Shown: positions 1-64,000 of the stretch, piece by piece
Layout: every line of letters begins with the position of its first letter
Position numbering within the stretch: the stretch's first letter is position 1
Assembly: GCF_964204645.1 (NCBI RefSeq)
Contig: NC_134030.1
Location: 21,846,210 to 21,910,209 of the forward strand
Reading direction: 5' to 3'
DNA from: Tubulanus polymorphus
Taxonomy: Eukaryota; Animalia; Nemertea
DNA length: 64,000 nucleotides
Position numbers and translations under genes: made by a program
The notes under the pieces: model-generated
Database searches by the model: none
What the model was told of the DNA's origin: nothing
What the model saw: the letters and a program-made list of their open reading frames with translations, nothing else

Positions 1-55
1 TTAAATGATCTGATTTTTATGTTTTGAATAATAATTGTTTGTTCTGTTTGAATAG

Positions 56-2651
56 GAGATGAAATTGACAGTGAAACAAATACAACTGAACTGACAAAAA
101 TAGGTGAATATCAATACAACAACTTAATATTTCCAGATTAACAAAAATTATTTCGAATTTTGCGTTGAATTCATTGAAGATCGAAATTCATCAATGTGAT
201 CAGATCTTTAGAGGCATCTGTTTTGGTTCATGGGTTACACAGTATTATCAGTTGAATTCTCGGCTCAAAATCAATCATAGCTTGAAAAAATCACGTTTAG
301 AGTGTAAAATTAAGAGGTGTTTGAAAATCGTCACTCTTTGGTTACATTTTGTATAGATGTGAAAATTTATTTATTATTCATTTGTTCGTTTATAGTTGAT
401 GATTGTTTGGGTGAATGCATTAAAACAATGAGTGATAAATGGAACACTGGTGAGTACCCCTCATATGGTGGCTGATAAGGGCCATGAAAATATTTCCTGA
501 CCAAAAATTATTTCGTCATGAAAAATAATATTCCATCGAAAAATGTTCGTAAGTAAAAATAATTTCGTTGTGAAAAATAAATTCTCATCAAAAATATTCA
601 TACGCTAAAATAATTTTATTAATAATCGCCTCCTAAATATAGGCGTGAGTAAAAATAATTCCGCTATGAAAAATAAATTGCCTTCCTTCAAAATATATTC
701 CTAAAAATAATTGTGGGTTTTTCCGCTAGTGCACGCGTGCGCGCACGCGCTAGTCGCTAGTCACCCCTGATCTAGCCCTAAGTATAGTATAGTGGTACAC
801 ACTGTGTGCATAATATACTTAAACTACACGGGGGACATACCGCACAGCTCTCATTTACACATGAATCAGGGTACTACGGTAGAGCTTTGGTTTATTTTTA
901 TCCTGAAATTTTTTGATGAGTCCTTGTGAACTAACTTTAGGAAGGGTGGGATGGTGGTGATGTCGTTGGGTCCATGTGAACAGAAATTATGTGGAGGCAT
1001 TTAAATGAGGCTATTCAGAGTTGAAACAAACTGCAAAGTGAACAAGGTTAAGCGACAGTTTTCTATGAGGTTTAATTTCATGTTTTGTTATTTCTAGGCG
1101 ATTTTAAGAACCGCAAGATGATTGTAGGGAAAGGTAAATATTCCGTATATAATTCCCTTAGAACCGGTTCTATAGTCATCATTACAATTGAGACCAGTCT
1201 AAGACGGTCTCGGTTCAATAAACAACTAGAACCAGTCGTAAGATTTAAGACGAATTTTGGATTCAATTTTCGATTATGGAGCCGGCCACTGGTTATATCA
1301 ATGAAAAACCAATTTCATTATGAAAATCTGTTTGATTTTCTATCCATTTATATTTCAGCGAGTCCAGAAGAGATAAGTGAGTTCTGAGATTAGTAGAATT
1401 TATTTTAGATTTTCACTATTTTGATCTATAAAGTGATTGTTATGTATCCAGTGACAGGTATCTGTGTGAACTGGTGACCAAAATCACAAATGATTAATTA
1501 ATTGTCTTCACTAAAATAGAAACCAGTTGTCAATATCATCCCATGGTGGACCTAAAACCTTAAGTCGCACTTATCTGTTTATCAGACAGTTGTAGTCAGC
1601 GCTTGCCTCTGATTTTGTGGAACCAGTGAATAATAGTGACGTCGAATTACAAGTCACACTAGTTTGTTTAAGTCAGTGATTTTCTATATTGATAGATTCT
1701 AAACTACATGAATTAGCCGATAAAGAGTTTGAAGATAGGAAAGGTACTGTACACATAACAAAGTGTGAATTTCAACATGTTTTATGTTTAAAATCTTATT
1801 GATGTTTATTATCAATGTTTATTACAGTCGGTGAATTTAATCAAATAAAGACACCTGATGATCAAATAAAGACACAAGATGCATCATTCGAACGCGTAAA
1901 AACACCTGAAGAAATATTGCCTCTAACACTGGATATACCGGCACAACTCAGCACCGGTAAGTGACTACACTGAAACTGCATGTTTGAATTTGAATTCAAT
2001 ACAGTAAACTCTGCCTGGAATAAACTGTTATTATTTCACCGAGTTGAGAATCAGGCAAATCCTTTTATCAAAAAACTTTCAGTATTTTCAAAATGTTAAG
2101 ATTCCATTTAAATTTCTGTAGATTTAGATTCAGCTGGACGAGATGCAGTTATTCTGCCGGATCAAGCAGGTATTGTATAAGTTAAGTCTGTAAAAAACTT
2201 AAGGTAACCCGTCACTGCTCTCATAACGCCAACATATTTCAGGGAACAAATGCCGCAAATCTAAATTCAATGGAAATACCATTCTTTATAAAGCCACATA
2301 TTTCATCGGTGCCAACAGTGGTATTATGAAAGACTTTTTCTGTGATAACAAAATTTTCAAAGGTTTTTTATGCCTGAAATATTCTGCGACTGATCTTTGT
2401 CCCTGAAAGGACGAATAATTCTGCTAAGTTCTTGAAAATCCTTTAACTGCTCGTTAGGAATACCAGAAAATGCTCTTCTATCATATGCCGGATTTTGAGG
2501 AACAGACCCTGAAAATGGTGTTCTAATCCTGGTTTACTTTTCTTTTGTATGTCCAGGAGAAGAGAATGTCTTTTAGTAATAATAATAATTAATAATATTA
2601 ATAATAATTAATAATATTAACAATAATAATAATAATAATAATAGTGATGAT

Positions 2652-2693
<42 letters not shown>

Positions 2694-5600
2694 TATTTAA
2701 AGCGACAACAGTTTTAAATTCAGAAACCACACTCAATGAATCCTGTGTTTGCTGTTTTTATATGAATTTCAGTGGAATATTTCAAGGATGAATTCATCAG
2801 CGCAATACAATCTGATGAATTATTGAAAACTGCGACTCAAACTGCTTTAGATAACAGTAAGTTACATCATTCTACAGTAAACTACATTTATATCTACAGT
2901 AAACTACATTTATATCTACAGTAAACTACATTTAATACATCTACAATCAACAATTATATATTCATTCACTAAGATTGTCGATTCTTAAAAATGTTTTTCC
3001 TTTTTTAAGAATCAAGCGAAATCAACAATTTGCTGAAGAGAGAAAACTGGAAAGGTAAATTGTTTGATGAAATGTGTGTAAAATGTTTATTTTTACGAAT
3101 CAAAAATGAATGTTTTAAGATCCGCAAATGACTGGTTTATTTCAATCATTGCAATGAATTCAAATTGACAGCTGATTTTACTGTGTAAAACAATTTAAAG
3201 ATTTTCTTCTATTTTCAGTTAATGGAATTTATAATGATGTGAAATCCAGAATACAATCAATGTCTACAGGTTTGTAGTTCAAACGATTCACTATCAATTC
3301 TTGCATTAAATTGAAACCGTATCTTGTGGGGCAAGCGCCCTTTTGTGACCCATATCATATCATATCATTGTATCATAAATAATGCATCATATATCAGCCG
3401 GTATATACACTTGTATAACGGTTTATTCCCATTTCGCCGCTCATTTATTCCAATTTGGCCTTTTTCCCAATCCACCCCTTTCCCATTTTGCCCCTTTCCT
3501 ATTTCGCCCCTTTGTTCACATTTTTGCCCCTTTTTGTACATTTTCAAAGAAGCTTAGTTTAATTTAAGCAATGTTACATGATTATGCTAATTGTGCCCTC
3601 AGTCATTTAGTTAATTTGAATATCAATCAATAACACAAAAAGGTCCAAGGTGGGAAGGGAGCAAAATAAGAAAATTGGCAGGGCCGAAAAAATGGGATGG
3701 GTGAAATAGAAAAAGAGGCCAATCGGGAAGGGGCGAAATTGGAACACATTTTATATCAAGTCAACACGCTCACACACTCGCACGCATGCACGCACACACG
3801 CACGCATGCACGCATGCATGCATGCGAATCCAGGTTAAAATACCAGAAGTAAAAAATGCCAGAGGAAAAATCCCACCATAGGTAAAAATGCTAGAGGTAA
3901 AAATGCCAGACGGAAATATGAGGAAAATTAAGTGAAGAATTAACCAATATTGGACCTGATATTATATACACTAGATTTTACATAATGAATGCACAGTTTA
4001 CATAACATATTCCTATGATCATAAAATTCAAAAAAATGAATGACAAATTTATGAAATAAAGAGAATCACAAATTTATGAAATAAAGTCTGACATAAGCAA
4101 GAAATTCATTGGAATCATTAATAATATTCTTATTTGGACGAGATGATATTAAGATACAACACATTTTTAGATCATTGGAAATTAGAAAATTAATGCGCAT
4201 TTTCTTATATGATTGAAATCAAAAAGTAAAAATAGTCATGATATAACGCATTTCTAGATTAATGAATATTAACGAATTCAAATGAATGCACTGAGTTTAT
4301 ATTTCGAATGCACAGTTCAGATAAAGCATATTTCTAGGCATAATGATAATTATTAATTAGGTAAGATAATTAAATTCAAAATTTTTAGATGAGTTAGTTT
4401 GCTGTTTTTCATAACATCAAAACAACAATTCGATGAATAGTTTTTAAGTTTTGATACACTTGTTTCTTATAATCATTAAATCAATTTAACCTTCTGGCAT
4501 TATTTCCTCTGGCATTTTTACCTCTAGCATTTTTACACCCCTGACATTTTTACCTCTAGCATTTTTACTTCATTATTACAGCATTATTACCTTCAATTTT
4601 ACTGCATTATTACCGCGTACCCACTCACGCACAGGTCCTTTATCATATCATGCTATGTCATTTATTTTCCATCACGGATTGATTTATTGCTGAATTTACA
4701 TTTTATTTCTATTTGTGATTTCAGAGAAATTAAATGGACGAGTAATCGTAGCTTATAGAAGTGAGTAGTTTGTTCATAAATTCCACAGTTTTGAGTTACC
4801 TTAACCTATAAACTCCTAAGACTAGACTCCTAACACTAGACTCCAAACCCTTAAACTCCTAACCCTTAAACTCCTAACAATTAAACTCATAGCTCTAGAC
4901 TCCTAACACTAGACTCCTAACACTAAACTCCTGACCCTTTCACTCCTAAAAATTAAACTCATAACCCGAAACTCCTAACACTAGACTCCTGACACTAGAC
5001 TCCTAACACTAAACTCCTAACATTAGACTCCTAACACTAGACTCCTAACACTAGACTCCTAACACTATACTCCTAACACTAGACTCCTAACACTAAACTC
5101 CTAACACTAAACTCCTAACACTAGACTCCTAACACTAGACTCCTAACATTAGACTCCTAACACTAGACTCCTAACACTAGACTCCTAACACTAGACTCCT
5201 AACACTAGACTCATAACACTAGACTCCTAACACTAGACTCCTAACACTAGACTCCTGACACTAGACTCCTAACACTAGACTCCTAACACTAAACTCCTAA
5301 CACTAAACTCCTAACACTAAACTCCTAACACTAGACTCCTAACACTAGACTCCTAACATTAGACTCCTAACACTAGACTCCTAACACTAGACTCCTAACA
5401 CTAGACTCCTAACACTAGACTCATAACACTAGACTCCTAACACTAGACTCCTAACACTAGACTCCTGACACTAGACTCCTAACACTAGACCCCTAACACT
5501 AGACTCCTAACACAAGACTCCTAACACTAGACTCCTAACACTAGACTCATAACACTAGACTCATAACACTAGACTCCTGACACTAAACTCCTAACACTAG

Positions 5601-8600
5601 ACTCCTGACACTAGACTCCTAACACTAAACTCCTGACCCTTACACTCCTAAAAATTAAACTCATAACCCGAAACTCCTAACACTAGACTCCTGACACTAG
5701 ACTCCTAACACTAAACTCCTAACATTAGACTCCTAACACTAGACTCCTAACACTAGACTCCTAACATTAGACTCCTAACACTAAACTCCTAACACTAGAC
5801 TCCTAACACTAGACTCCTAACACTAGACTCCTAACACAAGACTCCTAACACTAGACCCCTAACACTAGAATCCTAACACTAGAATCCTAACACTAGACTC
5901 CTGACACTAGACTCCTGACACTAGACTCCTAACACTAGACACCTAACACTAGACCCCTAACACTAGACTCCTAACACTAGACTCCTAACACTAGACTCCT
6001 AACACTAGACCCCTAACACTAGACTCCTAACACTAGACTCCTAACACTAGACTCCTAACACTAGACTCCTGACACTAGACTCCTGACACTAGACTCCTGA
6101 CACTAGAATCCTGACACTAGACCCCTAACACTAGACCCTTAACACTAGACTCCTAACACTAGACTCCTAACACTAAACTCCTAACACTAGACTCCTAACA
6201 CTAGACTCCTAACACTAGACTCATAACACTAGACTCCTAACACTAAACTCCTAACACTAAACTCCTGACACTAGACTCCTGACACTAGACTCCTAACACT
6301 AAACTCCTAACATTAGACTCCTAACACTAGACTCCTAACACTAGACTCCTAACACTAGACTCCTAACACTAGACTCCTAACACTAGACTCCTGACACTAG
6401 ACTCCTGACACTAGACTCCTAACACTAGACTCCTGACACTAGACTCCTGACACTAGACTCCTGACACTAGACTCCTGACACTAGACTCCTGACACTAGAC
6501 TCCTAACACTAGACTCCTAACACTAGACTCATAACACTAGACTCCTGACACTAGACTCCTGACACTAGACTCCTGACACTAGACTCCTAACACTAGACTC
6601 CTGACACTAGACTCCTGACACTAGACTCCTGACACTAGACTCCTGACACTAGACTCCTGACACTAGACTCCTGACACTAGACTCCTAACACTAGACTCCT
6701 AACACTAGACTCCTAACACTAGACTCCTAACACTAGACTCCTAACACTAAACTCCTAACACTAGACCCCTAACACTAGACCCCTAACACTAGACCCCTAA
6801 CACTAAACTCCTAACACTAGACTCCTAACACTAGACTCCTTACACTAGACTCCTAACACTAGACTCCTAACACTAGACTCCTAACACTAGACTCCTAACA
6901 CTTAACTCCTAACCCCAAGATCCTTTGCTGAGACTAAATTCAGCAATAAATAAAAATGATATTTATTTCTAAAAATCGCTTCACATCATGAAAATATCTC
7001 GAAGCTTTTAACCTGAAACATTGAAATGTTACAATATATCAAAAATATCAAATATCAAAAATAAGGTATAGAAATAAAGTAAAACATTGAATGACGATAT
7101 AATGAACAATGATTACAATTACTTAGGAAATAAAAAGAATTTAGAATTGAATAAAACATCAACAGAAATAAATACTCATGTAACAGAAATTTGTTTAAAG
7201 TATTTTTTGAAAGATGAGAAAAGTGTTTAGTTTTCATTATATTCTATAAATAATTAAGTTATATAATGAGTTTTTTTAGATTTAGATTTAAATCAAAAGA
7301 TGTGAGAATTATATAGTTAAAGTGAACCGTATGAATTGACCTGTTTATATCTACTCAATGTTTATATATGAATTATTGTTTTTCCTGTTTTTCAGTAAAA
7401 GATGAAACAGCGAGTAAGTACTGAGAACTGAATCGTTAAACTCTGTCTTGATATTTCCTGCTTTCAATAATACTGGTTCTTAGTAGCTCTAAATCCAGTG
7501 AAACTGCTCAAAGGGCTTTACACTGAAATGCTTTCTTAAGAAATAAACATTTTAAAGGCCGCCTGAATTTATAAATGGAAAGAACATCCCGTGGGCTGAC
7601 TTGACTGAAGGCTAGGCCCCTTATCAATCTTCAATATTTTGGGTTGTTTAGAACCTGTACAGTCAATTTTCATTCTCCGGTTTAACTCAATCGACTAAAT
7701 TTTAGGATGTGAAAGAAGATCATGTTTCATTCTCCCTGCAGTAAATATATTGTGTTTATTCTGTTTCAGTGAATCACATCAAACCAATTATTGCAAACAG
7801 AATCCAAACGGAATTTAAAGGTGAATACATTGTGTTGACTGAGAGACGTACGGGCGAAGGTCGACTGTTTTCTGTAGGAAGATATGTGACGCCATAGGCG
7901 AAGTATAGATATTTCACAATATCAGTCAATGTCACGGTAGTTTCTAATCAACATGTCTAATTATAGATTCACTAGTGACTGTTTTAAAAGAGAAACGTAA
8001 AAAGGCTAGCAGTACTGCGTTATCAAAATACTGGAAGTATGATATATCTCGCGCATGTAAGTTTATCAGTTTTTGATCTCTAATTGAATTCTATTGTCAC
8101 TCTGATATGATATGTCACAAGTTATAATCATAAGTATCTACAATTTCATATCGAAATGTTCAAAATATTTCATATCTCTTACTTCATAAAATACTTATTA
8201 ACTATCAAAATATAACAATAACAATGTAATATGATTTTACTAAATATGTTATTAATATGGGCTTTTATCGTAATCAACATGTCAGACTAGTCATAACGTA
8301 TTCATAGTAATTAACTCCAGTCAATCCTCATCAATAATGAATTTGTGTCTCTCAAACATATCGTTAGTTTGTGATTCCTGTTGGCTACAACTTGTCTGAC
8401 ACCTCTCCCTCCATACACATGATTCTGTTTAATAAAGACTATGTAAAGTTATGATAATCATTCACATTGTGGGATGCAATACAGATAGTACATATAAGGT
8501 TTAACTGCCTGTTCCTGATGGATGGAGTTCTGTACCGCTGGTGTAAATGCTAGCCCCCCCCCCCCCCCCACCCAGCCTACCTGCCGATACAACAACCAGC

Positions 8601-11600
8601 CGGTTACACTATTGTATAAAAACTTGTCTATTGTTTATTACATATAGTGTCTGAACTCAGTGAATTTACCAGTAAAACTTTAAAGACAAACACAGATTAT
8701 TGGAGACAAGTCAAAGAATGTTTCGGTAAATAATAAATTCTTGTTTCACTTCTGATTTTTTTAATGGTCTGACTTTCAGGTTTTGAATAATAATTGTTTG
8801 TTCTGTTTGAATAGGAGATGAAATTAACAGTGAAACAAATACAAATGAACTGACAGAAATAGGTGAATATCAATACAATAACAACTTATTATTCAAATAA
8901 ACAAAATGTGTTGTTGAATTCCAGAAGATAAAATTCATCAATGTTTTCAGATCTTTAGAGGCATCTGTTTTGATTCAGAGCCATGTTCTAAGTTTGAAAG
9001 TCACATTTTTTATCTCTGTGAATGTTTATTTTATTTAATCATTTTTTTCAGTTGATGAGTGTATGGGTAAATGTACTAAAACAATATGGGATGAATGGAA
9101 TGCTGGTGAGTACCCCTCATGAGTACCCTTCACGAGAACCATATATTACTAGTAGACTCAAAATGCAAGTCGTAATTTCAGTACCTGGGTACAAACTACT
9201 GGAAGTTAAGCCAGTAGTTTGTACCCAGATATGTGATCAGTGAAGTGAGTACAGATATATATATATATATATATGAGTACAGATATATATATATAATTGA
9301 TGTGAAACTGGCCCTTTCTTGTGCGGCAGCCGCCGCACAAGGAAGGGCCAGTTTCACATCAATTTTACTTAATAAAAGTTGTCATAAGCAACTGATAGTT
9401 AATTTTCTTCGTGGGACTGACCCCAGTAAACATTCAATAGTATTCATAATCAATCTGATAATAGTGTATATGTAGGATACATTATCTATTGTCAACCTGA
9501 CGACATAGTTTGCATAAATGGCGCAATAGAGGTATTCCAGGTTTCAAATAGTTGTTTTAGATTTTCAAGGCTTGAGATATTAAAAAGTTACGCGGGAGTA
9601 GGTGATCTTTTACTTCCGCATGTGCGAGGCATTCTAGCTGGGCATGGCGTTAATCGCCTAAGATTTGCATATTGCACTCATCACATTCGGCCATGCCACA
9701 GCCTTCCAATATATGTTTCATGCTAAACAACCATATGTAATCATTAACCTCTCCTGCGACTGTAAACATTACATAATACATTTTACTAGACAGGGATCTC
9801 TTATTTTCGGCGATAATTCGGGGTAGAGTGGTTTAGTCGTAGTATTCATTTACAAGAAGTTAGATGATTTTTTCAATACAGCTAATCCCCAAATTTCGCA
9901 AGCATATGATAAAATCGGTTTTACAAGTGCGTCAAAAAGATGGAAAGACGCGTCGTCCCCAAACCTATTTCTTGTGGATTTTTCTAAAACGTGGAATTGA
10001 GCCTTTGCACCACTGTCGGCTTACGTTTTGCGGCATTTGACAAAAGTTCCAGTATGGTTAAATATAACGCCAAGGTCCTTAAACTGGTCGACTATTTCGA
10101 TTTCACCATTTGCTAAGTGAAAATTGAGGAAATATGGAAGTCTTAGAATGCCGGTTTCAAGTCGAGGACACGGAAATTATTGAAATATAATAAACATTCG
10201 TGTGATGTTGATATATAATCTATAACAAGCTTAACAGCTCCTTTTAAGCAGGTAAAATCACCACCAGTTGCTTTATCGTCTCCAACTCGACCATCAGCAA
10301 TAGATAAGGCGTGATTCATTCTGTAACCATAATTATTGATACCACCAGTGTCACGGTTAAACATGTCTAAAATAGTATGCGCTCTGAGACGGTCGACAGC
10401 TTCATTCAGTTTGTCAAACAGACCGTCAACATTTAATTGATTGTCGCCATCGAGAAAAAGATATTGTAGTGTTCTTAGACACATTAGTAACTATCTTCAT
10501 CACTATGGAAAAAAGGTATCGATCTAAATCATCAAACAAACCAGCATGGCCGTATATTCTTCAGGTTCGGGGCTGAAATAAACGCCGCAAATGATAACGT
10601 CTTGTTGCACAGTTGAATTCTAGTTTTACCCATAGACATACATCACTTGTCTCGGTTTTCAATATGAATTTAGCATATTAGTTCTTAACAAAGATTACGG
10701 TTCCGCCCGATCTGCGCACTACGGTTGTTTTATTCACGCGTTAAAGCCTAGGCTTTCCGCAAAATTTGACACCCAGGGTCCAGTTACAGTGATGAGTTAG
10801 AGTTAACTCTTTGTTAAGATTAGTTCATTTTCAATCAGTTAACGCTGGGTCAAATCTTAACTCAGAACTGTGGAACTGGGTCCAGAAATCCAGTGTTTTC
10901 CACCTTTGTTTCGGTTAACACATGAGTACCAAATAGAAACCCTCAACTGAGTACCCGGCCCTGGTACCTGAATTATGTAATTTCAATTCAGAGATCAAGT
11001 TTAACAAGTTTTTGTGAACTTATATTTCATGTTTCAACATTTTAGACGATTTTAAAAACCGAAAGATGATTGTAGAGACAGGTGAATATTGTGTAGCTCT
11101 GATATTCAGCCTAGTATTGCCCCCTGGTGACTGTATGAGAAGTAACTATTCTGTTATTTGTATTTTAGACGAGATTGTTGATGAGATAAAACGCGCACAT
11201 TTTCAAACTCCCGAATTTATAAGTAAGTTTCCAATAAAATCAGAACCTGTTTTAACAACCAGAACTCAAATATTAATATCTGTATGTATTGTATTATTAT
11301 TTATAGGATCAGTTGAGACTGCAGTGAATGAAGCTATCCAGAATTCAGGTAATTAAATATTCATCATAAGTTCGAATTCTGTGTTTGAATTGAGCTCAGT
11401 TTGGCTGAAGGTGTATTGTTTTATTGTGCCGGCTTTCATTATGTTTACAGGGAAATCGAAACATAACAAAAAACCAGACTATGAAGCTGCAGGTTTGTAA
11501 AATATTTCTACAATCAAACAATAACATTTTCTCATTTGACTGATGTAGTTAAGATGTGATCACTCCCTGATGACCACTAGGATGTGATCACTCCCTGATG

Positions 11601-14553
11601 ACCACTAGGATGTGATCACTCCCTGATGACCACTAGGATGTGATCACTCCCTGATGACCACTAGGATGTGGTTTCTTGTTTTCCCCTCAGAATTATATCT
11701 TATCATTTCAGAGAAGTGGATAGCTGATGAAATGAAAGGTAAATTGACTGATAATAAATAAGTTTCATTCAGAGTTGAACAGTTTGTGAGGTTTTTCTAT
11801 TTTTCATTTTACCAATTTTTAATTACAGATTTCAAATTTCCACTACCTGATATTTTTGGTATGTAATATTGTTACCTCTCAGTGGCGGCTACGAACTGAA
11901 ATATTCAACTAATCGATCAATTGAGTAAAAATTATGTTGATTTTTTTAGAGCTCAATGACTATGCTAAACGGGCAGAGAAACAAGGTAAAATGAAGATGG
12001 AAATGTATGGATAAAATTCAGTCATCAATTTTGGTAATATTTTGTGAAGTTAATTAATTTATATTTCAGTCAGTAATTATTCCACATATTTGTTGAACAA
12101 GATACGTGCTATGAAAGATAAAGGTAATTAAAAGTGGCTTAAACATAAACATCTTACTGGCCATAATACTGACCAATACTAAAAAATATATTTGTCAATA
12201 CTAAATCATACTTACTTAATATTAACTAAATTTTGACTCAATACTAACTTAATACTAACAATACTGACTCAATAAGACTTACAACTGACTCAAAACTAAC
12301 TTAATACTGACTCAATACTGATTTGATACTGACTCAATGCTGATTCAATGTTAACCAATACCGACTCTATACCGACTCAATACCGACCACTCATTACCGA
12401 CTCAATACTGATTTAATACCGACTAAATACCGATTCTATATCAACCAATACCGACTCTATACCGACTCAATACCGACCACTCATTACCGACTCAATACTG
12501 ATTTAATACCGACTAAATACTGATTCTATATCAACCAATACCGACTCTATACCGACTCAATACCGACCACTCAATACCGACTCAATACTGATTCAATACT
12601 TAATGCTCAACTCTGATACAATACTTATAGGAACCATCTGTGATGTCTATTTGAGCTTCCTTTTAAAAATATGAAGTTGATTCAATATTATGAAAGAATA
12701 TTGTGGTTGTGAATTTTATTTTATTTTCAGGCGATTTGAAAAGGAAAGGTTTCCTGGTAAATGAAACGAGTAAGTAAATTATGAAGTCGTTATTAGATTT
12801 AGAGCAGGCTCGAGAGATGAAATAGTCTGAGATAGAATAAATCGACGAAATTGAGATGAAATTTAGTTTCGTTTTCGTTTATGAGAAATCTGAAGTATGA
12901 TTAAACCGGTTTAATCTGGATAACTGGCGGGACACCGGGATGAAATTCATGTAGTTTGAGTAGTTTATTCAACGTTTCGACTATATCCTAATAGTCATCT
13001 TCAGGAATACTGTATTCCTTAAGCTAGTGTAGTTTATTCAACGTTTCGACTATATCCTAATAGTCATCTTCAGGAATACTGTATTCATTGAGCTAGTGTA
13101 GTTTATTCAACGTTTCGACTATATCCTAATAGTCATCTTCAGGAATACTGTATTCCTTGAGCTAGTGTAGTTTATTCAACGTTTCGACTATATCCTAATA
13201 GTCATCTTCAGGAATACTGTATACCTTGAGCTAGTGTAGTTTATTCAACGTTTCGACTATATCCTAATAGTCATCTTCAGGAATACTGTATACCTTGAGC
13301 TAGTGTAGTTTATTCAACGTTTCGACTATATCCTAATAGTCATCTTCAGGAATACTGTATTCATTGAGCTAGTGCAGTTTATTCAACGTTTCGACTATAT
13401 CCTAATAGTCATCTTCAGGAATACTGTATTCATTGAGCTAGTGTAGTTTATTCAACGTTTCGACTATATTCTAATAGTCATCTTCAGGAATACTGTATTC
13501 CTTGAGCTAGTGTAGTTTATTCAACGTTTCGACTATATCCTAATAGTCATCTTCAGGAATACTGTATTCATTGAGCTAGTGCAGTTTATTCAACGTTTCG
13601 ACTATATCCTAATAGTCATCTTCAGGAATACTGTATTCCTTGAGCTAGTGTAGTTTATTCGACGTTTCGACTATATCCTAATAGTCATCTTCAGGAATAC
13701 TGTATTCCTTGAGCTAGTGTAGTTTATTCAACGTTTCGACTATATCCTAATAGTCATCTTCAGGAATACTGTATTCCTTGAGCTAGTGTAGTTTATTCAA
13801 CGTTTCGACTTTATTCTAATAGTCATCTTCAGGAATACTGTATTCCTTGAGCTAGTGTAGTTTATTCAACGTTTCGACTATATTCTAATAGTCATCTTCA
13901 GGAATACTGTATTCCTTGAGCTAGTGTAGTTTATTCAACGTTTCCACTATATCCTAATAGTAATCTTCAGGAATACTGTATTCCTTGAGCTAGCGTAGTT
14001 TATTCAACGTTTCGACTTTATCCTAATAGTCATCTTCAGGAATACTGTATTCCTGATCTCATAAATATGTATGTGGTGTAAGGAACACTTTGGACTTAAT
14101 AAAACACCCAGAAAAAGAAATCAAAGATAATTCTAACTGAATCAGGGGTGGAATTAGTTGAGGTATTATTAACGATTGTCACTGTTAACAGTAAAGCCGT
14201 AATTAGTTGAATTTTCAAGAGGTTGTTCATTTTATGAAACAGACTGTAGCGGGTTATATATAGTTGTATAAAAACAGTTACAAGCTAAACACATCTAAAA
14301 CAGAGTAAACTCTAGGGGCCACTGATAAAGTATTGTGAATATAAGTTAAAGTTGACGGGTATCTACATTTAGGGAGTGTGCAGTTGTATTCGGTGTTTGG
14401 TTTATATTGTACATATATCTATTTATAGAAGCTCCTAGTCAGAGTAAAGAAACTGCTGCTAGTGATGGTCAAAGTGCTGCTGATGATAGTCACACAAGTG
14501 ATACCGTACCGAGTGGTGATCGTGAGTGGGGTGATATCGGTACACAAGTCTAG
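56..14553 (+). CDS. 3' portion of micro-exon gene (copy 0; 5' end lies upstream of the window); 27 exons, probable cytoplasmic tail of an Ig receptor C paralog
   Basis: AG/GT-bounded phase-1 exons with open frames: 56-103, 396-449, 1098-1133, 1359-1376, 1696-1743, 1828-1956, 2122-2169, 2773-2856, 3010-3054, 3219-3269, 4725-4760, 7396-7413, 7770-7820, 7967-8056, 8648-8725, 8815-8862, 9052-9105, 11046-11081, 11169-11222, 11307-11348, 11451-11492, 11712-11738, 11829-11858, 11950-11985, 12070-12123, 12731-12769, terminal 14429-14553 (...DREWGDIGTQV*). Every internal exon is a multiple of 3 and each has a counterpart at 40193-52153. Confidence 0.85.
2576..2693. repeat. Compound microsatellite (AAT)n-(GATGAC)n; paralog at 42714-42821
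   Basis: Directly visible. Confidence 0.9.
3440..3750. mobile_element. Foldback/MITE-like element with degenerate inverted arms
   Basis: C/T-rich arm (ttccaatttggcctttttccc...tttcgcccct) mirrored by a G/A-rich arm (...gggaaggggcgaaattggaa); absent from paralogous introns. Confidence 0.55.
3830..4620. mobile_element. Non-autonomous DNA element with ~16-bp subterminal inverted repeat arrays
   Basis: (agaggtaaaaatgct/cc)n at 3832-3910 and its reverse complement (gcatttttacctct)n at 4490-4615 flank an AT-rich core; absent in paralogs. Confidence 0.7.
4810..6912. repeat. 14-bp minisatellite (actcctaacactag)n, ~150 copies, intronic
   Basis: Directly visible; only 2-3 degenerate units at the paralogous sites (~37850, ~43825). 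Confidence 0.97.
9880..10740 (-). mobile_element. Degenerate, internally deleted LINE (APE endonuclease + RT C-terminal remnants; CR1/L2-like group)
   Basis: Minus-strand translation gives RSGGTVIFVK...WVKL...IICGVYFSP and GGDF (APE), plus EIEIVDQFKDLGVIF...LFDALVKPILSYACEIWG (end of RT), with stops and frameshifts. Confidence 0.8.
11553..11670. repeat. 28-bp tandem repeat (gatgtgatcactccctgatgaccactag) x4
   Basis: Directly visible. Confidence 0.9.
12160..12600. repeat. Degenerate ~10-bp repeat (aatactgact) with a higher-order block repeated about 3 times
   Basis: Directly visible; absent at the paralogous intron 50650-51187. Confidence 0.8.
12960..14054 (-). ncRNA. Tandem array of 16 minimal type I hammerhead ribozyme motifs (69-bp unit)
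   Basis: Minus-strand unit reads UAUUC-CUGAAGA-U-GACUAU[UAGGAU]AUAGUC-GAAA-CG-UU-GAAUA: intact core boxes, 6-bp stem II, stem I UAUUC/GAAUA, palindromic ACGU replacing stem III. 15 full units plus one 60-nt partial. Confidence 0.82.
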
Positions 14554-15694
14554 TTCCAACCCGTCGTTCCCCATAAGGGTTGATTTGACACTAAAATCAG
14601 TTGTTGCATTGCAAGACATTGCATGGACAGTTTCTCACCAAACGTTGTAGGGAACCCGAAACAACGACTGGTATTCAGACTACTACACATGATTATAACC
14701 GCCAGTCTCTAGTGGTGGAACTGGGTCTGGGTGGAACTGGGTGTAACTCACAACTGTGGAACTGTGTTTTGTATCACGCTATGATTAAGGATGTTTGTTA
14801 ATCTCTTTTTGATTGGTTTGAATCATTGAGATTTTATACGAAAAGAAAAAGAAAAAGATATGAATACAGTTTCTAATAAAATCTTTATCTTTGTTATTCG
14901 GTTGTATGTAATTTCTGCGCTATTTGATTACTGTAGATCATTGTATAATTATTGCTGAAACAACTAATTATAATAACATAAGTTAATCATAAAATATATT
15001 TTTTGCTTTCATAAACTCTCATAAAATACTGATTATATATTTCTCGTTTTTCGGCGTCGTATCTGTTTTTTTTTTCGCTAGCGAGAAAACTTCTCTTTGT
15101 TTTGCTGAAATCTGTGAAGGTTCACATTTGATTGTTTGACTTTTATCAGTCAAAATACTGAAATGTGCTAAAATATACAGTGTAACTGAAGTAGATGAAA
15201 TACAGTGTAACTGATCTAAAGTGTAGCTGAAATACAGTGTAACTGAATGATTGCAGTATTGTACCGTAGTTGTAACTATATCGAGCAGAAATAAATTGTA
15301 AACGAAATTGCTTTTTGCTAAATCATCAGCGGTTGTTCTTGGGGAATATTAGGCCTACATTGTAGTCCAACTTACGCTGTATAACTGTATTATGATACAA
15401 TGTAACTGGTTTACTGTTTTACTATATATAAAATATGTTTTAAGTTAAAAACTGTAAAAATGCATCACTGATTGACTGAAGTATTATCATTGAAAAATTG
15501 TGATAAGTTTTATTTCATTTGAAAAAGTTTTGTAAAAACGTGACATTTTATGAAACCATTGATGCGGTTTATAAGATCAGCTACTTGCGGACTCCTGGTA
15601 AAACTTTGTGCCGTGTTTTTTGCAAGAAATTTTATTCGCTTAAATAAAAGAATTTATCTTTAAAAATAAAGTCATTGTTTTCTTTTCTATCAAC

Positions 15695-15860
15695 TCAACT
15701 GCAGCCTGAGTAGAACCGGCCCCGGGTCGGATGAGGTTGACGCTTGGTCATGTCCAGTCTTACCAATAGCTTCCCGTTAACCCCAACTCTAGCCGAATAG
15801 GACTCGAACCTAAAATCTTCAGCGTGCCAGCCGAGCACACTAACCACTGGACCATACACC
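15695..15860 (-). mobile_element. tRNA-derived SINE (paralog 53226-53388)
   Basis: Minus strand has an A box TGGTCCAGTGG and B box GGTTCGAGTCC in tRNA spacing, followed by a non-tRNA body; no proper acceptor stem. Confidence 0.75.
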
Positions 15861-16606
15861 AGTAATTATTCGACGGGTTTGTAAGTTTGTCTGGTCAGGT
15901 GTGGTGAACATTTATCTGTGGTGACTATCAGTCGGGTGTGTGGTGACTGGTGACCATTCAGGTGCGGTGACTGTCGAGTCAGATGTGGAGACACTATTCA
16001 CTAACAGTGCCCGCTCTATCATTCTGTGTTACAGTTACAGCAGTTTCAATGCAATTGTCAGCAATTTCTAAGGAAGTCGTTTTGTCCTGCAGCTCCTAAA
16101 AGTTGCCTCTTTTTCCATAGATGAAGTAGTCAAAATTACACCTTGTATCCATCTCTGAGACTTCTGCCTTCCCGACATCGTGAATGTATTTTGCAATCTC
16201 TCGGAATTGATATCTTTTATTGTATTTCATTAAGATTTTCTAATTGATATCTAAAAGTTTGATAATTTTTGATTATTCAGTTTCTAAAAATGTATACCTT
16301 ATTTTGAGTGGAATGGATTGATTTTAGTAGAGACCCGCAGTTTATGGAGCGTAGATGGATTATAAAAGTAATAGTTCATTGACTCCATCCATCCAATAGG
16401 TGTAACATGCGATACATTGTTAAACCATTCTTGTCGTACGTGGCGTTGACCTCTTTTACCCGACTGGTATTTCTTCACACCTAAAGGTGCTCGCGCATGT
16501 CTCCCGTTATATCAAACGAGCACCTATACCTCTTGTGAAATAGTCATGAAATTCAACGAAAAGCTTAAGATGTAACTGATTAAAGGTGAGTTTGTTGAAG
16601 TATTTA

Positions 16607-16893
16607 ACTCCACTCCAGTCGGATCTGTTCAACTCGGAGATAACCGTTCAACTCAGAGATAACCGTTCAACTCGGAGATAACCGATCAACTCGGAGATAA
16701 CCGATCAACTCGGAGATAACCGTTCAACTCAGAGATAACCGTTCAACTCGGGGATAACCGTTCAACTCGGATGTTGAAATATGTTTTTGCGGCATTATTT
16801 AAGAAATACATATCATTCAACTCGGATATCCCTCATCAAGTCGGACCTTTTTTTTTGCGGTTCCAAAAGATCCGACTTGAGCGGAGTCTACTG
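16607..16893. mobile_element. MITE with internal 19-bp tandem repeats (gttcaactcggagataacc); paralog 54091-54393
   Basis: TIRs actccactccagtcggatct / agatccgacttgagcggagtctactg followed by TA; CAGTAGACTC-type end resembles Tc1/mariner-pogo MITEs. Confidence 0.7.
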
Positions 16894-17283
16894 TATTCAA
16901 GAATAAGAGTCAAACTCATACAGGCCTATATGCCACAATTTCATCTTTCAATTTTCTGACCAAAATTCTAAAATTCTAGTGAAACTTTTGACGATTTTAA
17001 AACATTTTCTGAAAGCGGTGAAAATTCTGCATTTTGTACAAAAAAATTTAGACAGCAGTCACTATTTAATGTGCCCCTTGACTTTGGACCCCGGGGCTGA
17101 TATTAAGGTCATACAATTATTGAAGGACGACCAGTGATTTAAACACCTTTCGCTTCCTGCTCAACGCTCGAATATATTGAATGTATCACCGGCGCTGATC
17201 ATCAAAATCTTATCTTTAACTTCCTCAATTATCAGACCAAGTGGAACTCGATTATTTTCCTTTATTCTGTACTCTGTATCACA

Positions 17284-20200
17284 ATGATGAACACACGTTC
17301 GTTCTTGATAATATACACGATTTTATTACAACTTGGAAACTTAAACAGCGCAGAAACATCTGGAAATAAGACGCATAATTCAAGTAAGTCACTCGAATCA
17401 ATGATAGCTTTTCTGTTGTGTCGATTTCATAGATTTCTGTCGATGATAATTCATGCACCTGAGGTATTACGCGCGTGACGTCACAGATAGTTTCACCGTC
17501 GGTGTTTGAGACTCCCGTACATAGGTCTAGCTATACTAACAAATAGGGGATTTATCAAGGGCCTGTCATGTAAATAAATTACCAAGAATCTAAGATGTTG
17601 CAGGCCCGTATGCTGCCTTTCTTTGTTGTGGGTAGTTCTCGAGTACTGTATAGGAGGGGAGTGTTTTGTGGGGATTCCCCAAGAAAACTTTGATCACTAA
17701 AGTCGTCAGTTTGAATTCATTACGTGGCTAATTTATGTATAACTTTAAACAAACGACTGTGGAGGACGATACGTGATGGGAAATGTAGTCTAAAAATTCG
17801 GAACTAGAGATTTTGCTGGGGGGAGGGGGTCACGTGGTGGAAAAAGGACCTAAATAGATTATTCGAAGTTTGTGCGTTTTACTGTTTCATAGACTATTCA
17901 TATTTATTCATTCGTTTTCAGTGATTTATCCAAAACCTGTTCCCGATGGAAAACCCGATATTAAAAGAGAAGGACAATCGATTGAATATATTTGTAAAAC
18001 ACGTGTTAAATATCCTACAGTTATATTCCAACAGAAGAGAAGAGATTCAGAACAATGGGAAACAATTCCAGACGAACTGCTTCGTATAACTAGAAATGTG
18101 AAATATATTACTTCTGCTTCACTAGAATTCAAAGCAGATTTCAAACTGCACAATGGAACAACATTTAGATGTCTCGTTCTTAAGGAAGGCCAAACAGATT
18201 TTGATTATCTTCAGTTTGATCTAATCGTAGTTCATCGAACTGGTAAGTAACAGTTTTAAAATGTGAACCTTCCCAGTCTGGAATCCTGCTACTAAATAAA
18301 CATCGAATCTATCAAAACGAATTAATATTGAAACACAGCGTCTCTGTTACTTTTAAATTACTTCGCAGTCGATTGCATGAATTTATAGTTTAGCAGCTAC
18401 GTATCAAAAGTGCGTTTATTGTAGCGTATGACATGTACATTTTAATGCATTCTAGAATTTATAGAAATAATTCTCAATAAGACGGCCATACGACTCAGCG
18501 TGAAATTCATATTTCTGTTTAACGGATATATAGCCGACAGTTTAATTTGTTGTAGCTTCCTCTTTCATATACCCGTCATTTGTTCATCCATCTCTAATCT
18601 CCATACAAACATATCTTCTTGTGTCAACTACTAATTTCAAGGTCGCTTGATGAGTTGTTGATTTTACATTATGTTTATTTGATATCTAAAAACCTGAATT
18701 TCTTCATTTAAAAAGTAAAAAATTGTCGCCCTCGTCACTTTTGGAATTGGGAATAAGGCTTTTTATTTATGTCTTTTTATTTCAAAAGGGATGTAAAAAT
18801 AATAAGTATCGGCCGTTCTTGTCACTTTCCCAAAAAGGGGTCGATGAGAAACAACCATATTTATTTGCGTGGCCTTAATGCACGCGTCAGTAAACTAACC
18901 AAACACAACCCAACCACAAACAGTCTAAGTTACTTTCTACAGGTAATTGTTTTTCTCATTTCAGATTTGAATCAAATCCCGGCGACGGAAATCAGTAAAT
19001 CAGGGTCAGTATCTATTTCACTTAGCGCACTACATAAATCATATTCTATATGTAAATCATTTCTTTGTTGTCGATGCTTTTTGTGAAATAATTATGAATT
19101 GATATCTCACTCGTCTCATTGGCTTCCGATTAACAGTTCACCTATCATTATTCATCTCAATTTTCACATTTTGCCACAAAAGGTAACAGTAAGGGCAATT
19201 GCAAAATATGTGACCTCGATATCGCTACCACGAGCCCTGCCTTTTCACATCTGGGCCCAGTTGCACAGTCTTGGCTCAAGTCCAAAAGTAGTCTTAAATC
19301 TTAAGACTAGTCTTAATTTCTTAGATTAGCTATAGAACTAAGTTGGTCTTAGACTGGTCTTAAGTCTAAGCCATGACTATGCAACCGGCCTCTGTTCTGC
19401 TGATTTATCTTAATTGTAAATTTCGTCCTTTTCATTCAGAGTTCGTCTGCTTACTGCTGAAAATGTGGCCTCGAAAAACAAGGTCATTATAAATTTAAGT
19501 AATAATCCAACAAACTTGTCAAATAAAGTTCCCCGGATCCCAGACACAGAGTCGAATTAAACCCACTGAACTGTGAACCTTGATTTAGGATATAAAAGCG
19601 AATTGAATTGTATAATATAAACTGAATGATTAATTGATTGATATTTGCAGCTTGTGTTGAGGTTTGATTCCATTCTGTTCGTTTCTAGTTTATACCCGCG
19701 AATTGTCATCCGGTATATTCTACATCCTTCGAGTTTTCCTTTTTTTCTTTCTCTGACCAAATCGGTATACAGACTGGACCGGACCACAAACCTGACTGGA
19801 CCATGATGATAATTTACATCGCTTGTGGAGCTATCGGTTTCCTCCTCGTCATCGTTATCATCGTTGTCATCGTCATTTGCAGGTTTGTACTCAATAATCT
19901 CGGGCAGATTTCATATCTAAGATAATCCCCCTATGACGTCATATTAAAACGTGAAATAATTTGATAAATCAGTGACGTTTTCCAAAAAGATGTCTTCATT
20001 CGTAAAATTTGTATCTACCTATGCGCCGATTACTGGCTGAGTCAATCCCAAATCAGCAGGAATAATTCAATATAATGACCGAAATATCCGAAATCTAAAA
20101 TCTCTTCAACGCTTAAATTACCCATTTTTCAGACGCAGGCGATTGCCAGGTGAAGGTCGTGTGGAGGTTGCGACACCGCAGGTACTCGACGTCTATGACG

Positions 20201-20643
20201 AGTTGTATGATGACATAGATTCTGTTACTGTGACTGACAAACTGCACACCAGCGATCAGAAAGTTACTACAGATCCGTACGCGAATATCGAGGCCGGGAA
20301 CGGCGAAGATACGGCTCGGTACATGGATATGGCAGCCGCGAAGGGTAAAGATACAACTTCATATATAGATATGGAAGCCGGGAAGGGCAAAGATACAACT
20401 CCTTATATGGATATGGGACCCGGGATAGAAGAGGATACGTACAGGAGTACTGAAACCGGGAAGGACAAACACACAACTCCTTACACGAATACCGGAGCCG
20501 AGAAGCGCAAAGATAGACATAGTTACGTGAATACCGAAGCCGGAAAGGCGCGCCATTTGAAGAAAGATACTGATGAACCCGTGAAAGATGATGTTGAACT
20601 TTATTCTTACGCTACTGTTCAATATACTCGCAATAGGCGTTAG
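17284..20643 (+). CDS. Receptor B1: single Ig-like domain type I membrane protein with tyrosine-motif repeat tail (~374 aa)
   Basis: Exons 17284-17383 (signal peptide MMNTRSFLIIYTILLQLGNLNSA), 17922-18242 (Ig-like: EYIC...QWE...TFRC), 18965-19004, 19440-19482, 19773-19882 (TM MMIIYIACGAIGFLLVIVIIVVIVIC), 20133-20643 (RRRR stop-transfer, Tyr repeats, stop). Phases join 1,1,2,0,2 into one ORF; same structure in B2. Confidence 0.9.
19253..19390. mobile_element. Short palindromic MITE (GGCCC-ended); paralog 56705-56841; relatives near 1161-1290, 10776-10883, 28003-28128
   Basis: ggcccagttgcacagtcttggct ... agccatgactatgcaaccggcc inverted ends. Confidence 0.65.
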
Positions 20644-21853
20644 AGGGCGCCATTGAGCAAACGACTACTGATTATACATATGCAAAACATAAGGCTAGAA
20701 ACAATTGATTATTTTTCATAATCTGCTGAGCTCAAAAGTTGAATCAGCTGCATGCATACATTATTCATTTCTAAAGAATAACGGACCCGACAGTTTTAGT
20801 AATGAACTGACTACATATCTTATTCTAGTTCACAAAAATGACCCGGTCGACTAGGAGAAACAATTAGATATGATTTATTAGCCTAAGTTTTAAGTTTTTG
20901 ATATACACGGCATTTGTAGATTAGACTAAGAAACATCAATCCACTTCAACAATCATTCAAATTCCACTTTTAGCAAAATCCACATGGAGAATGCTTCAGT
21001 TTACAGGGCAGTATATATTTTATGATATTCAGCTACCAATGGCCTATAGTTCGTAGACTCTTATGAGGAGTTTTAAGTGCCAAATTGACTTGTCAATCAT
21101 CTTCAGGGGCGGATCCAAGTAAGGCCGAAGCGGCCTCCTCCCCTTATCTATTTTGCCAAGAAAATATTTTCACAACATGGATTAGGAATGTAACAAATAT
21201 AGTAGAAAGTCTTCGTCATTCATTTTGTTATTGATTTACTCTAGATGCCCCCAGAAAATGATCCAATCCTGATTCCCTTAAAAATATATAAAATATGGTA
21301 TAAAATCCGTCAGTCTTATTCTTTTCTTGATGATTTCTTTTCTTTTTTCCTCTTTTACTTCTTCGGTCAAACAAGATACATTACACGATGGTAAAAGCTT
21401 TCCTAAAATAGATGTGTTTTAGGATTTCATTCAGAAGTATCGACAGGACGAGGATTCCGGAATACTGGACGGTAAAACATTCCATATTGCTGGGACAGTG
21501 AACTTCAAAACTCTATTGCCAAATGAACTTCTTGGAGACAGGTTTGACTAGATCTGTTTGTATCTTGAATGGAACAGAGAACCACGTGGAACATGTAAGA
21601 CCCTTCAAAGTCGATACCTTGTTTCTCATCAAATCGCGAAGCCGCCCACGTCACTCCCGAAAGCCAAAATAGAATGATAATAATAAAGTTCGAAACCCGC
21701 ATCAGATTGTTTACGGTCGTTTTTTTCTTTTTAGAATAAAAAACACGTGACGCGCGCGCATGATGACGCGTTGTACGGTCGTCTTTTTATATATGTCGCT
21801 TTTTATCGATAATCAGTATTGTGTATTAGTAAGATGATATTCCTCAATCTCAG

Positions 21854-22734
21854 ATTTCACCAAAACCTTCTTTACACTAGAATCGGGGGTCACTGTGGAA
21901 ACAACTATACTGCCAGGACTGGTGGGTGAACCACTACCAGGTCTAGATGAACCGCTGCTAGGACTGGGTGAACCACTGCCAGGACTGGATGAACCACTGC
22001 CAGGACTAGGTGAACCACTGCCAGGACTGGGTGAACCACTACCAGGACTGGATGAACCACTGCCAGGACTGGATGAACCACTGCCAGGACTAGGTGAACC
22101 ACTGCTAGGACTGGATGAACCGCTGCCAGGACTGGATGAACCACTGCCAGGACTGGGTGAACCACTACCAGGACTGGATGAACCACTACCAGGACTGGAT
22201 GAACCACTACCAGGACTGGGTGAACCACTACCAGGACTGGGTGAACCGCTGCCAGGACTGGGTGAACCGCTGCCAGGACTGGGTGAACCACTACCAGGAC
22301 TGGGTGAACCACTGCCAGGACTGGGTGAACCACTACCAGGACTGGGTGAACCGCTGCCAGGACTGGGTGAACCACTACCAGGACTAGGTGAACCACTGCC
22401 AGGACTGAGTGAACCACTACCAGGACTGGGTGAAGGTGTAGATGGGACAATGAGTCAGTCATTGACTACGCTTATCTCCTTTACCTATTTAGGTCTTTCA
22501 CAAGATTGCGTCAAGTTTTTTTTCAACGACGCGATTGAATTCGTAAACGACACTATCTAATTCGTTCGTATACTCCTAATGATAACCAGGGAAGTTCACT
22601 CCCGACTACCTGCGATATTAACCAATGCACGTAGCAAGTTGTAACGTATAAAATAGGCAGAAATCTACGTGTTTTTATAATGGCAATAATTGAAACGTAT
22701 TCTAGTGAGTAAGAGATTAAACTGGAGGGAAACG
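21854..22734 (+). pseudogene. Possible relic exons (21854-~21925 and 22493-22734) of a decayed gene
   Basis: Pyrimidine-tract AG acceptors and a G|GTAAG donor at 22734. The second block is 242 nt, with a likely frameshift in a T run and two stops in the donor frame. Confidence 0.35.
21910..22433. repeat. 21-bp minisatellite (ccaggactgggtgaaccactg)n, ~25 copies
   Basis: Directly visible; explains ORFs 21895-22560, 21905-22462 and 22115-22387. Confidence 0.95.
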
Positions 22735-23473
22735 GTAAGTAAAACATCTGCGAAAATACCTATATATTTACAATCTTAAGTAACATTTGAAAGTGAAAGT
22801 ACGATTTTACAAATGTGCATTCGTATATGTTGAACTATCTCCCACCGACAGGGATTGAAACTTGTGTCGAATCCCTGTCGAGGGGAGGAAGGTGACGGGA
22901 TAGGGGTGACTGCAGCCTACTACCGTGACTGCTTTACACAGCGCCAATCATATTCAATAAGGTGACTTGTGTTGTTTGGGTGATGATTAAGAAGGAAAAA
23001 GATAAGAATAGTAAAACTGGTACAATTTGCTGACCTTTAGATAGGAATGAATCAGTATATTGATAAACTTATGTCATATCAAACCTGGGTCTTTCATTAA
23101 ACTATTAGAGGATGGAGCTAGAAATATCTGATTTGAAAAAAAACGAGGGATCTGACAAGATATAGAGTTTAGTAGCAGACTAAAGTAAGCGTAGGATTTT
23201 AAAGTGGAAAGAGAATACACTGTTAGATAAAATAACAACTTTTGTGAAAAAGTGAAATCGAAAGTACTTATTTTTGTCTTGTTATTTCGGTTATTATCAT
23301 ATTATACATAGTTTTTTATCGGTCGCAAATTCAAAGTCGATGATAGCGTTTCTATATAAACACATACATGAGACGTGTGAGAAGAACGCGGAGTTTTCTC
23401 TACATAACAGTCGATTCCAATGATACCAAGTATCCAAACATATATTTCAAGGTGACACGTTAACGCCTTGAAG

Positions 23474-26400
23474 ATGAACAACTGGATCCGTTTGTTAATT
23501 CTACTGCTGGAAATCTCGTTCAATTCAGAAGCTGCATCGATACGAAATAAGAGAAATACTGGTGAGTTAAAATGATGAACTACTTTTAAACTGCAGCGTC
23601 CGTTTTTATAGACTGGTATTTCAGCACCTGATGGAGTTGTACTGGACAGTGTGAATGTATTACCGGGTACAAGAATATTACGTATATTGTGTATTTGATA
23701 TTTCAGCACCTGATGGAGTTGTACTGGACAGTGTGAATGTATTACCGGGTACAAGAATATTACGTATATTGTGTATTTGATATTTCAGCACCTGATGGAG
23801 TTGTACTGGACAGTGTGAATGTATTACCGGGTACAAGAATATTACGTATATTGTGTATTTGATATTTCAGCACCTGATGGAGTTGTACTGGACAGTGTGA
23901 ATGTATTACCGGGTACAAGAATATTACGTATATTGTGTATTCGATATTTCAGCACCTGATGGAGTTGTACTGAACAGTGTCAATGTATTACCGGGTACAA
24001 ATATATTACTGTCGCAGGAAGGTAAAACTGTTAGTATTACCTGTAAACAGAGCAGCTCTACAGCGACTGGTGTAGAATTCCAGCTACAAGTGTATCATGG
24101 AGGGACCTGGACTGCATTACCTACAGCATCAGCACCAGTTTGGGATATTGTACTTGACGCTGGAAACATCTATAAATGTGTGGCCACTAACTCGGCAGGA
24201 ATAAAGGGAAGTCACATCTATGAATCAGATGTGATCAGTGAGTATGGTGACAATTTGAACTCTAAGAATCGGCTTGTCACGTGATAATTTATTTCTCCTC
24301 TGCAACTGAACCTAATTTCAATATTGCTGGGATAGGCTGAAAATAAGCCATGATTATAATTTCCCACAATCAGTTCAGAAAATGGCGAATAGATCGTGAC
24401 GTAATCTAATTTATGTTTGATCTTCGTTTCGGCGTTAAATTCATTGTTATCTTCAGACAAATTCAAACGTTGACTCTACAAGAACTTATCGTCTTTTCTG
24501 AACTGATTGACAGATCTCTGGTACTGACTCGGATGACAATTACTAAACCAGTAGCCTTCATACATTTACTGTTCATTGTCGGTTATCTGACAATACATGT
24601 ATTTTTGTGCCAAATTTCAACGCTCTTATTCTCTGTGGAAACAAGTCAGCATATCCTTTCATTCAGCACTTATCAAATAATGCTGGGTAAATAGAATAAA
24701 AGTTTCCTGTGCACTTGGTATTTTTTGTATATATTTTGTATTGTAGGTATAAAAATAAATGAAAACCCGTGTAAGCTGCATGAATTCAAACCATCACTAG
24801 CTTGTACTTGTAAAGCCACTAGTAAGATCGGTAATTCAAACATAGCAGTAAAATGGTATGCTGATGGATTTACTGAAGGTTCAACGGATATTGATCAGAT
24901 CCCCGATCAAGGCGTAAATACTCCGATGAAAGATGGAGTTATCAACAGGAATCAGATGCGGTTTAATTTAATGCTGTACGCAATATTGATTCAATGTCGG
25001 TTATGGAAGTATAATGGGATCGAGTTACCGAAACTAACACTTCAAGAACAAATACTACATCAAACTCCAATGAACGTTACGTGTAAGTTGTATAATATTT
25101 TCATGAGAGATTTTTCATACGATATCAGAGTGACAATAATGCATGTTACATCGTTTATTCTATTGGTAACTGCCCATAGTTGGAGATTTAAGAGTTACTA
25201 TTTCATAACGACTGGTGATCATGCCGATGAAATTCTTTCGTTTTAATATTTGGTCCCAAGAAGGTATTTCGAATACTGAAGCGAATTGTTAATAATAACA
25301 TTAAAAGGACTAGAATATGATTGTGCATGAATTTGCTTTTGAAATCGAACCTACTAGAAAACGATTTCACCTTCTATGATTAGGCTTAAGATTTTGAGCC
25401 CACATGGAAAAATTGCAGCGAAATTGGTAAAAATGTTGACATAAAAAGTTTGTCGTCTTCGGGTATTCTTATGGCTATATCAGGGATTTTTAGTTTGTAA
25501 TATGGGACAAAGCTTCTTGAACCGGGACAATAGGATCACGCACAACTCACCAGAACAAAGGATTCTTTTCATGAGTGCGATAGATACGCCACCTATCGTT
25601 GATATGTATTGTTGCAAAAACAAATAAACTATATTACAATATAATTATGTCGGGAGTTACACCGTTATATTTCCGTCGATTCAAATTTCGACGCCCTTGA
25701 TAAACACACATTCCTCGGAGCGAAAGTAATATTTTACCATGTTTTATGGACGGACGTTTCCTCACGTAAATCAACGATTTTGCACCGATCAGTGAAATTG
25801 AAGTGGACAAACATGATATCATCCAAAAATGTATTTGCATCTTTATCTTTCAGATTTTCCCGATGAAATTCAAACACCAGATACTTTCACCGGAGAACCT
25901 GACATTAGAAATGAAGGAGATGTTGTAGAATATACTTGTCGAACAGTGATAGGAAGACCCGATCCTACAGTGATATACCAACAGAAAAGAAGAGGTTCTG
26001 AACAATGGGAGCCAATTCCTGATCCACAACCTCGTAAAGTACCTCTCAAAATGGTTTTAAAAGGTTTTGACACGACCTACAAGTTCAAAGCTGATTTCAA
26101 ACTGCACAATGGAACGTCATTTCGATGTGCTGTAAAGGAGAACCTTACGTTTCCAGAACCTCAGCAATTTAATCCAATCATTGTTTATTGTAAGTAACAG
26201 TTTCTTTTTCGAATTCGAGAAATAAATAATTTTCCCTGCAACAATACAGACCCCAGTGGTAGTACAGACCTATCCACACATATAGCATGTCACAATGTAA
26301 CCATGCTAAGCAGGAACATGGCAGAGTCTCGCGATGTCATCAGGTTCAAATCCCTGCCGAGGGAGGAACGTGGCAGAATCTCGCGATGTCATCAGGTTCG

Positions 26401-28736
26401 AATCCCTGCCGAGGGAGGAACGTGGCAGAGTCTCACGATGTCATCAGGTTCGAATCCCTGCCGAGGGAGGAACGTGGCAGAGTCTCACGATGTCATCAGG
26501 TTCGAATCCCTGCCGAGGGAGGAACGTGGCAGAGTCTCACGATGTCATCAGGTTCGAATCCCTGCCGAGGATGATGGGTCTACTATGACAGGGCTTAAGA
26601 ACTGTGCTAGGTCAGATATAACTTTTACTAATGTTTTGTTTGTTTTTCAATCAGATTTTGCTGCACCAGTTTACAAGAAATCCAGTGAAAATGAAACAAA
26701 TGCAGCGTATATTGTAACAGTTAATAGTAACCCATTGACTCAACAAGTTACATGTGACCCTCCAGCTGTCGTTCAAAAACTATCAACCTATCAGTGGAAT
26801 ATAACGATACCTATCGTAAATAGTACCACAACTGACTATAGAGGGCAGTGTTTGGCTGATGGTATTAATGAAAGGGTCATTAATGTCACTGGTTATCATC
26901 ACGCCCGTCCAACTGATGAACCAGGTAAGATTCCGGGTCACAACTGGGTGAATTCTATCTGATTTTGAACATTAAAATGATTTAATTCCATGAAACATGA
27001 TAAAACTCGAGGCCATCATCTCTTAACTCGAAATCATTTCTACACAATCAAACAATGTACTTACGAAAGTCGTTATTTTGATAAATTGTCACAAAATAAC
27101 CTATTAATATATTTCATAGTCTCAATTTACTAAGTCACATTACTGGAGTTGTCTCTATCATTGGGTCTCATTTTACTAGGTGTAAGTCGTCATTCATTTG
27201 AGTCGTCACAATTCGTATTCGAATCAGCCACCAGTATTTTACCTAACCTGTAACTCAATTAGATTAGTCAGTACAGCGGATGAGTCTTATGGGAAATCCG
27301 TGCGCGATGACGTAATTCTCTGTGTCGTCCGAACTGAATGTATTTTTTGTGAATATATCACATTCAAATATTTCGCAATGATTTAGCATCTTTAACTTTC
27401 TATCTTGAGGCTGCTTGACCCAATCAAGGAACAATTAATTTTCTCCCATTTCAAAAACAACTTATATACTTCATTTAGAGAAAATTTGAGCTTTGAAAGT
27501 TAAGAAGCAGTTACTTTTTGCTTGACCTATTTAATAATTCAATTCAATTGCTGTTGTTTTTATCAATAGTTACAATGGAACTATTTCTAGCTTTATATAA
27601 TTCTATTCAATCGCATCACTGATTTGTTTAAATTTCAGTTCCAGAAGAAGGGACTGGGGGAATAGTGTTTGCTGTAATCAGTATACTGATATTACTGATT
27701 CTGATAATACTGTTTATACTGTGTCTTTTTGGTTGCTGTAAGTTTTACATAAAACCATCATTTAATCTGAAAAACAATGATAAACAAACTGCAGAATCAG
27801 AATACTGTGTTATTTCTAATTGACAGTGCGGTGCAGAAAACCTGATGATGAACTGTGTAGATGTGGAAATTGTAAGTTATGTAATAATTCAAATAAAGAA
27901 AGCTAGAAATTGAAAATAGTGCATAAGGCCGAATGTATTCTAGAGCCCTAAGATAACCAGATACAGTTGATACTCAATTATCTGTCCACATTTTTAATCT
28001 CGGGACCCTAGTTGCGCAGTATCATTCAAAAAGTGTTCGTAAACTATTAATCTGGTCTTAAGTTGTTAGTTCGGCTACAAAACTAAAACTGTCTTTAACT
28101 GGCCTTGAATGTTAGCCATCACTGTGCACATTACAAAACATTTAGTTGAAACACACAATAAAATGATGTTATCTGCAATCGTAGATTTTCCCCTGACAAA
28201 ACCGGTCTCGATAACTGAGAGTTCATGAGGTCTGAAATCAGTCACACTTCTAGATTATGCTTAAAATTGCATACATGGGCTTAAAGAAACAACACAATTT
28301 TGTGTGCTTGCGTTTGACAAAAGATGACGATTCAAAAAATGATTGTATTGTTTTTGTTTTTGTTTTCAGCACTGAATTTCAATAGTATAAGCCGTGAACT
28401 AATGATTTGTAATTGTCGCACCGAGGACTCGTCGGACGATGAACTATGTGTTTGTTGTTGCTGTAAGTGTCATAGAAAAATACCATCGTAGAATCGTAGA
28501 AAGGATTATCGCAAATTAGAATAATTTGTTTGTTTGTTTTTAGTGACTTGCAAATTACCTGCTGCCGATGAACCTGATAATGAGGATGATTCCTCAGATG
28601 AACTGTGTCATTGTTGCTGCTGTGAGTTCTATATATAAACTGATAAAGATTAATAGTCAGTAACTGTAGAATAAACGGTTGTATTATTTTCTATTTGCAG
28701 TGGTGTTGAGAAGGGAGCCGTGTACATGTAATTACT
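23474..28736 (+). CDS. Receptor C1, 5' part: signal peptide + furin site, four Ig-like exons, TM, Cys-rich juxtamembrane exons (no stop reached)
   Basis: Exons 23474-23561 (MNNWIRLLILLLEISFNSEAASIRNKRNT), 23953-24237 (ITC...W...YKC), 24747-25082 (CTC...VKWY...IQC), 25854-26189 (YTC...QWE...FRC), 26655-26924, 27639-27737 (TM GIVFAVISILILLILIILFILCLFGC), 27827-27871, 28370-28462, 28544-28621, 28701-28736. All phase 1, one domain per exon as in IgSF genes. Confidence 0.88.
23622..24000 (+). repeat. 82-bp tandem repeat containing the Ig1 splice acceptor (5 acceptors; 3 in the paralog 63067-63280)
   Basis: ttcag|cacctgatggagttg starts at 23625, 23707, 23789, 23871, 23953; in C2 at 63070, 63152, 63234. 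Confidence 0.95.
26318..26569 (+). repeat. 52-bp tandem repeat (~5 copies) containing a Pol III B box GGTTCGAATCC
   Basis: Unit gtggcagagtctcacgatgtcatcaggttcgaatccctgccgagggaggaac; related sequence at 22843-22890. Confidence 0.9.
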
Positions 28737-29761
28737 GTAAGTTGTATTAACATTGAAAACATTGATGATTAATCCTGCAAAATTAACTGTTATCGTCATT
28801 GGATATTCACGAATTCAAGAATGTTTGGAACTTAGAAGAACAGAATGTTATCATTTCTGGGATTCAGCGCGGGTTGGGTCGTAGTTTCAGATGGCTGCAA
28901 ACGTGAAATGTTGCTACGACCAAACATTCACCGGTTCCGTAAAAATCATTTTGATATAAACCGCCGCCTAGTACCCATAGGAATTAACGCGGAGAAGCTA
29001 CTATGTAACATCTTTCTCTTCACAAATAACGGTGTTTGAAAAAGTATCCATTTTATAATGTTTAGCATCATTCAACTTTCAATCAATTTTCTAGACACAA
29101 TACGCGCATTATTCAGACCAGAATTTAGATGCACGAGACGCATTAAAAATCTAAAGCCAGAATATGCGTAATGTTTATTTATTTTCGTCCGACATCGATC
29201 ACTTTCAGATCTGAATCAGTGCGGTCTAAATAAACCGTCATTTTTATATCTATTACACAGGCAGCATTAATTAGATTATCTAATGGCTAATCAGTAGCGA
29301 ATGAATTACTCGTAGATGCAGTGTCTTGGGTACAGGCTCGATACAAGTCACTGCGGGGTCATCAATCAACGTTGATAGGTTAAGATTACTTGCCTACGTT
29401 AGGTTCTGCATTTTCTCGTTGGGAAGTATCGTTACGTTGTTGGGTGACGATAGTTATACATTATCACATATGCCCGCCGGGTATCGGTAATGAAAACTTG
29501 CGTCCGGTTCCTTGTCCCAGTTACCATTTATTGCGAACTAGAAGAAATTCCGTAAATCCGTGATTCCGAAATAGTACCGGTTTAAACTCAAGAAAGTTAC
29601 GCAGTATCATTGGTTCAATTATCTCATAGCATTAGTATCCATGACTATCTTTAGTGGGTGGCTCCATGAATATCCAAATCACACTGTTTCTTTATTGGGT
29701 TGATTTGTCAGGTGAATGTGCATCATGTAAACAAACAGTATTTCTGTTTTCTAATTCACAG

Positions 29762-32700
29762 TACCGTGTTTGGGTCCGAAATCTAAAGATGTGATTGAAT
29801 TGTTGCGTTGGACAAGTGAAACCTGGTATGAAAAAGGTAAGATTCTCTCACATGATTTACTGCACATATTCTCAGATATCGGTTTGATGATTTTAGGTGT
29901 TGTTTTCTCTTTGTAGATTATGAGAATTGGGTGAAAACACGTGACCACCTGCAGCCAGGTATTTACAGAATTATTAACCCTTTATTTCTATAACATGTAG
30001 AATATCTTGCATGAATACAGTTCATAGTTTTAGAGATCATCCACTAATCATCTGAAAGATACACAACTGATTTGCTTCATTATCAAAACCGTAATTATCA
30101 ATTTAAGTTTATGGTTTGTTAACAACGTAATTTTTGACTATTTTATTGTATGTTTTTGGTAGATGTTTAATACAATTAACTGACAATTATTTCTATCTGT
30201 GAAGCACATTTGTAATAATGGCCTCCTAGATTAACTCACTGGATACAATGGAAACTCGTTTACGCAATGAAATAAACCAAATAATTTGGACCAAGAAACT
30301 TTTAGATTTTTCAGAAACTATTCCATATTCACGTACTAAATCCTGGACTTCACTTGTAGCAAGTGAGGATCCATCAGGTGCAAGGAGGCAATTCCTTGCT
30401 ATTTTTAGGGACTGACCTTTTCGTGAGAAAGAAGAAAAAGCATGTGAAAATCCCTGATAATGTGTTTGCCTAAGCGTTGTTGTCGTCGTTAACCGGCGCT
30501 TTTTTTCGGCAGTCCTCCAGTTCATGGTGTTTCATCGATCGTCCATTGATGTGTTTGGTTGAATGACTGGACTGGTTCCGGGTCAGGCGTATAGTCTGAT
30601 CGTGCCTAGAACGCGTCACCACGCATCTAATTTCAAAACGTTTCCCGCGGGAGGACACCCACTAATTTAACCCTCCCTCAAATCCTGGATCCGCCACGTA
30701 AGATGCGGCAATTGAGGATTCCCATTGAAAATCAACTATACACGAGAAACGTTTTTGGATGTCGTTTTTTCATGTATATTTGTAGCTAATATTTGTGTTG
30801 TTTTGTTTAACAGTTAAAACTGGAGACTTTGAGGTCATTGAAACATTCAGTCCAGGTATATTTGATATTTATTGTAATTTCATTTCAATAAAACAATATA
30901 AACTCAGATAATTCAGTTATAAATCAACTACTTGTTCGTAACGTCGATGAATTCATTTAAACAATTAATTCATTGTCAATTTTTCTTTCTAGAAATTGTT
31001 AGAATAATTGTCGATGTTTACGGAACTGAGAATGATTGGATGATAATGAGAGATAAGGATAAACAAGGTAAGAGGAGTGATGACTCAGTTGCCAGGGTAA
31101 GAGCCAAACCGGCTGATTGGTTTATTGCAACCCGGGGCCGGGTTAATAGACTGGTATTAACTTTAAACCCGGGGTTAGTTTAATTAATTTTCAATTGAGT
31201 TAGCCCCCGGGTTAAAGATAATACCAGTCTATAAAACCGGGTCCTGCATACAATACTGTACCGGAATATAACACTTCCCCGGGCCTCCTATCTTCACCCA
31301 ACAGTAATTCAAACTGTTTGATGCACAGGTTTTTTTTATTATTGAAAAAAATGCTTTCTATATTTCATTTCAGCAATAGCTATCAGAGAATTCATGTTCC
31401 AACAGTTATCACATGATGAAAGTAAGTAATTGTTACCTATAGTTAAAGCTATGAACATCACATGTGCTTTATGTGAATATGCACATATGAATTCAGTTGA
31501 CATGCACTTGTGAGTTATATGCACATGTTCATGTTATTATTTGTTTTACATTCATGAGTAATGCATGCATGTACATGTGAATGATACTTACATGTGAACA
31601 TGTGCATGTGAGTTTTAACTGCGCATATGGTTTGTTAACACGCACATGTGTTTAAGTTTAAGTAGAGTTTGATCAATGTCTATGTATTTTCAGGTGTGTT
31701 AGATTTGGTGAAAGAAATCCTAAGTAAGTTTACGAAACGACTCAGTATTTCCTCTTCAACTCGAATCATCGATTCAAATGTGTTTGTTATTATTTATTGA
31801 CAGGAAAATACGCGAGAATAAACAATTTAAAAACGAAACTATCAAATGAGATCGGTAAGATTTGATTGAATACAGTTATTGATGTATGAGTTTATTGATT
31901 ATTATTCTACTGTCAACTCATTTTGTAAATGTATTACAGATACATTACTGAACAAGAACAGGTCAATAGATGGCGCTGATGCAGTTTACAATAGAGATGA
32001 AGGTACTTTATTATTCACTGTTCAAATGAAATATTCAACTTTGCTGATAGAAATGTAACGAATTCTATTCAACATGGCCGCATGGCAGCCTTTTGGCAAT
32101 AATGAATAAACCTGATAAAAGCGACCAGTTTAAAATTTCATCTTAAACATATCAGACTAGAGCTTCAGAAATACTCAAGTTACAACAAAATTATCAAATT
32201 TACAATTGTTATTTAAGAAATAAGATGTGATACAAAGGGTAATGATACAATATGATACAGAATTTCAATTAAACTAATTTCAAATCTATTTTTTCCGTGT
32301 TTCAGATGTAATTCATGTTAGTTTTATTACGCAATCTAATGAAGAGAAAAGACCCCTGACAGACAAAGAGAAAGAGTTCATCAGAGATGGTCAGTAAAAC
32401 TATGAATTCTATCTCTGAGTTCAATTTTCACATGTAGTTGACTACACGGGTTACCACGAGTCTTAAGAGTGTTTAAAGAACTTACTGGCGAAAATGGCTT
32501 ACTTTTTGGAAAAAAGTAGTGATTTACTGTGTCGCTAGTGTTTAGGATTTATCTGTATTTATCGATTTGCAAAATAAAACGAGCGCCAAAGGGAAACTGC
32601 TCTGCGTGAATCACACTGAGCGTAGGTTTTTTTCGTAGGTTTCAAATCCCCAGTAAACGGTTATTATGAATTTCATATTTTCAGTTGCTTCAGCAGTTGA

Positions 32701-35700
32701 ATCTATTGTTGATTTCTTTGCTAAAATGTCCGGTAGGTTCCATAAATCATTTCAGTAAAAATACTGTGGAGTTTGTTGTGGAATCATTGAATAATTGGTT
32801 TATTTTTACTGTAGATGCTGAATTATGTGAACGAGGAATAGCCAACATTAAACGTAGGTTTTAATTCTCATTTATCCTCAACAGAGTGTATAAAATACAT
32901 GTGCGCTATAATCTACTGTACATGTTGTACATGTCAGTTCTCTGTACATATTCATGTGAGTTCTCTATATACTTACGTTTGTGTTCGCGATCTGTACATG
33001 TACATGTCAGGTCTCTGAAGAATTTGTAAGTTCTGCGGTAAAAACTTTTACTTATATTTCAGCTACTGATGAAATTGCTGGTAAGTTATAATATTCACTA
33101 TGATGTTTAAACTGGTGCTGAGTCTGTTCAATCATAACTGAAATATCGCTGTATCTTTTTATAGAAATGTTTGTGAAAGAAACACTTGATAAAGAAATTA
33201 AACAACAGAATGGTGAGTGTTCAGTTAATCTAGAAATCTATCAGGGGGGGGGGGGTTACAACTGTAAACTGATTACATATTAAACATATTTTGTCTAATT
33301 ACAGAAATACTCGTCACACAAATAGAAAACCAGAAAGTAACTGATAAAACAAAGATAGGTTTGTTATACAATAAACTAATTATCATAATCTATGGTGATT
33401 TATTCAGATGTTGTCAGTAAATCCTGTTAATCAAACTTCTGACATATATGTAAATACAATTACAGATATAGGACTGGCCGACCGGAACCGTTTTGTGTAC
33501 AAAGATGATTGCGGTAAGACTTAAAATATCAAATATCCTTTTATTATTTTTTGCACTTCATGACAAATCGTTTTAGATTTCTGAGGTATGAATAAAACCA
33601 GACATTAGACATGAATTCATCCGCTTTATGGGAAATTCCAGCTTTTATGAAATCCAGATGTATTTGGATAAAATTCTAGTTTGAACTGATCTGGTCAATA
33701 TTCATGTTATTCTATTCATGTATTCATTTGTAGAATCAGTTTTATTGGCGTCAAGTTTGCAGAAATTAGAAGAGAACAAACATTCTACTGAACTAGATAG
33801 AAGTAAGTGTAAACTTTCTTTGTTTGTATGTATGAACCTGTTTTTTGTGCTCTGTGCAAATGGAAATTTTGTGGAGCAATAAATTGTTATTGTAATTGTA
33901 TGAAACTATTCGGTCACATTTTGTATTGATATCAATATTCTTCATGATTAAAATCAGTTGCGTAGTTACTCGGTTAAATTGTCGGTTCAAAATGAATCAT
34001 AGCATCATAGTGAAGGATGTCCTAGTTGGCTCTGACAATATCTATGTAACTTCTTCCCTAAAGAATGGCTTCGGGTGGACTTCTGCCAAATGTTCCATTA
34101 CAGGAAATTAGTTTTTGATCTGATAATTTAGTTGTTTATTTCAAACAAGAATGTTATGCAGGAACAAACTTAATCGTTAGCTTTTTGGTTGTCACGCTAT
34201 CCAAGAAAGGGTGGCTCTCACAATATTCAGACCATTTCATCAGCAGGATAACTGAGGGTGGATTTTTGTAAAAATGTTGCATTTTTGGAAATTGTTTTGT
34301 TATTTTGTTTAATTTCATTGTTCAACTATATTTTCAGGTATCTATCTAATAAGCCGAGATGTTTTAGGTAAGAACTGCTAGTAACAAACTATGATCATTG
34401 ACGTCTAGGGTCGAAAGCAGACCCTTTAAAAACAAATATCAGCATAAAAACTTAAAAGAGAATTTTTAGTCATTTTTCGTTTATATTTCTCTTGATTTTC
34501 TGATATGTCAGAAACTTGTTGGATCGAATTTTTATCAGATATTTAAAAGAGGTTTAGAATAGAAGTGTTATGCTGTGTTTGATCTAACCTCATTGTGAAT
34601 TATGTTCTTTTTTTAGAAATGAAATTGAAAATCGCAGTTTTTGAATCTATCAAAGGTAAGACTTCATATAGATTGCATCAGAATCAGCCGGGTTTATTCC
34701 ATCATTTGCCAAGATTCAACCTGAGCTCAATTTGTTTTCTGAGAACTCAATTTCTGTTCTGATGTCATTTTCCTGGTAATTTATCTTGACGAATCACTTT
34801 TAGAATTGTACGCTGAACGAGCTGAAAGATTTCAGAATGAACTCAAAGAGAAACTGAAACAAGAGGAAAATGAAGAGAGAAAAAATGAGGAGGAATTGAA
34901 CAGAATAATTCACAGTTCAGTTTGTCAGGCGTTTAAATCTATCACTGATATGAATGAAAGTAAATATCGATTTTATATCTCAAATTATACATGGACTTAA
35001 CATGTCACATATTATGTGTTAATGAATGCACATGTAACATGTTCATGTGAATGAATACACATATAACATGCTACATGTTACATGTGAATGAATGCGCATG
35101 TAACATGTTCATGTAAATTAATGCACATGTTGCATGTTTAGTTCTCTGATATATTTCAGAAACTCTGATGGATAATAAAGTTGTAGGATATGGAGGTTTG
35201 TATATAATTCACATGTTTCAATCACAAACCAGTTTTTATCGTTAATAATCTGTTTGATTTTCTCTATTTATATTTCAGTGAGTCCAGAAGAGATAAGTGA
35301 GTTCTGATTGATATTTATAAATATTCCCAGTACAGTAGACTGCGCGCTTGCCTCTGATTTCATGTTGTAATTCGTCATATTTACCTGTTTATAAGTTGCA
35401 GTGATTTTCTATATTGATAGATTCTAAACTACGTGAATTAGCCGATAAAGAGTTTGAAGACAGAACAGGTACTGTACACATTACAAAGTGTGAAGACGCT
35501 TCAATGGATTGATTTGATATCGGTTACCCTAGATCCCGAGTGTCGTACATAGAAAGCAAGCTAACCAGTAGACCATAGACGTATAAACTAGTCTAGTTTA
35601 TACGCTCATGAGTAGACCAATAGAACTGTTTAGTGTTTATACAGCTTGTCCTATATGGGTAACGCTGTGACCTTTTTGTGCCCAAAAAAAGTTCATTTTC

Positions 35701-38700
35701 GCCCTGATTTCCGAGACCTGTAGTTTCCGAACGGTTTCCCATTTTTCATTGAAGTTCGTTATGGATATTTTTCGAAGGGCTCTTAAACATATCAGATGGG
35801 CTGACGTTGAATAATGGAATTTAGTAATGTTTTAAATTGTATTGATGTTTATGATCAATGTTTATTACAGTCGGTATAAAGACACTTGAAGAAATATTGC
35901 CTCTAAAACTGAATATACCGCACCAAATCAGCACTGGTAAGTGACTACAGTGAAACTGTATGTTTGAATTGGAATTCAATACAGTAAACTTTAAATTTGT
36001 CGAGAATCAGGAAAATCGCAAACTTAAGGAATCTTTATTTGAATTTAATCTAATTTGTAGACTTGTATTCAGCTGGACGAGATCCAGTTATTCTGCCGAA
36101 TCGAGCAGGTATTGTATAAGTCCGTAAAAAACTTAAGATAACCAGTTTAATTCCATTCCATAATCATGCCGTTATCAAACGCCAACATATTTCAGGGAAT
36201 AAATCCCGCAAATCTAAATTCAGTGGAAATACCATTCTTTATAATGCCTTGTACTTCATCGGTCCCAACTGTTGCATCATGAAGGACTTTCACTGTGAAC
36301 AAAATTTGAGTTTTTTAAGAGCATTAGCCTGAAATATTCTGCAACTGATCTTTGTCCCTGAAAGGACGATTAATTCTTCTAAGTTCTTGTAACGAATCCT
36401 TAAACTGCTCGTTATTAAAACCAGAAAATGCTCTTCCGTCATATACCTAATTGTGAGGTTAAGGCCCTGATAATGGTGTTCTAACCCTGGTTTACTGGTA
36501 TTTTTGATGTCAAAATGCAAACTTAAAGCAATAACGGTTTTAAAATGAAACCGCACTCAATGAATGTTGTGTCTATGTTTGCTGTTTTTATGTGAATTTC
36601 AGTGGAATATTTCAAGGATGAATTCATTAGCGCAATACAATCTGATGAATTATTGAAAACTGCTACTCGAACTGCTTTAGTTAACAGTAAGTTACATCTA
36701 CAGTAAACTACATTTACATCTACAGTAAACTACATTTACATCTACAGTAAACTACATTTACATCTACAACAAACTACATTTACATCTACAGTAAACTACA
36801 TTTAATACATCTACAATCAACAATTAGATACATTTATTCACTAAGATTGTCAATCATAGAAATTTGTTTGTGGTTTTTTAGAATCAAGTAAAATCAACGA
36901 ATTGTTGAGGAAAGAAAAGTCGAATGGTAATATTGTTTGATGAAATGTGGATAAGATGTTTGCTTTTACGAACCGAAAAATAATTCAAACGTTTTTCTTC
37001 TATTTCTTAGTTAATAGAATTTATGATGAAGTGAAAAATAGAATAGAATCAATGTCTACAGGTTTGTATTTTAATGATTTTCTATCAATTCTTGCATTTA
37101 AATGTCGGATATATTTCGATCCTCGTGTTGAGGTTTCTTTTCATAAAGCATATTATAATATATCATATTTCGCATAACGCAGTGGCTACTCGTACGAATA
37201 ATTCCGTAGGCTATTCGTACGCACCCGTCGGATAGCTCTGGAATTATGTGTACGGGAAGGGATAGGGTTAGGGTAAGGTGAGGCTATATGTAGTTAAAAC
37301 ATTCGACCGACCGTCAGCGAGCTCGGTGGTCTAGTGGTACGATGCCGGCTAGTAATTTACTAGCCCGGGTTCGAGTCTCGCTCAATCCGCTCTATTTTTC
37401 TCTAACTCTATTCTCCACACTTTCCTTGAATTTTTTGCTAAGTCGTGCACCTCTGTACGCATGCGCGGCGTTAATCGGCCAATCAGCGACAGTTATTAGC
37501 GTACAGATCCTAGTCCCGTACGAATAGTCTCCAGAGTAATCCGTACGGGTCCGTACGAGTAGCCACAGCGTTCTCATAAACATGTCATATCATATTATAA
37601 ACCACTAGCATATACAATAATAATATATAAAATGTGATTTTGAAGGTGATGAGTTTTGTTTTACTTTTTATCACGGATTGATTCATTGCTGAATTTACGT
37701 TATTATTTCTATTTGTGATTTCAGAGGAATTAAATGAACGAGGAATCGTAGTTTATAGAAGTGAGTAAAAGTCAATTTGTCTGATTTGAATTCTAATCTG
37801 TTCATCAATTCCATAGTTTTCCTGCTCCATAGTTACCCTGATCCCATATACTCCTAACAAGAGACTCCCAACACTAGAATCATAACCCCTCAGTTTTTTA
37901 AATTCAGATTTAGATCAAATTAAGTAAGAATTTTATAGTAAAAGTGAACTGTATGAATTTATCTGTTTAGATCTACTCAATGTTTATATAAGAATTATTG
38001 TTGTTTTCTGTTTTTTTTCAGTAAAAGATGAAATAGCGAGTAAGTACTGATAACAACTTCCATGTTAAAGTTTAGATAAATATATATATATGTCATGTCC
38101 TGTTTTAAATAGTAGTGGTTCTTATTAAAATCCAGTGAAACCGTTTTACAGATGATGAAAATACTTCCTTCAAGACTAAAGGAAGGATTGTGAAAGAAGA
38201 ACATGTTTCCCTCTCCCTGCAGTAATCTATTGTGTTTATTCTGTTTCAGTGTTTCATATCAGACCAATTATTGCAAACAGAATCCAAACGGAATTTAAAG
38301 GTGAATACATTGTGTTGACTGTTAAGTGTTTTAATTAACAAATTAAATCGGTACCGAGAGTAAGAGTGGTCGACTGGTACTGAGTAAGGGTGGCGGTCGA
38401 CTGGTACTGAGTAAGGGTGGCGGTCGACTGGTACTGAGTAAGGGTGAAGGTCGACTGGTACTGAGTAAGGGTGAAGGTCGACTGGTACTGAGTAAGGGTG
38501 AAGGTCGACTGGCACTGAGTAAGGGTGAAGGTCGACTGGTACTGAGTAAGGGTGAAGGTCGACTGGTATTGAGTAAGGGTGAAGGTCGACTGGTACTGAG
38601 TAAGGGTGAAGGTCGACTGGTACTGAGTAAGGGTGAAGGTCGACTGGCACTGAGTAAGGGTGAAGGTCGACTGGTACTGAGTAAGGGTGAAGGTCGACTG

Positions 38701-41700
38701 GCATTGAGTAAGGGTGGCGGTCGACTGGTACTGAGTAAGGGTGGCGGTCGACTGGTACTGAGTAAGGGTGGCAGTCGACTGGTACTGAGTAAGGGTGGCA
38801 GTCGACTGGTACTGAGTAAGGGTGAAGGTCGACTGGTACTGAGTAAGGGTGAAGGTCGACTGGTACTGAGTAAGGGTGGCGGTCGACTGGTACTGAGTAA
38901 GGGTGAAGGTCGACTGGTACTGAGTAAGGGTGGCAGTCGACTGGTACCGAGAGTAAGGGTGAAGGTCGACTGGTACTGAGTAAGGGTGGCGGTCGACTGG
39001 TACTGAGTAAGGGTGAAGGTCGACTGGTACTGAGTAAGGGTGGCAGTCGACTGGTACTGAGTAAGGGTGGCAGTCGACTGGTACTGAGTAAGGGTGGCAG
39101 TCGACTGGTACTGAGTAAGGGTGAAGGTCGACTGGTACTGAGTAAGGGTGAAGGTCGACTGGTACTGAGTAAGGGTGAAGGTCGACTGGTACTGAGTAAG
39201 GGTGAAGGTCGACTGGTACTGAGTAAGGGTGGCAGTCGACTGGTACTGAGTAAGGGTGGCAGTCGACTGGTACTGAGTAAGGGTGAAGGTCGACTGGTAC
39301 TGAGTAAGGGTGAAGGTCGACTGGTACTGAGTAAGGGTGGCGGTCGACTGGTACTGAGTAAGGGTGAAGGTCGACTGGTACTGAGTAAGGGTGGCAGTCG
39401 ACTGGTACCGAGAGTAAGGGTGAAGGTCGACTGGTACTGAGTAAGGGTGGCGGTCGACTGGTACTGAGTAAGGGTGAAGGTCGACTGGTACTGAGTAAGG
39501 GTGGCAGTCGACTGGTACTGAGTAAGGGTGAAGGTCGACTGGTACTGAGTAAGGGTGAAGGTCGACTGGTACTGAGTAAGGGTGAAGGTCGACTGGTACT
39601 GAGTAAGGGTGAAGGTCGACTGGTACTGAGTAAGGGTGGCAGTCGACTGGTACTGAGTAAGGGTGAAGGTCGACTGGTACTGAGTAAGGGTGAAGGTCGA
39701 CTGGTACTGAGTAAGGGTGAAGGTCGACTGGTACTGAGTAAGGGTGAAGGTCGACTGTATTTTGTAGGAGGATATTTGACGCTGTAGCAACATAAATAGT
39801 TTACATCATCAGTCGATATCACAGTTGTTTCTAATCAACAATGTATAATTACAGATTCACTAGAGACTGTTTTAGAAGAGAAATGTAAAGAGGCTCTCAA
39901 TTGGTGGCCATCAAAACACTGGGCATATGATATATTTCGCGCGAGTAAGTTCACAGTGAAATCAGTTTGTAATTTATAATAGAATTCTATTGTATAAAAA
40001 CTTGTCTATTGTTTATTACATATAGTGTCTGTACTCAGTGAATTTACCAGTACAACTTTAAAGATAAACACAGGTTATTGGAAACAAGTCAAACAATGTT
40101 TCGGTAAATAATAAATTCATGTTTCACTACTGATTCTTTTTCAATGATCTGATTTTAAGGATGATCAATAATTGTTTGTTTTGTTTGAATAGGAGATGAA
40201 ATTGACAGTGAAACAAATACAACTGAACTGACAGAAATAGGTGAATATCAATACAACAACATAATATTTCCAGATTAACAAAAATTATTTCGAATTTTGC
40301 GTTGAATTCATTGAAGATCGAAATTCATCAATGTGATCAGATCTTTAGAGGCATCTGTTTTGGTTCATGGGTTACACAGTATTATCAGTTGAATTCTCGG
40401 CTCAAAATCAATCATAGCTTGAAAAAACCATGTTTAGAGTGTGAAACTAAGAGGTGTTTGAAAATCGTCACTCTTTGGTAACATTTTGTATAGATGTGAA
40501 AATTTAATTTGTTTATAGTTGATGGATGTTTGGGTGAATGCATTAAAACAATGAGTGATAAATGGAACACTGGTGAGTACCCCTCATATAATGGCTGATA
40601 AGGGCCATGAAAATATTTCCTGACCAAAAATTATTTCGTCATGAAAAATAATATTCCATCGAAAAATGTTCGTAAGTAAAAATAATTTCGTTGTGAAAAA
40701 TAAATTCTCATCAAAAATATTCATAAGCTAAAATAATTTTATTAATAATCGCCTCCTAAATATAGGCGTGAGAAAAAATAATTCCGCTATGAAAAATAAA
40801 TCGCCTTCCTTCAAAATATATTCCGATGACAAGATATTTTTGCAGCGTAAAAATAATTGTGGGTTTTTCCGTTAGTGCACGCGTGCGCGCACGCGCTAGT
40901 CGCTAGTCACCCCTGATCTAGCCCTAAGTATAGTATAGTGGTACACACTGTGTGCATAATATACTTAAACTACACGGGCACAGCTCTCACTTACACATGA
41001 ATCAGGGTACTACGGTAGAGCTTTGGTTTATTTTTATCCTGAAATTTTTTGATGAGTCCTTGTGAACTAACTTTAGGAAGGGTGGGATGGTGGTGATGTC
41101 GTTGGGTCCATGTGAACACAAATTATGTAGAGGCATTTAAATGAGGCTATTCAGAGTTGAAACAAACTGCAAAGTGAACAAGGTTAAGCGACAGTTTTCT
41201 ATGAGGTTTAATTTCATGTTTTGTTATTTCTAGGCGATTTTAAGAACCGCAAGATGATTGTAGGGAAAGGTAAATATTCCGTATATAATTCCCTTAGAAC
41301 CGGTTCTATAGTCATCATTACAATTGAGACCAGTCTAAGACGGTCTCGGTTCTACAGCCAATAAACAACTTAGAACCAGTCGTAAGATTTAAGACGAATT
41401 TTGGATTCAATTTTCGATTATGGAGCCGGCCACTGGTTATATCAATGAAAAACCAATTTCATCATGAAAATCTGTTTGATTTTCTATCCATTTATATTTC
41501 AGCGAGTCCAGAAGAGATAAGTGAGTTCTGAGATGAGTAGAATTTATTTTAGATTTTCACTATTTTGATCTATAAAGTGATTGTTATGTATCCAGTGACA
41601 GGTATCTGTGTGAACTGGTGACCAAAATCACAAATAATTAATTAATTGTCTTCACTAAAATAGAAACCAGTTGTCAATATCATCCCATGGTGGACCTAAA

Positions 41701-42785
41701 ACCTTAAGTCGCACTTATCTGTTTATCAGACAGTTGTAGTCAGCGCTTGCCTCTGATTTTGTGGAACCAGTGAATAATAGTGACGTCGAATTACAAGTCA
41801 CACTAGTTTGTTTAAGTCAGTGATTTTCTATATTGATAGATTTTAAACTACATGAATTTGCCGATAAAGAGTTTGAAGAAAGGAAACGTGAGAGAGGTAC
41901 TGTACACATTACAAAGTGTGAAATTCAACATGTTTTATGTTTTAAATCTTATTGATGTTTATTATCAATGTTTATTACAGTCGGTAGATTTAATCAAATA
42001 AAGACACCTGATGATCACATAAAGACACAAGATGCATCATTCGAATGGGTAAAGACACTTGAAGAAATATTGCCTCTAAAACTGGATATACCGGCACAAC
42101 TCCGCTCTGGTAAGTGACTATACTGAAAAACTGCATGTCTGAATTTGAATTCAATACAGTAAACTCTGCCTGGAATAAACTGTTATTATTTCACCGAGTT
42201 GAGAATCAGGCAAATCCTTTTATCAAAAAACTTTCAGTATTTTCAAAATGTTAAGATTCCATTTAAATTTCTGTAGATTTAGATTCAGCTGGACGAGATG
42301 CAGTTATTCTGCCGGATCGAGCAGGTATTGTATAAGTTAAGTCTGTAAAAACTTAAGGTAACCCGTCACTGCCCTCATAACGCCAACATATTTCAGGGAA
42401 CAAATTCCGCAAATCTAAATTCAATGGAAATACCATTCTTTATAACGCTATGTATTTCATTGGTCCCAAAAGACTTTAACTGTGATAACAAAATTTTCAA
42501 AGGTTTTTTATGCCTGAGATATTCTGCGACTGATCTTTGTCCCTGAAAGGACGAATAATTCTGCTAAGTTCTTGAAAATCCTTAAACTGCTCGTTAGGAA
42601 TACCAGAAAATGCTCTTCTATCATATGCCGGATTTTGAGGAACAGACCCTGAAAATGGTGTTCTAATCCAGGTTTACTTTTCTTTTGTATGTCCAGAAGA
42701 GAATGTCTTTTAGTAATAATAATAATTAATAATATTAATAATAATTAATAATATTAATAATAATAATAATAATAATAATGATGAT

Positions 42786-42821
<36 letters not shown>

Positions 42822-45800
42822 TATTTAAAGCGACAACAGTTTTAAATTCAGAAACCACACTCAATGAATCCTGTGTTTGCTGTTTTTATATGAATTTCAG
42901 TGGAATATTTCAAGGATGAATTCATTATTGCAATACAATCTGATGAATCATTGAAAACTGCTACTCAAACTGCTTTAGATAACAGTAAGTTACATCTACA
43001 GTAAACTGCATTTGTGTTCATCTGTAAGACTACATTTACATCTACAGTAAACTAAATTTACATCTACAGTAAACTACATTTATATCTACAATAAACTACA
43101 TTTTCATACATCTACAATCAACAATTAGATACGTTTATTCACTAAGATTGTCAATCATAGAAATTTGTTTGTGGTTTTTTTAGAATCAAGTAAAATCAAC
43201 GAATTGTTGAGGAAAGAAAAGTCGAATGGTAAAATTGTTTGATAAAATGCGGATGCGATGTTTGTTTTCACGAACCGAAAAATAATTCAAACGTTTTTCT
43301 TCTATTTCTTAGTTAATAGAATTTATGGTGAAGTGAAAAAGAGAATAGAATCAATATCTACAGGTTTGTATTTTCATGATCTTCTATCAATTCTTGCATT
43401 TAAATGTCGGATATAATATATCCGACATTTAAATGCGAAATATTATTTCGATCCTCGTGTTGAGATTTTTTTGTCATATAGCATATTATAATATATCATA
43501 TTTCTCATAAACATATCATATCATACCACTATCATATACAATGTCATCAAGTACATATATAAAATACGTATATCACATATCATATCACGTCATATCATAT
43601 CATTTATGCTTGTAAAATGTGATTTTGAAGGTGATGAGTTTTGTTTTATTTTTATCACGAATTGATACATTGCTGAATTTACGTTCAACTTCTATTTGTG
43701 ATTTCAGAGGAATTAAATGAACGAGGAATCGTAGTTTATAGAAGTGAGTTAAAGTCAATTTGTGTGATTTGAATTCTAATCTGTTCATCAATTCCATATC
43801 CTGCTCCATAGTTACCCTGATCCCATATACTCCTCACAAGAGACTCCCAACACTAGCATCATAACCCCCCAGTTATTTTTAATTCAGATCTAAATCAAAT
43901 TAAGAATTTTATAGTAAAAGTGAACTGTATGAATTTATCTGTTTAGATCTACACAATGTTTATATATGAATTATTGTGTTTTCTGTTTTTCAGTAAAAGA
44001 TGAAACAGCGAGTAAGTACTAATAACAACTGAATCGTTAAAGTCTTCATAAACAGATATTTGTCATGTCCAGTTTTGAATAGTAGTGGTTCTAATTGAGC
44101 GCTAAATCCAGTAAACCGTTTTACAGATGATGAAAATACTTCCTTCAAGACAAAAGGAAGGATTGTGAAAGAAGAACATGTTTCCCTCTCCCTGCAGGAA
44201 TCTATTGTGTTTATTCTGTTTCAGTGAAACACATCAAACCAATTATTGAAAACAGAATCCAAACGGAATTTAAAGGTGAATACTGTTGACTGTTAGGTGT
44301 TTTAATTAACAAATTAAACCGGTACCGAGAGTACGAGTGGTGGTCGACTGGTCCCAAATAAGGGCGAAGGTCAACTGGTACTGAGTAAGGGCGAAGGTCG
44401 ACTGTATTTTGTAGGATATGTGACGCTTTAGTAGCATTATTAGTTTACATCATCAGTCAATGTTGTAATAGTTTCTAATCAACATTGTATATTTACAGAT
44501 TCACTAGAGACTGTTTTAAAGGGGAAATGTAAAAAGGCTCTCAGTATGTGGTCATCAAAACACTGGGCATATGATATATCTACTGCGTGTAAGTTCACAG
44601 AGAAATCAGTTTGTGATTTACATTAGAATTCTATTGTATAAAAACTTGTCTATTGTTTATTACATATAGTGTCTGTACTCAGTGAATTTACCAGTAGAAC
44701 TTTAAAGACAAACACGGGTTATTGGAAACAAGTCAGAGAATGTTTCGGTAAATGATTAATTCTTGTTTCACATCTGAATTGTTTTAGTGATCTGATTTTT
44801 TATGTTTTGAATAATAATTATTTGTTCTGTTTGAATAGGAGATGAAATTAACAGTGAAACAAATACAACTGAACTGACAAAAATAGGTGAATATAAAAAA
44901 ATTCAGATAAACAGAAATATAGTATTGAATTCATTGAAGATGAAATTCATCAATTTAATCAGATCTTCACAGAGACCTGTTTTGATTCAGAGCAATTTGA
45001 ACTAATTTCAAACTAAGAGCGCTTGAAAGTCCCGACCCTTTGGTCACAGTTTGAATCAATGTGAAAATTTATTTTTGTTTATAGTTACTGAGTGTTTGGG
45101 GGAATGCACTAAAACAATGCGTGATAAATGGAATACTGGTGAGTACCCCTCATGAGTACTTCATATGAGTACTCCTCATGAGGACCTCTCATAAGTACGT
45201 CTCTTGAGTACTTTTCATGAGTGAGTACCGTATTCAAATAACTATCAGCCATCTTGAGTACGTTAAGTAGAGGACTCAAATACAAATCGGAAACTGAGTA
45301 CCCGAGTACCATATAGAAACTATCAGAAGTTTAGTGAGTAACACAAAATAACTAATCTTCTTTGAGCTTTAATTTCATGTTTTAATATTTTTAGACGATT
45401 TCAAGGAGAAATTCAAGCTCTACGGGATGATTGTAGATTCAGGTAGATATGAAAATTCATTCACAGGCAAAAGATGAGACTCAAGCTTGAATTGAAATAA
45501 ACTGGTCCCTAAATCGCCATCAAACTGTTTAATAAAGTTTTCTAACTTAAATTCTGTCTCTCAGTTTCAGTTCAGTTTAGTTTATTCACTCCACAAGTTA
45601 TAATAACATTGCACAGAGCACAAAAGTAGCGCATAGATTACAGCATATTACAAAAAATATAATGATAGTATTAATAATAATTATATTTATAATAATAACA
45701 ATTATGATAATAGTAAAAATAATAATACTAATAGTGATAGCAATAATATAATACTTATAATAATAATTGTAATTATAATGAAATTATAATGCAAAAGATG

Positions 45801-48800
45801 AGGCGGAATAAACCATTTTACAGTTGCTAGCCGCCATTTTGTTAGGGTACTTTTGTCCCGTATTGTTGGGTCATTTTTTTCTCCTTTTTAAAAACTATCT
45901 GTGATGCGTGTTGTATCATATTTCATCTGTCCCTGAATGGATTTTGACAGTTTCAGCAACATTCAAACCGCGTGAATCTCTAGTTTTCAGTTATGTAAAA
46001 ATCATTTCTCAAATTTACAACAATGCGACATGAGAGCGATATAAAAATCGGTGGTCAGTTTTTGCCGTGCGCATAGAAATCAAGGGTACTGAAATTTGAA
46101 GTTCGTTATTTTCAGAAATAATTTTTTAAAAAACCCAAACATTTCAAGAACTGTGCGCATAAATGCCCTCTTTCAGGTGAACTTTGAAATGTTAAGATAT
46201 CTTGCCTAGTTTTTTTCCTATGGCACTTTAACTGCAGCGCGTGTATTGTCATTCCGAGATTCGGCGCTGTTTTCTTTGCGTGTATTTCAGTATATGGGAG
46301 TTATTTCTTCATTTTCACTACGAGTTGTTAGGTTTGCTAGTGAGGTAGTCATTCGATCAACTTTTTCGTTTACTTCCGGTAGAATGCTGATTTTCTGAAG
46401 GATTTCCTGGAGCAGAGTCTCGATGTTGCTGCAGCTCTTACACTAGTTGGTGGACATTTTTGTTCCTTTTCTTTTTCAGTATCGCTTTTTTGCGCACGCA
46501 TTTGTTAACGGGAATACTGAGCGGTCATGTCAGATTGACGACTGCAATAACGGGAATAATGAGCGACCGGGAGTCACAAGCTTTGGTTGTTTACAGCTCG
46601 GTACTTTTTGTTCAGTAGAGCGGAACGATTTGAGTTCGGATCGGTTGTGTATGTCGAGTATGCACCACGATTGAATTAAAAATGGCGACTTATTTGAAGC
46701 AATTCCAATTTAAACACAAAACCAACAGAACCAACAAAAAGAAAAGTCAATATCTGACGAACGGCGATTTCTGCAGAGCCGTCTTTCTTACACTATAACG
46801 ATCTCCTCAACTTTGCGCTAATTTAATATCAGCTGATTTGTGTTAAACGTGTTAAGCAACTATTAAAGTTTGAGCACACTCACGTACGGTTTTCCTCGGT
46901 GAAACACGGTCTAGGGCAGCTCTTGTGGCTTCAGATGCTGCCCAACGGTTCCTTCGACAGTATTCCAAAGTTCGAAAGTGTTTAGATTTTAAACGTAGTC
47001 ACTGTTTTACTTTGAGCGGTAATGTTTAAGGACTATAGCGAAAACACGTCGACCGATTCCGCCATCTTGAATTGTCTACATCCATCTTGCACGTGCTGGT
47101 CGCGGAGTAAATATTCTAATTTCTTAGAGAATGTCATTGAGTTAACCATTAATTGTTGTTTACAAATACAAATGTTTTCGACAAACCGCAGTCATCAAAA
47201 ATCTTAATAAATAACAGTCAGGGGCTCTTAAACCTATCCTTAAGATACAGGTTGAAAGATATTTTATAGAGAATGTTGCATTAAGTTTAGTTTGTTTGCA
47301 CGAAATCATTTTAACCCACAAGTTTATGATTCTACACTTAACAATTGTAGGAAAAATGCCAGGGGTATAAAAGTACAATAGTAAATATAAGTACACGCTT
47401 GGGGTAATATACATTATCAAATCAGCAACGTTTTAGGAAATTTAAAGAGGGGGAACTTAGGGTACTTAAATACAACCAAATACAGCCAAATACAAACAAA
47501 TCAACCAAATACAACAAATAAAACCAAATACAACCATATACAGTAATTAGTTGGAAATAGAAAGAGATCATTGATAAGATGACTGATAATTAACGCATTC
47601 AACTTGAATCTATGTAAATAACTGAATTTTTTCCTACGATGGTATTTTTCCTACTACACAATAAGTGGCATTTTTACCGGTGGCATTTTTCCTATGTCGC
47701 AAAAGTTTTAAAAGTTTCTAAATGTGTCTAAATTCGGAATGGTTTCGAGAAGTTCAGTAAGAAGGGTGCAATCAAAGAGAAAAATTAATCCCCAGAAACA
47801 TTGCAAATTGGGCACATTCTTTCATTTCTAGGGAGATGGAGATTTGAAGTTGTCCCGGGAAAAAATGTATCCAGAAAAATTATGTCCCAGGGAATAAACG
47901 CCCTCGGAAAAAATGTCCCAGTCTATCATTACTAATTTGGTAATTAAGAAAATTTCATATCAAAATAACACGAGAGAACAAACTTGTTAATTATGTAAAT
48001 TGCACACTAAACATCAAAATAAAGAATTCATAAGTGATCATACGAATTATCAAATTTTAGTATCAGTTCGTTTTGCTTATTGAGAATTGTTGTCAACTCA
48101 GTAAGAAATCAAAATAATTATTTCATTCAGGGTTATCCTGATAATCAAAATGTATGATTAGTGGATATCTCGGTGTATCAGCAAATGATTTCACTTAAAT
48201 TCATATTCGTAGAATTCGATAGATGATTCCATTAAGCTTAGATTGTTTGCCAGATACAGTTTTACACCTAAAATTAATCATTCTACCTCAATGAACAAAG
48301 GATAACGCGCCCTAACTCTGCTAACACCGGTAAATACTTCGTCACTATCATTAGAATTTTGCAAAAATACATATTTTCTAATGAGTCCAAATTTTCATAT
48401 CCGCAGACCTCGCAACCATACATGGCAACAGGGACAACAAAATAATAATTTAAACGTTACGTCGATTGGAAGTTTCAAGCGCCTACCTTTTTGAATAATC
48501 GAAAACATAGCTCTCATAGCTTTATCGTAAAGATATTTTCTCGCTTTTGCAAAACTTCCGTTCCAGTTAAATGTAACTCAGAGATACACATTATCTTCAA
48601 CTTCAATCTCCAATTCCCGATTACCGAACATAAATTTCTGAATTCGCACAAACAAAGACTAATATTTTCGTTTTATTGACGTTTATCCCGAGTTCAGATT
48701 TGCTATAAACGATTAAGTTGGGTTGCCACGGTCATTAAAAAAGTCCTCAATATCATTCAAAACCTAATGAAAAGGCGACAGGTTTTCTTGTCTTTCTGTC

Positions 48801-51800
48801 TTGTCCTTCAGACCAGTGCTGCCCTCTAACGTATGAGATGTAACTATTCCGTTATTTGTATTGTAGAAGAGATTGTGAATGAGGTAAAACACGCACATTT
48901 TCAAACTCGCGAATTTAAAAGTAAGTTTCCAATAAAATCAGAACCTGTTTTAACAACACGAACTCAAATATTAATATCTGTATGTATTGTATTATTATTT
49001 ATAGAATCAGTTGAGACTGCAGTGAATGAAGCTATCGAGAATTCAGGTAATTAAATATTCTTCATAAGTTCGCATTCTGTGTTTGAATTGAGTTCAGTTT
49101 GGCTGAAGGTGCTTCTTTAAATGTATAAACTTATATCTTACAGAAAAATCACAATACGGCAAAAAACCAAACTATGAAGCTGCAGGTTTGTAAAACTCTA
49201 ATTTCTGTAAATGAATTTGACCTGATGTGGTTGCTGCCCTGGACCGAATTTCATAGATTGGGGGGGGGGGGCAAAATATTCCCCTGGACCCAGTTTTATA
49301 GACTGGTATTATCTTTAACCCGGGAGTTAACTTAATTGAAATTGAATCAAGTTAGCCTCCAGGTTAAAGATAATACCAGTCTATAAAACCGACCCCTTGG
49401 CCCTGGAAACCTTTTGAAAATTGTCAGTAGTTAACATAGTTTCTCAATGTTGCTATGGTGGTTGTCAGCCTGTTGAGGATTTTCCCCAAGAGGATCATTC
49501 ATTTATTACGTATGCAAAAAATTCAGAAAAAGCCTCGAGTAAGCTGATAATAGTTAGATCGAGTCTATTATGTAGAAAAAGAGTGGATGAAAATGTAGTC
49601 ACGTGATGAAATCTATTCGGAGCAGAATTGAATTTAAAAAGTCATTAAAGTGCGCACAATACGCATTATTATTTACCCCTCCCCCTTTTGTACACAATTG
49701 TATGCTGTATATTTAATAAGACCCCTTTGTACAATTTGATTTTTGAGTTTAACCCCCTCCCTACCCAAAATGCGTACCTAATAAATGGGTGACCCCTTAA
49801 AAGGTAACTTTGAAGCCGCCCTATGAAACTAGGCCCATGATGATGATGACCACAAAGATGAGATAATTTTCAGTTGCTTTCCATTCAGAATTTTATTCTA
49901 TTATTTCAGTGAAATGGATAGTTGATGAAATGAAAGGTAAATTGACCAGTAATAATACTAAATTTGGTGAAAGGAGGTCTCTGTAACCAGGAAGATTATG
50001 TAATATTCTGTTCATATATCTTATTATTATTTCAGAGAAATGGATAGCTGTTGAAATTAGGAGAGGTAAATTGACTGATAATAAATACTCAGTTTCATAA
50101 TGAGTTTGTGTTGATGTTTACAAAAGAATTCTAATTTCAGGTTTCACGGTTAAACCATCTGAAACATCATATGGTATGTAATATAATTGTTATATACAGT
50201 TGATTATAACGGTCGCTGTCATCGTTTTTGTCACTGTCACTGTTCACTCAACACGAACATTTTTCAGAGAACAAATTTGTAAAATCAAACTCAAATTCAA
50301 TGAAAATACCATTTATAAATCGCCAAAATCATTATGAAGTCATATTTTTCATTGGTCCCCATAGTGGCTTGACTATATTTATACATGTATCTTGTGTGGA
50401 TGCCTCATCAGTCAGTCAACTGGGCGGGAAATTGAGTAACAATTCACTAAATATCCTGATGTTTTTTTCAGAACGTAATGAATTTGCTGAACGTGCACGA
50501 GAAAAAGGTAATGAATAAATTATGAGTGTTAAAATTGATGTTATCGATTTTGATAATGTTTTATAATGTTAAACGTAATTTAATTTCTATTTCAGTAATT
50601 AAAAAATCAAGAAATTTGATGGATGAGATACGTGCTATAACAGATAAAAGTAATCAATATTTACTTCTATAAACATTTTACTGACTAATATTTCCATATT
50701 CATGAATTCATGTTTCCACATTTATATATAACGTGTCATATGGTCCCCAAACCGGGAAATCAGGAATTTCAGAATATTCTTTAAATTCATTTCGCGCTTC
50801 AACTTTCTTCGGCAATCTTTCCTGAAAATCATCAACCAATCACCAGTAAAATGACGTCACTGTAGTGTGTGATGTTATCTGCTTAATTTCCATCTGAAAT
50901 GAAAAATCACCCATGAAATACTCGGGTTTATTGACTTCATGTAATTGTGAGAACTATCCATAAATTCTGTTTTGAGTTCGATCACAAACTTGTTTGGTCT
51001 TTACTTCTTTACATTTGAAGTAGATCTGATGTTATATGTGAATGATATTGCTGTTTATAGTTTGGATGCATCAGTTTTTCAAGAATATTTCTTTTCATTT
51101 TCAGAAAAATTTTAAAAAAGCCTGGTTTCCTGGTATAGTTCATACAAAATTTTCATTTTTTTCAGAAATATTTTATTTTATTTTCAGAAAAATTAAAAGA
51201 TCTCGGTTTCCTGGTAGATGATTCGAGTAAGTAAATTATACAGTCATCACTTTAGGATTTAAACCATAATCAAATCACAATTAAGTTTGGGATGAAATTA
51301 AGTTTCGTGTTCGTTGATGAGAATCTGATGTATGATTAAACCGGTTTAATCTGGATTACTGGCGGGACACCGGGATGAAATTCATGTAGTTTGAGAAATC
51401 CAGATTTAAAATCGTATTCCATGAGATACTAGTTGATAATTAAATAAAGATTAGTAACCGAATCGAATCTGGATTAAACTGATCTCTTTCCCGCATGGCA
51501 TTCATCGATCTACCGATCTATGTTTTCGGTAGATCATTAAACGTCAGTTCATTCCTTTGTCGGAGATCTCATAAATATGTATGTGGTGTAAGGAACACTT
51601 TGGACTTAATAGAACACCCAGAAAAAATCAAAGCTAATTCTAACTGAATCAGGGGTGGAAATAGTTGAGGTATTATTAACCATTGTCACTGTTAACAGTA
51701 AAGCCGTAATTAGTTGAATTTTCAAGTGGTTGTTCATTTTATGAAACAGACTGTAGCGGGTGATATATAGTTGTATAAAAACAGTTACAAGCTGAACACA

Positions 51801-52153
51801 TCTAAAACAGAGTAAACTCTAGGGGCCACTGATAAAGTATTGTGAATATAAGTTAAAGTTGACGGGTATCTACATTTAGGGAGTGTGCAGTTGTATTTGG
51901 TGTTTGGTTTATATTGTACATTTTGTATATTTTTATAGAAGTTACTCATACAAGTAATGAAACTGCTGGTGATCGTAGATCAAGTATTGACCAGACATCG
52001 AGTAGTGGCGTTGGGCCACCTGGTGGTGATATAGTGAAATATGAAAATGAACCTAAAAGTGGCTGTAGTCAAAGTGCTGCTGATGATAGTCACACAAGTG
52101 ATACCGTACCGAGTGGTGATCGTGAGCGGGGTGATGGTAGTACAGTAGTCTAG
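29762..52153 (+). CDS. Micro-exon chain (copy 1), ~60 exons, ~1,100 aa, ending ...GDGSTVV*; probable continuation of receptor C1
   Basis: Phase-1 exons: 29762-29836, 29917-29958, (30315-30362 possible), 30814-30855, 30993-31067, 31374-31421, 31694-31723, 31804-31854, 31940-32002, 32306-32389, 32685-32732, 32815-32853, 33063-33080, 33165-33212, 33305-33358, 33466-33513, 33734-33802, 34338-34367, 34617-34655, 34804-34959, 35160-35195, 35279-35296, 35421-35468, 35871-35936, 36061-36108, 36603-36686, 36882-36926, 37011-37061, 37725-37760, 38022-38039, 38250-38300, 39855-39944, 40026-40103, 40193-40240, 40519-40572, 41234-41269, 41503-41520, 41840-41896, 41981-42109, 42277-42324, 42901-42984, 43184-43228, 43313-43363, 43708-43743, 43994-44011, 44225-44275, 44499-44588, 44670-44747, 44839-44886, 45085-45138, 45395-45442, 48867-48920, 49005-49046, 49144-49185, 49910-49936, 50036-50065, 50141-50173, 50472-50507, 50596-50649, 51188-51226, terminal 51939-52153. 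Exons from 35160 onward have paralog support; earlier ones rest on splice signals and frame only. Confidence 0.82.
31133..31245. mobile_element. Short palindromic MITE; second family member at 49285-49397
   Basis: atagactggtattaactttaa / ttaaagataataccagtctat inverted arms at two non-paralogous sites. Confidence 0.75.
37176..37572. mobile_element. MITE with 21-bp TIRs, 5-bp TSD and an internal tRNA-like segment
   Basis: aacgcagtggctactcgtacg / cgtacgagtagccacagcgtt; flanks cgcat/ctcat; empty site tttctcataaac at ~43501 in the sister cassette; A/B boxes at 37327-37379. Confidence 0.85.
38350..39757. repeat. 27-bp minisatellite (gagtaagggtgaaggtcgactggtact)n, ~52 copies, intronic
   Basis: Directly visible; ~3 units at 44323-44403 and ~1 at 7840-7866 in paralogous introns. 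Confidence 0.97.
45480..48800. mobile_element. ~3.3-kb composite insertion (probable LINE and MITE fragments) in an intron
   Basis: The paralogous intron 11082-11168 is only 87 nt. The insertion has a LINE-tail-like end at ~45570, a decayed minus-strand coiled-coil frame (IETLLQEILQKISILPEVNEKVDRMTTSL) and short repeat arrays at 47470-47920. Confidence 0.6.
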
Positions 52154-53225
52154 TTCCAAGCCGTCGTTCCCCAAAAGGTTTGATTCGACACTAAAATCAG
52201 TTGTCGGATTGCAAGAAACAGGAGTTAACCTCTAATGGACAGTTTATCATCAAACGTTGTAGGGAACCCGTAACAACGACTGGTATTCAGACTAGTACAC
52301 AGGATTATAACCGCCAGTCTCTAGTGGTGGCAGGGTCTGGGTGGAACTGGGTGTAACTCACAACTGTGGAACTGTGTTTTGTATCACGCTATGATTAAGG
52401 ATGTTTGTTAATCTCTTTTTGGGCTTGAATCATTTGAGATTTTATACGAAAAGAAAACGAAAAAGATATGAACACAGTTTCTAATAAAATCTTTATCTTT
52501 GTTATTTGGTTGTATGTAATTTCTGCGCTATTTAATTACTGTAGATCATTGTTTGATTATTGCTGAAACAATTTGTTGTAATTACATTAGTTAATCAAAT
52601 AAATATGTTTTGCTTTTACTAAAATATACAGTGTAACTGAAGTAGATGAAATACAGTGTAACTGATTCATAGTGTAGCTGAAATACAGTGTAACTGAATG
52701 AATGTAGTATTGTATTGTACCGTAGTTGTAACTATATCCAGCAAAAATAAATTGTAAACGAAATTGCTTTTTGCTAAATCATCAGCGGTTGTTCTTGGGG
52801 AATATTAGGCCTACATTGTAGTCCAACTTACGCTGTATAACTGTATTATGATACAATGTAACAATGTAACTGGTTAACTGTTTTACTATATATAAAATAT
52901 GTTTTAAGTTAAAAACTGTAAAAATGCATCACTGATTGATTTGATAAGTTACTGATTCCATAAATTACTGCATTAATGATCGATTTCATTGATCATTGGA
53001 AAACTGTGATAAGTTTTATTTCATTTAATTGAAAAAAATTTTGTAAAAACGTGACATTTTATGAAACCATTGATGCGGTTTATAAGATCAGCTACACGCG
53101 GACTCCTGGTAAAACTTCGTGCTGTATTTTTGCTAGAAATTGCTAACGATGTAACGTGCTAATTTCATTCGCTTAAATAAAAGAATTTATCTTTATAAAT
53201 AAATTCATTTATTTCTTTTTTATCA

Positions 53226-53388
53226 ACTGCAGCCGGAGTAGAACCGACCCCGGGTCGGATGAGGTTGACTCTTGGTCATGTCCAATCTTACCAATAGCTT
53301 CCCGTTAACCCCAACTCTAGCCGAATAGGACTCGAACCTAAAATCTTCAGCGTGCCAGCCGAGCACACTAACCACTAGACCATACACC
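53226..53388 (-). mobile_element. tRNA-derived SINE (paralog of 15695-15860)
   Basis: A box TGGTCTAGTGG, B box GGTTCGAGTCC on the minus strand. Confidence 0.75.
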
Positions 53389-54779
53389 AGTAGTTTGTAA
53401 GTGCGTGTCTGGTCAGGTGTGGTGAACATTTATCTGTGGTGACTATCAGTCGGGTGTGTGGTGACTGGTGACCATTCAGGTGCGGTGACTCTCGAGTCAG
53501 ATGTGGAGACACTATTCACTAACAATGCTCGCTCTATCATTCTGTGTTACAGTTACAGCAGTTTCAATGTAATTGTCAGGAAGTTCTAAGGAAGTCTCTC
53601 TTTTTCCATAGATGAAGTAGTCAAAATTACACCTTGTATCCATCTCTGAGACTTCTGCCTTCCCGACGTCGTGAATGTATTTGACAATCTCTCGGAATTG
53701 ATATCTTTTATTGTATTTCATTAAGATTTTCTAATTGATATCTAAAAGTTTGATAATTTTTTATTATTCAGTTTCTAAAAATGTATACCTTATTTTGAGT
53801 GGAATGGATTGATTTTAGTAGAGACCCGCAGTTTATGGAGCGTCGATGGATTATAAAAGTAATGGTTCATTGACTCCAATAGGTGTAAAATGCGATACAT
53901 TGTTAAACCATTCTTGTCGTACGTGGCGTTGACCTCTTTTACCCGACTGGTATTTCTTCACACCCTAAAGGTGCTCGCGCATGTCACCCGTTATATCAAA
54001 CGAGTACCGATACCTCTTGTGAAAAAATCATGAAATTCAACGAAAAGCTTAAGATGTAATTGATTAAAGGTGAGTTTGTTGAAGTATTTAACTCCACTCC
54101 AGTCGGATCTGTTCAACTCGGAGATAACCGTTCAACTCAGAGATAACCGTTCAACTCTGAGATAACCGTTCAACTCGGAGATAACCGATCAACTCGGAGA
54201 TAACCGATCAACTCGGAGATAACCGTTCAACTCAGAGATAACCGATTAATCAGAGATAACCGTTCAACTCGGATGTTGAAATATGTTTTTACGGCAGTAT
54301 TTAAGAAATACATATCATCCAACTCGGATATCCCTCATCAAGTCGGACACGTTTTTGCGGTTCCAAAAGATCCGACTTGAGCGGAGTCTACTGTATTCAA
54401 GAATAAGAGTCAAACTTATATACTAGGCCTATATGCCACAATTTCATTATTCAATTTTCTGACCTAAATTCTAAAATTCTAGTGAAACTTTCGACGATTT
54501 TGAAATATTTTCTGAAAGCGGTGAAAACTATGCATTTTGTACAAAAATAAATTTACAAAGCAGTCACTATTTGTGCCCCTGGACTTTGGACCCCGGGGCT
54601 GATATGTAGGTCATACGATTATTGAAGGACGACCAGTGATTTTAACACCTTTCGCTTCCTGCTCAACGCTCGAATATATTGAATGTATCACCGGCGCTGA
54701 TCATCAAAATCTTATCTTTAACTTCCTCAATTATCAGACGAAAGTGGAACTCGATTTTTATTCTGTACTCTGTATCACA

Positions 54780-57700
54780 ATGATGAACACACGTTTATTC
54801 GTAATAATCTACATAGTTTTATTACAACTTGGAAACTTAAACAGCGCAGAAACATCTGGAAATAAGACGCATAATTCAAGTAAGTCACTCGAACCAATGA
54901 TAGCTTTTCTGTTGTGTCGATTTCATAGATTTCTGTCGATGAGAATTCAACAATTCAAGGTGTTTGAGACTCCCGTACATAGGTCTAGCTATACTAACGG
55001 GATCTATAAAGGGCCTGTCATGTAAATAAATTACAAAGAAGATGCTGCAGGCCCGTATGCTGCCTTTCTTTGTTGTGGGCAGTTCTCGAGTACTGTATAT
55101 AGGAGGGGGGATTTTTTGTGGGGATTCCCCAAGAAAACTTTGATCATTTAAAGCCATCAGTTTGAATTCATTACTGGGTAATTTATGTATAGCTGTAAAC
55201 AAACGACTGTGTAGGACGATACGTGATGGGAAATGTAGTCTAAAAATTCGGAACTAGAGATTTTGCTGGGGGGGGGAGGGGGTCACGTGGTGGAAAAAGG
55301 ACCTAAATAGATTATTCGAAGTTTGTGCGTTTTACTGTTTCATAGACTATTCATATTTATTTATTCGTTTCAGTGATTTATCCAAAACCTGTTCCCGATG
55401 GAAAACCCGATATTAAAACACAAGGACAATCGATTGAATATATTTGTAGAACTAGTGTTAAATATCCTACAGTTATATTCCAAAAGAAGAGAAGAGATTC
55501 AGAACAATGGGAAACAATTCCAGACGAACTGATTCGTATAACTAGAAATGTGAAACATATTACTTCTGCTTCACTAGAATTCAAAGCAGATTTCAAACTG
55601 CACAATGGAACAACATTTAGATGTCTCGTTCTTAAGGAAGGCCAAACAGATTTTGATTATCTTCAGTTTGATCTAATCGTAGTTCATCGAACTGGTAAGT
55701 AACAGTTTTAAAATGTGAACCTTCCCAGTCTGGAATCCTGCTACTAAATAAACATCGAATCTATCAAAACAAATTAATATTGAAACACAGCGTCTCTGTT
55801 ACTTTTAAATTACTTCGCAGTCGATTGCATGAATTTATAGTTTAGCAGCTACGTATCAAAAGTGCGTTTATTGTAGCGTATGACATGTACATTTTAATGT
55901 ATTCTGGAATTTATAGAAATAATTCTCAAATTGACGGCCATACGACTCAGCGTGAAATTCATATTTCTGTTTAACGGATGAATATAGCCGACAGTTTAAT
56001 TTGTTGTAGCTTCCTCTTTCATATACCCGTCATTTGTTCATCCATTTCTATCTCCGCACAAACATATCTTCTTGTGTCAACTACTTATTTCAAGGTCGCT
56101 TGATGAGTTGTTGATTTTAGATTATGTTTATTTGATATCTGAAAACCTGAATTTCTTCATTTAAAAAGTAAAAAATTGTCGCCCGCGTCGGAATTTGGAA
56201 TTGGGAATGAGGCTTTTTATTTATGTCTTTTTATTTCAAAGGGGATGTAAAAATAATAAGTATCGGCCGTTCTTGTCACTTTCCCAAAAAGGGGTCGATG
56301 AGAAACAACCATATTTATTTGCGTGGTCTTAATGCACGCGTCAGTAAACTAACCAAACACAACCCAACCACAAACAGTCTAAGTTACTTTCTACAGGTAA
56401 TTGTTTTTCTCATTTCAGATTTGAATCAAATCCCGGCGACTCAAATCAGTAAATCAGGGTCAGTATTTCACTTAGCGCACTACATAAATCATATTCTATA
56501 TGTAAATCATTTCTTTGTGGTCGATGTTTGTTTTGTGAAATAATTTTGAATTGATATCTCACTCATCTCATTGGCTTCTGATTAACAGTTCACCTATCAT
56601 TATTCTCATTATTTTCACATTTTGCCACAAAAGGTAACAGTAAGGGCAATTGCAAAATATGTGACCTCGATATCGCTACCACGAGCCCTGCCTTTTCACA
56701 TCTGGGCCCAGTTGCACAGTCATGGCTTAAGTCCAAAAGTGGTCTTAAATCTCATGACTGTTCTTAAGTTATTAGATTGATTTTAGAACTAAGTTGGTCT
56801 TAGACTGGTCTTAAGTCTGAGCAATGACTTTGCAACTGGCCTCTGTTCTGCTGATTTATCTTAATTGTAAATTTCGTCCTTTTCATTCAGAGTTCGTCTG
56901 CTTACTGCTGAAAATGTGGCCTCGAAAAACAAGGTCATTATAAATTTAAGTAATAATCAAACTAACTTGTCAAATATAGTCCCCGGATCCCAGACACAGA
57001 GTCGAATTAAACCCACTGAACTGTGAACCTTGATTTAGGATATAAAAGCGAATTGAATTTTGTAATATAAACTGAATGATTAATTGATTGATATTTGCAG
57101 CTTGTGTTGAGGTTTGATTCCATTCTGTTGGTTTCTAGTTTATACCCGCGAATTGTCATCCGGTATATTCTACATCCTTCGAGTTTTCCTTTTTTTCTTT
57201 CTCTTACTAAATCGGTATACAGACTGGACCGGACCACAAACCTGACTGGACCATGATGATAATCTACATCGCTTGTGGAGCTATCGGTTTCCTCCTCGTC
57301 ATCGTTACCATCGTTGTCATCGTCATTTGTAGGTATGTACTCGTTAATCTCTGGCAGATTTCATATCTAAGATAATGCCCCTATGACGTCATATTAATAC
57401 GTGAAATAATTTGATAAATCAGTGACGTTTTCGAAAAAAAGATGTCTTCATTCGTAAATTTGTATCTACCTCTGCGCCGATTACTGGCTGAGTCAATCCC
57501 AAATCAGCAGGAATAATTCAATATAATGACCGAAATATCCGAAATCTAAAATCTCTTCACCGCTTAAATTACCCATGTTTCAGACGCAGGCTATTGCCGG
57601 GTGAAGGTCGTGTGGAGGTTGCGACACCGCAGGTACTCGACGTCTATGACGAGTTGTATGATGACATAGATTCTGTTACTGTGACTGACAAACTGCACAC

Positions 57701-58094
57701 CAGCGATCAGAAAGTTACTACAGATCCGTACGTGAATATCGAGGCCGGGAACGACAAAGACACAACTCCGTACATGGATATGGCAGCCGCGAAGGGTAAA
57801 GATACAACTTCATATATAGATATGGAAGCCGGGAAGGGCAAAGACACAACTCCTTATATGGATATGGGACCCGGGATAGAAGAGGATACGTACAGGAGTA
57901 CGGAAACCGGGAAGGACAAACACACAACTCCTTACACGAATACCGGAGCCGAGAAGCGCAAAGATAGACATAGTTACGTGAATACCGAAGCCGGAAAGGC
58001 GCGCCATTTGAAGAAAGATACTGATGAACCCGTGAAAGATGATGTTGAACTTTATTCTTACGCTACTGTTCAATATACTCGCAATAGGCGTTAG
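54780..58094 (+). CDS. Receptor B2 (paralog of B1)
   Basis: Exons 54780-54879, 55374-55694, 56419-56458, 56891-56933, 57223-57332, 57584-58094; same lengths and phases as B1, ORF intact. Confidence 0.9.
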
Positions 58095-58249
58095 AGGGCG
58101 CCATTGAGCAAACGACTACTGATTATACATATGCAAAACATAAGGCTAGAAACAATTGATTATTTTTCATAATCTGCTGAGCTCAAAAGTAGAATCAGCT
58201 GCATGCATACATTATTCATTTCTAAAGAATAACAGACCCGACAGTTTTA

Positions 58250-60250
58250 GTAATGAACTGACTACATATCTTATTCTAGTTCACAAAAATGTTCGGGTCG
58301 ACTAGGAGAAACAATTAGGTATGATTCACTAGCCTAAGTTTTAAGTTTTTGATATACACGGCATTTGTAGATTAGACTAAGAAACATCAAGCCACTTCAA
58401 CAATCATTCAAATTCCACTTTTAGCAAAATCCACATGGAGAATGCTTCAGTTTACAGGGCAGTATATATTTTATGATATTCAGCTTCCAATGGCCTATAG
58501 TTCGTAGACTCTTATGAGGAGTTTTAAGTGCCAAATTGACTTGTCAATCATCTTCAGGGGCGGATCCAAGTAAGGCCGAAGCCGCCTCCCCTTATCTCTT
58601 TTGCCAAGAAAATATTTTCACAACCCGGATTAGGAATGTAACAAATATAGTAGAAAGTCTTTGTCATTCATTTTGTACTTGATTTACTCTAGATGCCCCC
58701 AGAAAATGATCCAATCCTGATTCCCCTAAAAAGATATATAAAATATGGTATAAAATCCGTCAGTCTTATTCTTTTCTTGATGATTTATTTTCTTATTTCC
58801 TCTTTTACTACTTCGGTCAAACAAGATACATTACACGATGGTAAAAGCTTTCCTAAAATAGATGTGTTTTAAGATTTCATTTAGAAGTATCGACGGATGA
58901 GGATTCCGGGATACTGGACGGTCAAACATTCCACATTGTTGGGACAGTGAACTTCAAAGCTCTGTTGCCAAATGACCTTCTTGGAGACAGGTTTGACTAG
59001 AGGTGTTATCATTTATATCCACTCATATTCTATTCATCCATCATTAGATCATTCTAATGATCTTAACATTTTTATCAATATGTTCATTTCAGTTACTTTC
59101 ACTTTGTCTCACATTAAACCCATGTTTTAGTCTCTGGTTTGCTGTTACACATTTTTTCATTTAATCAGACGGTTCACAGATCATTTTGTGCCTCGATAAG
59201 TACAAACCAATCATTAGATATATATCATAAGTTTTAGAAATGAACTGACTACATATCTTATTGCAGTTTACAAAAATGCCCCGGCCAACTAGGAGAAACA
59301 ATTAGATATGATTTATTAGCCTAGTTTCTAAGTTTTTGATATGTACCAGTAGTGTATTTGATGATCAAACTAAGGAACATCAATTCACTTCGACAATCAA
59401 ATTCCACTTTTAGCAAATGAAGATTAAGTGAAATTGCGATGTCAAATGCTTCAGTTTACAGGACAGTATTCAAACTGTGAAAGTATAAATTCATGATATT
59501 CAGCTACCGATGGCCTTTAAATCGTAGACTGTTATGAGGACTTAAGTTTTTTAAGTGGCAAATTGACATGTCAAAATCATCTTCAGGGGCGTATCCAAGT
59601 AAGGCCGAAGCCGCCGCCTCCCCTTATCTGTTTTGCCAAGAAAATATTCTCACAACCCGGATTAGGAATGTAACAAATATAGTAGAAAGTCTTTGTCATT
59701 CATTTTGTACTTGATTTACTCTAGATGCCCCCAGAAAATGATCCATTCCTGATTCCCCTAAAAAGATATATAAAATATGGTATAAAATCCGTCAGTCTTA
59801 TTCTTTTCTTGATGATTTCTTTTCTTTTTTCCTCTTTTACTACTTCGGTCAAACAAGATACATTACACGATGGTAAAAGCTTTCCTAAAATAGATGTGTT
59901 TTAAGATTTCATTCAGAAGTATCGACGGATGAGGATTCCGGAATACTGGACGGTCAAACATTCCACATTGTTGGGACAGTGAACTTCAAAGCTCTATTGC
60001 CAAATGACCTTCTTGGAGACAGGTTTGACTAGAGGTGTTATCATTTATATCGACTCATATTCTATTCATCCATTATTAGATCAAGCACATTCTAATGATC
60101 TTAACATTTTTATCAATATGTTCATTTCAGTTACTTTCACTTTGTCTCGTATGAAACAGAAATAAATTGCTTTAGCCTCAGGTTTCATATGACACATTTT
60201 TTCATTTGATCAGAAGGTTCACAGATCACTTTGTGCATCGATATTTACCA
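58250..60250. repeat. ~1-kb local tandem duplication downstream of B2 (58250-59200 / 59235-60250)
   Basis: aatgaactgactacatatcttatt and caggggcg(g/t)atccaagtaaggccgaag recur about 1 kb apart; single truncated copy after B1. Confidence 0.85.
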
Positions 60251-60929
60251 ACCAATCATTTTGTGCCTCGATATTTACCAACCAATCATTTTGTGTCTCG
60301 ATGAATACCAAGCAATGACTTCGTGCCTCGATATGTAGATGAACCGACCGATGTGTTTTACCAGGTGTTATCATTATATTGACTCATATTCTATTCATGC
60401 ACAGCGTTTATCGTTGACTCAATACATTTTCATAGTTCCATTATTCACCCTCTAAGGATTATATTTAAGTGGATACTTCCATTTTTCCACATATTTTCTT
60501 CGGGCTGATAGAACATCTTATGTGAAGTTAACAATTGATCGTTCAGATTGTTTGACTTTTCAAATGCATCAGAATCGAGGATTAGTTGCTTTGTTTATGG
60601 ATATTTAGAGTAGTTTCACTTTGTTTTTATTTCATTAAGGTAAAAATCATTTCCTCATTAAACTCTTCTCACATCTGGGTTTCGTTTCATGAAAAGTTTT
60701 AAGCTTTAGACAGTTAAATATGAATTGTTGTCCTCATTACAAACTTGAAGTAACCAATCATAGCAGCTGAACTTGAGAGATTCAAGTTATTTTTACTCTG
60801 TTTTGTAATATTGGACCCTGAGCGAGACTCCTGGTTTTGATGTACACATGTCTTGTGCACATGTCTTGTATGCAGTGACTATCCATCACTTGGACGTTAC
60901 CAAAAATACGAATGAAATTGAAATGCTGG

Positions 60930-61110
60930 TCGAATTAATACTAGGAATAGTTCGTTAACTCATTCGTCTCCTAGGAATCGAATTGACGTTTCGTCTTCGT
61001 AGTTCTCAACTTCCGCGACGATTCTAAAATGAGAACTACTAAACCGAAACGTAATTTCGATTCCTAGGTAGTTAAAGAAATACGATCTTATTCCTAGAAT
61101 TAATCCGGCT
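60930..61110. mobile_element. Foldback palindromic element
   Basis: cctaggaatcgaattgacgtttcg...gtagttctca / tgagaactac...cgaaacgtaatttcgattcctagg nested inverted arms. Confidence 0.65.
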
Positions 61111-61199
61111 ATCATATCGCAAACCCCTAATCAGTCGCTTGCCGGCTCTGTCAAGACTGAAGATCCTTTCAGAATCGAATCAATTATACAGAGATAAGA

Positions 61200-61800
61200 T
61201 ATTTATTTCACTCCAACCATAAGAATGGTACATGGAGGCAGATTGAATACAAAATATGAAATATAAAAATTTACAAAACATAAACAGAATTGTATACATA
61301 TATACATACAGACAAAACAAAATAGGAATTAACAAAATTTAAAATCTAATTTTCAGTAAAACTATTTACAGACACAGCAAGTACAGAGATTGAATTATGT
61401 ACAGCAAAATATACCACACGTATATACATATACATATACACAATTTACTGGAGGGATTTTTATAAAATTAAACCGAACTCGATAAATTTAGCTATTTGTG
61501 GGTTAGGATTCGTTAATATTTCAGAGTTTCTGGACATACTTAAATGGATGGAATTATCACGCGTATCATATAACATAAATGAAATGCAGCTCATCTCCTC
61601 TCTGACTACGTTACAGGCGGGGCACAGTCTTTCACTTCTGTATGAGCGTTCGATCGATTATCTACCGGTAACAAATAGGAACCAATTCTGAATTCGAATA
61701 AGCTATAACGCGCAAGACTATACTTTCAATTTTTCAGATATTTTCTTGAACATGTGAACTTAAAAATCGATCATGTATAAGTTTGTTAGACTTTTAAGTG
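61200..61800 (-). mobile_element. LINE 3'-end relic
   Basis: Minus-strand TGR...RSERLCPACN...GDELHF matches the C-terminal Cys/His motif of CR1/L2-group ORF2; tail-like end near 61200. Confidence 0.6.
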
Positions 61801-62318
61801 CATATCAGAATGGGTTCACTTAGAATGGTTTAGTCTGATAGAATAGTTTTACTTTTCTGATAAACCGTTTTTTTTCATTAAGGAAAAACTCACTTTTTCC
61901 TAGACTCACTACACACCAGAGTTTGGTTTACTCCAGACGGTTATATTTGAAATCCATTATGAGTTTGAATTACTGTCCTCATTAAAAACTTAAGTCCTCA
62001 CCTCATCAAGTTTTCTTCACCTTTTTTGTGAATCGGACCCTGACCTACTAGTCTCCTAGACTTGATGTATATCTGTCTGCGGTAAAACCAGAACACTTTT
62101 AATTTTTGAACACCATTAATTTTCTATTCTTTTTGCATACCGGTAGAGATATTTACATCTTAACAATTGAACACCTCGTCTATAGAATTTCAAAAAAATG
62201 CTTGTCGACAAGAGGTTCCCTGTGCAAGAGCGTCGTTGTAAGATGTGTTTATCTATTTTCTGTATGTGACGATGATCTGAAGTTTGTGTCTTTATATCCA
62301 GGTAATGAATGAATCAAG

Positions 62319-63524
62319 ATGAAGAATCTATGGAGGAATCCGCAGCGGTGTTTAGTGATCTGCGTGATTTTACTGTTTTATCTCATAGCGTACAACAACA
62401 GCCCAAAAGCGTTTAGACTTAAGAGAAATACCGGTAAGAAAACGTGAAAGAACATATCATAGAGTATATATGGAAAATGTATTACATAAGATAAAACTTA
62501 TCACCAGACTTTGGAAAGATCTGGGACAAAATGGTAGTTATTCAACCACTTGAACTGATAAAATTTAATGCTTCGAATTAAAAAACCTACAATCTCTTAA
62601 GTGTTTACATTTTACAATGGAAAAGCCTAGAGCTGACCTCAATGTCACAGTAATCATAGGAATTCCCCACACAATGTTCTGCAGTAAGTGTATACTGTCT
62701 ATAACGACTGAATTGTACCAAATATCTACATACATTGATTCTGTAGCCTCTGAATGTATTGATAAGTACCGTCAGACTGAAAAGGGTTTAAATCGGTACA
62801 ATTAGTTTGAATATTGACCGTGGCAGCATCTCACAGGCTGTGTCTTAAAATCATGGTTAATGCGTGTGAATATAAGTTTTGAAAAATACCAAACAGATAA
62901 TTGTTTATTTCTTGTTAAACCTCTTCAAACGGTGACAATTTTCGGAAGACAATTTCCTTAAACAAGGGGCTGTAGTTGCTCTGAAGTCGGTTTAAGGTGA
63001 ATGAAATTGAGATGTTAATTGGTCAATTTTGAACAATGGCTCTGACAATAGAAAGCTATATATTGCCAGCACCTGATGCAGTTGTACTGGACAGTGAGAA
63101 TGTATTACCGGGAACAAGAATATTACGTATATTGTGTATTTGATATTTCAGCACCTGATGGAGTTGTACTGGACAGTGTGAATGTATTACCGGGTACAAG
63201 AATATTACGTATATTGTGTATTTGATATTTCAGCACCTGATGGAGTTGTACTGGACAGTGTGCATGTATTACCGGGTACAAATATATTACTGTCGCAGGA
63301 AGGTAAAACTGTTAGTATTACCTGTAAACAGAGCAGCTCTACAGCGACTGATGTAGAATTCCAGCTACAAGTGAATAGTGGAGCAGGAGGGACCTGGACT
63401 GCATTACCTACAGCATCAGCACCAGTTTGGGATGTTGTACTTGAGGCTGGTAAAATGTATAAATGTGTAGCCATTAATTCAGCCAGATTTAAAGAAAGTC
63501 AAATCTACCAATCAGATGTAATCA
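62319..63524 (+). CDS. Receptor C2, first two exons (continues beyond the window)
   Basis: Leader exon 62319-62433 (MKNLWRNPQRCLVICVILLFYLIAYNNSPKAFRLKRNT, then GTAAG donor) and Ig1 exon 63234-63524 paralogous to 23953-24237; the downstream intron matches 24410-24730. Confidence 0.82.
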
Positions 63525-64000
63525 GTGAGTATGGCGGGAACCTGTATGGTTCATAAAAAATGCAACTGAACCTAATTCAATATTGTAGAATGCAAATGGG
63601 CTAAAAAAGAAGCTTACGACTTCAAAGGGACTCCCACAATCAGTTTAGAAAAAGACGAAAAGATCGTGAAGTAAATGAATTTATGTTAGATCTTCGTTTC
63701 GGCGTTAAATTCATTGTCATCTTCAGACAAATTCAAACGTTGACTCTACAAGAACTTATCGTCTTTTCTGAACTGATTGACAGATCTCTGGTACTGACTC
63801 GGATGACAATTACTAAACCAGTAGCCTTCATACATTTACTGTTCATTGTCGGTTGTCTGACAATACATGTATTTTTGTGCCAAATTTCAACGCTCTTATT
63901 CTCTGTGGAAACAAGTCAGCATATCCTTTCATTCAGCACTTATCAAATAATGCTGGGTAAATAGAATAAAAGTTTCCTTTGCACTTGGTATTTTTTGTAT

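Follow-up and report, generated by a model that had tools for sequence, protein, structure and literature searches.

The receptor with four Ig-like domains and the long chain of short exons behind it in the nemertean Tubulanus polymorphus most probably form a single gene (probability about 0.95), as judged from genome comparison and automated annotation. This gene, named receptor C, spans positions 23474-52153 on the plus strand of the window, which is the whole 64,000-nucleotide stretch of DNA analyzed and is located at 21846210-21910209 on C6 of the 268-Mb genome. The exons were identified from the sequence itself together with a splice-site scan, and the joined model was compared by script only, while single exons or database proteins were used as queries in the database searches. 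Joining the exons by script gave a model of 70 exons with a CDS of 4,959 nt, which encoded 1,652 aa, contained only one stop, located at its end, and agreed with the approximately 70 exons and 1,650 aa proposed in the initial annotation. The joined model was identical letter for letter to RefSeq XP_074652383.1 (LOC141906847, isoform X1), an automated model of the same 1,652 aa described as "uncharacterized protein" with no function assigned. No paper on LOC141906847 or its receptor family was found in the literature.

The protein started with exon 1 (23474..23561, +), which was equal to the start of XP_074652383.1 and contained the ATG, the signal peptide identified by sequence reading, and a furin-type site, RNKR, where the motif suggests that cleavage may take place. 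Four Ig-like domains were then encoded on the same strand, each by one exon. Domain 1 (23953..24237) matched Pfam Ig_2 with an E value of 6e-5, which was below the curated cut-off, and domain 2 (24747..25082) was recognized by its Cys/Trp pattern together with Atlas feature neighbours. Domain 3 (25854..26189) was of the CD80-like C2-set type with a weak match to Pfam C2-set_2 below the cut-off, and domain 4 was located at 26655..26924. The matches of the ectodomain in PDB were weak and nearly all belonged to IgSF, and its Atlas neighbours were Ig at 0.87-0.89. Five 82-nt tandem repeats were present, and the final one supplied the acceptor of the domain 1 exon. Hydropathy analysis displayed one strong peak of 3.66 at residues 442-472 compared to a maximum of 0.93 in the tail, and the transmembrane (TM) exon (27639..27737, +) held the sole membrane-spanning stretch of the mature protein, a single-pass receptor. 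Next to the membrane, four Cys-rich exons (27827-27871, 28370-28462, 28544-28621 and 28701-28736, +) contributed 18 Cys in 91 residues, and these exons were wholly or partly missing in other gene copies. No ITIM-like motif was detected after the TM of receptor C by motif scan; tyrosine motifs were found in the neighbour gene B instead.

As first annotated, the receptor remained open at its last clear exon (28701-28736), where no stop and a phase-1 GTAAGT donor were found, and the chain began about 1 kb downstream in matching phase, at 29762. The two parts were linked by a phase-1 intron of 1,025 nt (28737..29761, +), which contained a candidate exon with ATG 29666 that was not used. The chain consisted of 59 internal exons, and the splice-site scan showed that every one of them was bounded by AG/GT, was a multiple of 3 in length and was in phase 1. 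These exons were arranged on the plus strand as an N-block of 20 phase-1 symmetric exons (t02-t21, 29762..35195), two copies of a repeat block with 15 exons each (t22-t36, 35279..41269, and t37-t51, 41503..45442), and an end block of nine exons (t52-t60, 48867..51226). The exon length varied from 18 to 156 nt with a median of 48 nt, and the median intron was 213 nt. The existence of what had been called a micro-exon chain was thus borne out, but the strict microexon size was not, as most exons were longer: 6/59 were at most 27 nt and 39/59 at most 51 nt. Downstream of the coding region, two AATAAA signals (52483 and 52598; 52483..52603, +) marked the presumed 3' UTR on the basis of the motif.

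The connection between receptor and chain was also found in the paralogous copies. The order of Ig, TM and chain was kept in 7/7 copies examined from 21.66 to 21.92 Mb, and the RefSeq models joined Ig-TM to the chain in all seven, which together with the identity to XP_074652383.1 upheld the one-gene proposal of the initial annotation. Isoform sets such as RefSeq X1/X2 usually rest on transcript alignments. Four sequencing runs, three of them DNA-like and one presumed to be RNA, were compared with 27550-33540 (5,991 letters); three runs covered introns and displayed no splice junctions, and the fourth gave no coverage. In the upstream paralogue copy 0 (LOC141906693), of which the 3' tail part and the terminal exon were contained in the window (1..14554, +), and in the next paralogue C2 (LOC141907029; Ig1 region at 63067..64000, +), the TM was followed by the chain as well, and both were joined by RefSeq. 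Additionally, of the 18 genome matches of chain exon t20, 15 followed a close Ig3 match at a distance of 7-12 kb, with both matches on one strand. Alternatively, the gene of a short-tailed Ig receptor could end after 28736, and a separate gene for a cytosolic helical protein could start from about ATG 29666. Reading through past 28736 met a stop within five codons, one AATAAA was present at 29229, and a short-tailed paralogue (P0005) exists, all of which would fit two genes. However, the ATG 29666 stretch was absent from copies cA and cB, both of which kept the chain, and it was rejected as the first exon of the chain. The distance from receptor to chain was 374 nt in cA, while in cB, where the Cys exons were absent too, the TM exon and the first chain exon were separated by only 159 nt, which left no space for a second gene. 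Considering also the joined RefSeq models and the density of AATAAA in 28737..29761, which was at background and not above that of the chain introns, the two-gene explanation was regarded as very improbable.

The intracellular tail comprised about 1,180 aa in total and was predicted to consist of helical blocks of about 1,030 aa followed by a low-complexity end with T-x-V. No homologue of the tail was found outside T. polymorphus by database protein search, and neither a Pfam family nor, by PDB sequence search, a related solved structure was detected. AlphaFold predicted helices throughout with low confidence (pLDDT 39 and 45), Foldseek gave no match with the predicted tail, and the VIA fold search reached a best Z of 7.1 with generic helical (three-helix) bundles. 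Given the low confidence and the generic bundles, the tail should not be taken as a new fold. A helical likeness to GBP/Sey1 was rejected because the Atlas neighbours at 0.76-0.78 were within chance, and the presence of a more ancient short repeat within the tail (similar pairs t12-13 and t29-30) was rejected as well, with a probability of only 6% in profile comparison. Across seven copies, the chain exons contained no real stop codon compared to about 41 expected under neutrality at the synonymous rate, and the reading frame of the chain was evidently under selection at the sequence level. By counting, omega was 0.66 (0.51-0.86) for the Ig part, 0.70 for the N-block, 1.19 (0.91-1.60) for the repeat and 1.47 (0.99-2.37) for the end block, the bootstrap intervals of the last two including 1. 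The ML codon model gave 0.65, 0.82, 1.35 and 1.49, respectively, among which only the Ig part (below) and the repeat (above, 2dL 5.4) differed from 1. Since gene conversion among paralogues can bias or inflate such omega tests, the tail was taken as fast-changing; positive selection on it is possible but was not claimed as proven.

The initial annotation had described the gene as the reverse of Dscam, with splicing modularity on the intracellular side, which was not borne out. Arthropod Dscam1 carries arrays of mutually exclusive paralogous exons. Like Dscam1, receptor C is an Ig receptor whose numerous exons could allow splice diversity, but its exons were sequential parts of one polypeptide, and no tandem array of mutually exclusive paralogous exons was found among the 59 chain exons. 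The similar tail exons derived from a collinear block of 15 exons that was duplicated once (35279-41269 and 41503-45442) and were not adjacent alternatives; t55/t56 was the only adjacent pair with at least 40% identity. If combinatorial skipping of tail exons were the main source of diversity, one gene would yield a large set of intracellular isoforms, and in-frame skipping is indeed possible for every tail exon. RefSeq isoforms of several paralogues skipped single tail exons, and here isoform X2 lacked only exon 43708-43743 in copy 2 of the repeat block. This explanation was nevertheless considered improbable, since the longest isoform carried all 59 exons and only 1-4 isoforms were annotated per gene, which mostly differed by one or two tail exons, the TM exon or short acceptor shifts. 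Between paralogues, the differences were larger: the number of repeat blocks varied from one to three, junctions were rearranged, and exons had been lost by splice-site decay with the frame intact, namely c1 (three copies), c4 (C2) and t18 (cD). These results suggested that the symmetric exons are mainly units of evolution between genes, in which the common phase 1 allows blocks to be duplicated or lost between copies without frameshift and splicing adds small variants.

Based on the Ig3 exon, 24 genome matches with at least 73% identity were detected, and receptor C belongs to a lineage-specific family of about 24 receptors, in which the window gene is of the NACHT-less type. The same ectodomain was connected to four classes of tails: the chain with a Ser-rich end (window gene), the chain with NACHT-LRR (P0055, and P0056 as a partial model), the Cys stretch with NACHT-LRR and without chain (P0001, P0004 and P0071), and short tails (P0005 and P0008). 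Tails have clearly been swapped between paralogues. Pfam NACHT was matched with an E value of 3e-14 in P0001 and P0004 and was precomputed in P0055, P0056 and P0071, while the LRR_14 matches of the NACHT-bearing paralogues (E 0.0013 to 0.035) were below the Pfam cut-off. For the window gene, the test for NACHT revealed no Walker A motif in P0047, and NACHT gave no match in the tandem array holding the window (21.66-22.12 Mb). The NACHT-bearing loci were checked by match coordinates and RefSeq proteins. On the minus strand of C6, Ig3 was found at 22.285 and 22.277 Mb, the chain at 22.268-22.265 Mb and the NACHT exon at 22.261 Mb; on C9, Ig3 was located at 306 kb, the chain at 314-317 kb and NACHT at 320 kb; and a third locus with chain plus NACHT was present on C19. 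In the NACHT-bearing paralogues, the NACHT-LRR exon came after exon t60. Within this NACHT clade, cytosolic NLRs had short N-termini with RHIM-like motifs recognized by eye and no Pfam RHIM match, and because these motifs precede NACHT, the chain appears to fill the slot ahead of it. In the tail tree, two NACHT-bearing sequences were separated from 13 NACHT-less ones (99/95), which in a tree without outgroup left loss or gain undecided, and the ectodomain tree was mostly without resolution. In the array, receptor C alternated in tandem with gene B (17284..20642, +; second copy at 54780..58093, +), which encoded one Ig domain with 54% likeness to Ig3 of C, a TM and a tail with tyrosine motifs.

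The terminal exon (51939..52153, +) was Ser/Asp/Gly-rich and ended in STVV followed by the stop, a motif of class I PDZ type. Its length of 215 nt compared to 125 nt in copy 0, which ended in GTQV, was verified for both genes as first annotated. This exon gave 10 genome matches, all within the array from 21.7 to 22.1 Mb. Among the eight genes using it, the product varied from about 40 to 80 aa via in-frame indels, and T at -2 and V at 0 were invariant in all eight with variable neighbouring positions. As 14/41 columns of the alignment were invariant, chance alone would leave any chosen pair of columns invariant in about 1 in 8 cases. The PDZ-binding motif had been called conserved, which held for the eight genes with the terminal exon but not for all of the NACHT-less annotated chain genes: T-x-V was kept in 8/13, and the other five ended differently in RefSeq. 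The C-terminal T-x-V is therefore only suggestive of a class I PDZ ligand. In the low-complexity sequence of the terminal exon, a shuffle p of 0.006 hinted weakly at an origin from the pre-NACHT linker exon.

By association, a role of the window gene as an immune or self/non-self recognition receptor was judged somewhat better than an even chance. This reading was based on the NACHT that followed the same ectodomain in P0001, P0004 and P0071, on the ectodomain and chain ahead of NACHT in P0055, on the tandem pairing with the tyrosine-motif Ig receptor gene B, and on the immune function of Ig-TM-NACHT receptors in sea cucumber (PMC8699970). In such a receptor, a ligand would be bound by the Ig domains at the cell exterior and the binding would cluster the receptor, while the Cys-rich stretch might be lipidated or metal-binding and might anchor or organize the receptor at the membrane. 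The helical blocks could serve as a scaffold or oligomerization surface, which in the NACHT-bearing sisters would lead into an NLR signalling switch. In the window copy, the blocks would end in a PDZ anchor held by a PDZ scaffold; with such an anchor at its end, this copy could sense, regulate or act as a decoy alongside the members that signal.

A function in adhesion or at junctions instead of immunity, in which the tail would be a spectrin-like helical spacer on a PDZ scaffold with loosely constrained sequence, was considered unlikely. The C2-set Ig ectodomain with the PDZ-type end, the all-helical prediction with its generic three-helix-bundle matches and the tail omega intervals that include 1 all fitted such a receptor, but about 24 recent tandem paralogues, sisters with NACHT-LRR and the pairing with tyrosine-motif receptors did not, and an orthologue elsewhere was not found. 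The blocks might also act inside the cell as bait for pathogen effectors, much as plant NLRs carry integrated decoy domains, with the NACHT-bearing paralogues as their guards, for which the omega of the repeat (1.35 by ML) and of the end block (1.49) relative to Ig (0.65) would argue, as would their position directly before NACHT, where cytosolic clade members have RHIM-like motifs. We gave this idea a small chance, since gene conversion can raise omega, the bootstrap intervals reach 1, and a decoy should resemble a host protein, whereas the tail resembled none that is known. A wider form of the immune reading, a family of animal cell-surface NLRs that forms a network of sensors and executors, was speculative and given a low probability. 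There, receptors lacking NACHT, like the window gene, would carry fast-evolving helical blocks inside the cell that oligomerize with NACHT-LRR paralogues or are guarded by them, exon-by-exon evolution and perhaps regulated skipping would diversify the inside more than the outside, and the blocks would represent a domain type not yet described.

By their defining features, receptor C is neither a Dscam-type array gene, nor an NLR, nor a micro-exon gene (MEG), and by analogy it comes closest in its way of working to the receptors of variable recognition clusters. The Alr genes of Hydractinia encode clustered single-pass Ig-like receptors with one domain per exon, tails that diverge more than the ectodomains, and alternatively spliced TM and tail exons (PMC9546547). 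Clustering, a single pass, one Ig-like domain per exon, divergent tails and TM/tail splice variants were common to Alr and the receptor C family. However, Alr proteins have a V-set domain 1, an Fn3-like spacer and ITAM/ITIM tails compared to the helical tail of about 1,180 aa in receptor C, and no homology between the two was seen. Schistosome MEGs encode secreted products by exons of 3-81 nt with long introns (10.1101/2023.06.21.545858). They share long runs of short symmetric exons with receptor C, which differs as a membrane protein with an intracellular helical tail, exons of 18-156 nt and the short median intron given above. The gene model in RefSeq was already known, as were variable Ig receptor clusters and Ig-TM-NACHT proteins, each separately. 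One ectodomain with three tails (NACHT-LRR, helical blocks with NACHT-LRR, and helical blocks with a PDZ-type end) was not found described, nor was a 59-exon tail without homologue that changes faster than the ligand-binding part. The family provides a testable candidate for a nemertean recognition locus and clearly illustrates how phase-1 symmetric exons drive modular evolution on the intracellular side. Sea cucumber AjNLRC4 is an Ig-TM-NACHT membrane receptor with an immune role (PMC8699970, PMC13133943). In both AjNLRC4 and the nemertean paralogues, one membrane protein carries Ig on its extracellular side and NACHT on its intracellular side, which is a likeness and not shown homology: AjNLRC4 contains two TM segments and lacks an LRR, whereas a single TM and an LRR-like end with a weak Pfam match were found in the nemertean paralogues, and the window gene, unlike AjNLRC4, is without NACHT. 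Anthozoan NLRs were predicted to be membrane-anchored by three to four TM helices and have no Ig ectodomain (PMC3879445); they have membrane anchoring in common with the nemertean paralogues, and the Ig ectodomain was present only in the latter.

Among the paralogues of C, the four-Ig receptor with a 59-exon tail predicted to be helical, a many-Ig member was located on the minus strand of the same contig (G000:C6:22260095-22285616; proteins P0055, P0059 and P0060), and it carried up to 12 Ig domains, a TM segment, part of the tail exon chain and a NACHT-LRR. Whole Ig cassettes differed among its RefSeq isoforms, and the larger annotated splice variation of the family is therefore extracellular. 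In two further paralogues (P0064 and P0066), the TM exon was skipped in RefSeq isoforms, which would yield a secreted or lumenal form composed of ectodomain plus tail.

The acceptor of the first Ig domain (Ig1) and its first codons were contained in an 82-nt tandem repeat (window 23614-24009 and 63067-63290), with 5 copies in C and up to 9 in copy cA, another paralogue of the tandem array. Because of this position, the acceptor lies in a row of near-identical decoys, and the last of the row was the one chosen in RefSeq. Small local exon duplications confined to the C copy in the window were found in the tail (49910-50065 and 51084-51226), namely the exon pair t55/t56 and degenerate partial copies immediately upstream of exon t60.

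Long minisatellites were detected in copy 0, the upstream paralogue (14-nt-type unit, 4809-6924), between genes B and C (21-nt unit, 21909-22434) and in the intron after tail exon t31 (27-nt unit, 38350-39757), and a 69-nt tandem repeat occupied the last intron of copy 0 (12960-14054); Rfam returned no match in the window at the gathering threshold. Two tRNA-like stretches resembling a SINE head, recognized by eye only, were located in an intron (37318-37390) and between genes (53300-53390).

Cytosolic NLRs belonging to the NACHT clade of the C paralogues (P0072-P0081) matched other contigs (C8, C9, C32, C56 region). Repeated RHIM-like motifs of VQIG type were noted by eye at their N-terminus, and the Pfam RHIM model gave no match in these proteins. 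The RefSeq model P0013 (LOC141911244) combined a ubiquitin hydrolase domain with a domain like the third Ig of C (Ig3), the latter placed near the C-terminus, and this combination may reflect a fusion in the model.

The window contained two copies of gene B (17284-20642 and 54780-58093), which encodes a single-pass receptor with one Ig domain. Its Ig domain showed 54% likeness to Ig3 of C, and its tail bore several tyrosine motifs, namely YxxM repeats and a terminal LYSYATV. B and C alternated along the tandem array, an arrangement resembling a paired-receptor cluster.

Follow-up and report, generated by a model that had tools for sequence, protein, structure and literature searches.

Introduction

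To our knowledge, long arrays of symmetric micro-exons are known mainly from secreted proteins of schistosomes, and the immune receptors of nemerteans are almost undescribed. The micro-exon genes (MEGs) of schistosomes contain long runs of small symmetric exons, evolve rapidly and have no homologs beyond their lineage (PMC4350168). They have 10–20 exons, mostly of 15 nt, and their products are secreted or exposed at the surface (10.1101/2023.06.21.545858). Among animal receptor systems, the Alr genes of Hydractinia form a cluster and encode receptors that cross the membrane once; their Ig-like domains are divergent, their exons are shuffled and their tails vary, and the family has V-set, I-set and Fn3-like ectodomains and an ITAM or ITIM in the tail (10.1101/2022.03.04.482883). 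In Botryllus, the genes for a fester-family receptor and for a co-receptor with tyrosine motifs are duplicated as units (PMC11507803). The sea cucumber protein AjNLRC4 is a pattern receptor with an Ig-TM-NACHT organization, two transmembrane (TM) segments and no LRR; receptors of this type function in microbe binding and phagocytosis (PMC8699970).

Here, we describe a micro-exon array from the palaeonemertean ribbon worm Tubulanus polymorphus, located in a 64,000-nucleotide stretch of DNA (referred to below as the window), and compare it with these systems.

Results

Identification of the exon array

The window is animal DNA with a GC content of 35%, in which a cassette of ~40 kb is present in three tandem copies. 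A frame-blind scan for splice sites over positions 27700–52000 yielded 57 candidate exons, 49 of which had a length divisible by three (binomial p=3e-16 against 1/3), and nearly all of which were open solely in the phase-1 frame. In the upstream copy (copy 0), 21 of 23 candidates from such a scan had lengths divisible by three. Curation brought the number of internal exons in 29762–51226 to 60, of which 59 were retained; candidate 30315–30377 was discarded, as its donor was weak, it lay on a repeat-depth spike and it was missing from RefSeq. The 59 exons are 18–156 nt long (median 48), all multiples of three and phase 1-1, and encode 1,026 codons in total; the introns of this run measure 75–3,424 nt (median 216).

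With the third Ig exon as the query, we retrieved RefSeq proteins of T. polymorphus, and the 59-exon gene model proved to be identical, letter for letter, to XP_074652383.1 (LOC141906847; 1,652 aa, 70 coding exons). A preliminary description of this DNA had reported the 59 symmetric exons and the recurrence of 26 such internal exons in copy 0 (56–12769). The scan and the RefSeq identity confirm the former, and the 26 exons do exist and belong to the paralog LOC141906693. The description had cautioned that exons before 35160 were chosen partly on frame, a reservation that can be lifted because the RefSeq protein is identical. Two of its figures require adjustment: the micro-exon region, given as ~1,100 aa, exists but consists of 1,026 codons plus a last exon of 70 codons, and the phase 1-1 series begins not at 29762 but already at the first Ig exon (23953).

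The micro-exon feature is therefore real and already present as a gene model in RefSeq, where it is labelled merely “uncharacterized”; our literature search found no publication on this receptor family. RefSeq models with 18-nt exons are usually based on RNA-seq. Three public sequencing runs (X1–X3) covered the introns evenly and had no joints at exon boundaries, and thus behave as DNA.

Organization of the receptor

Together, the 59 exons encode the cytoplasmic tail of a receptor with type-I topology, which starts at position 23474 and has a signal peptide, four Ig-like domains, one TM segment and a Cys-rich linker. The parts upstream of the tail are as follows.

23452–23561, + strand: signal-peptide exon (ATG at 23474, ends in phase 1; matches the start of XP_074652383.1)
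23953–26924, + strand: four ectodomain exons, phase 1-1 (23953–24237, Ig-like; 24747–25082; 25854–26189, C2-set-like; 26655–26924)
27639–27737, + strand: transmembrane exon (Kyte-Doolittle 3.68 at residue 447)
27827–28736, + strand: four Cys-rich juxtamembrane micro-exons (27827–27871, 28370–28462, 28544–28621, 28701–28736)

Pfam matches to the ectodomain were below the cut-off (Ig_2, E=8e-4, for exon 1; C2-set_2, E=0.04, for exon 3), and such Ig matches are weak yet recurrent. For domains 2 and 4, the Ig-like assignment is based solely on size and context. The TM exon provides the sole above-threshold hydrophobicity peak of the whole protein, and the micro-exon part lies C-terminal to this single helix in a protein with a signal peptide. 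The tail and linker micro-exons (59 and 4, respectively, all multiples of three) account for ~1,110 of the 1,652 aa, and the cytoplasmic tail comprises ~1,180 aa. The Cys-rich linker exons are missing or decayed in several paralogs and are common to the NACHT-type relatives described below; their Cys clusters suggest possible palmitoylation or metal binding.

A tandem repeat of 82 nt (23617–24009 and 63067–63290; three to five copies) consists of the acceptor and first 57 nt of the Ig1 exon, and each copy ends at a GT, 25 nt ahead of the next acceptor. This type of repeat may have been a route by which micro-exons of lengths divisible by three originated in the array.

Structure of the tail

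The tail consists of about seven helical units of 120–200 aa, generated by the duplication of blocks of exons.

29762–32853, + strand: unit 1, 11 exons (29762–29836, 29917–29958, 30814–30855, 30993–31067, 31374–31421, 31694–31723, 31804–31854, 31940–32002, 32306–32389, 32685–32732, 32815–32853)
33063–35195, + strand: unit 2, 9 exons (33063–33080, 33165–33212, 33305–33358, 33466–33513, 33734–33802, 34338–34367, 34617–34655, 34804–34959, 35160–35195)
35279–37760, + strand: unit 3, 8 exons (35279–35296, 35421–35468, 35871–35936, 36061–36108, 36603–36686, 36882–36926, 37011–37061, 37725–37760)
38022–41269, + strand: unit 4, 7 exons (38022–38039, 38250–38300, 39855–39944, 40026–40103, 40193–40240, 40519–40572, 41234–41269)
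41503–45442, + strand: units 5 and 6, 15 exons (41503–41520, 41840–41896, 41981–42109, 42277–42324, 42901–42984, 43184–43228, 43313–43363, 43708–43743, 43994–44011, 44225–44275, 44499–44588, 44670–44747, 44839–44886, 45085–45138, 45395–45442)
48867–51226, + strand: unit 7, 9 exons (48867–48920, 49005–49046, 49144–49185, 49910–49936, 50036–50065, 50141–50173, 50472–50507, 50596–50649, 51188–51226)
51939–52153, + strand: last coding exon, Ser/Gly/Asp-rich, with the stop codon (70 codons)

Units 5 and 6 are a recent duplicate of units 3 and 4 (~73% amino-acid identity), and within unit 7, exon 50036–50065 duplicates the preceding exon, 49910–49936. Deep homology between units is only moderate (z 1.8–3.6), and pairwise hhalign comparisons between them gave weak matches (E 0.009–0.5). 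Exon 34804–34959 of unit 2 is coiled-coil-like. A partial copy of the acceptor and start of exon 51188–51226, with an in-frame stop, occupies 51075–51216 and is probably a dead pseudo-exon.

The preliminary description of a charged, probably helical protein of no recognized family holds: the tail contains 12% E and 11% K and is predicted to be mostly helical, and fold searches (Foldseek, VIA, Atlas) yielded no match to it. AlphaFold predicted a compact helical domain for unit 7 of a paralog (pLDDT mostly 80–94 over ~100 residues); its models for units 1–2 (pLDDT 39) and 3–4 (30–40) are of low confidence and unreliable. When the whole tail and unit 7 were used as queries against proteins 0.55–1.75 times the query length, homologs were returned from T. 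polymorphus only. Motif and profile tests of the 1,180 cytoplasmic residues revealed none of the known effector motifs, such as an ITAM, an ITIM, a death fold or a TIR domain.

Two alternative interpretations of the tail bear on these structural data. The first is that it forms a long helical stalk, or a cytoskeletal or membrane scaffold, resembling the bundles of the GBP, Sey1 and GVIN GTPases, with a length set by the number of units. Its predicted helicity fits, and by ESM Atlas features, both halves of the tail lie nearest to clusters of the Sey1 three-helix bundle, GBP_C and GVIN1 (0.85 and 0.94); we nevertheless regard a structural or adhesive role as quite improbable. The second concerns the 270-aa repeat formed by units 3 and 4, which might be a degenerate arginine-type ADP-ribosyltransferase, making the receptor an enzyme or pseudoenzyme. 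The second repeat of LOC141906847 matches PF03496 with 28 bits (cut-off 23.4, E=1.7e-6), a weaker match was obtained for 9 of 23 copies, and the first-strand Arg is kept in 20 of the 23. However, the match covers only positions 28–116 of the 196 in the profile and straddles a unit boundary, and neither the STS motif nor the catalytic Glu is conserved. Furthermore, hhalign gave a probability below 1% against eight phage Alt transferases and hmmsearch found none (the Alt profile represents a single subfamily), and no transferase was recovered from PHROGs, NCBIfam, PDB sequences or phage tblastn. A transferase identity is thus very hard to credit.

Exon skipping

The description had also proposed that skipping diversifies the protein combinatorially. 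According to this MEG-like interpretation, cells or tissues would skip differing subsets of the 59 exons, generating a large repertoire of tail isoforms. Every exon is indeed symmetric, and a stop codon arises at only 7 of the 1,653 possible skip junctions, a count in line with the argument that donors ending mostly in G or A rarely give stops at novel junctions (last bases over the 59 exons: G, 41; A, 16; C, 1; T, 1), but the standard splice consensus itself has G at −1. Symmetry, moreover, would arise automatically if the array had grown by the duplication of phase 1-1 exons. RefSeq isoforms differ mostly by one skipped exon, by small acceptor shifts or by loss of the TM exon; single tail exons are skipped in frame in at least six genes (exon 43708–43743 in isoform X2 of LOC141906847), and the TM exon is lost in two or three. 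In the isoforms P0062, P0068 and P0071, each from a different paralog, the TM segment is entirely or largely missing; such loss would release a soluble form with ectodomain and tail. In-frame skipping of single exons thus stands, but a repertoire is not shown by the one to four isoforms recorded per gene in this conservative annotation. Unit 7, as modelled, is one compact domain spread over nine exons, and random skipping would break its fold. The variable part is, in addition, intracellular, which the products of MEGs are not (PMC4350168). Large-scale combinatorial splicing therefore appears unlikely to us.

A tandem array of modular genes

About 18 loci carry the tail (the long exon 34804–34959 is present at 18), and the Ig3 exon is found 24 times at ≥73% identity. 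In the core array, long-tail receptors alternate with single-Ig receptors with YxxM motifs, ten copies of which are 96–99% alike; the two genes of a cassette are arranged head-to-tail. The window contains the following genes in addition to LOC141906847.

56–14555, + strand: copy 0, the 3' part of the upstream paralog LOC141906693 (26 internal exons and last exon; 27/27 exon peptides in RefSeq P0047)
17284–20643, + strand: YxxM partner gene (a signal peptide, a single Ig-like domain and a TM segment, with three YxxM motifs in a 170-aa tail)
54780–58094, + strand: next copy of the YxxM partner
62319–64000, + strand: 5' end of the following long-tail receptor (signal peptide and initial Ig exons)

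A candidate ITIM in the YxxM receptor failed the motif test, and the protein has no canonical ITIM.

Seven copies across 255 kb are distinguished by entire exons and exon blocks: some have lost linker exons, units 3 and 4 are single or doubled, units are partly lost, and individual exons are doubled. The RefSeq paralogs likewise display gains and losses of exons and units, so that the in-frame duplication and loss of exons anticipated in the preliminary description are directly visible. The family consists of modular phase-1 receptor genes trading exons, units and whole tails in frame; as all introns are in phase 1, unequal crossing-over can add, drop or swap each of these elements in frame. 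Most of the visible diversity is germline, between tandem paralogs.

Several other features of the region were recorded. A 69-nt satellite (12960–14054, 16 copies) lies in the last intron of copy 0, and its reverse strand contains the two core motifs of the hammerhead, CUGANGA and GAAA, on either side of a short stem; Rfam returned nothing at its cut-off, this satellite included. Located between the YxxM gene and the start of the receptor, a 21-nt repeat (21909–22434, 25 copies) has an open frame on each strand, of 221 and 185 codons. Satellites specific to individual copies, at 38368–39757 (27 nt × 51) and 4812–6913 (14 nt × 150), arose in single paralogs by the expansion of short motifs within introns. 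About 1.1 Mb from the array, near other Ig-family genes, an open frame of 1,977 codons contains a clear PF03496 match (47.5 bits; G000:C6:20705644-20706150). RefSeq P0013 (LOC141911244) has an N-terminal ubiquitin-protease domain and a C-terminal Ig-like domain of this family, and may be a fused model.

NACHT-LRR relatives

Depending on the paralog, the family ectodomain is followed by a micro-exon tail, by NACHT-LRR, by the two combined or by a short tail. RefSeq P0004 and P0001 share the ectodomain and TM segment and continue into NACHT (E=3e-14), HD2 and LRR; in P0005, a short tail follows these two parts. RefSeq P0056 combines tail units and NACHT in one protein, the N-terminus of which looks incomplete. 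At three loci, characterized by their coordinates and RefSeq proteins (C6:22.27 Mb, C9:0.31 Mb and C19:54 kb), units 1, 2 and 4 are followed, on the same strand and 3–4 kb past unit 4, by a single-exon NACHT-LRR; units 3 and 7 had no match at these loci. We found no NACHT exon in the window or in the array surrounding LOC141906847. Given the position of units 1, 2 and 4 ahead of the NACHT-LRR exon at three loci, we infer that the tail corresponds to the pre-NACHT region of membrane-anchored NLRs.

Coding status and selection

No stop codon was found in 329 tail exon copies (at least 512 substitutions), versus ~26 expected under neutrality, and the few cases flagged were boundary errors or decayed duplicates; only 86 of 443 intron indels were multiples of three. 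The dN/dS ratio was 0.53 (0.38–0.73) for the ectodomain, 0.65 (0.48–0.95) for units 1–2, 0.98 for the repeat, 1.39 (0.87–2.41) for unit 7 and ~1–1.4 for the distal units. Wrong-frame controls gave values of 0.5–0.95, so dN/dS alone cannot prove the frame, which rests on the absence of stops, the lengths divisible by three and RefSeq. In the distal units, codon positions 1 and 2 diverge more than position 3 (positions 1, 2 and 3: 0.121, 0.135 and 0.092 in unit 4; 0.145, 0.152 and 0.115 in unit 7), whereas the opposite holds in the ectodomain. These data fit a tail that is coding and fast-evolving, with weakly constrained amino acids. Positive selection on the tail is suggested by the sequence comparisons rather than established, because the dN/dS intervals are wide and the wrong-frame values similar.

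This pattern of divergence, together with the fusion of the units to NACHT-LRR at three loci, would be consistent with a fast-evolving tail mimicking the host targets of pathogen effectors and watched by related membrane NLRs. In plant NLR pairs, integrated domains serve as bait for effectors. Relaxed constraint would, however, yield nearly the same numbers, and the searches revealed no host protein similar to the units; we consider a bait or decoy function rather improbable.

Discussion

Proposed function

We propose that the helical units represent the effector or oligomerization region that precedes NACHT in membrane-anchored NLRs, and that it has been expanded in a NACHT-less gene into a scaffold for signalling. 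This scaffold would act with those NLRs and with the YxxM partner during immune recognition or the discrimination of self from non-self, and we give the interpretation as a whole an even chance. LOC141906847 would then be an Ig receptor of innate-immune or allorecognition type in a birth-and-death array, which kept and multiplied the pre-NACHT region without NACHT-LRR. Binding of a ligand outside the cell would cluster the tails, which could bind the same units on membrane NLRs, by a purely conjectural homotypic interaction, or shared effectors, and the neighbouring YxxM receptor would supply tyrosine signalling. Diversity would come chiefly from germline paralogs, with occasional skipping.

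A bolder version, in which a new NLR effector domain, built from interchangeable micro-exon blocks and combinatorially varied (by ~18 paralogs and cell-specific skipping), wires a repertoire of Ig receptors to membrane-anchored NLRs, is doubtful at best. If true, it would describe an invertebrate immune receptor system diversified on its signalling side and not on its ligand side.

At this locus of a free-living spiralian, a micro-exon array builds the partly folded intracellular tail of a receptor, with a fold that has no match. Tail modules have been traded between surface Ig receptors and membrane-anchored NLRs, and the young paralogs display ongoing exon shuffling, with swaps of single exons, blocks and whole tails. 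The paralogs define a candidate new N-terminal domain of NLRs.

Comparison with known systems

Like MEGs, LOC141906847 has most of its coding region in small symmetric exons that can be skipped in frame, evolves rapidly and is lineage-restricted. Unlike MEGs, it has 59 tail exons with a median of 48 nt (mostly 15 nt in MEGs) among 70 coding exons for 1,652 aa, where MEGs have 10–20 exons and a short product, and its micro-exons specify a tail inside the cell, in which one helical domain or more is well folded. The comparison drawn in the preliminary description holds for exon design alone; it fails on size and on topology, because the micro-exon part lies intracellularly, behind the single TM segment of an Ig receptor, and we found no sequence link between this tail and MEGs.

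The likeness to the Alr receptors of Hydractinia, which extends to clustering, a single membrane pass, divergent Ig-like domains, exon shuffling and diverse tails, is one of analogy only; the tail of LOC141906847 differs in having no ITAM or ITIM, in being far longer and in its construction from micro-exons. As with the fester pairs of Botryllus, a two-gene cassette is duplicated jointly, the partner carries tyrosine motifs and the genes form birth-and-death clusters. The Tubulanus genes are, by contrast, head-to-tail and have Ig-like ectodomains, the partner carries YxxM motifs and no canonical ITIM, and the main receptor has a 1,180-aa tail; this resemblance, too, is best read as analogy and not homology. 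Like AjNLRC4, LOC141906847 has extracellular Ig-like domains and a membrane anchor, and its paralogs P0004 and P0001 combine an Ig ectodomain, a membrane anchor and NACHT. Unlike AjNLRC4, LOC141906847 itself is without NACHT, and its Tubulanus relatives have one TM segment and an LRR region, three of them placing micro-exon units ahead of the NACHT exon.
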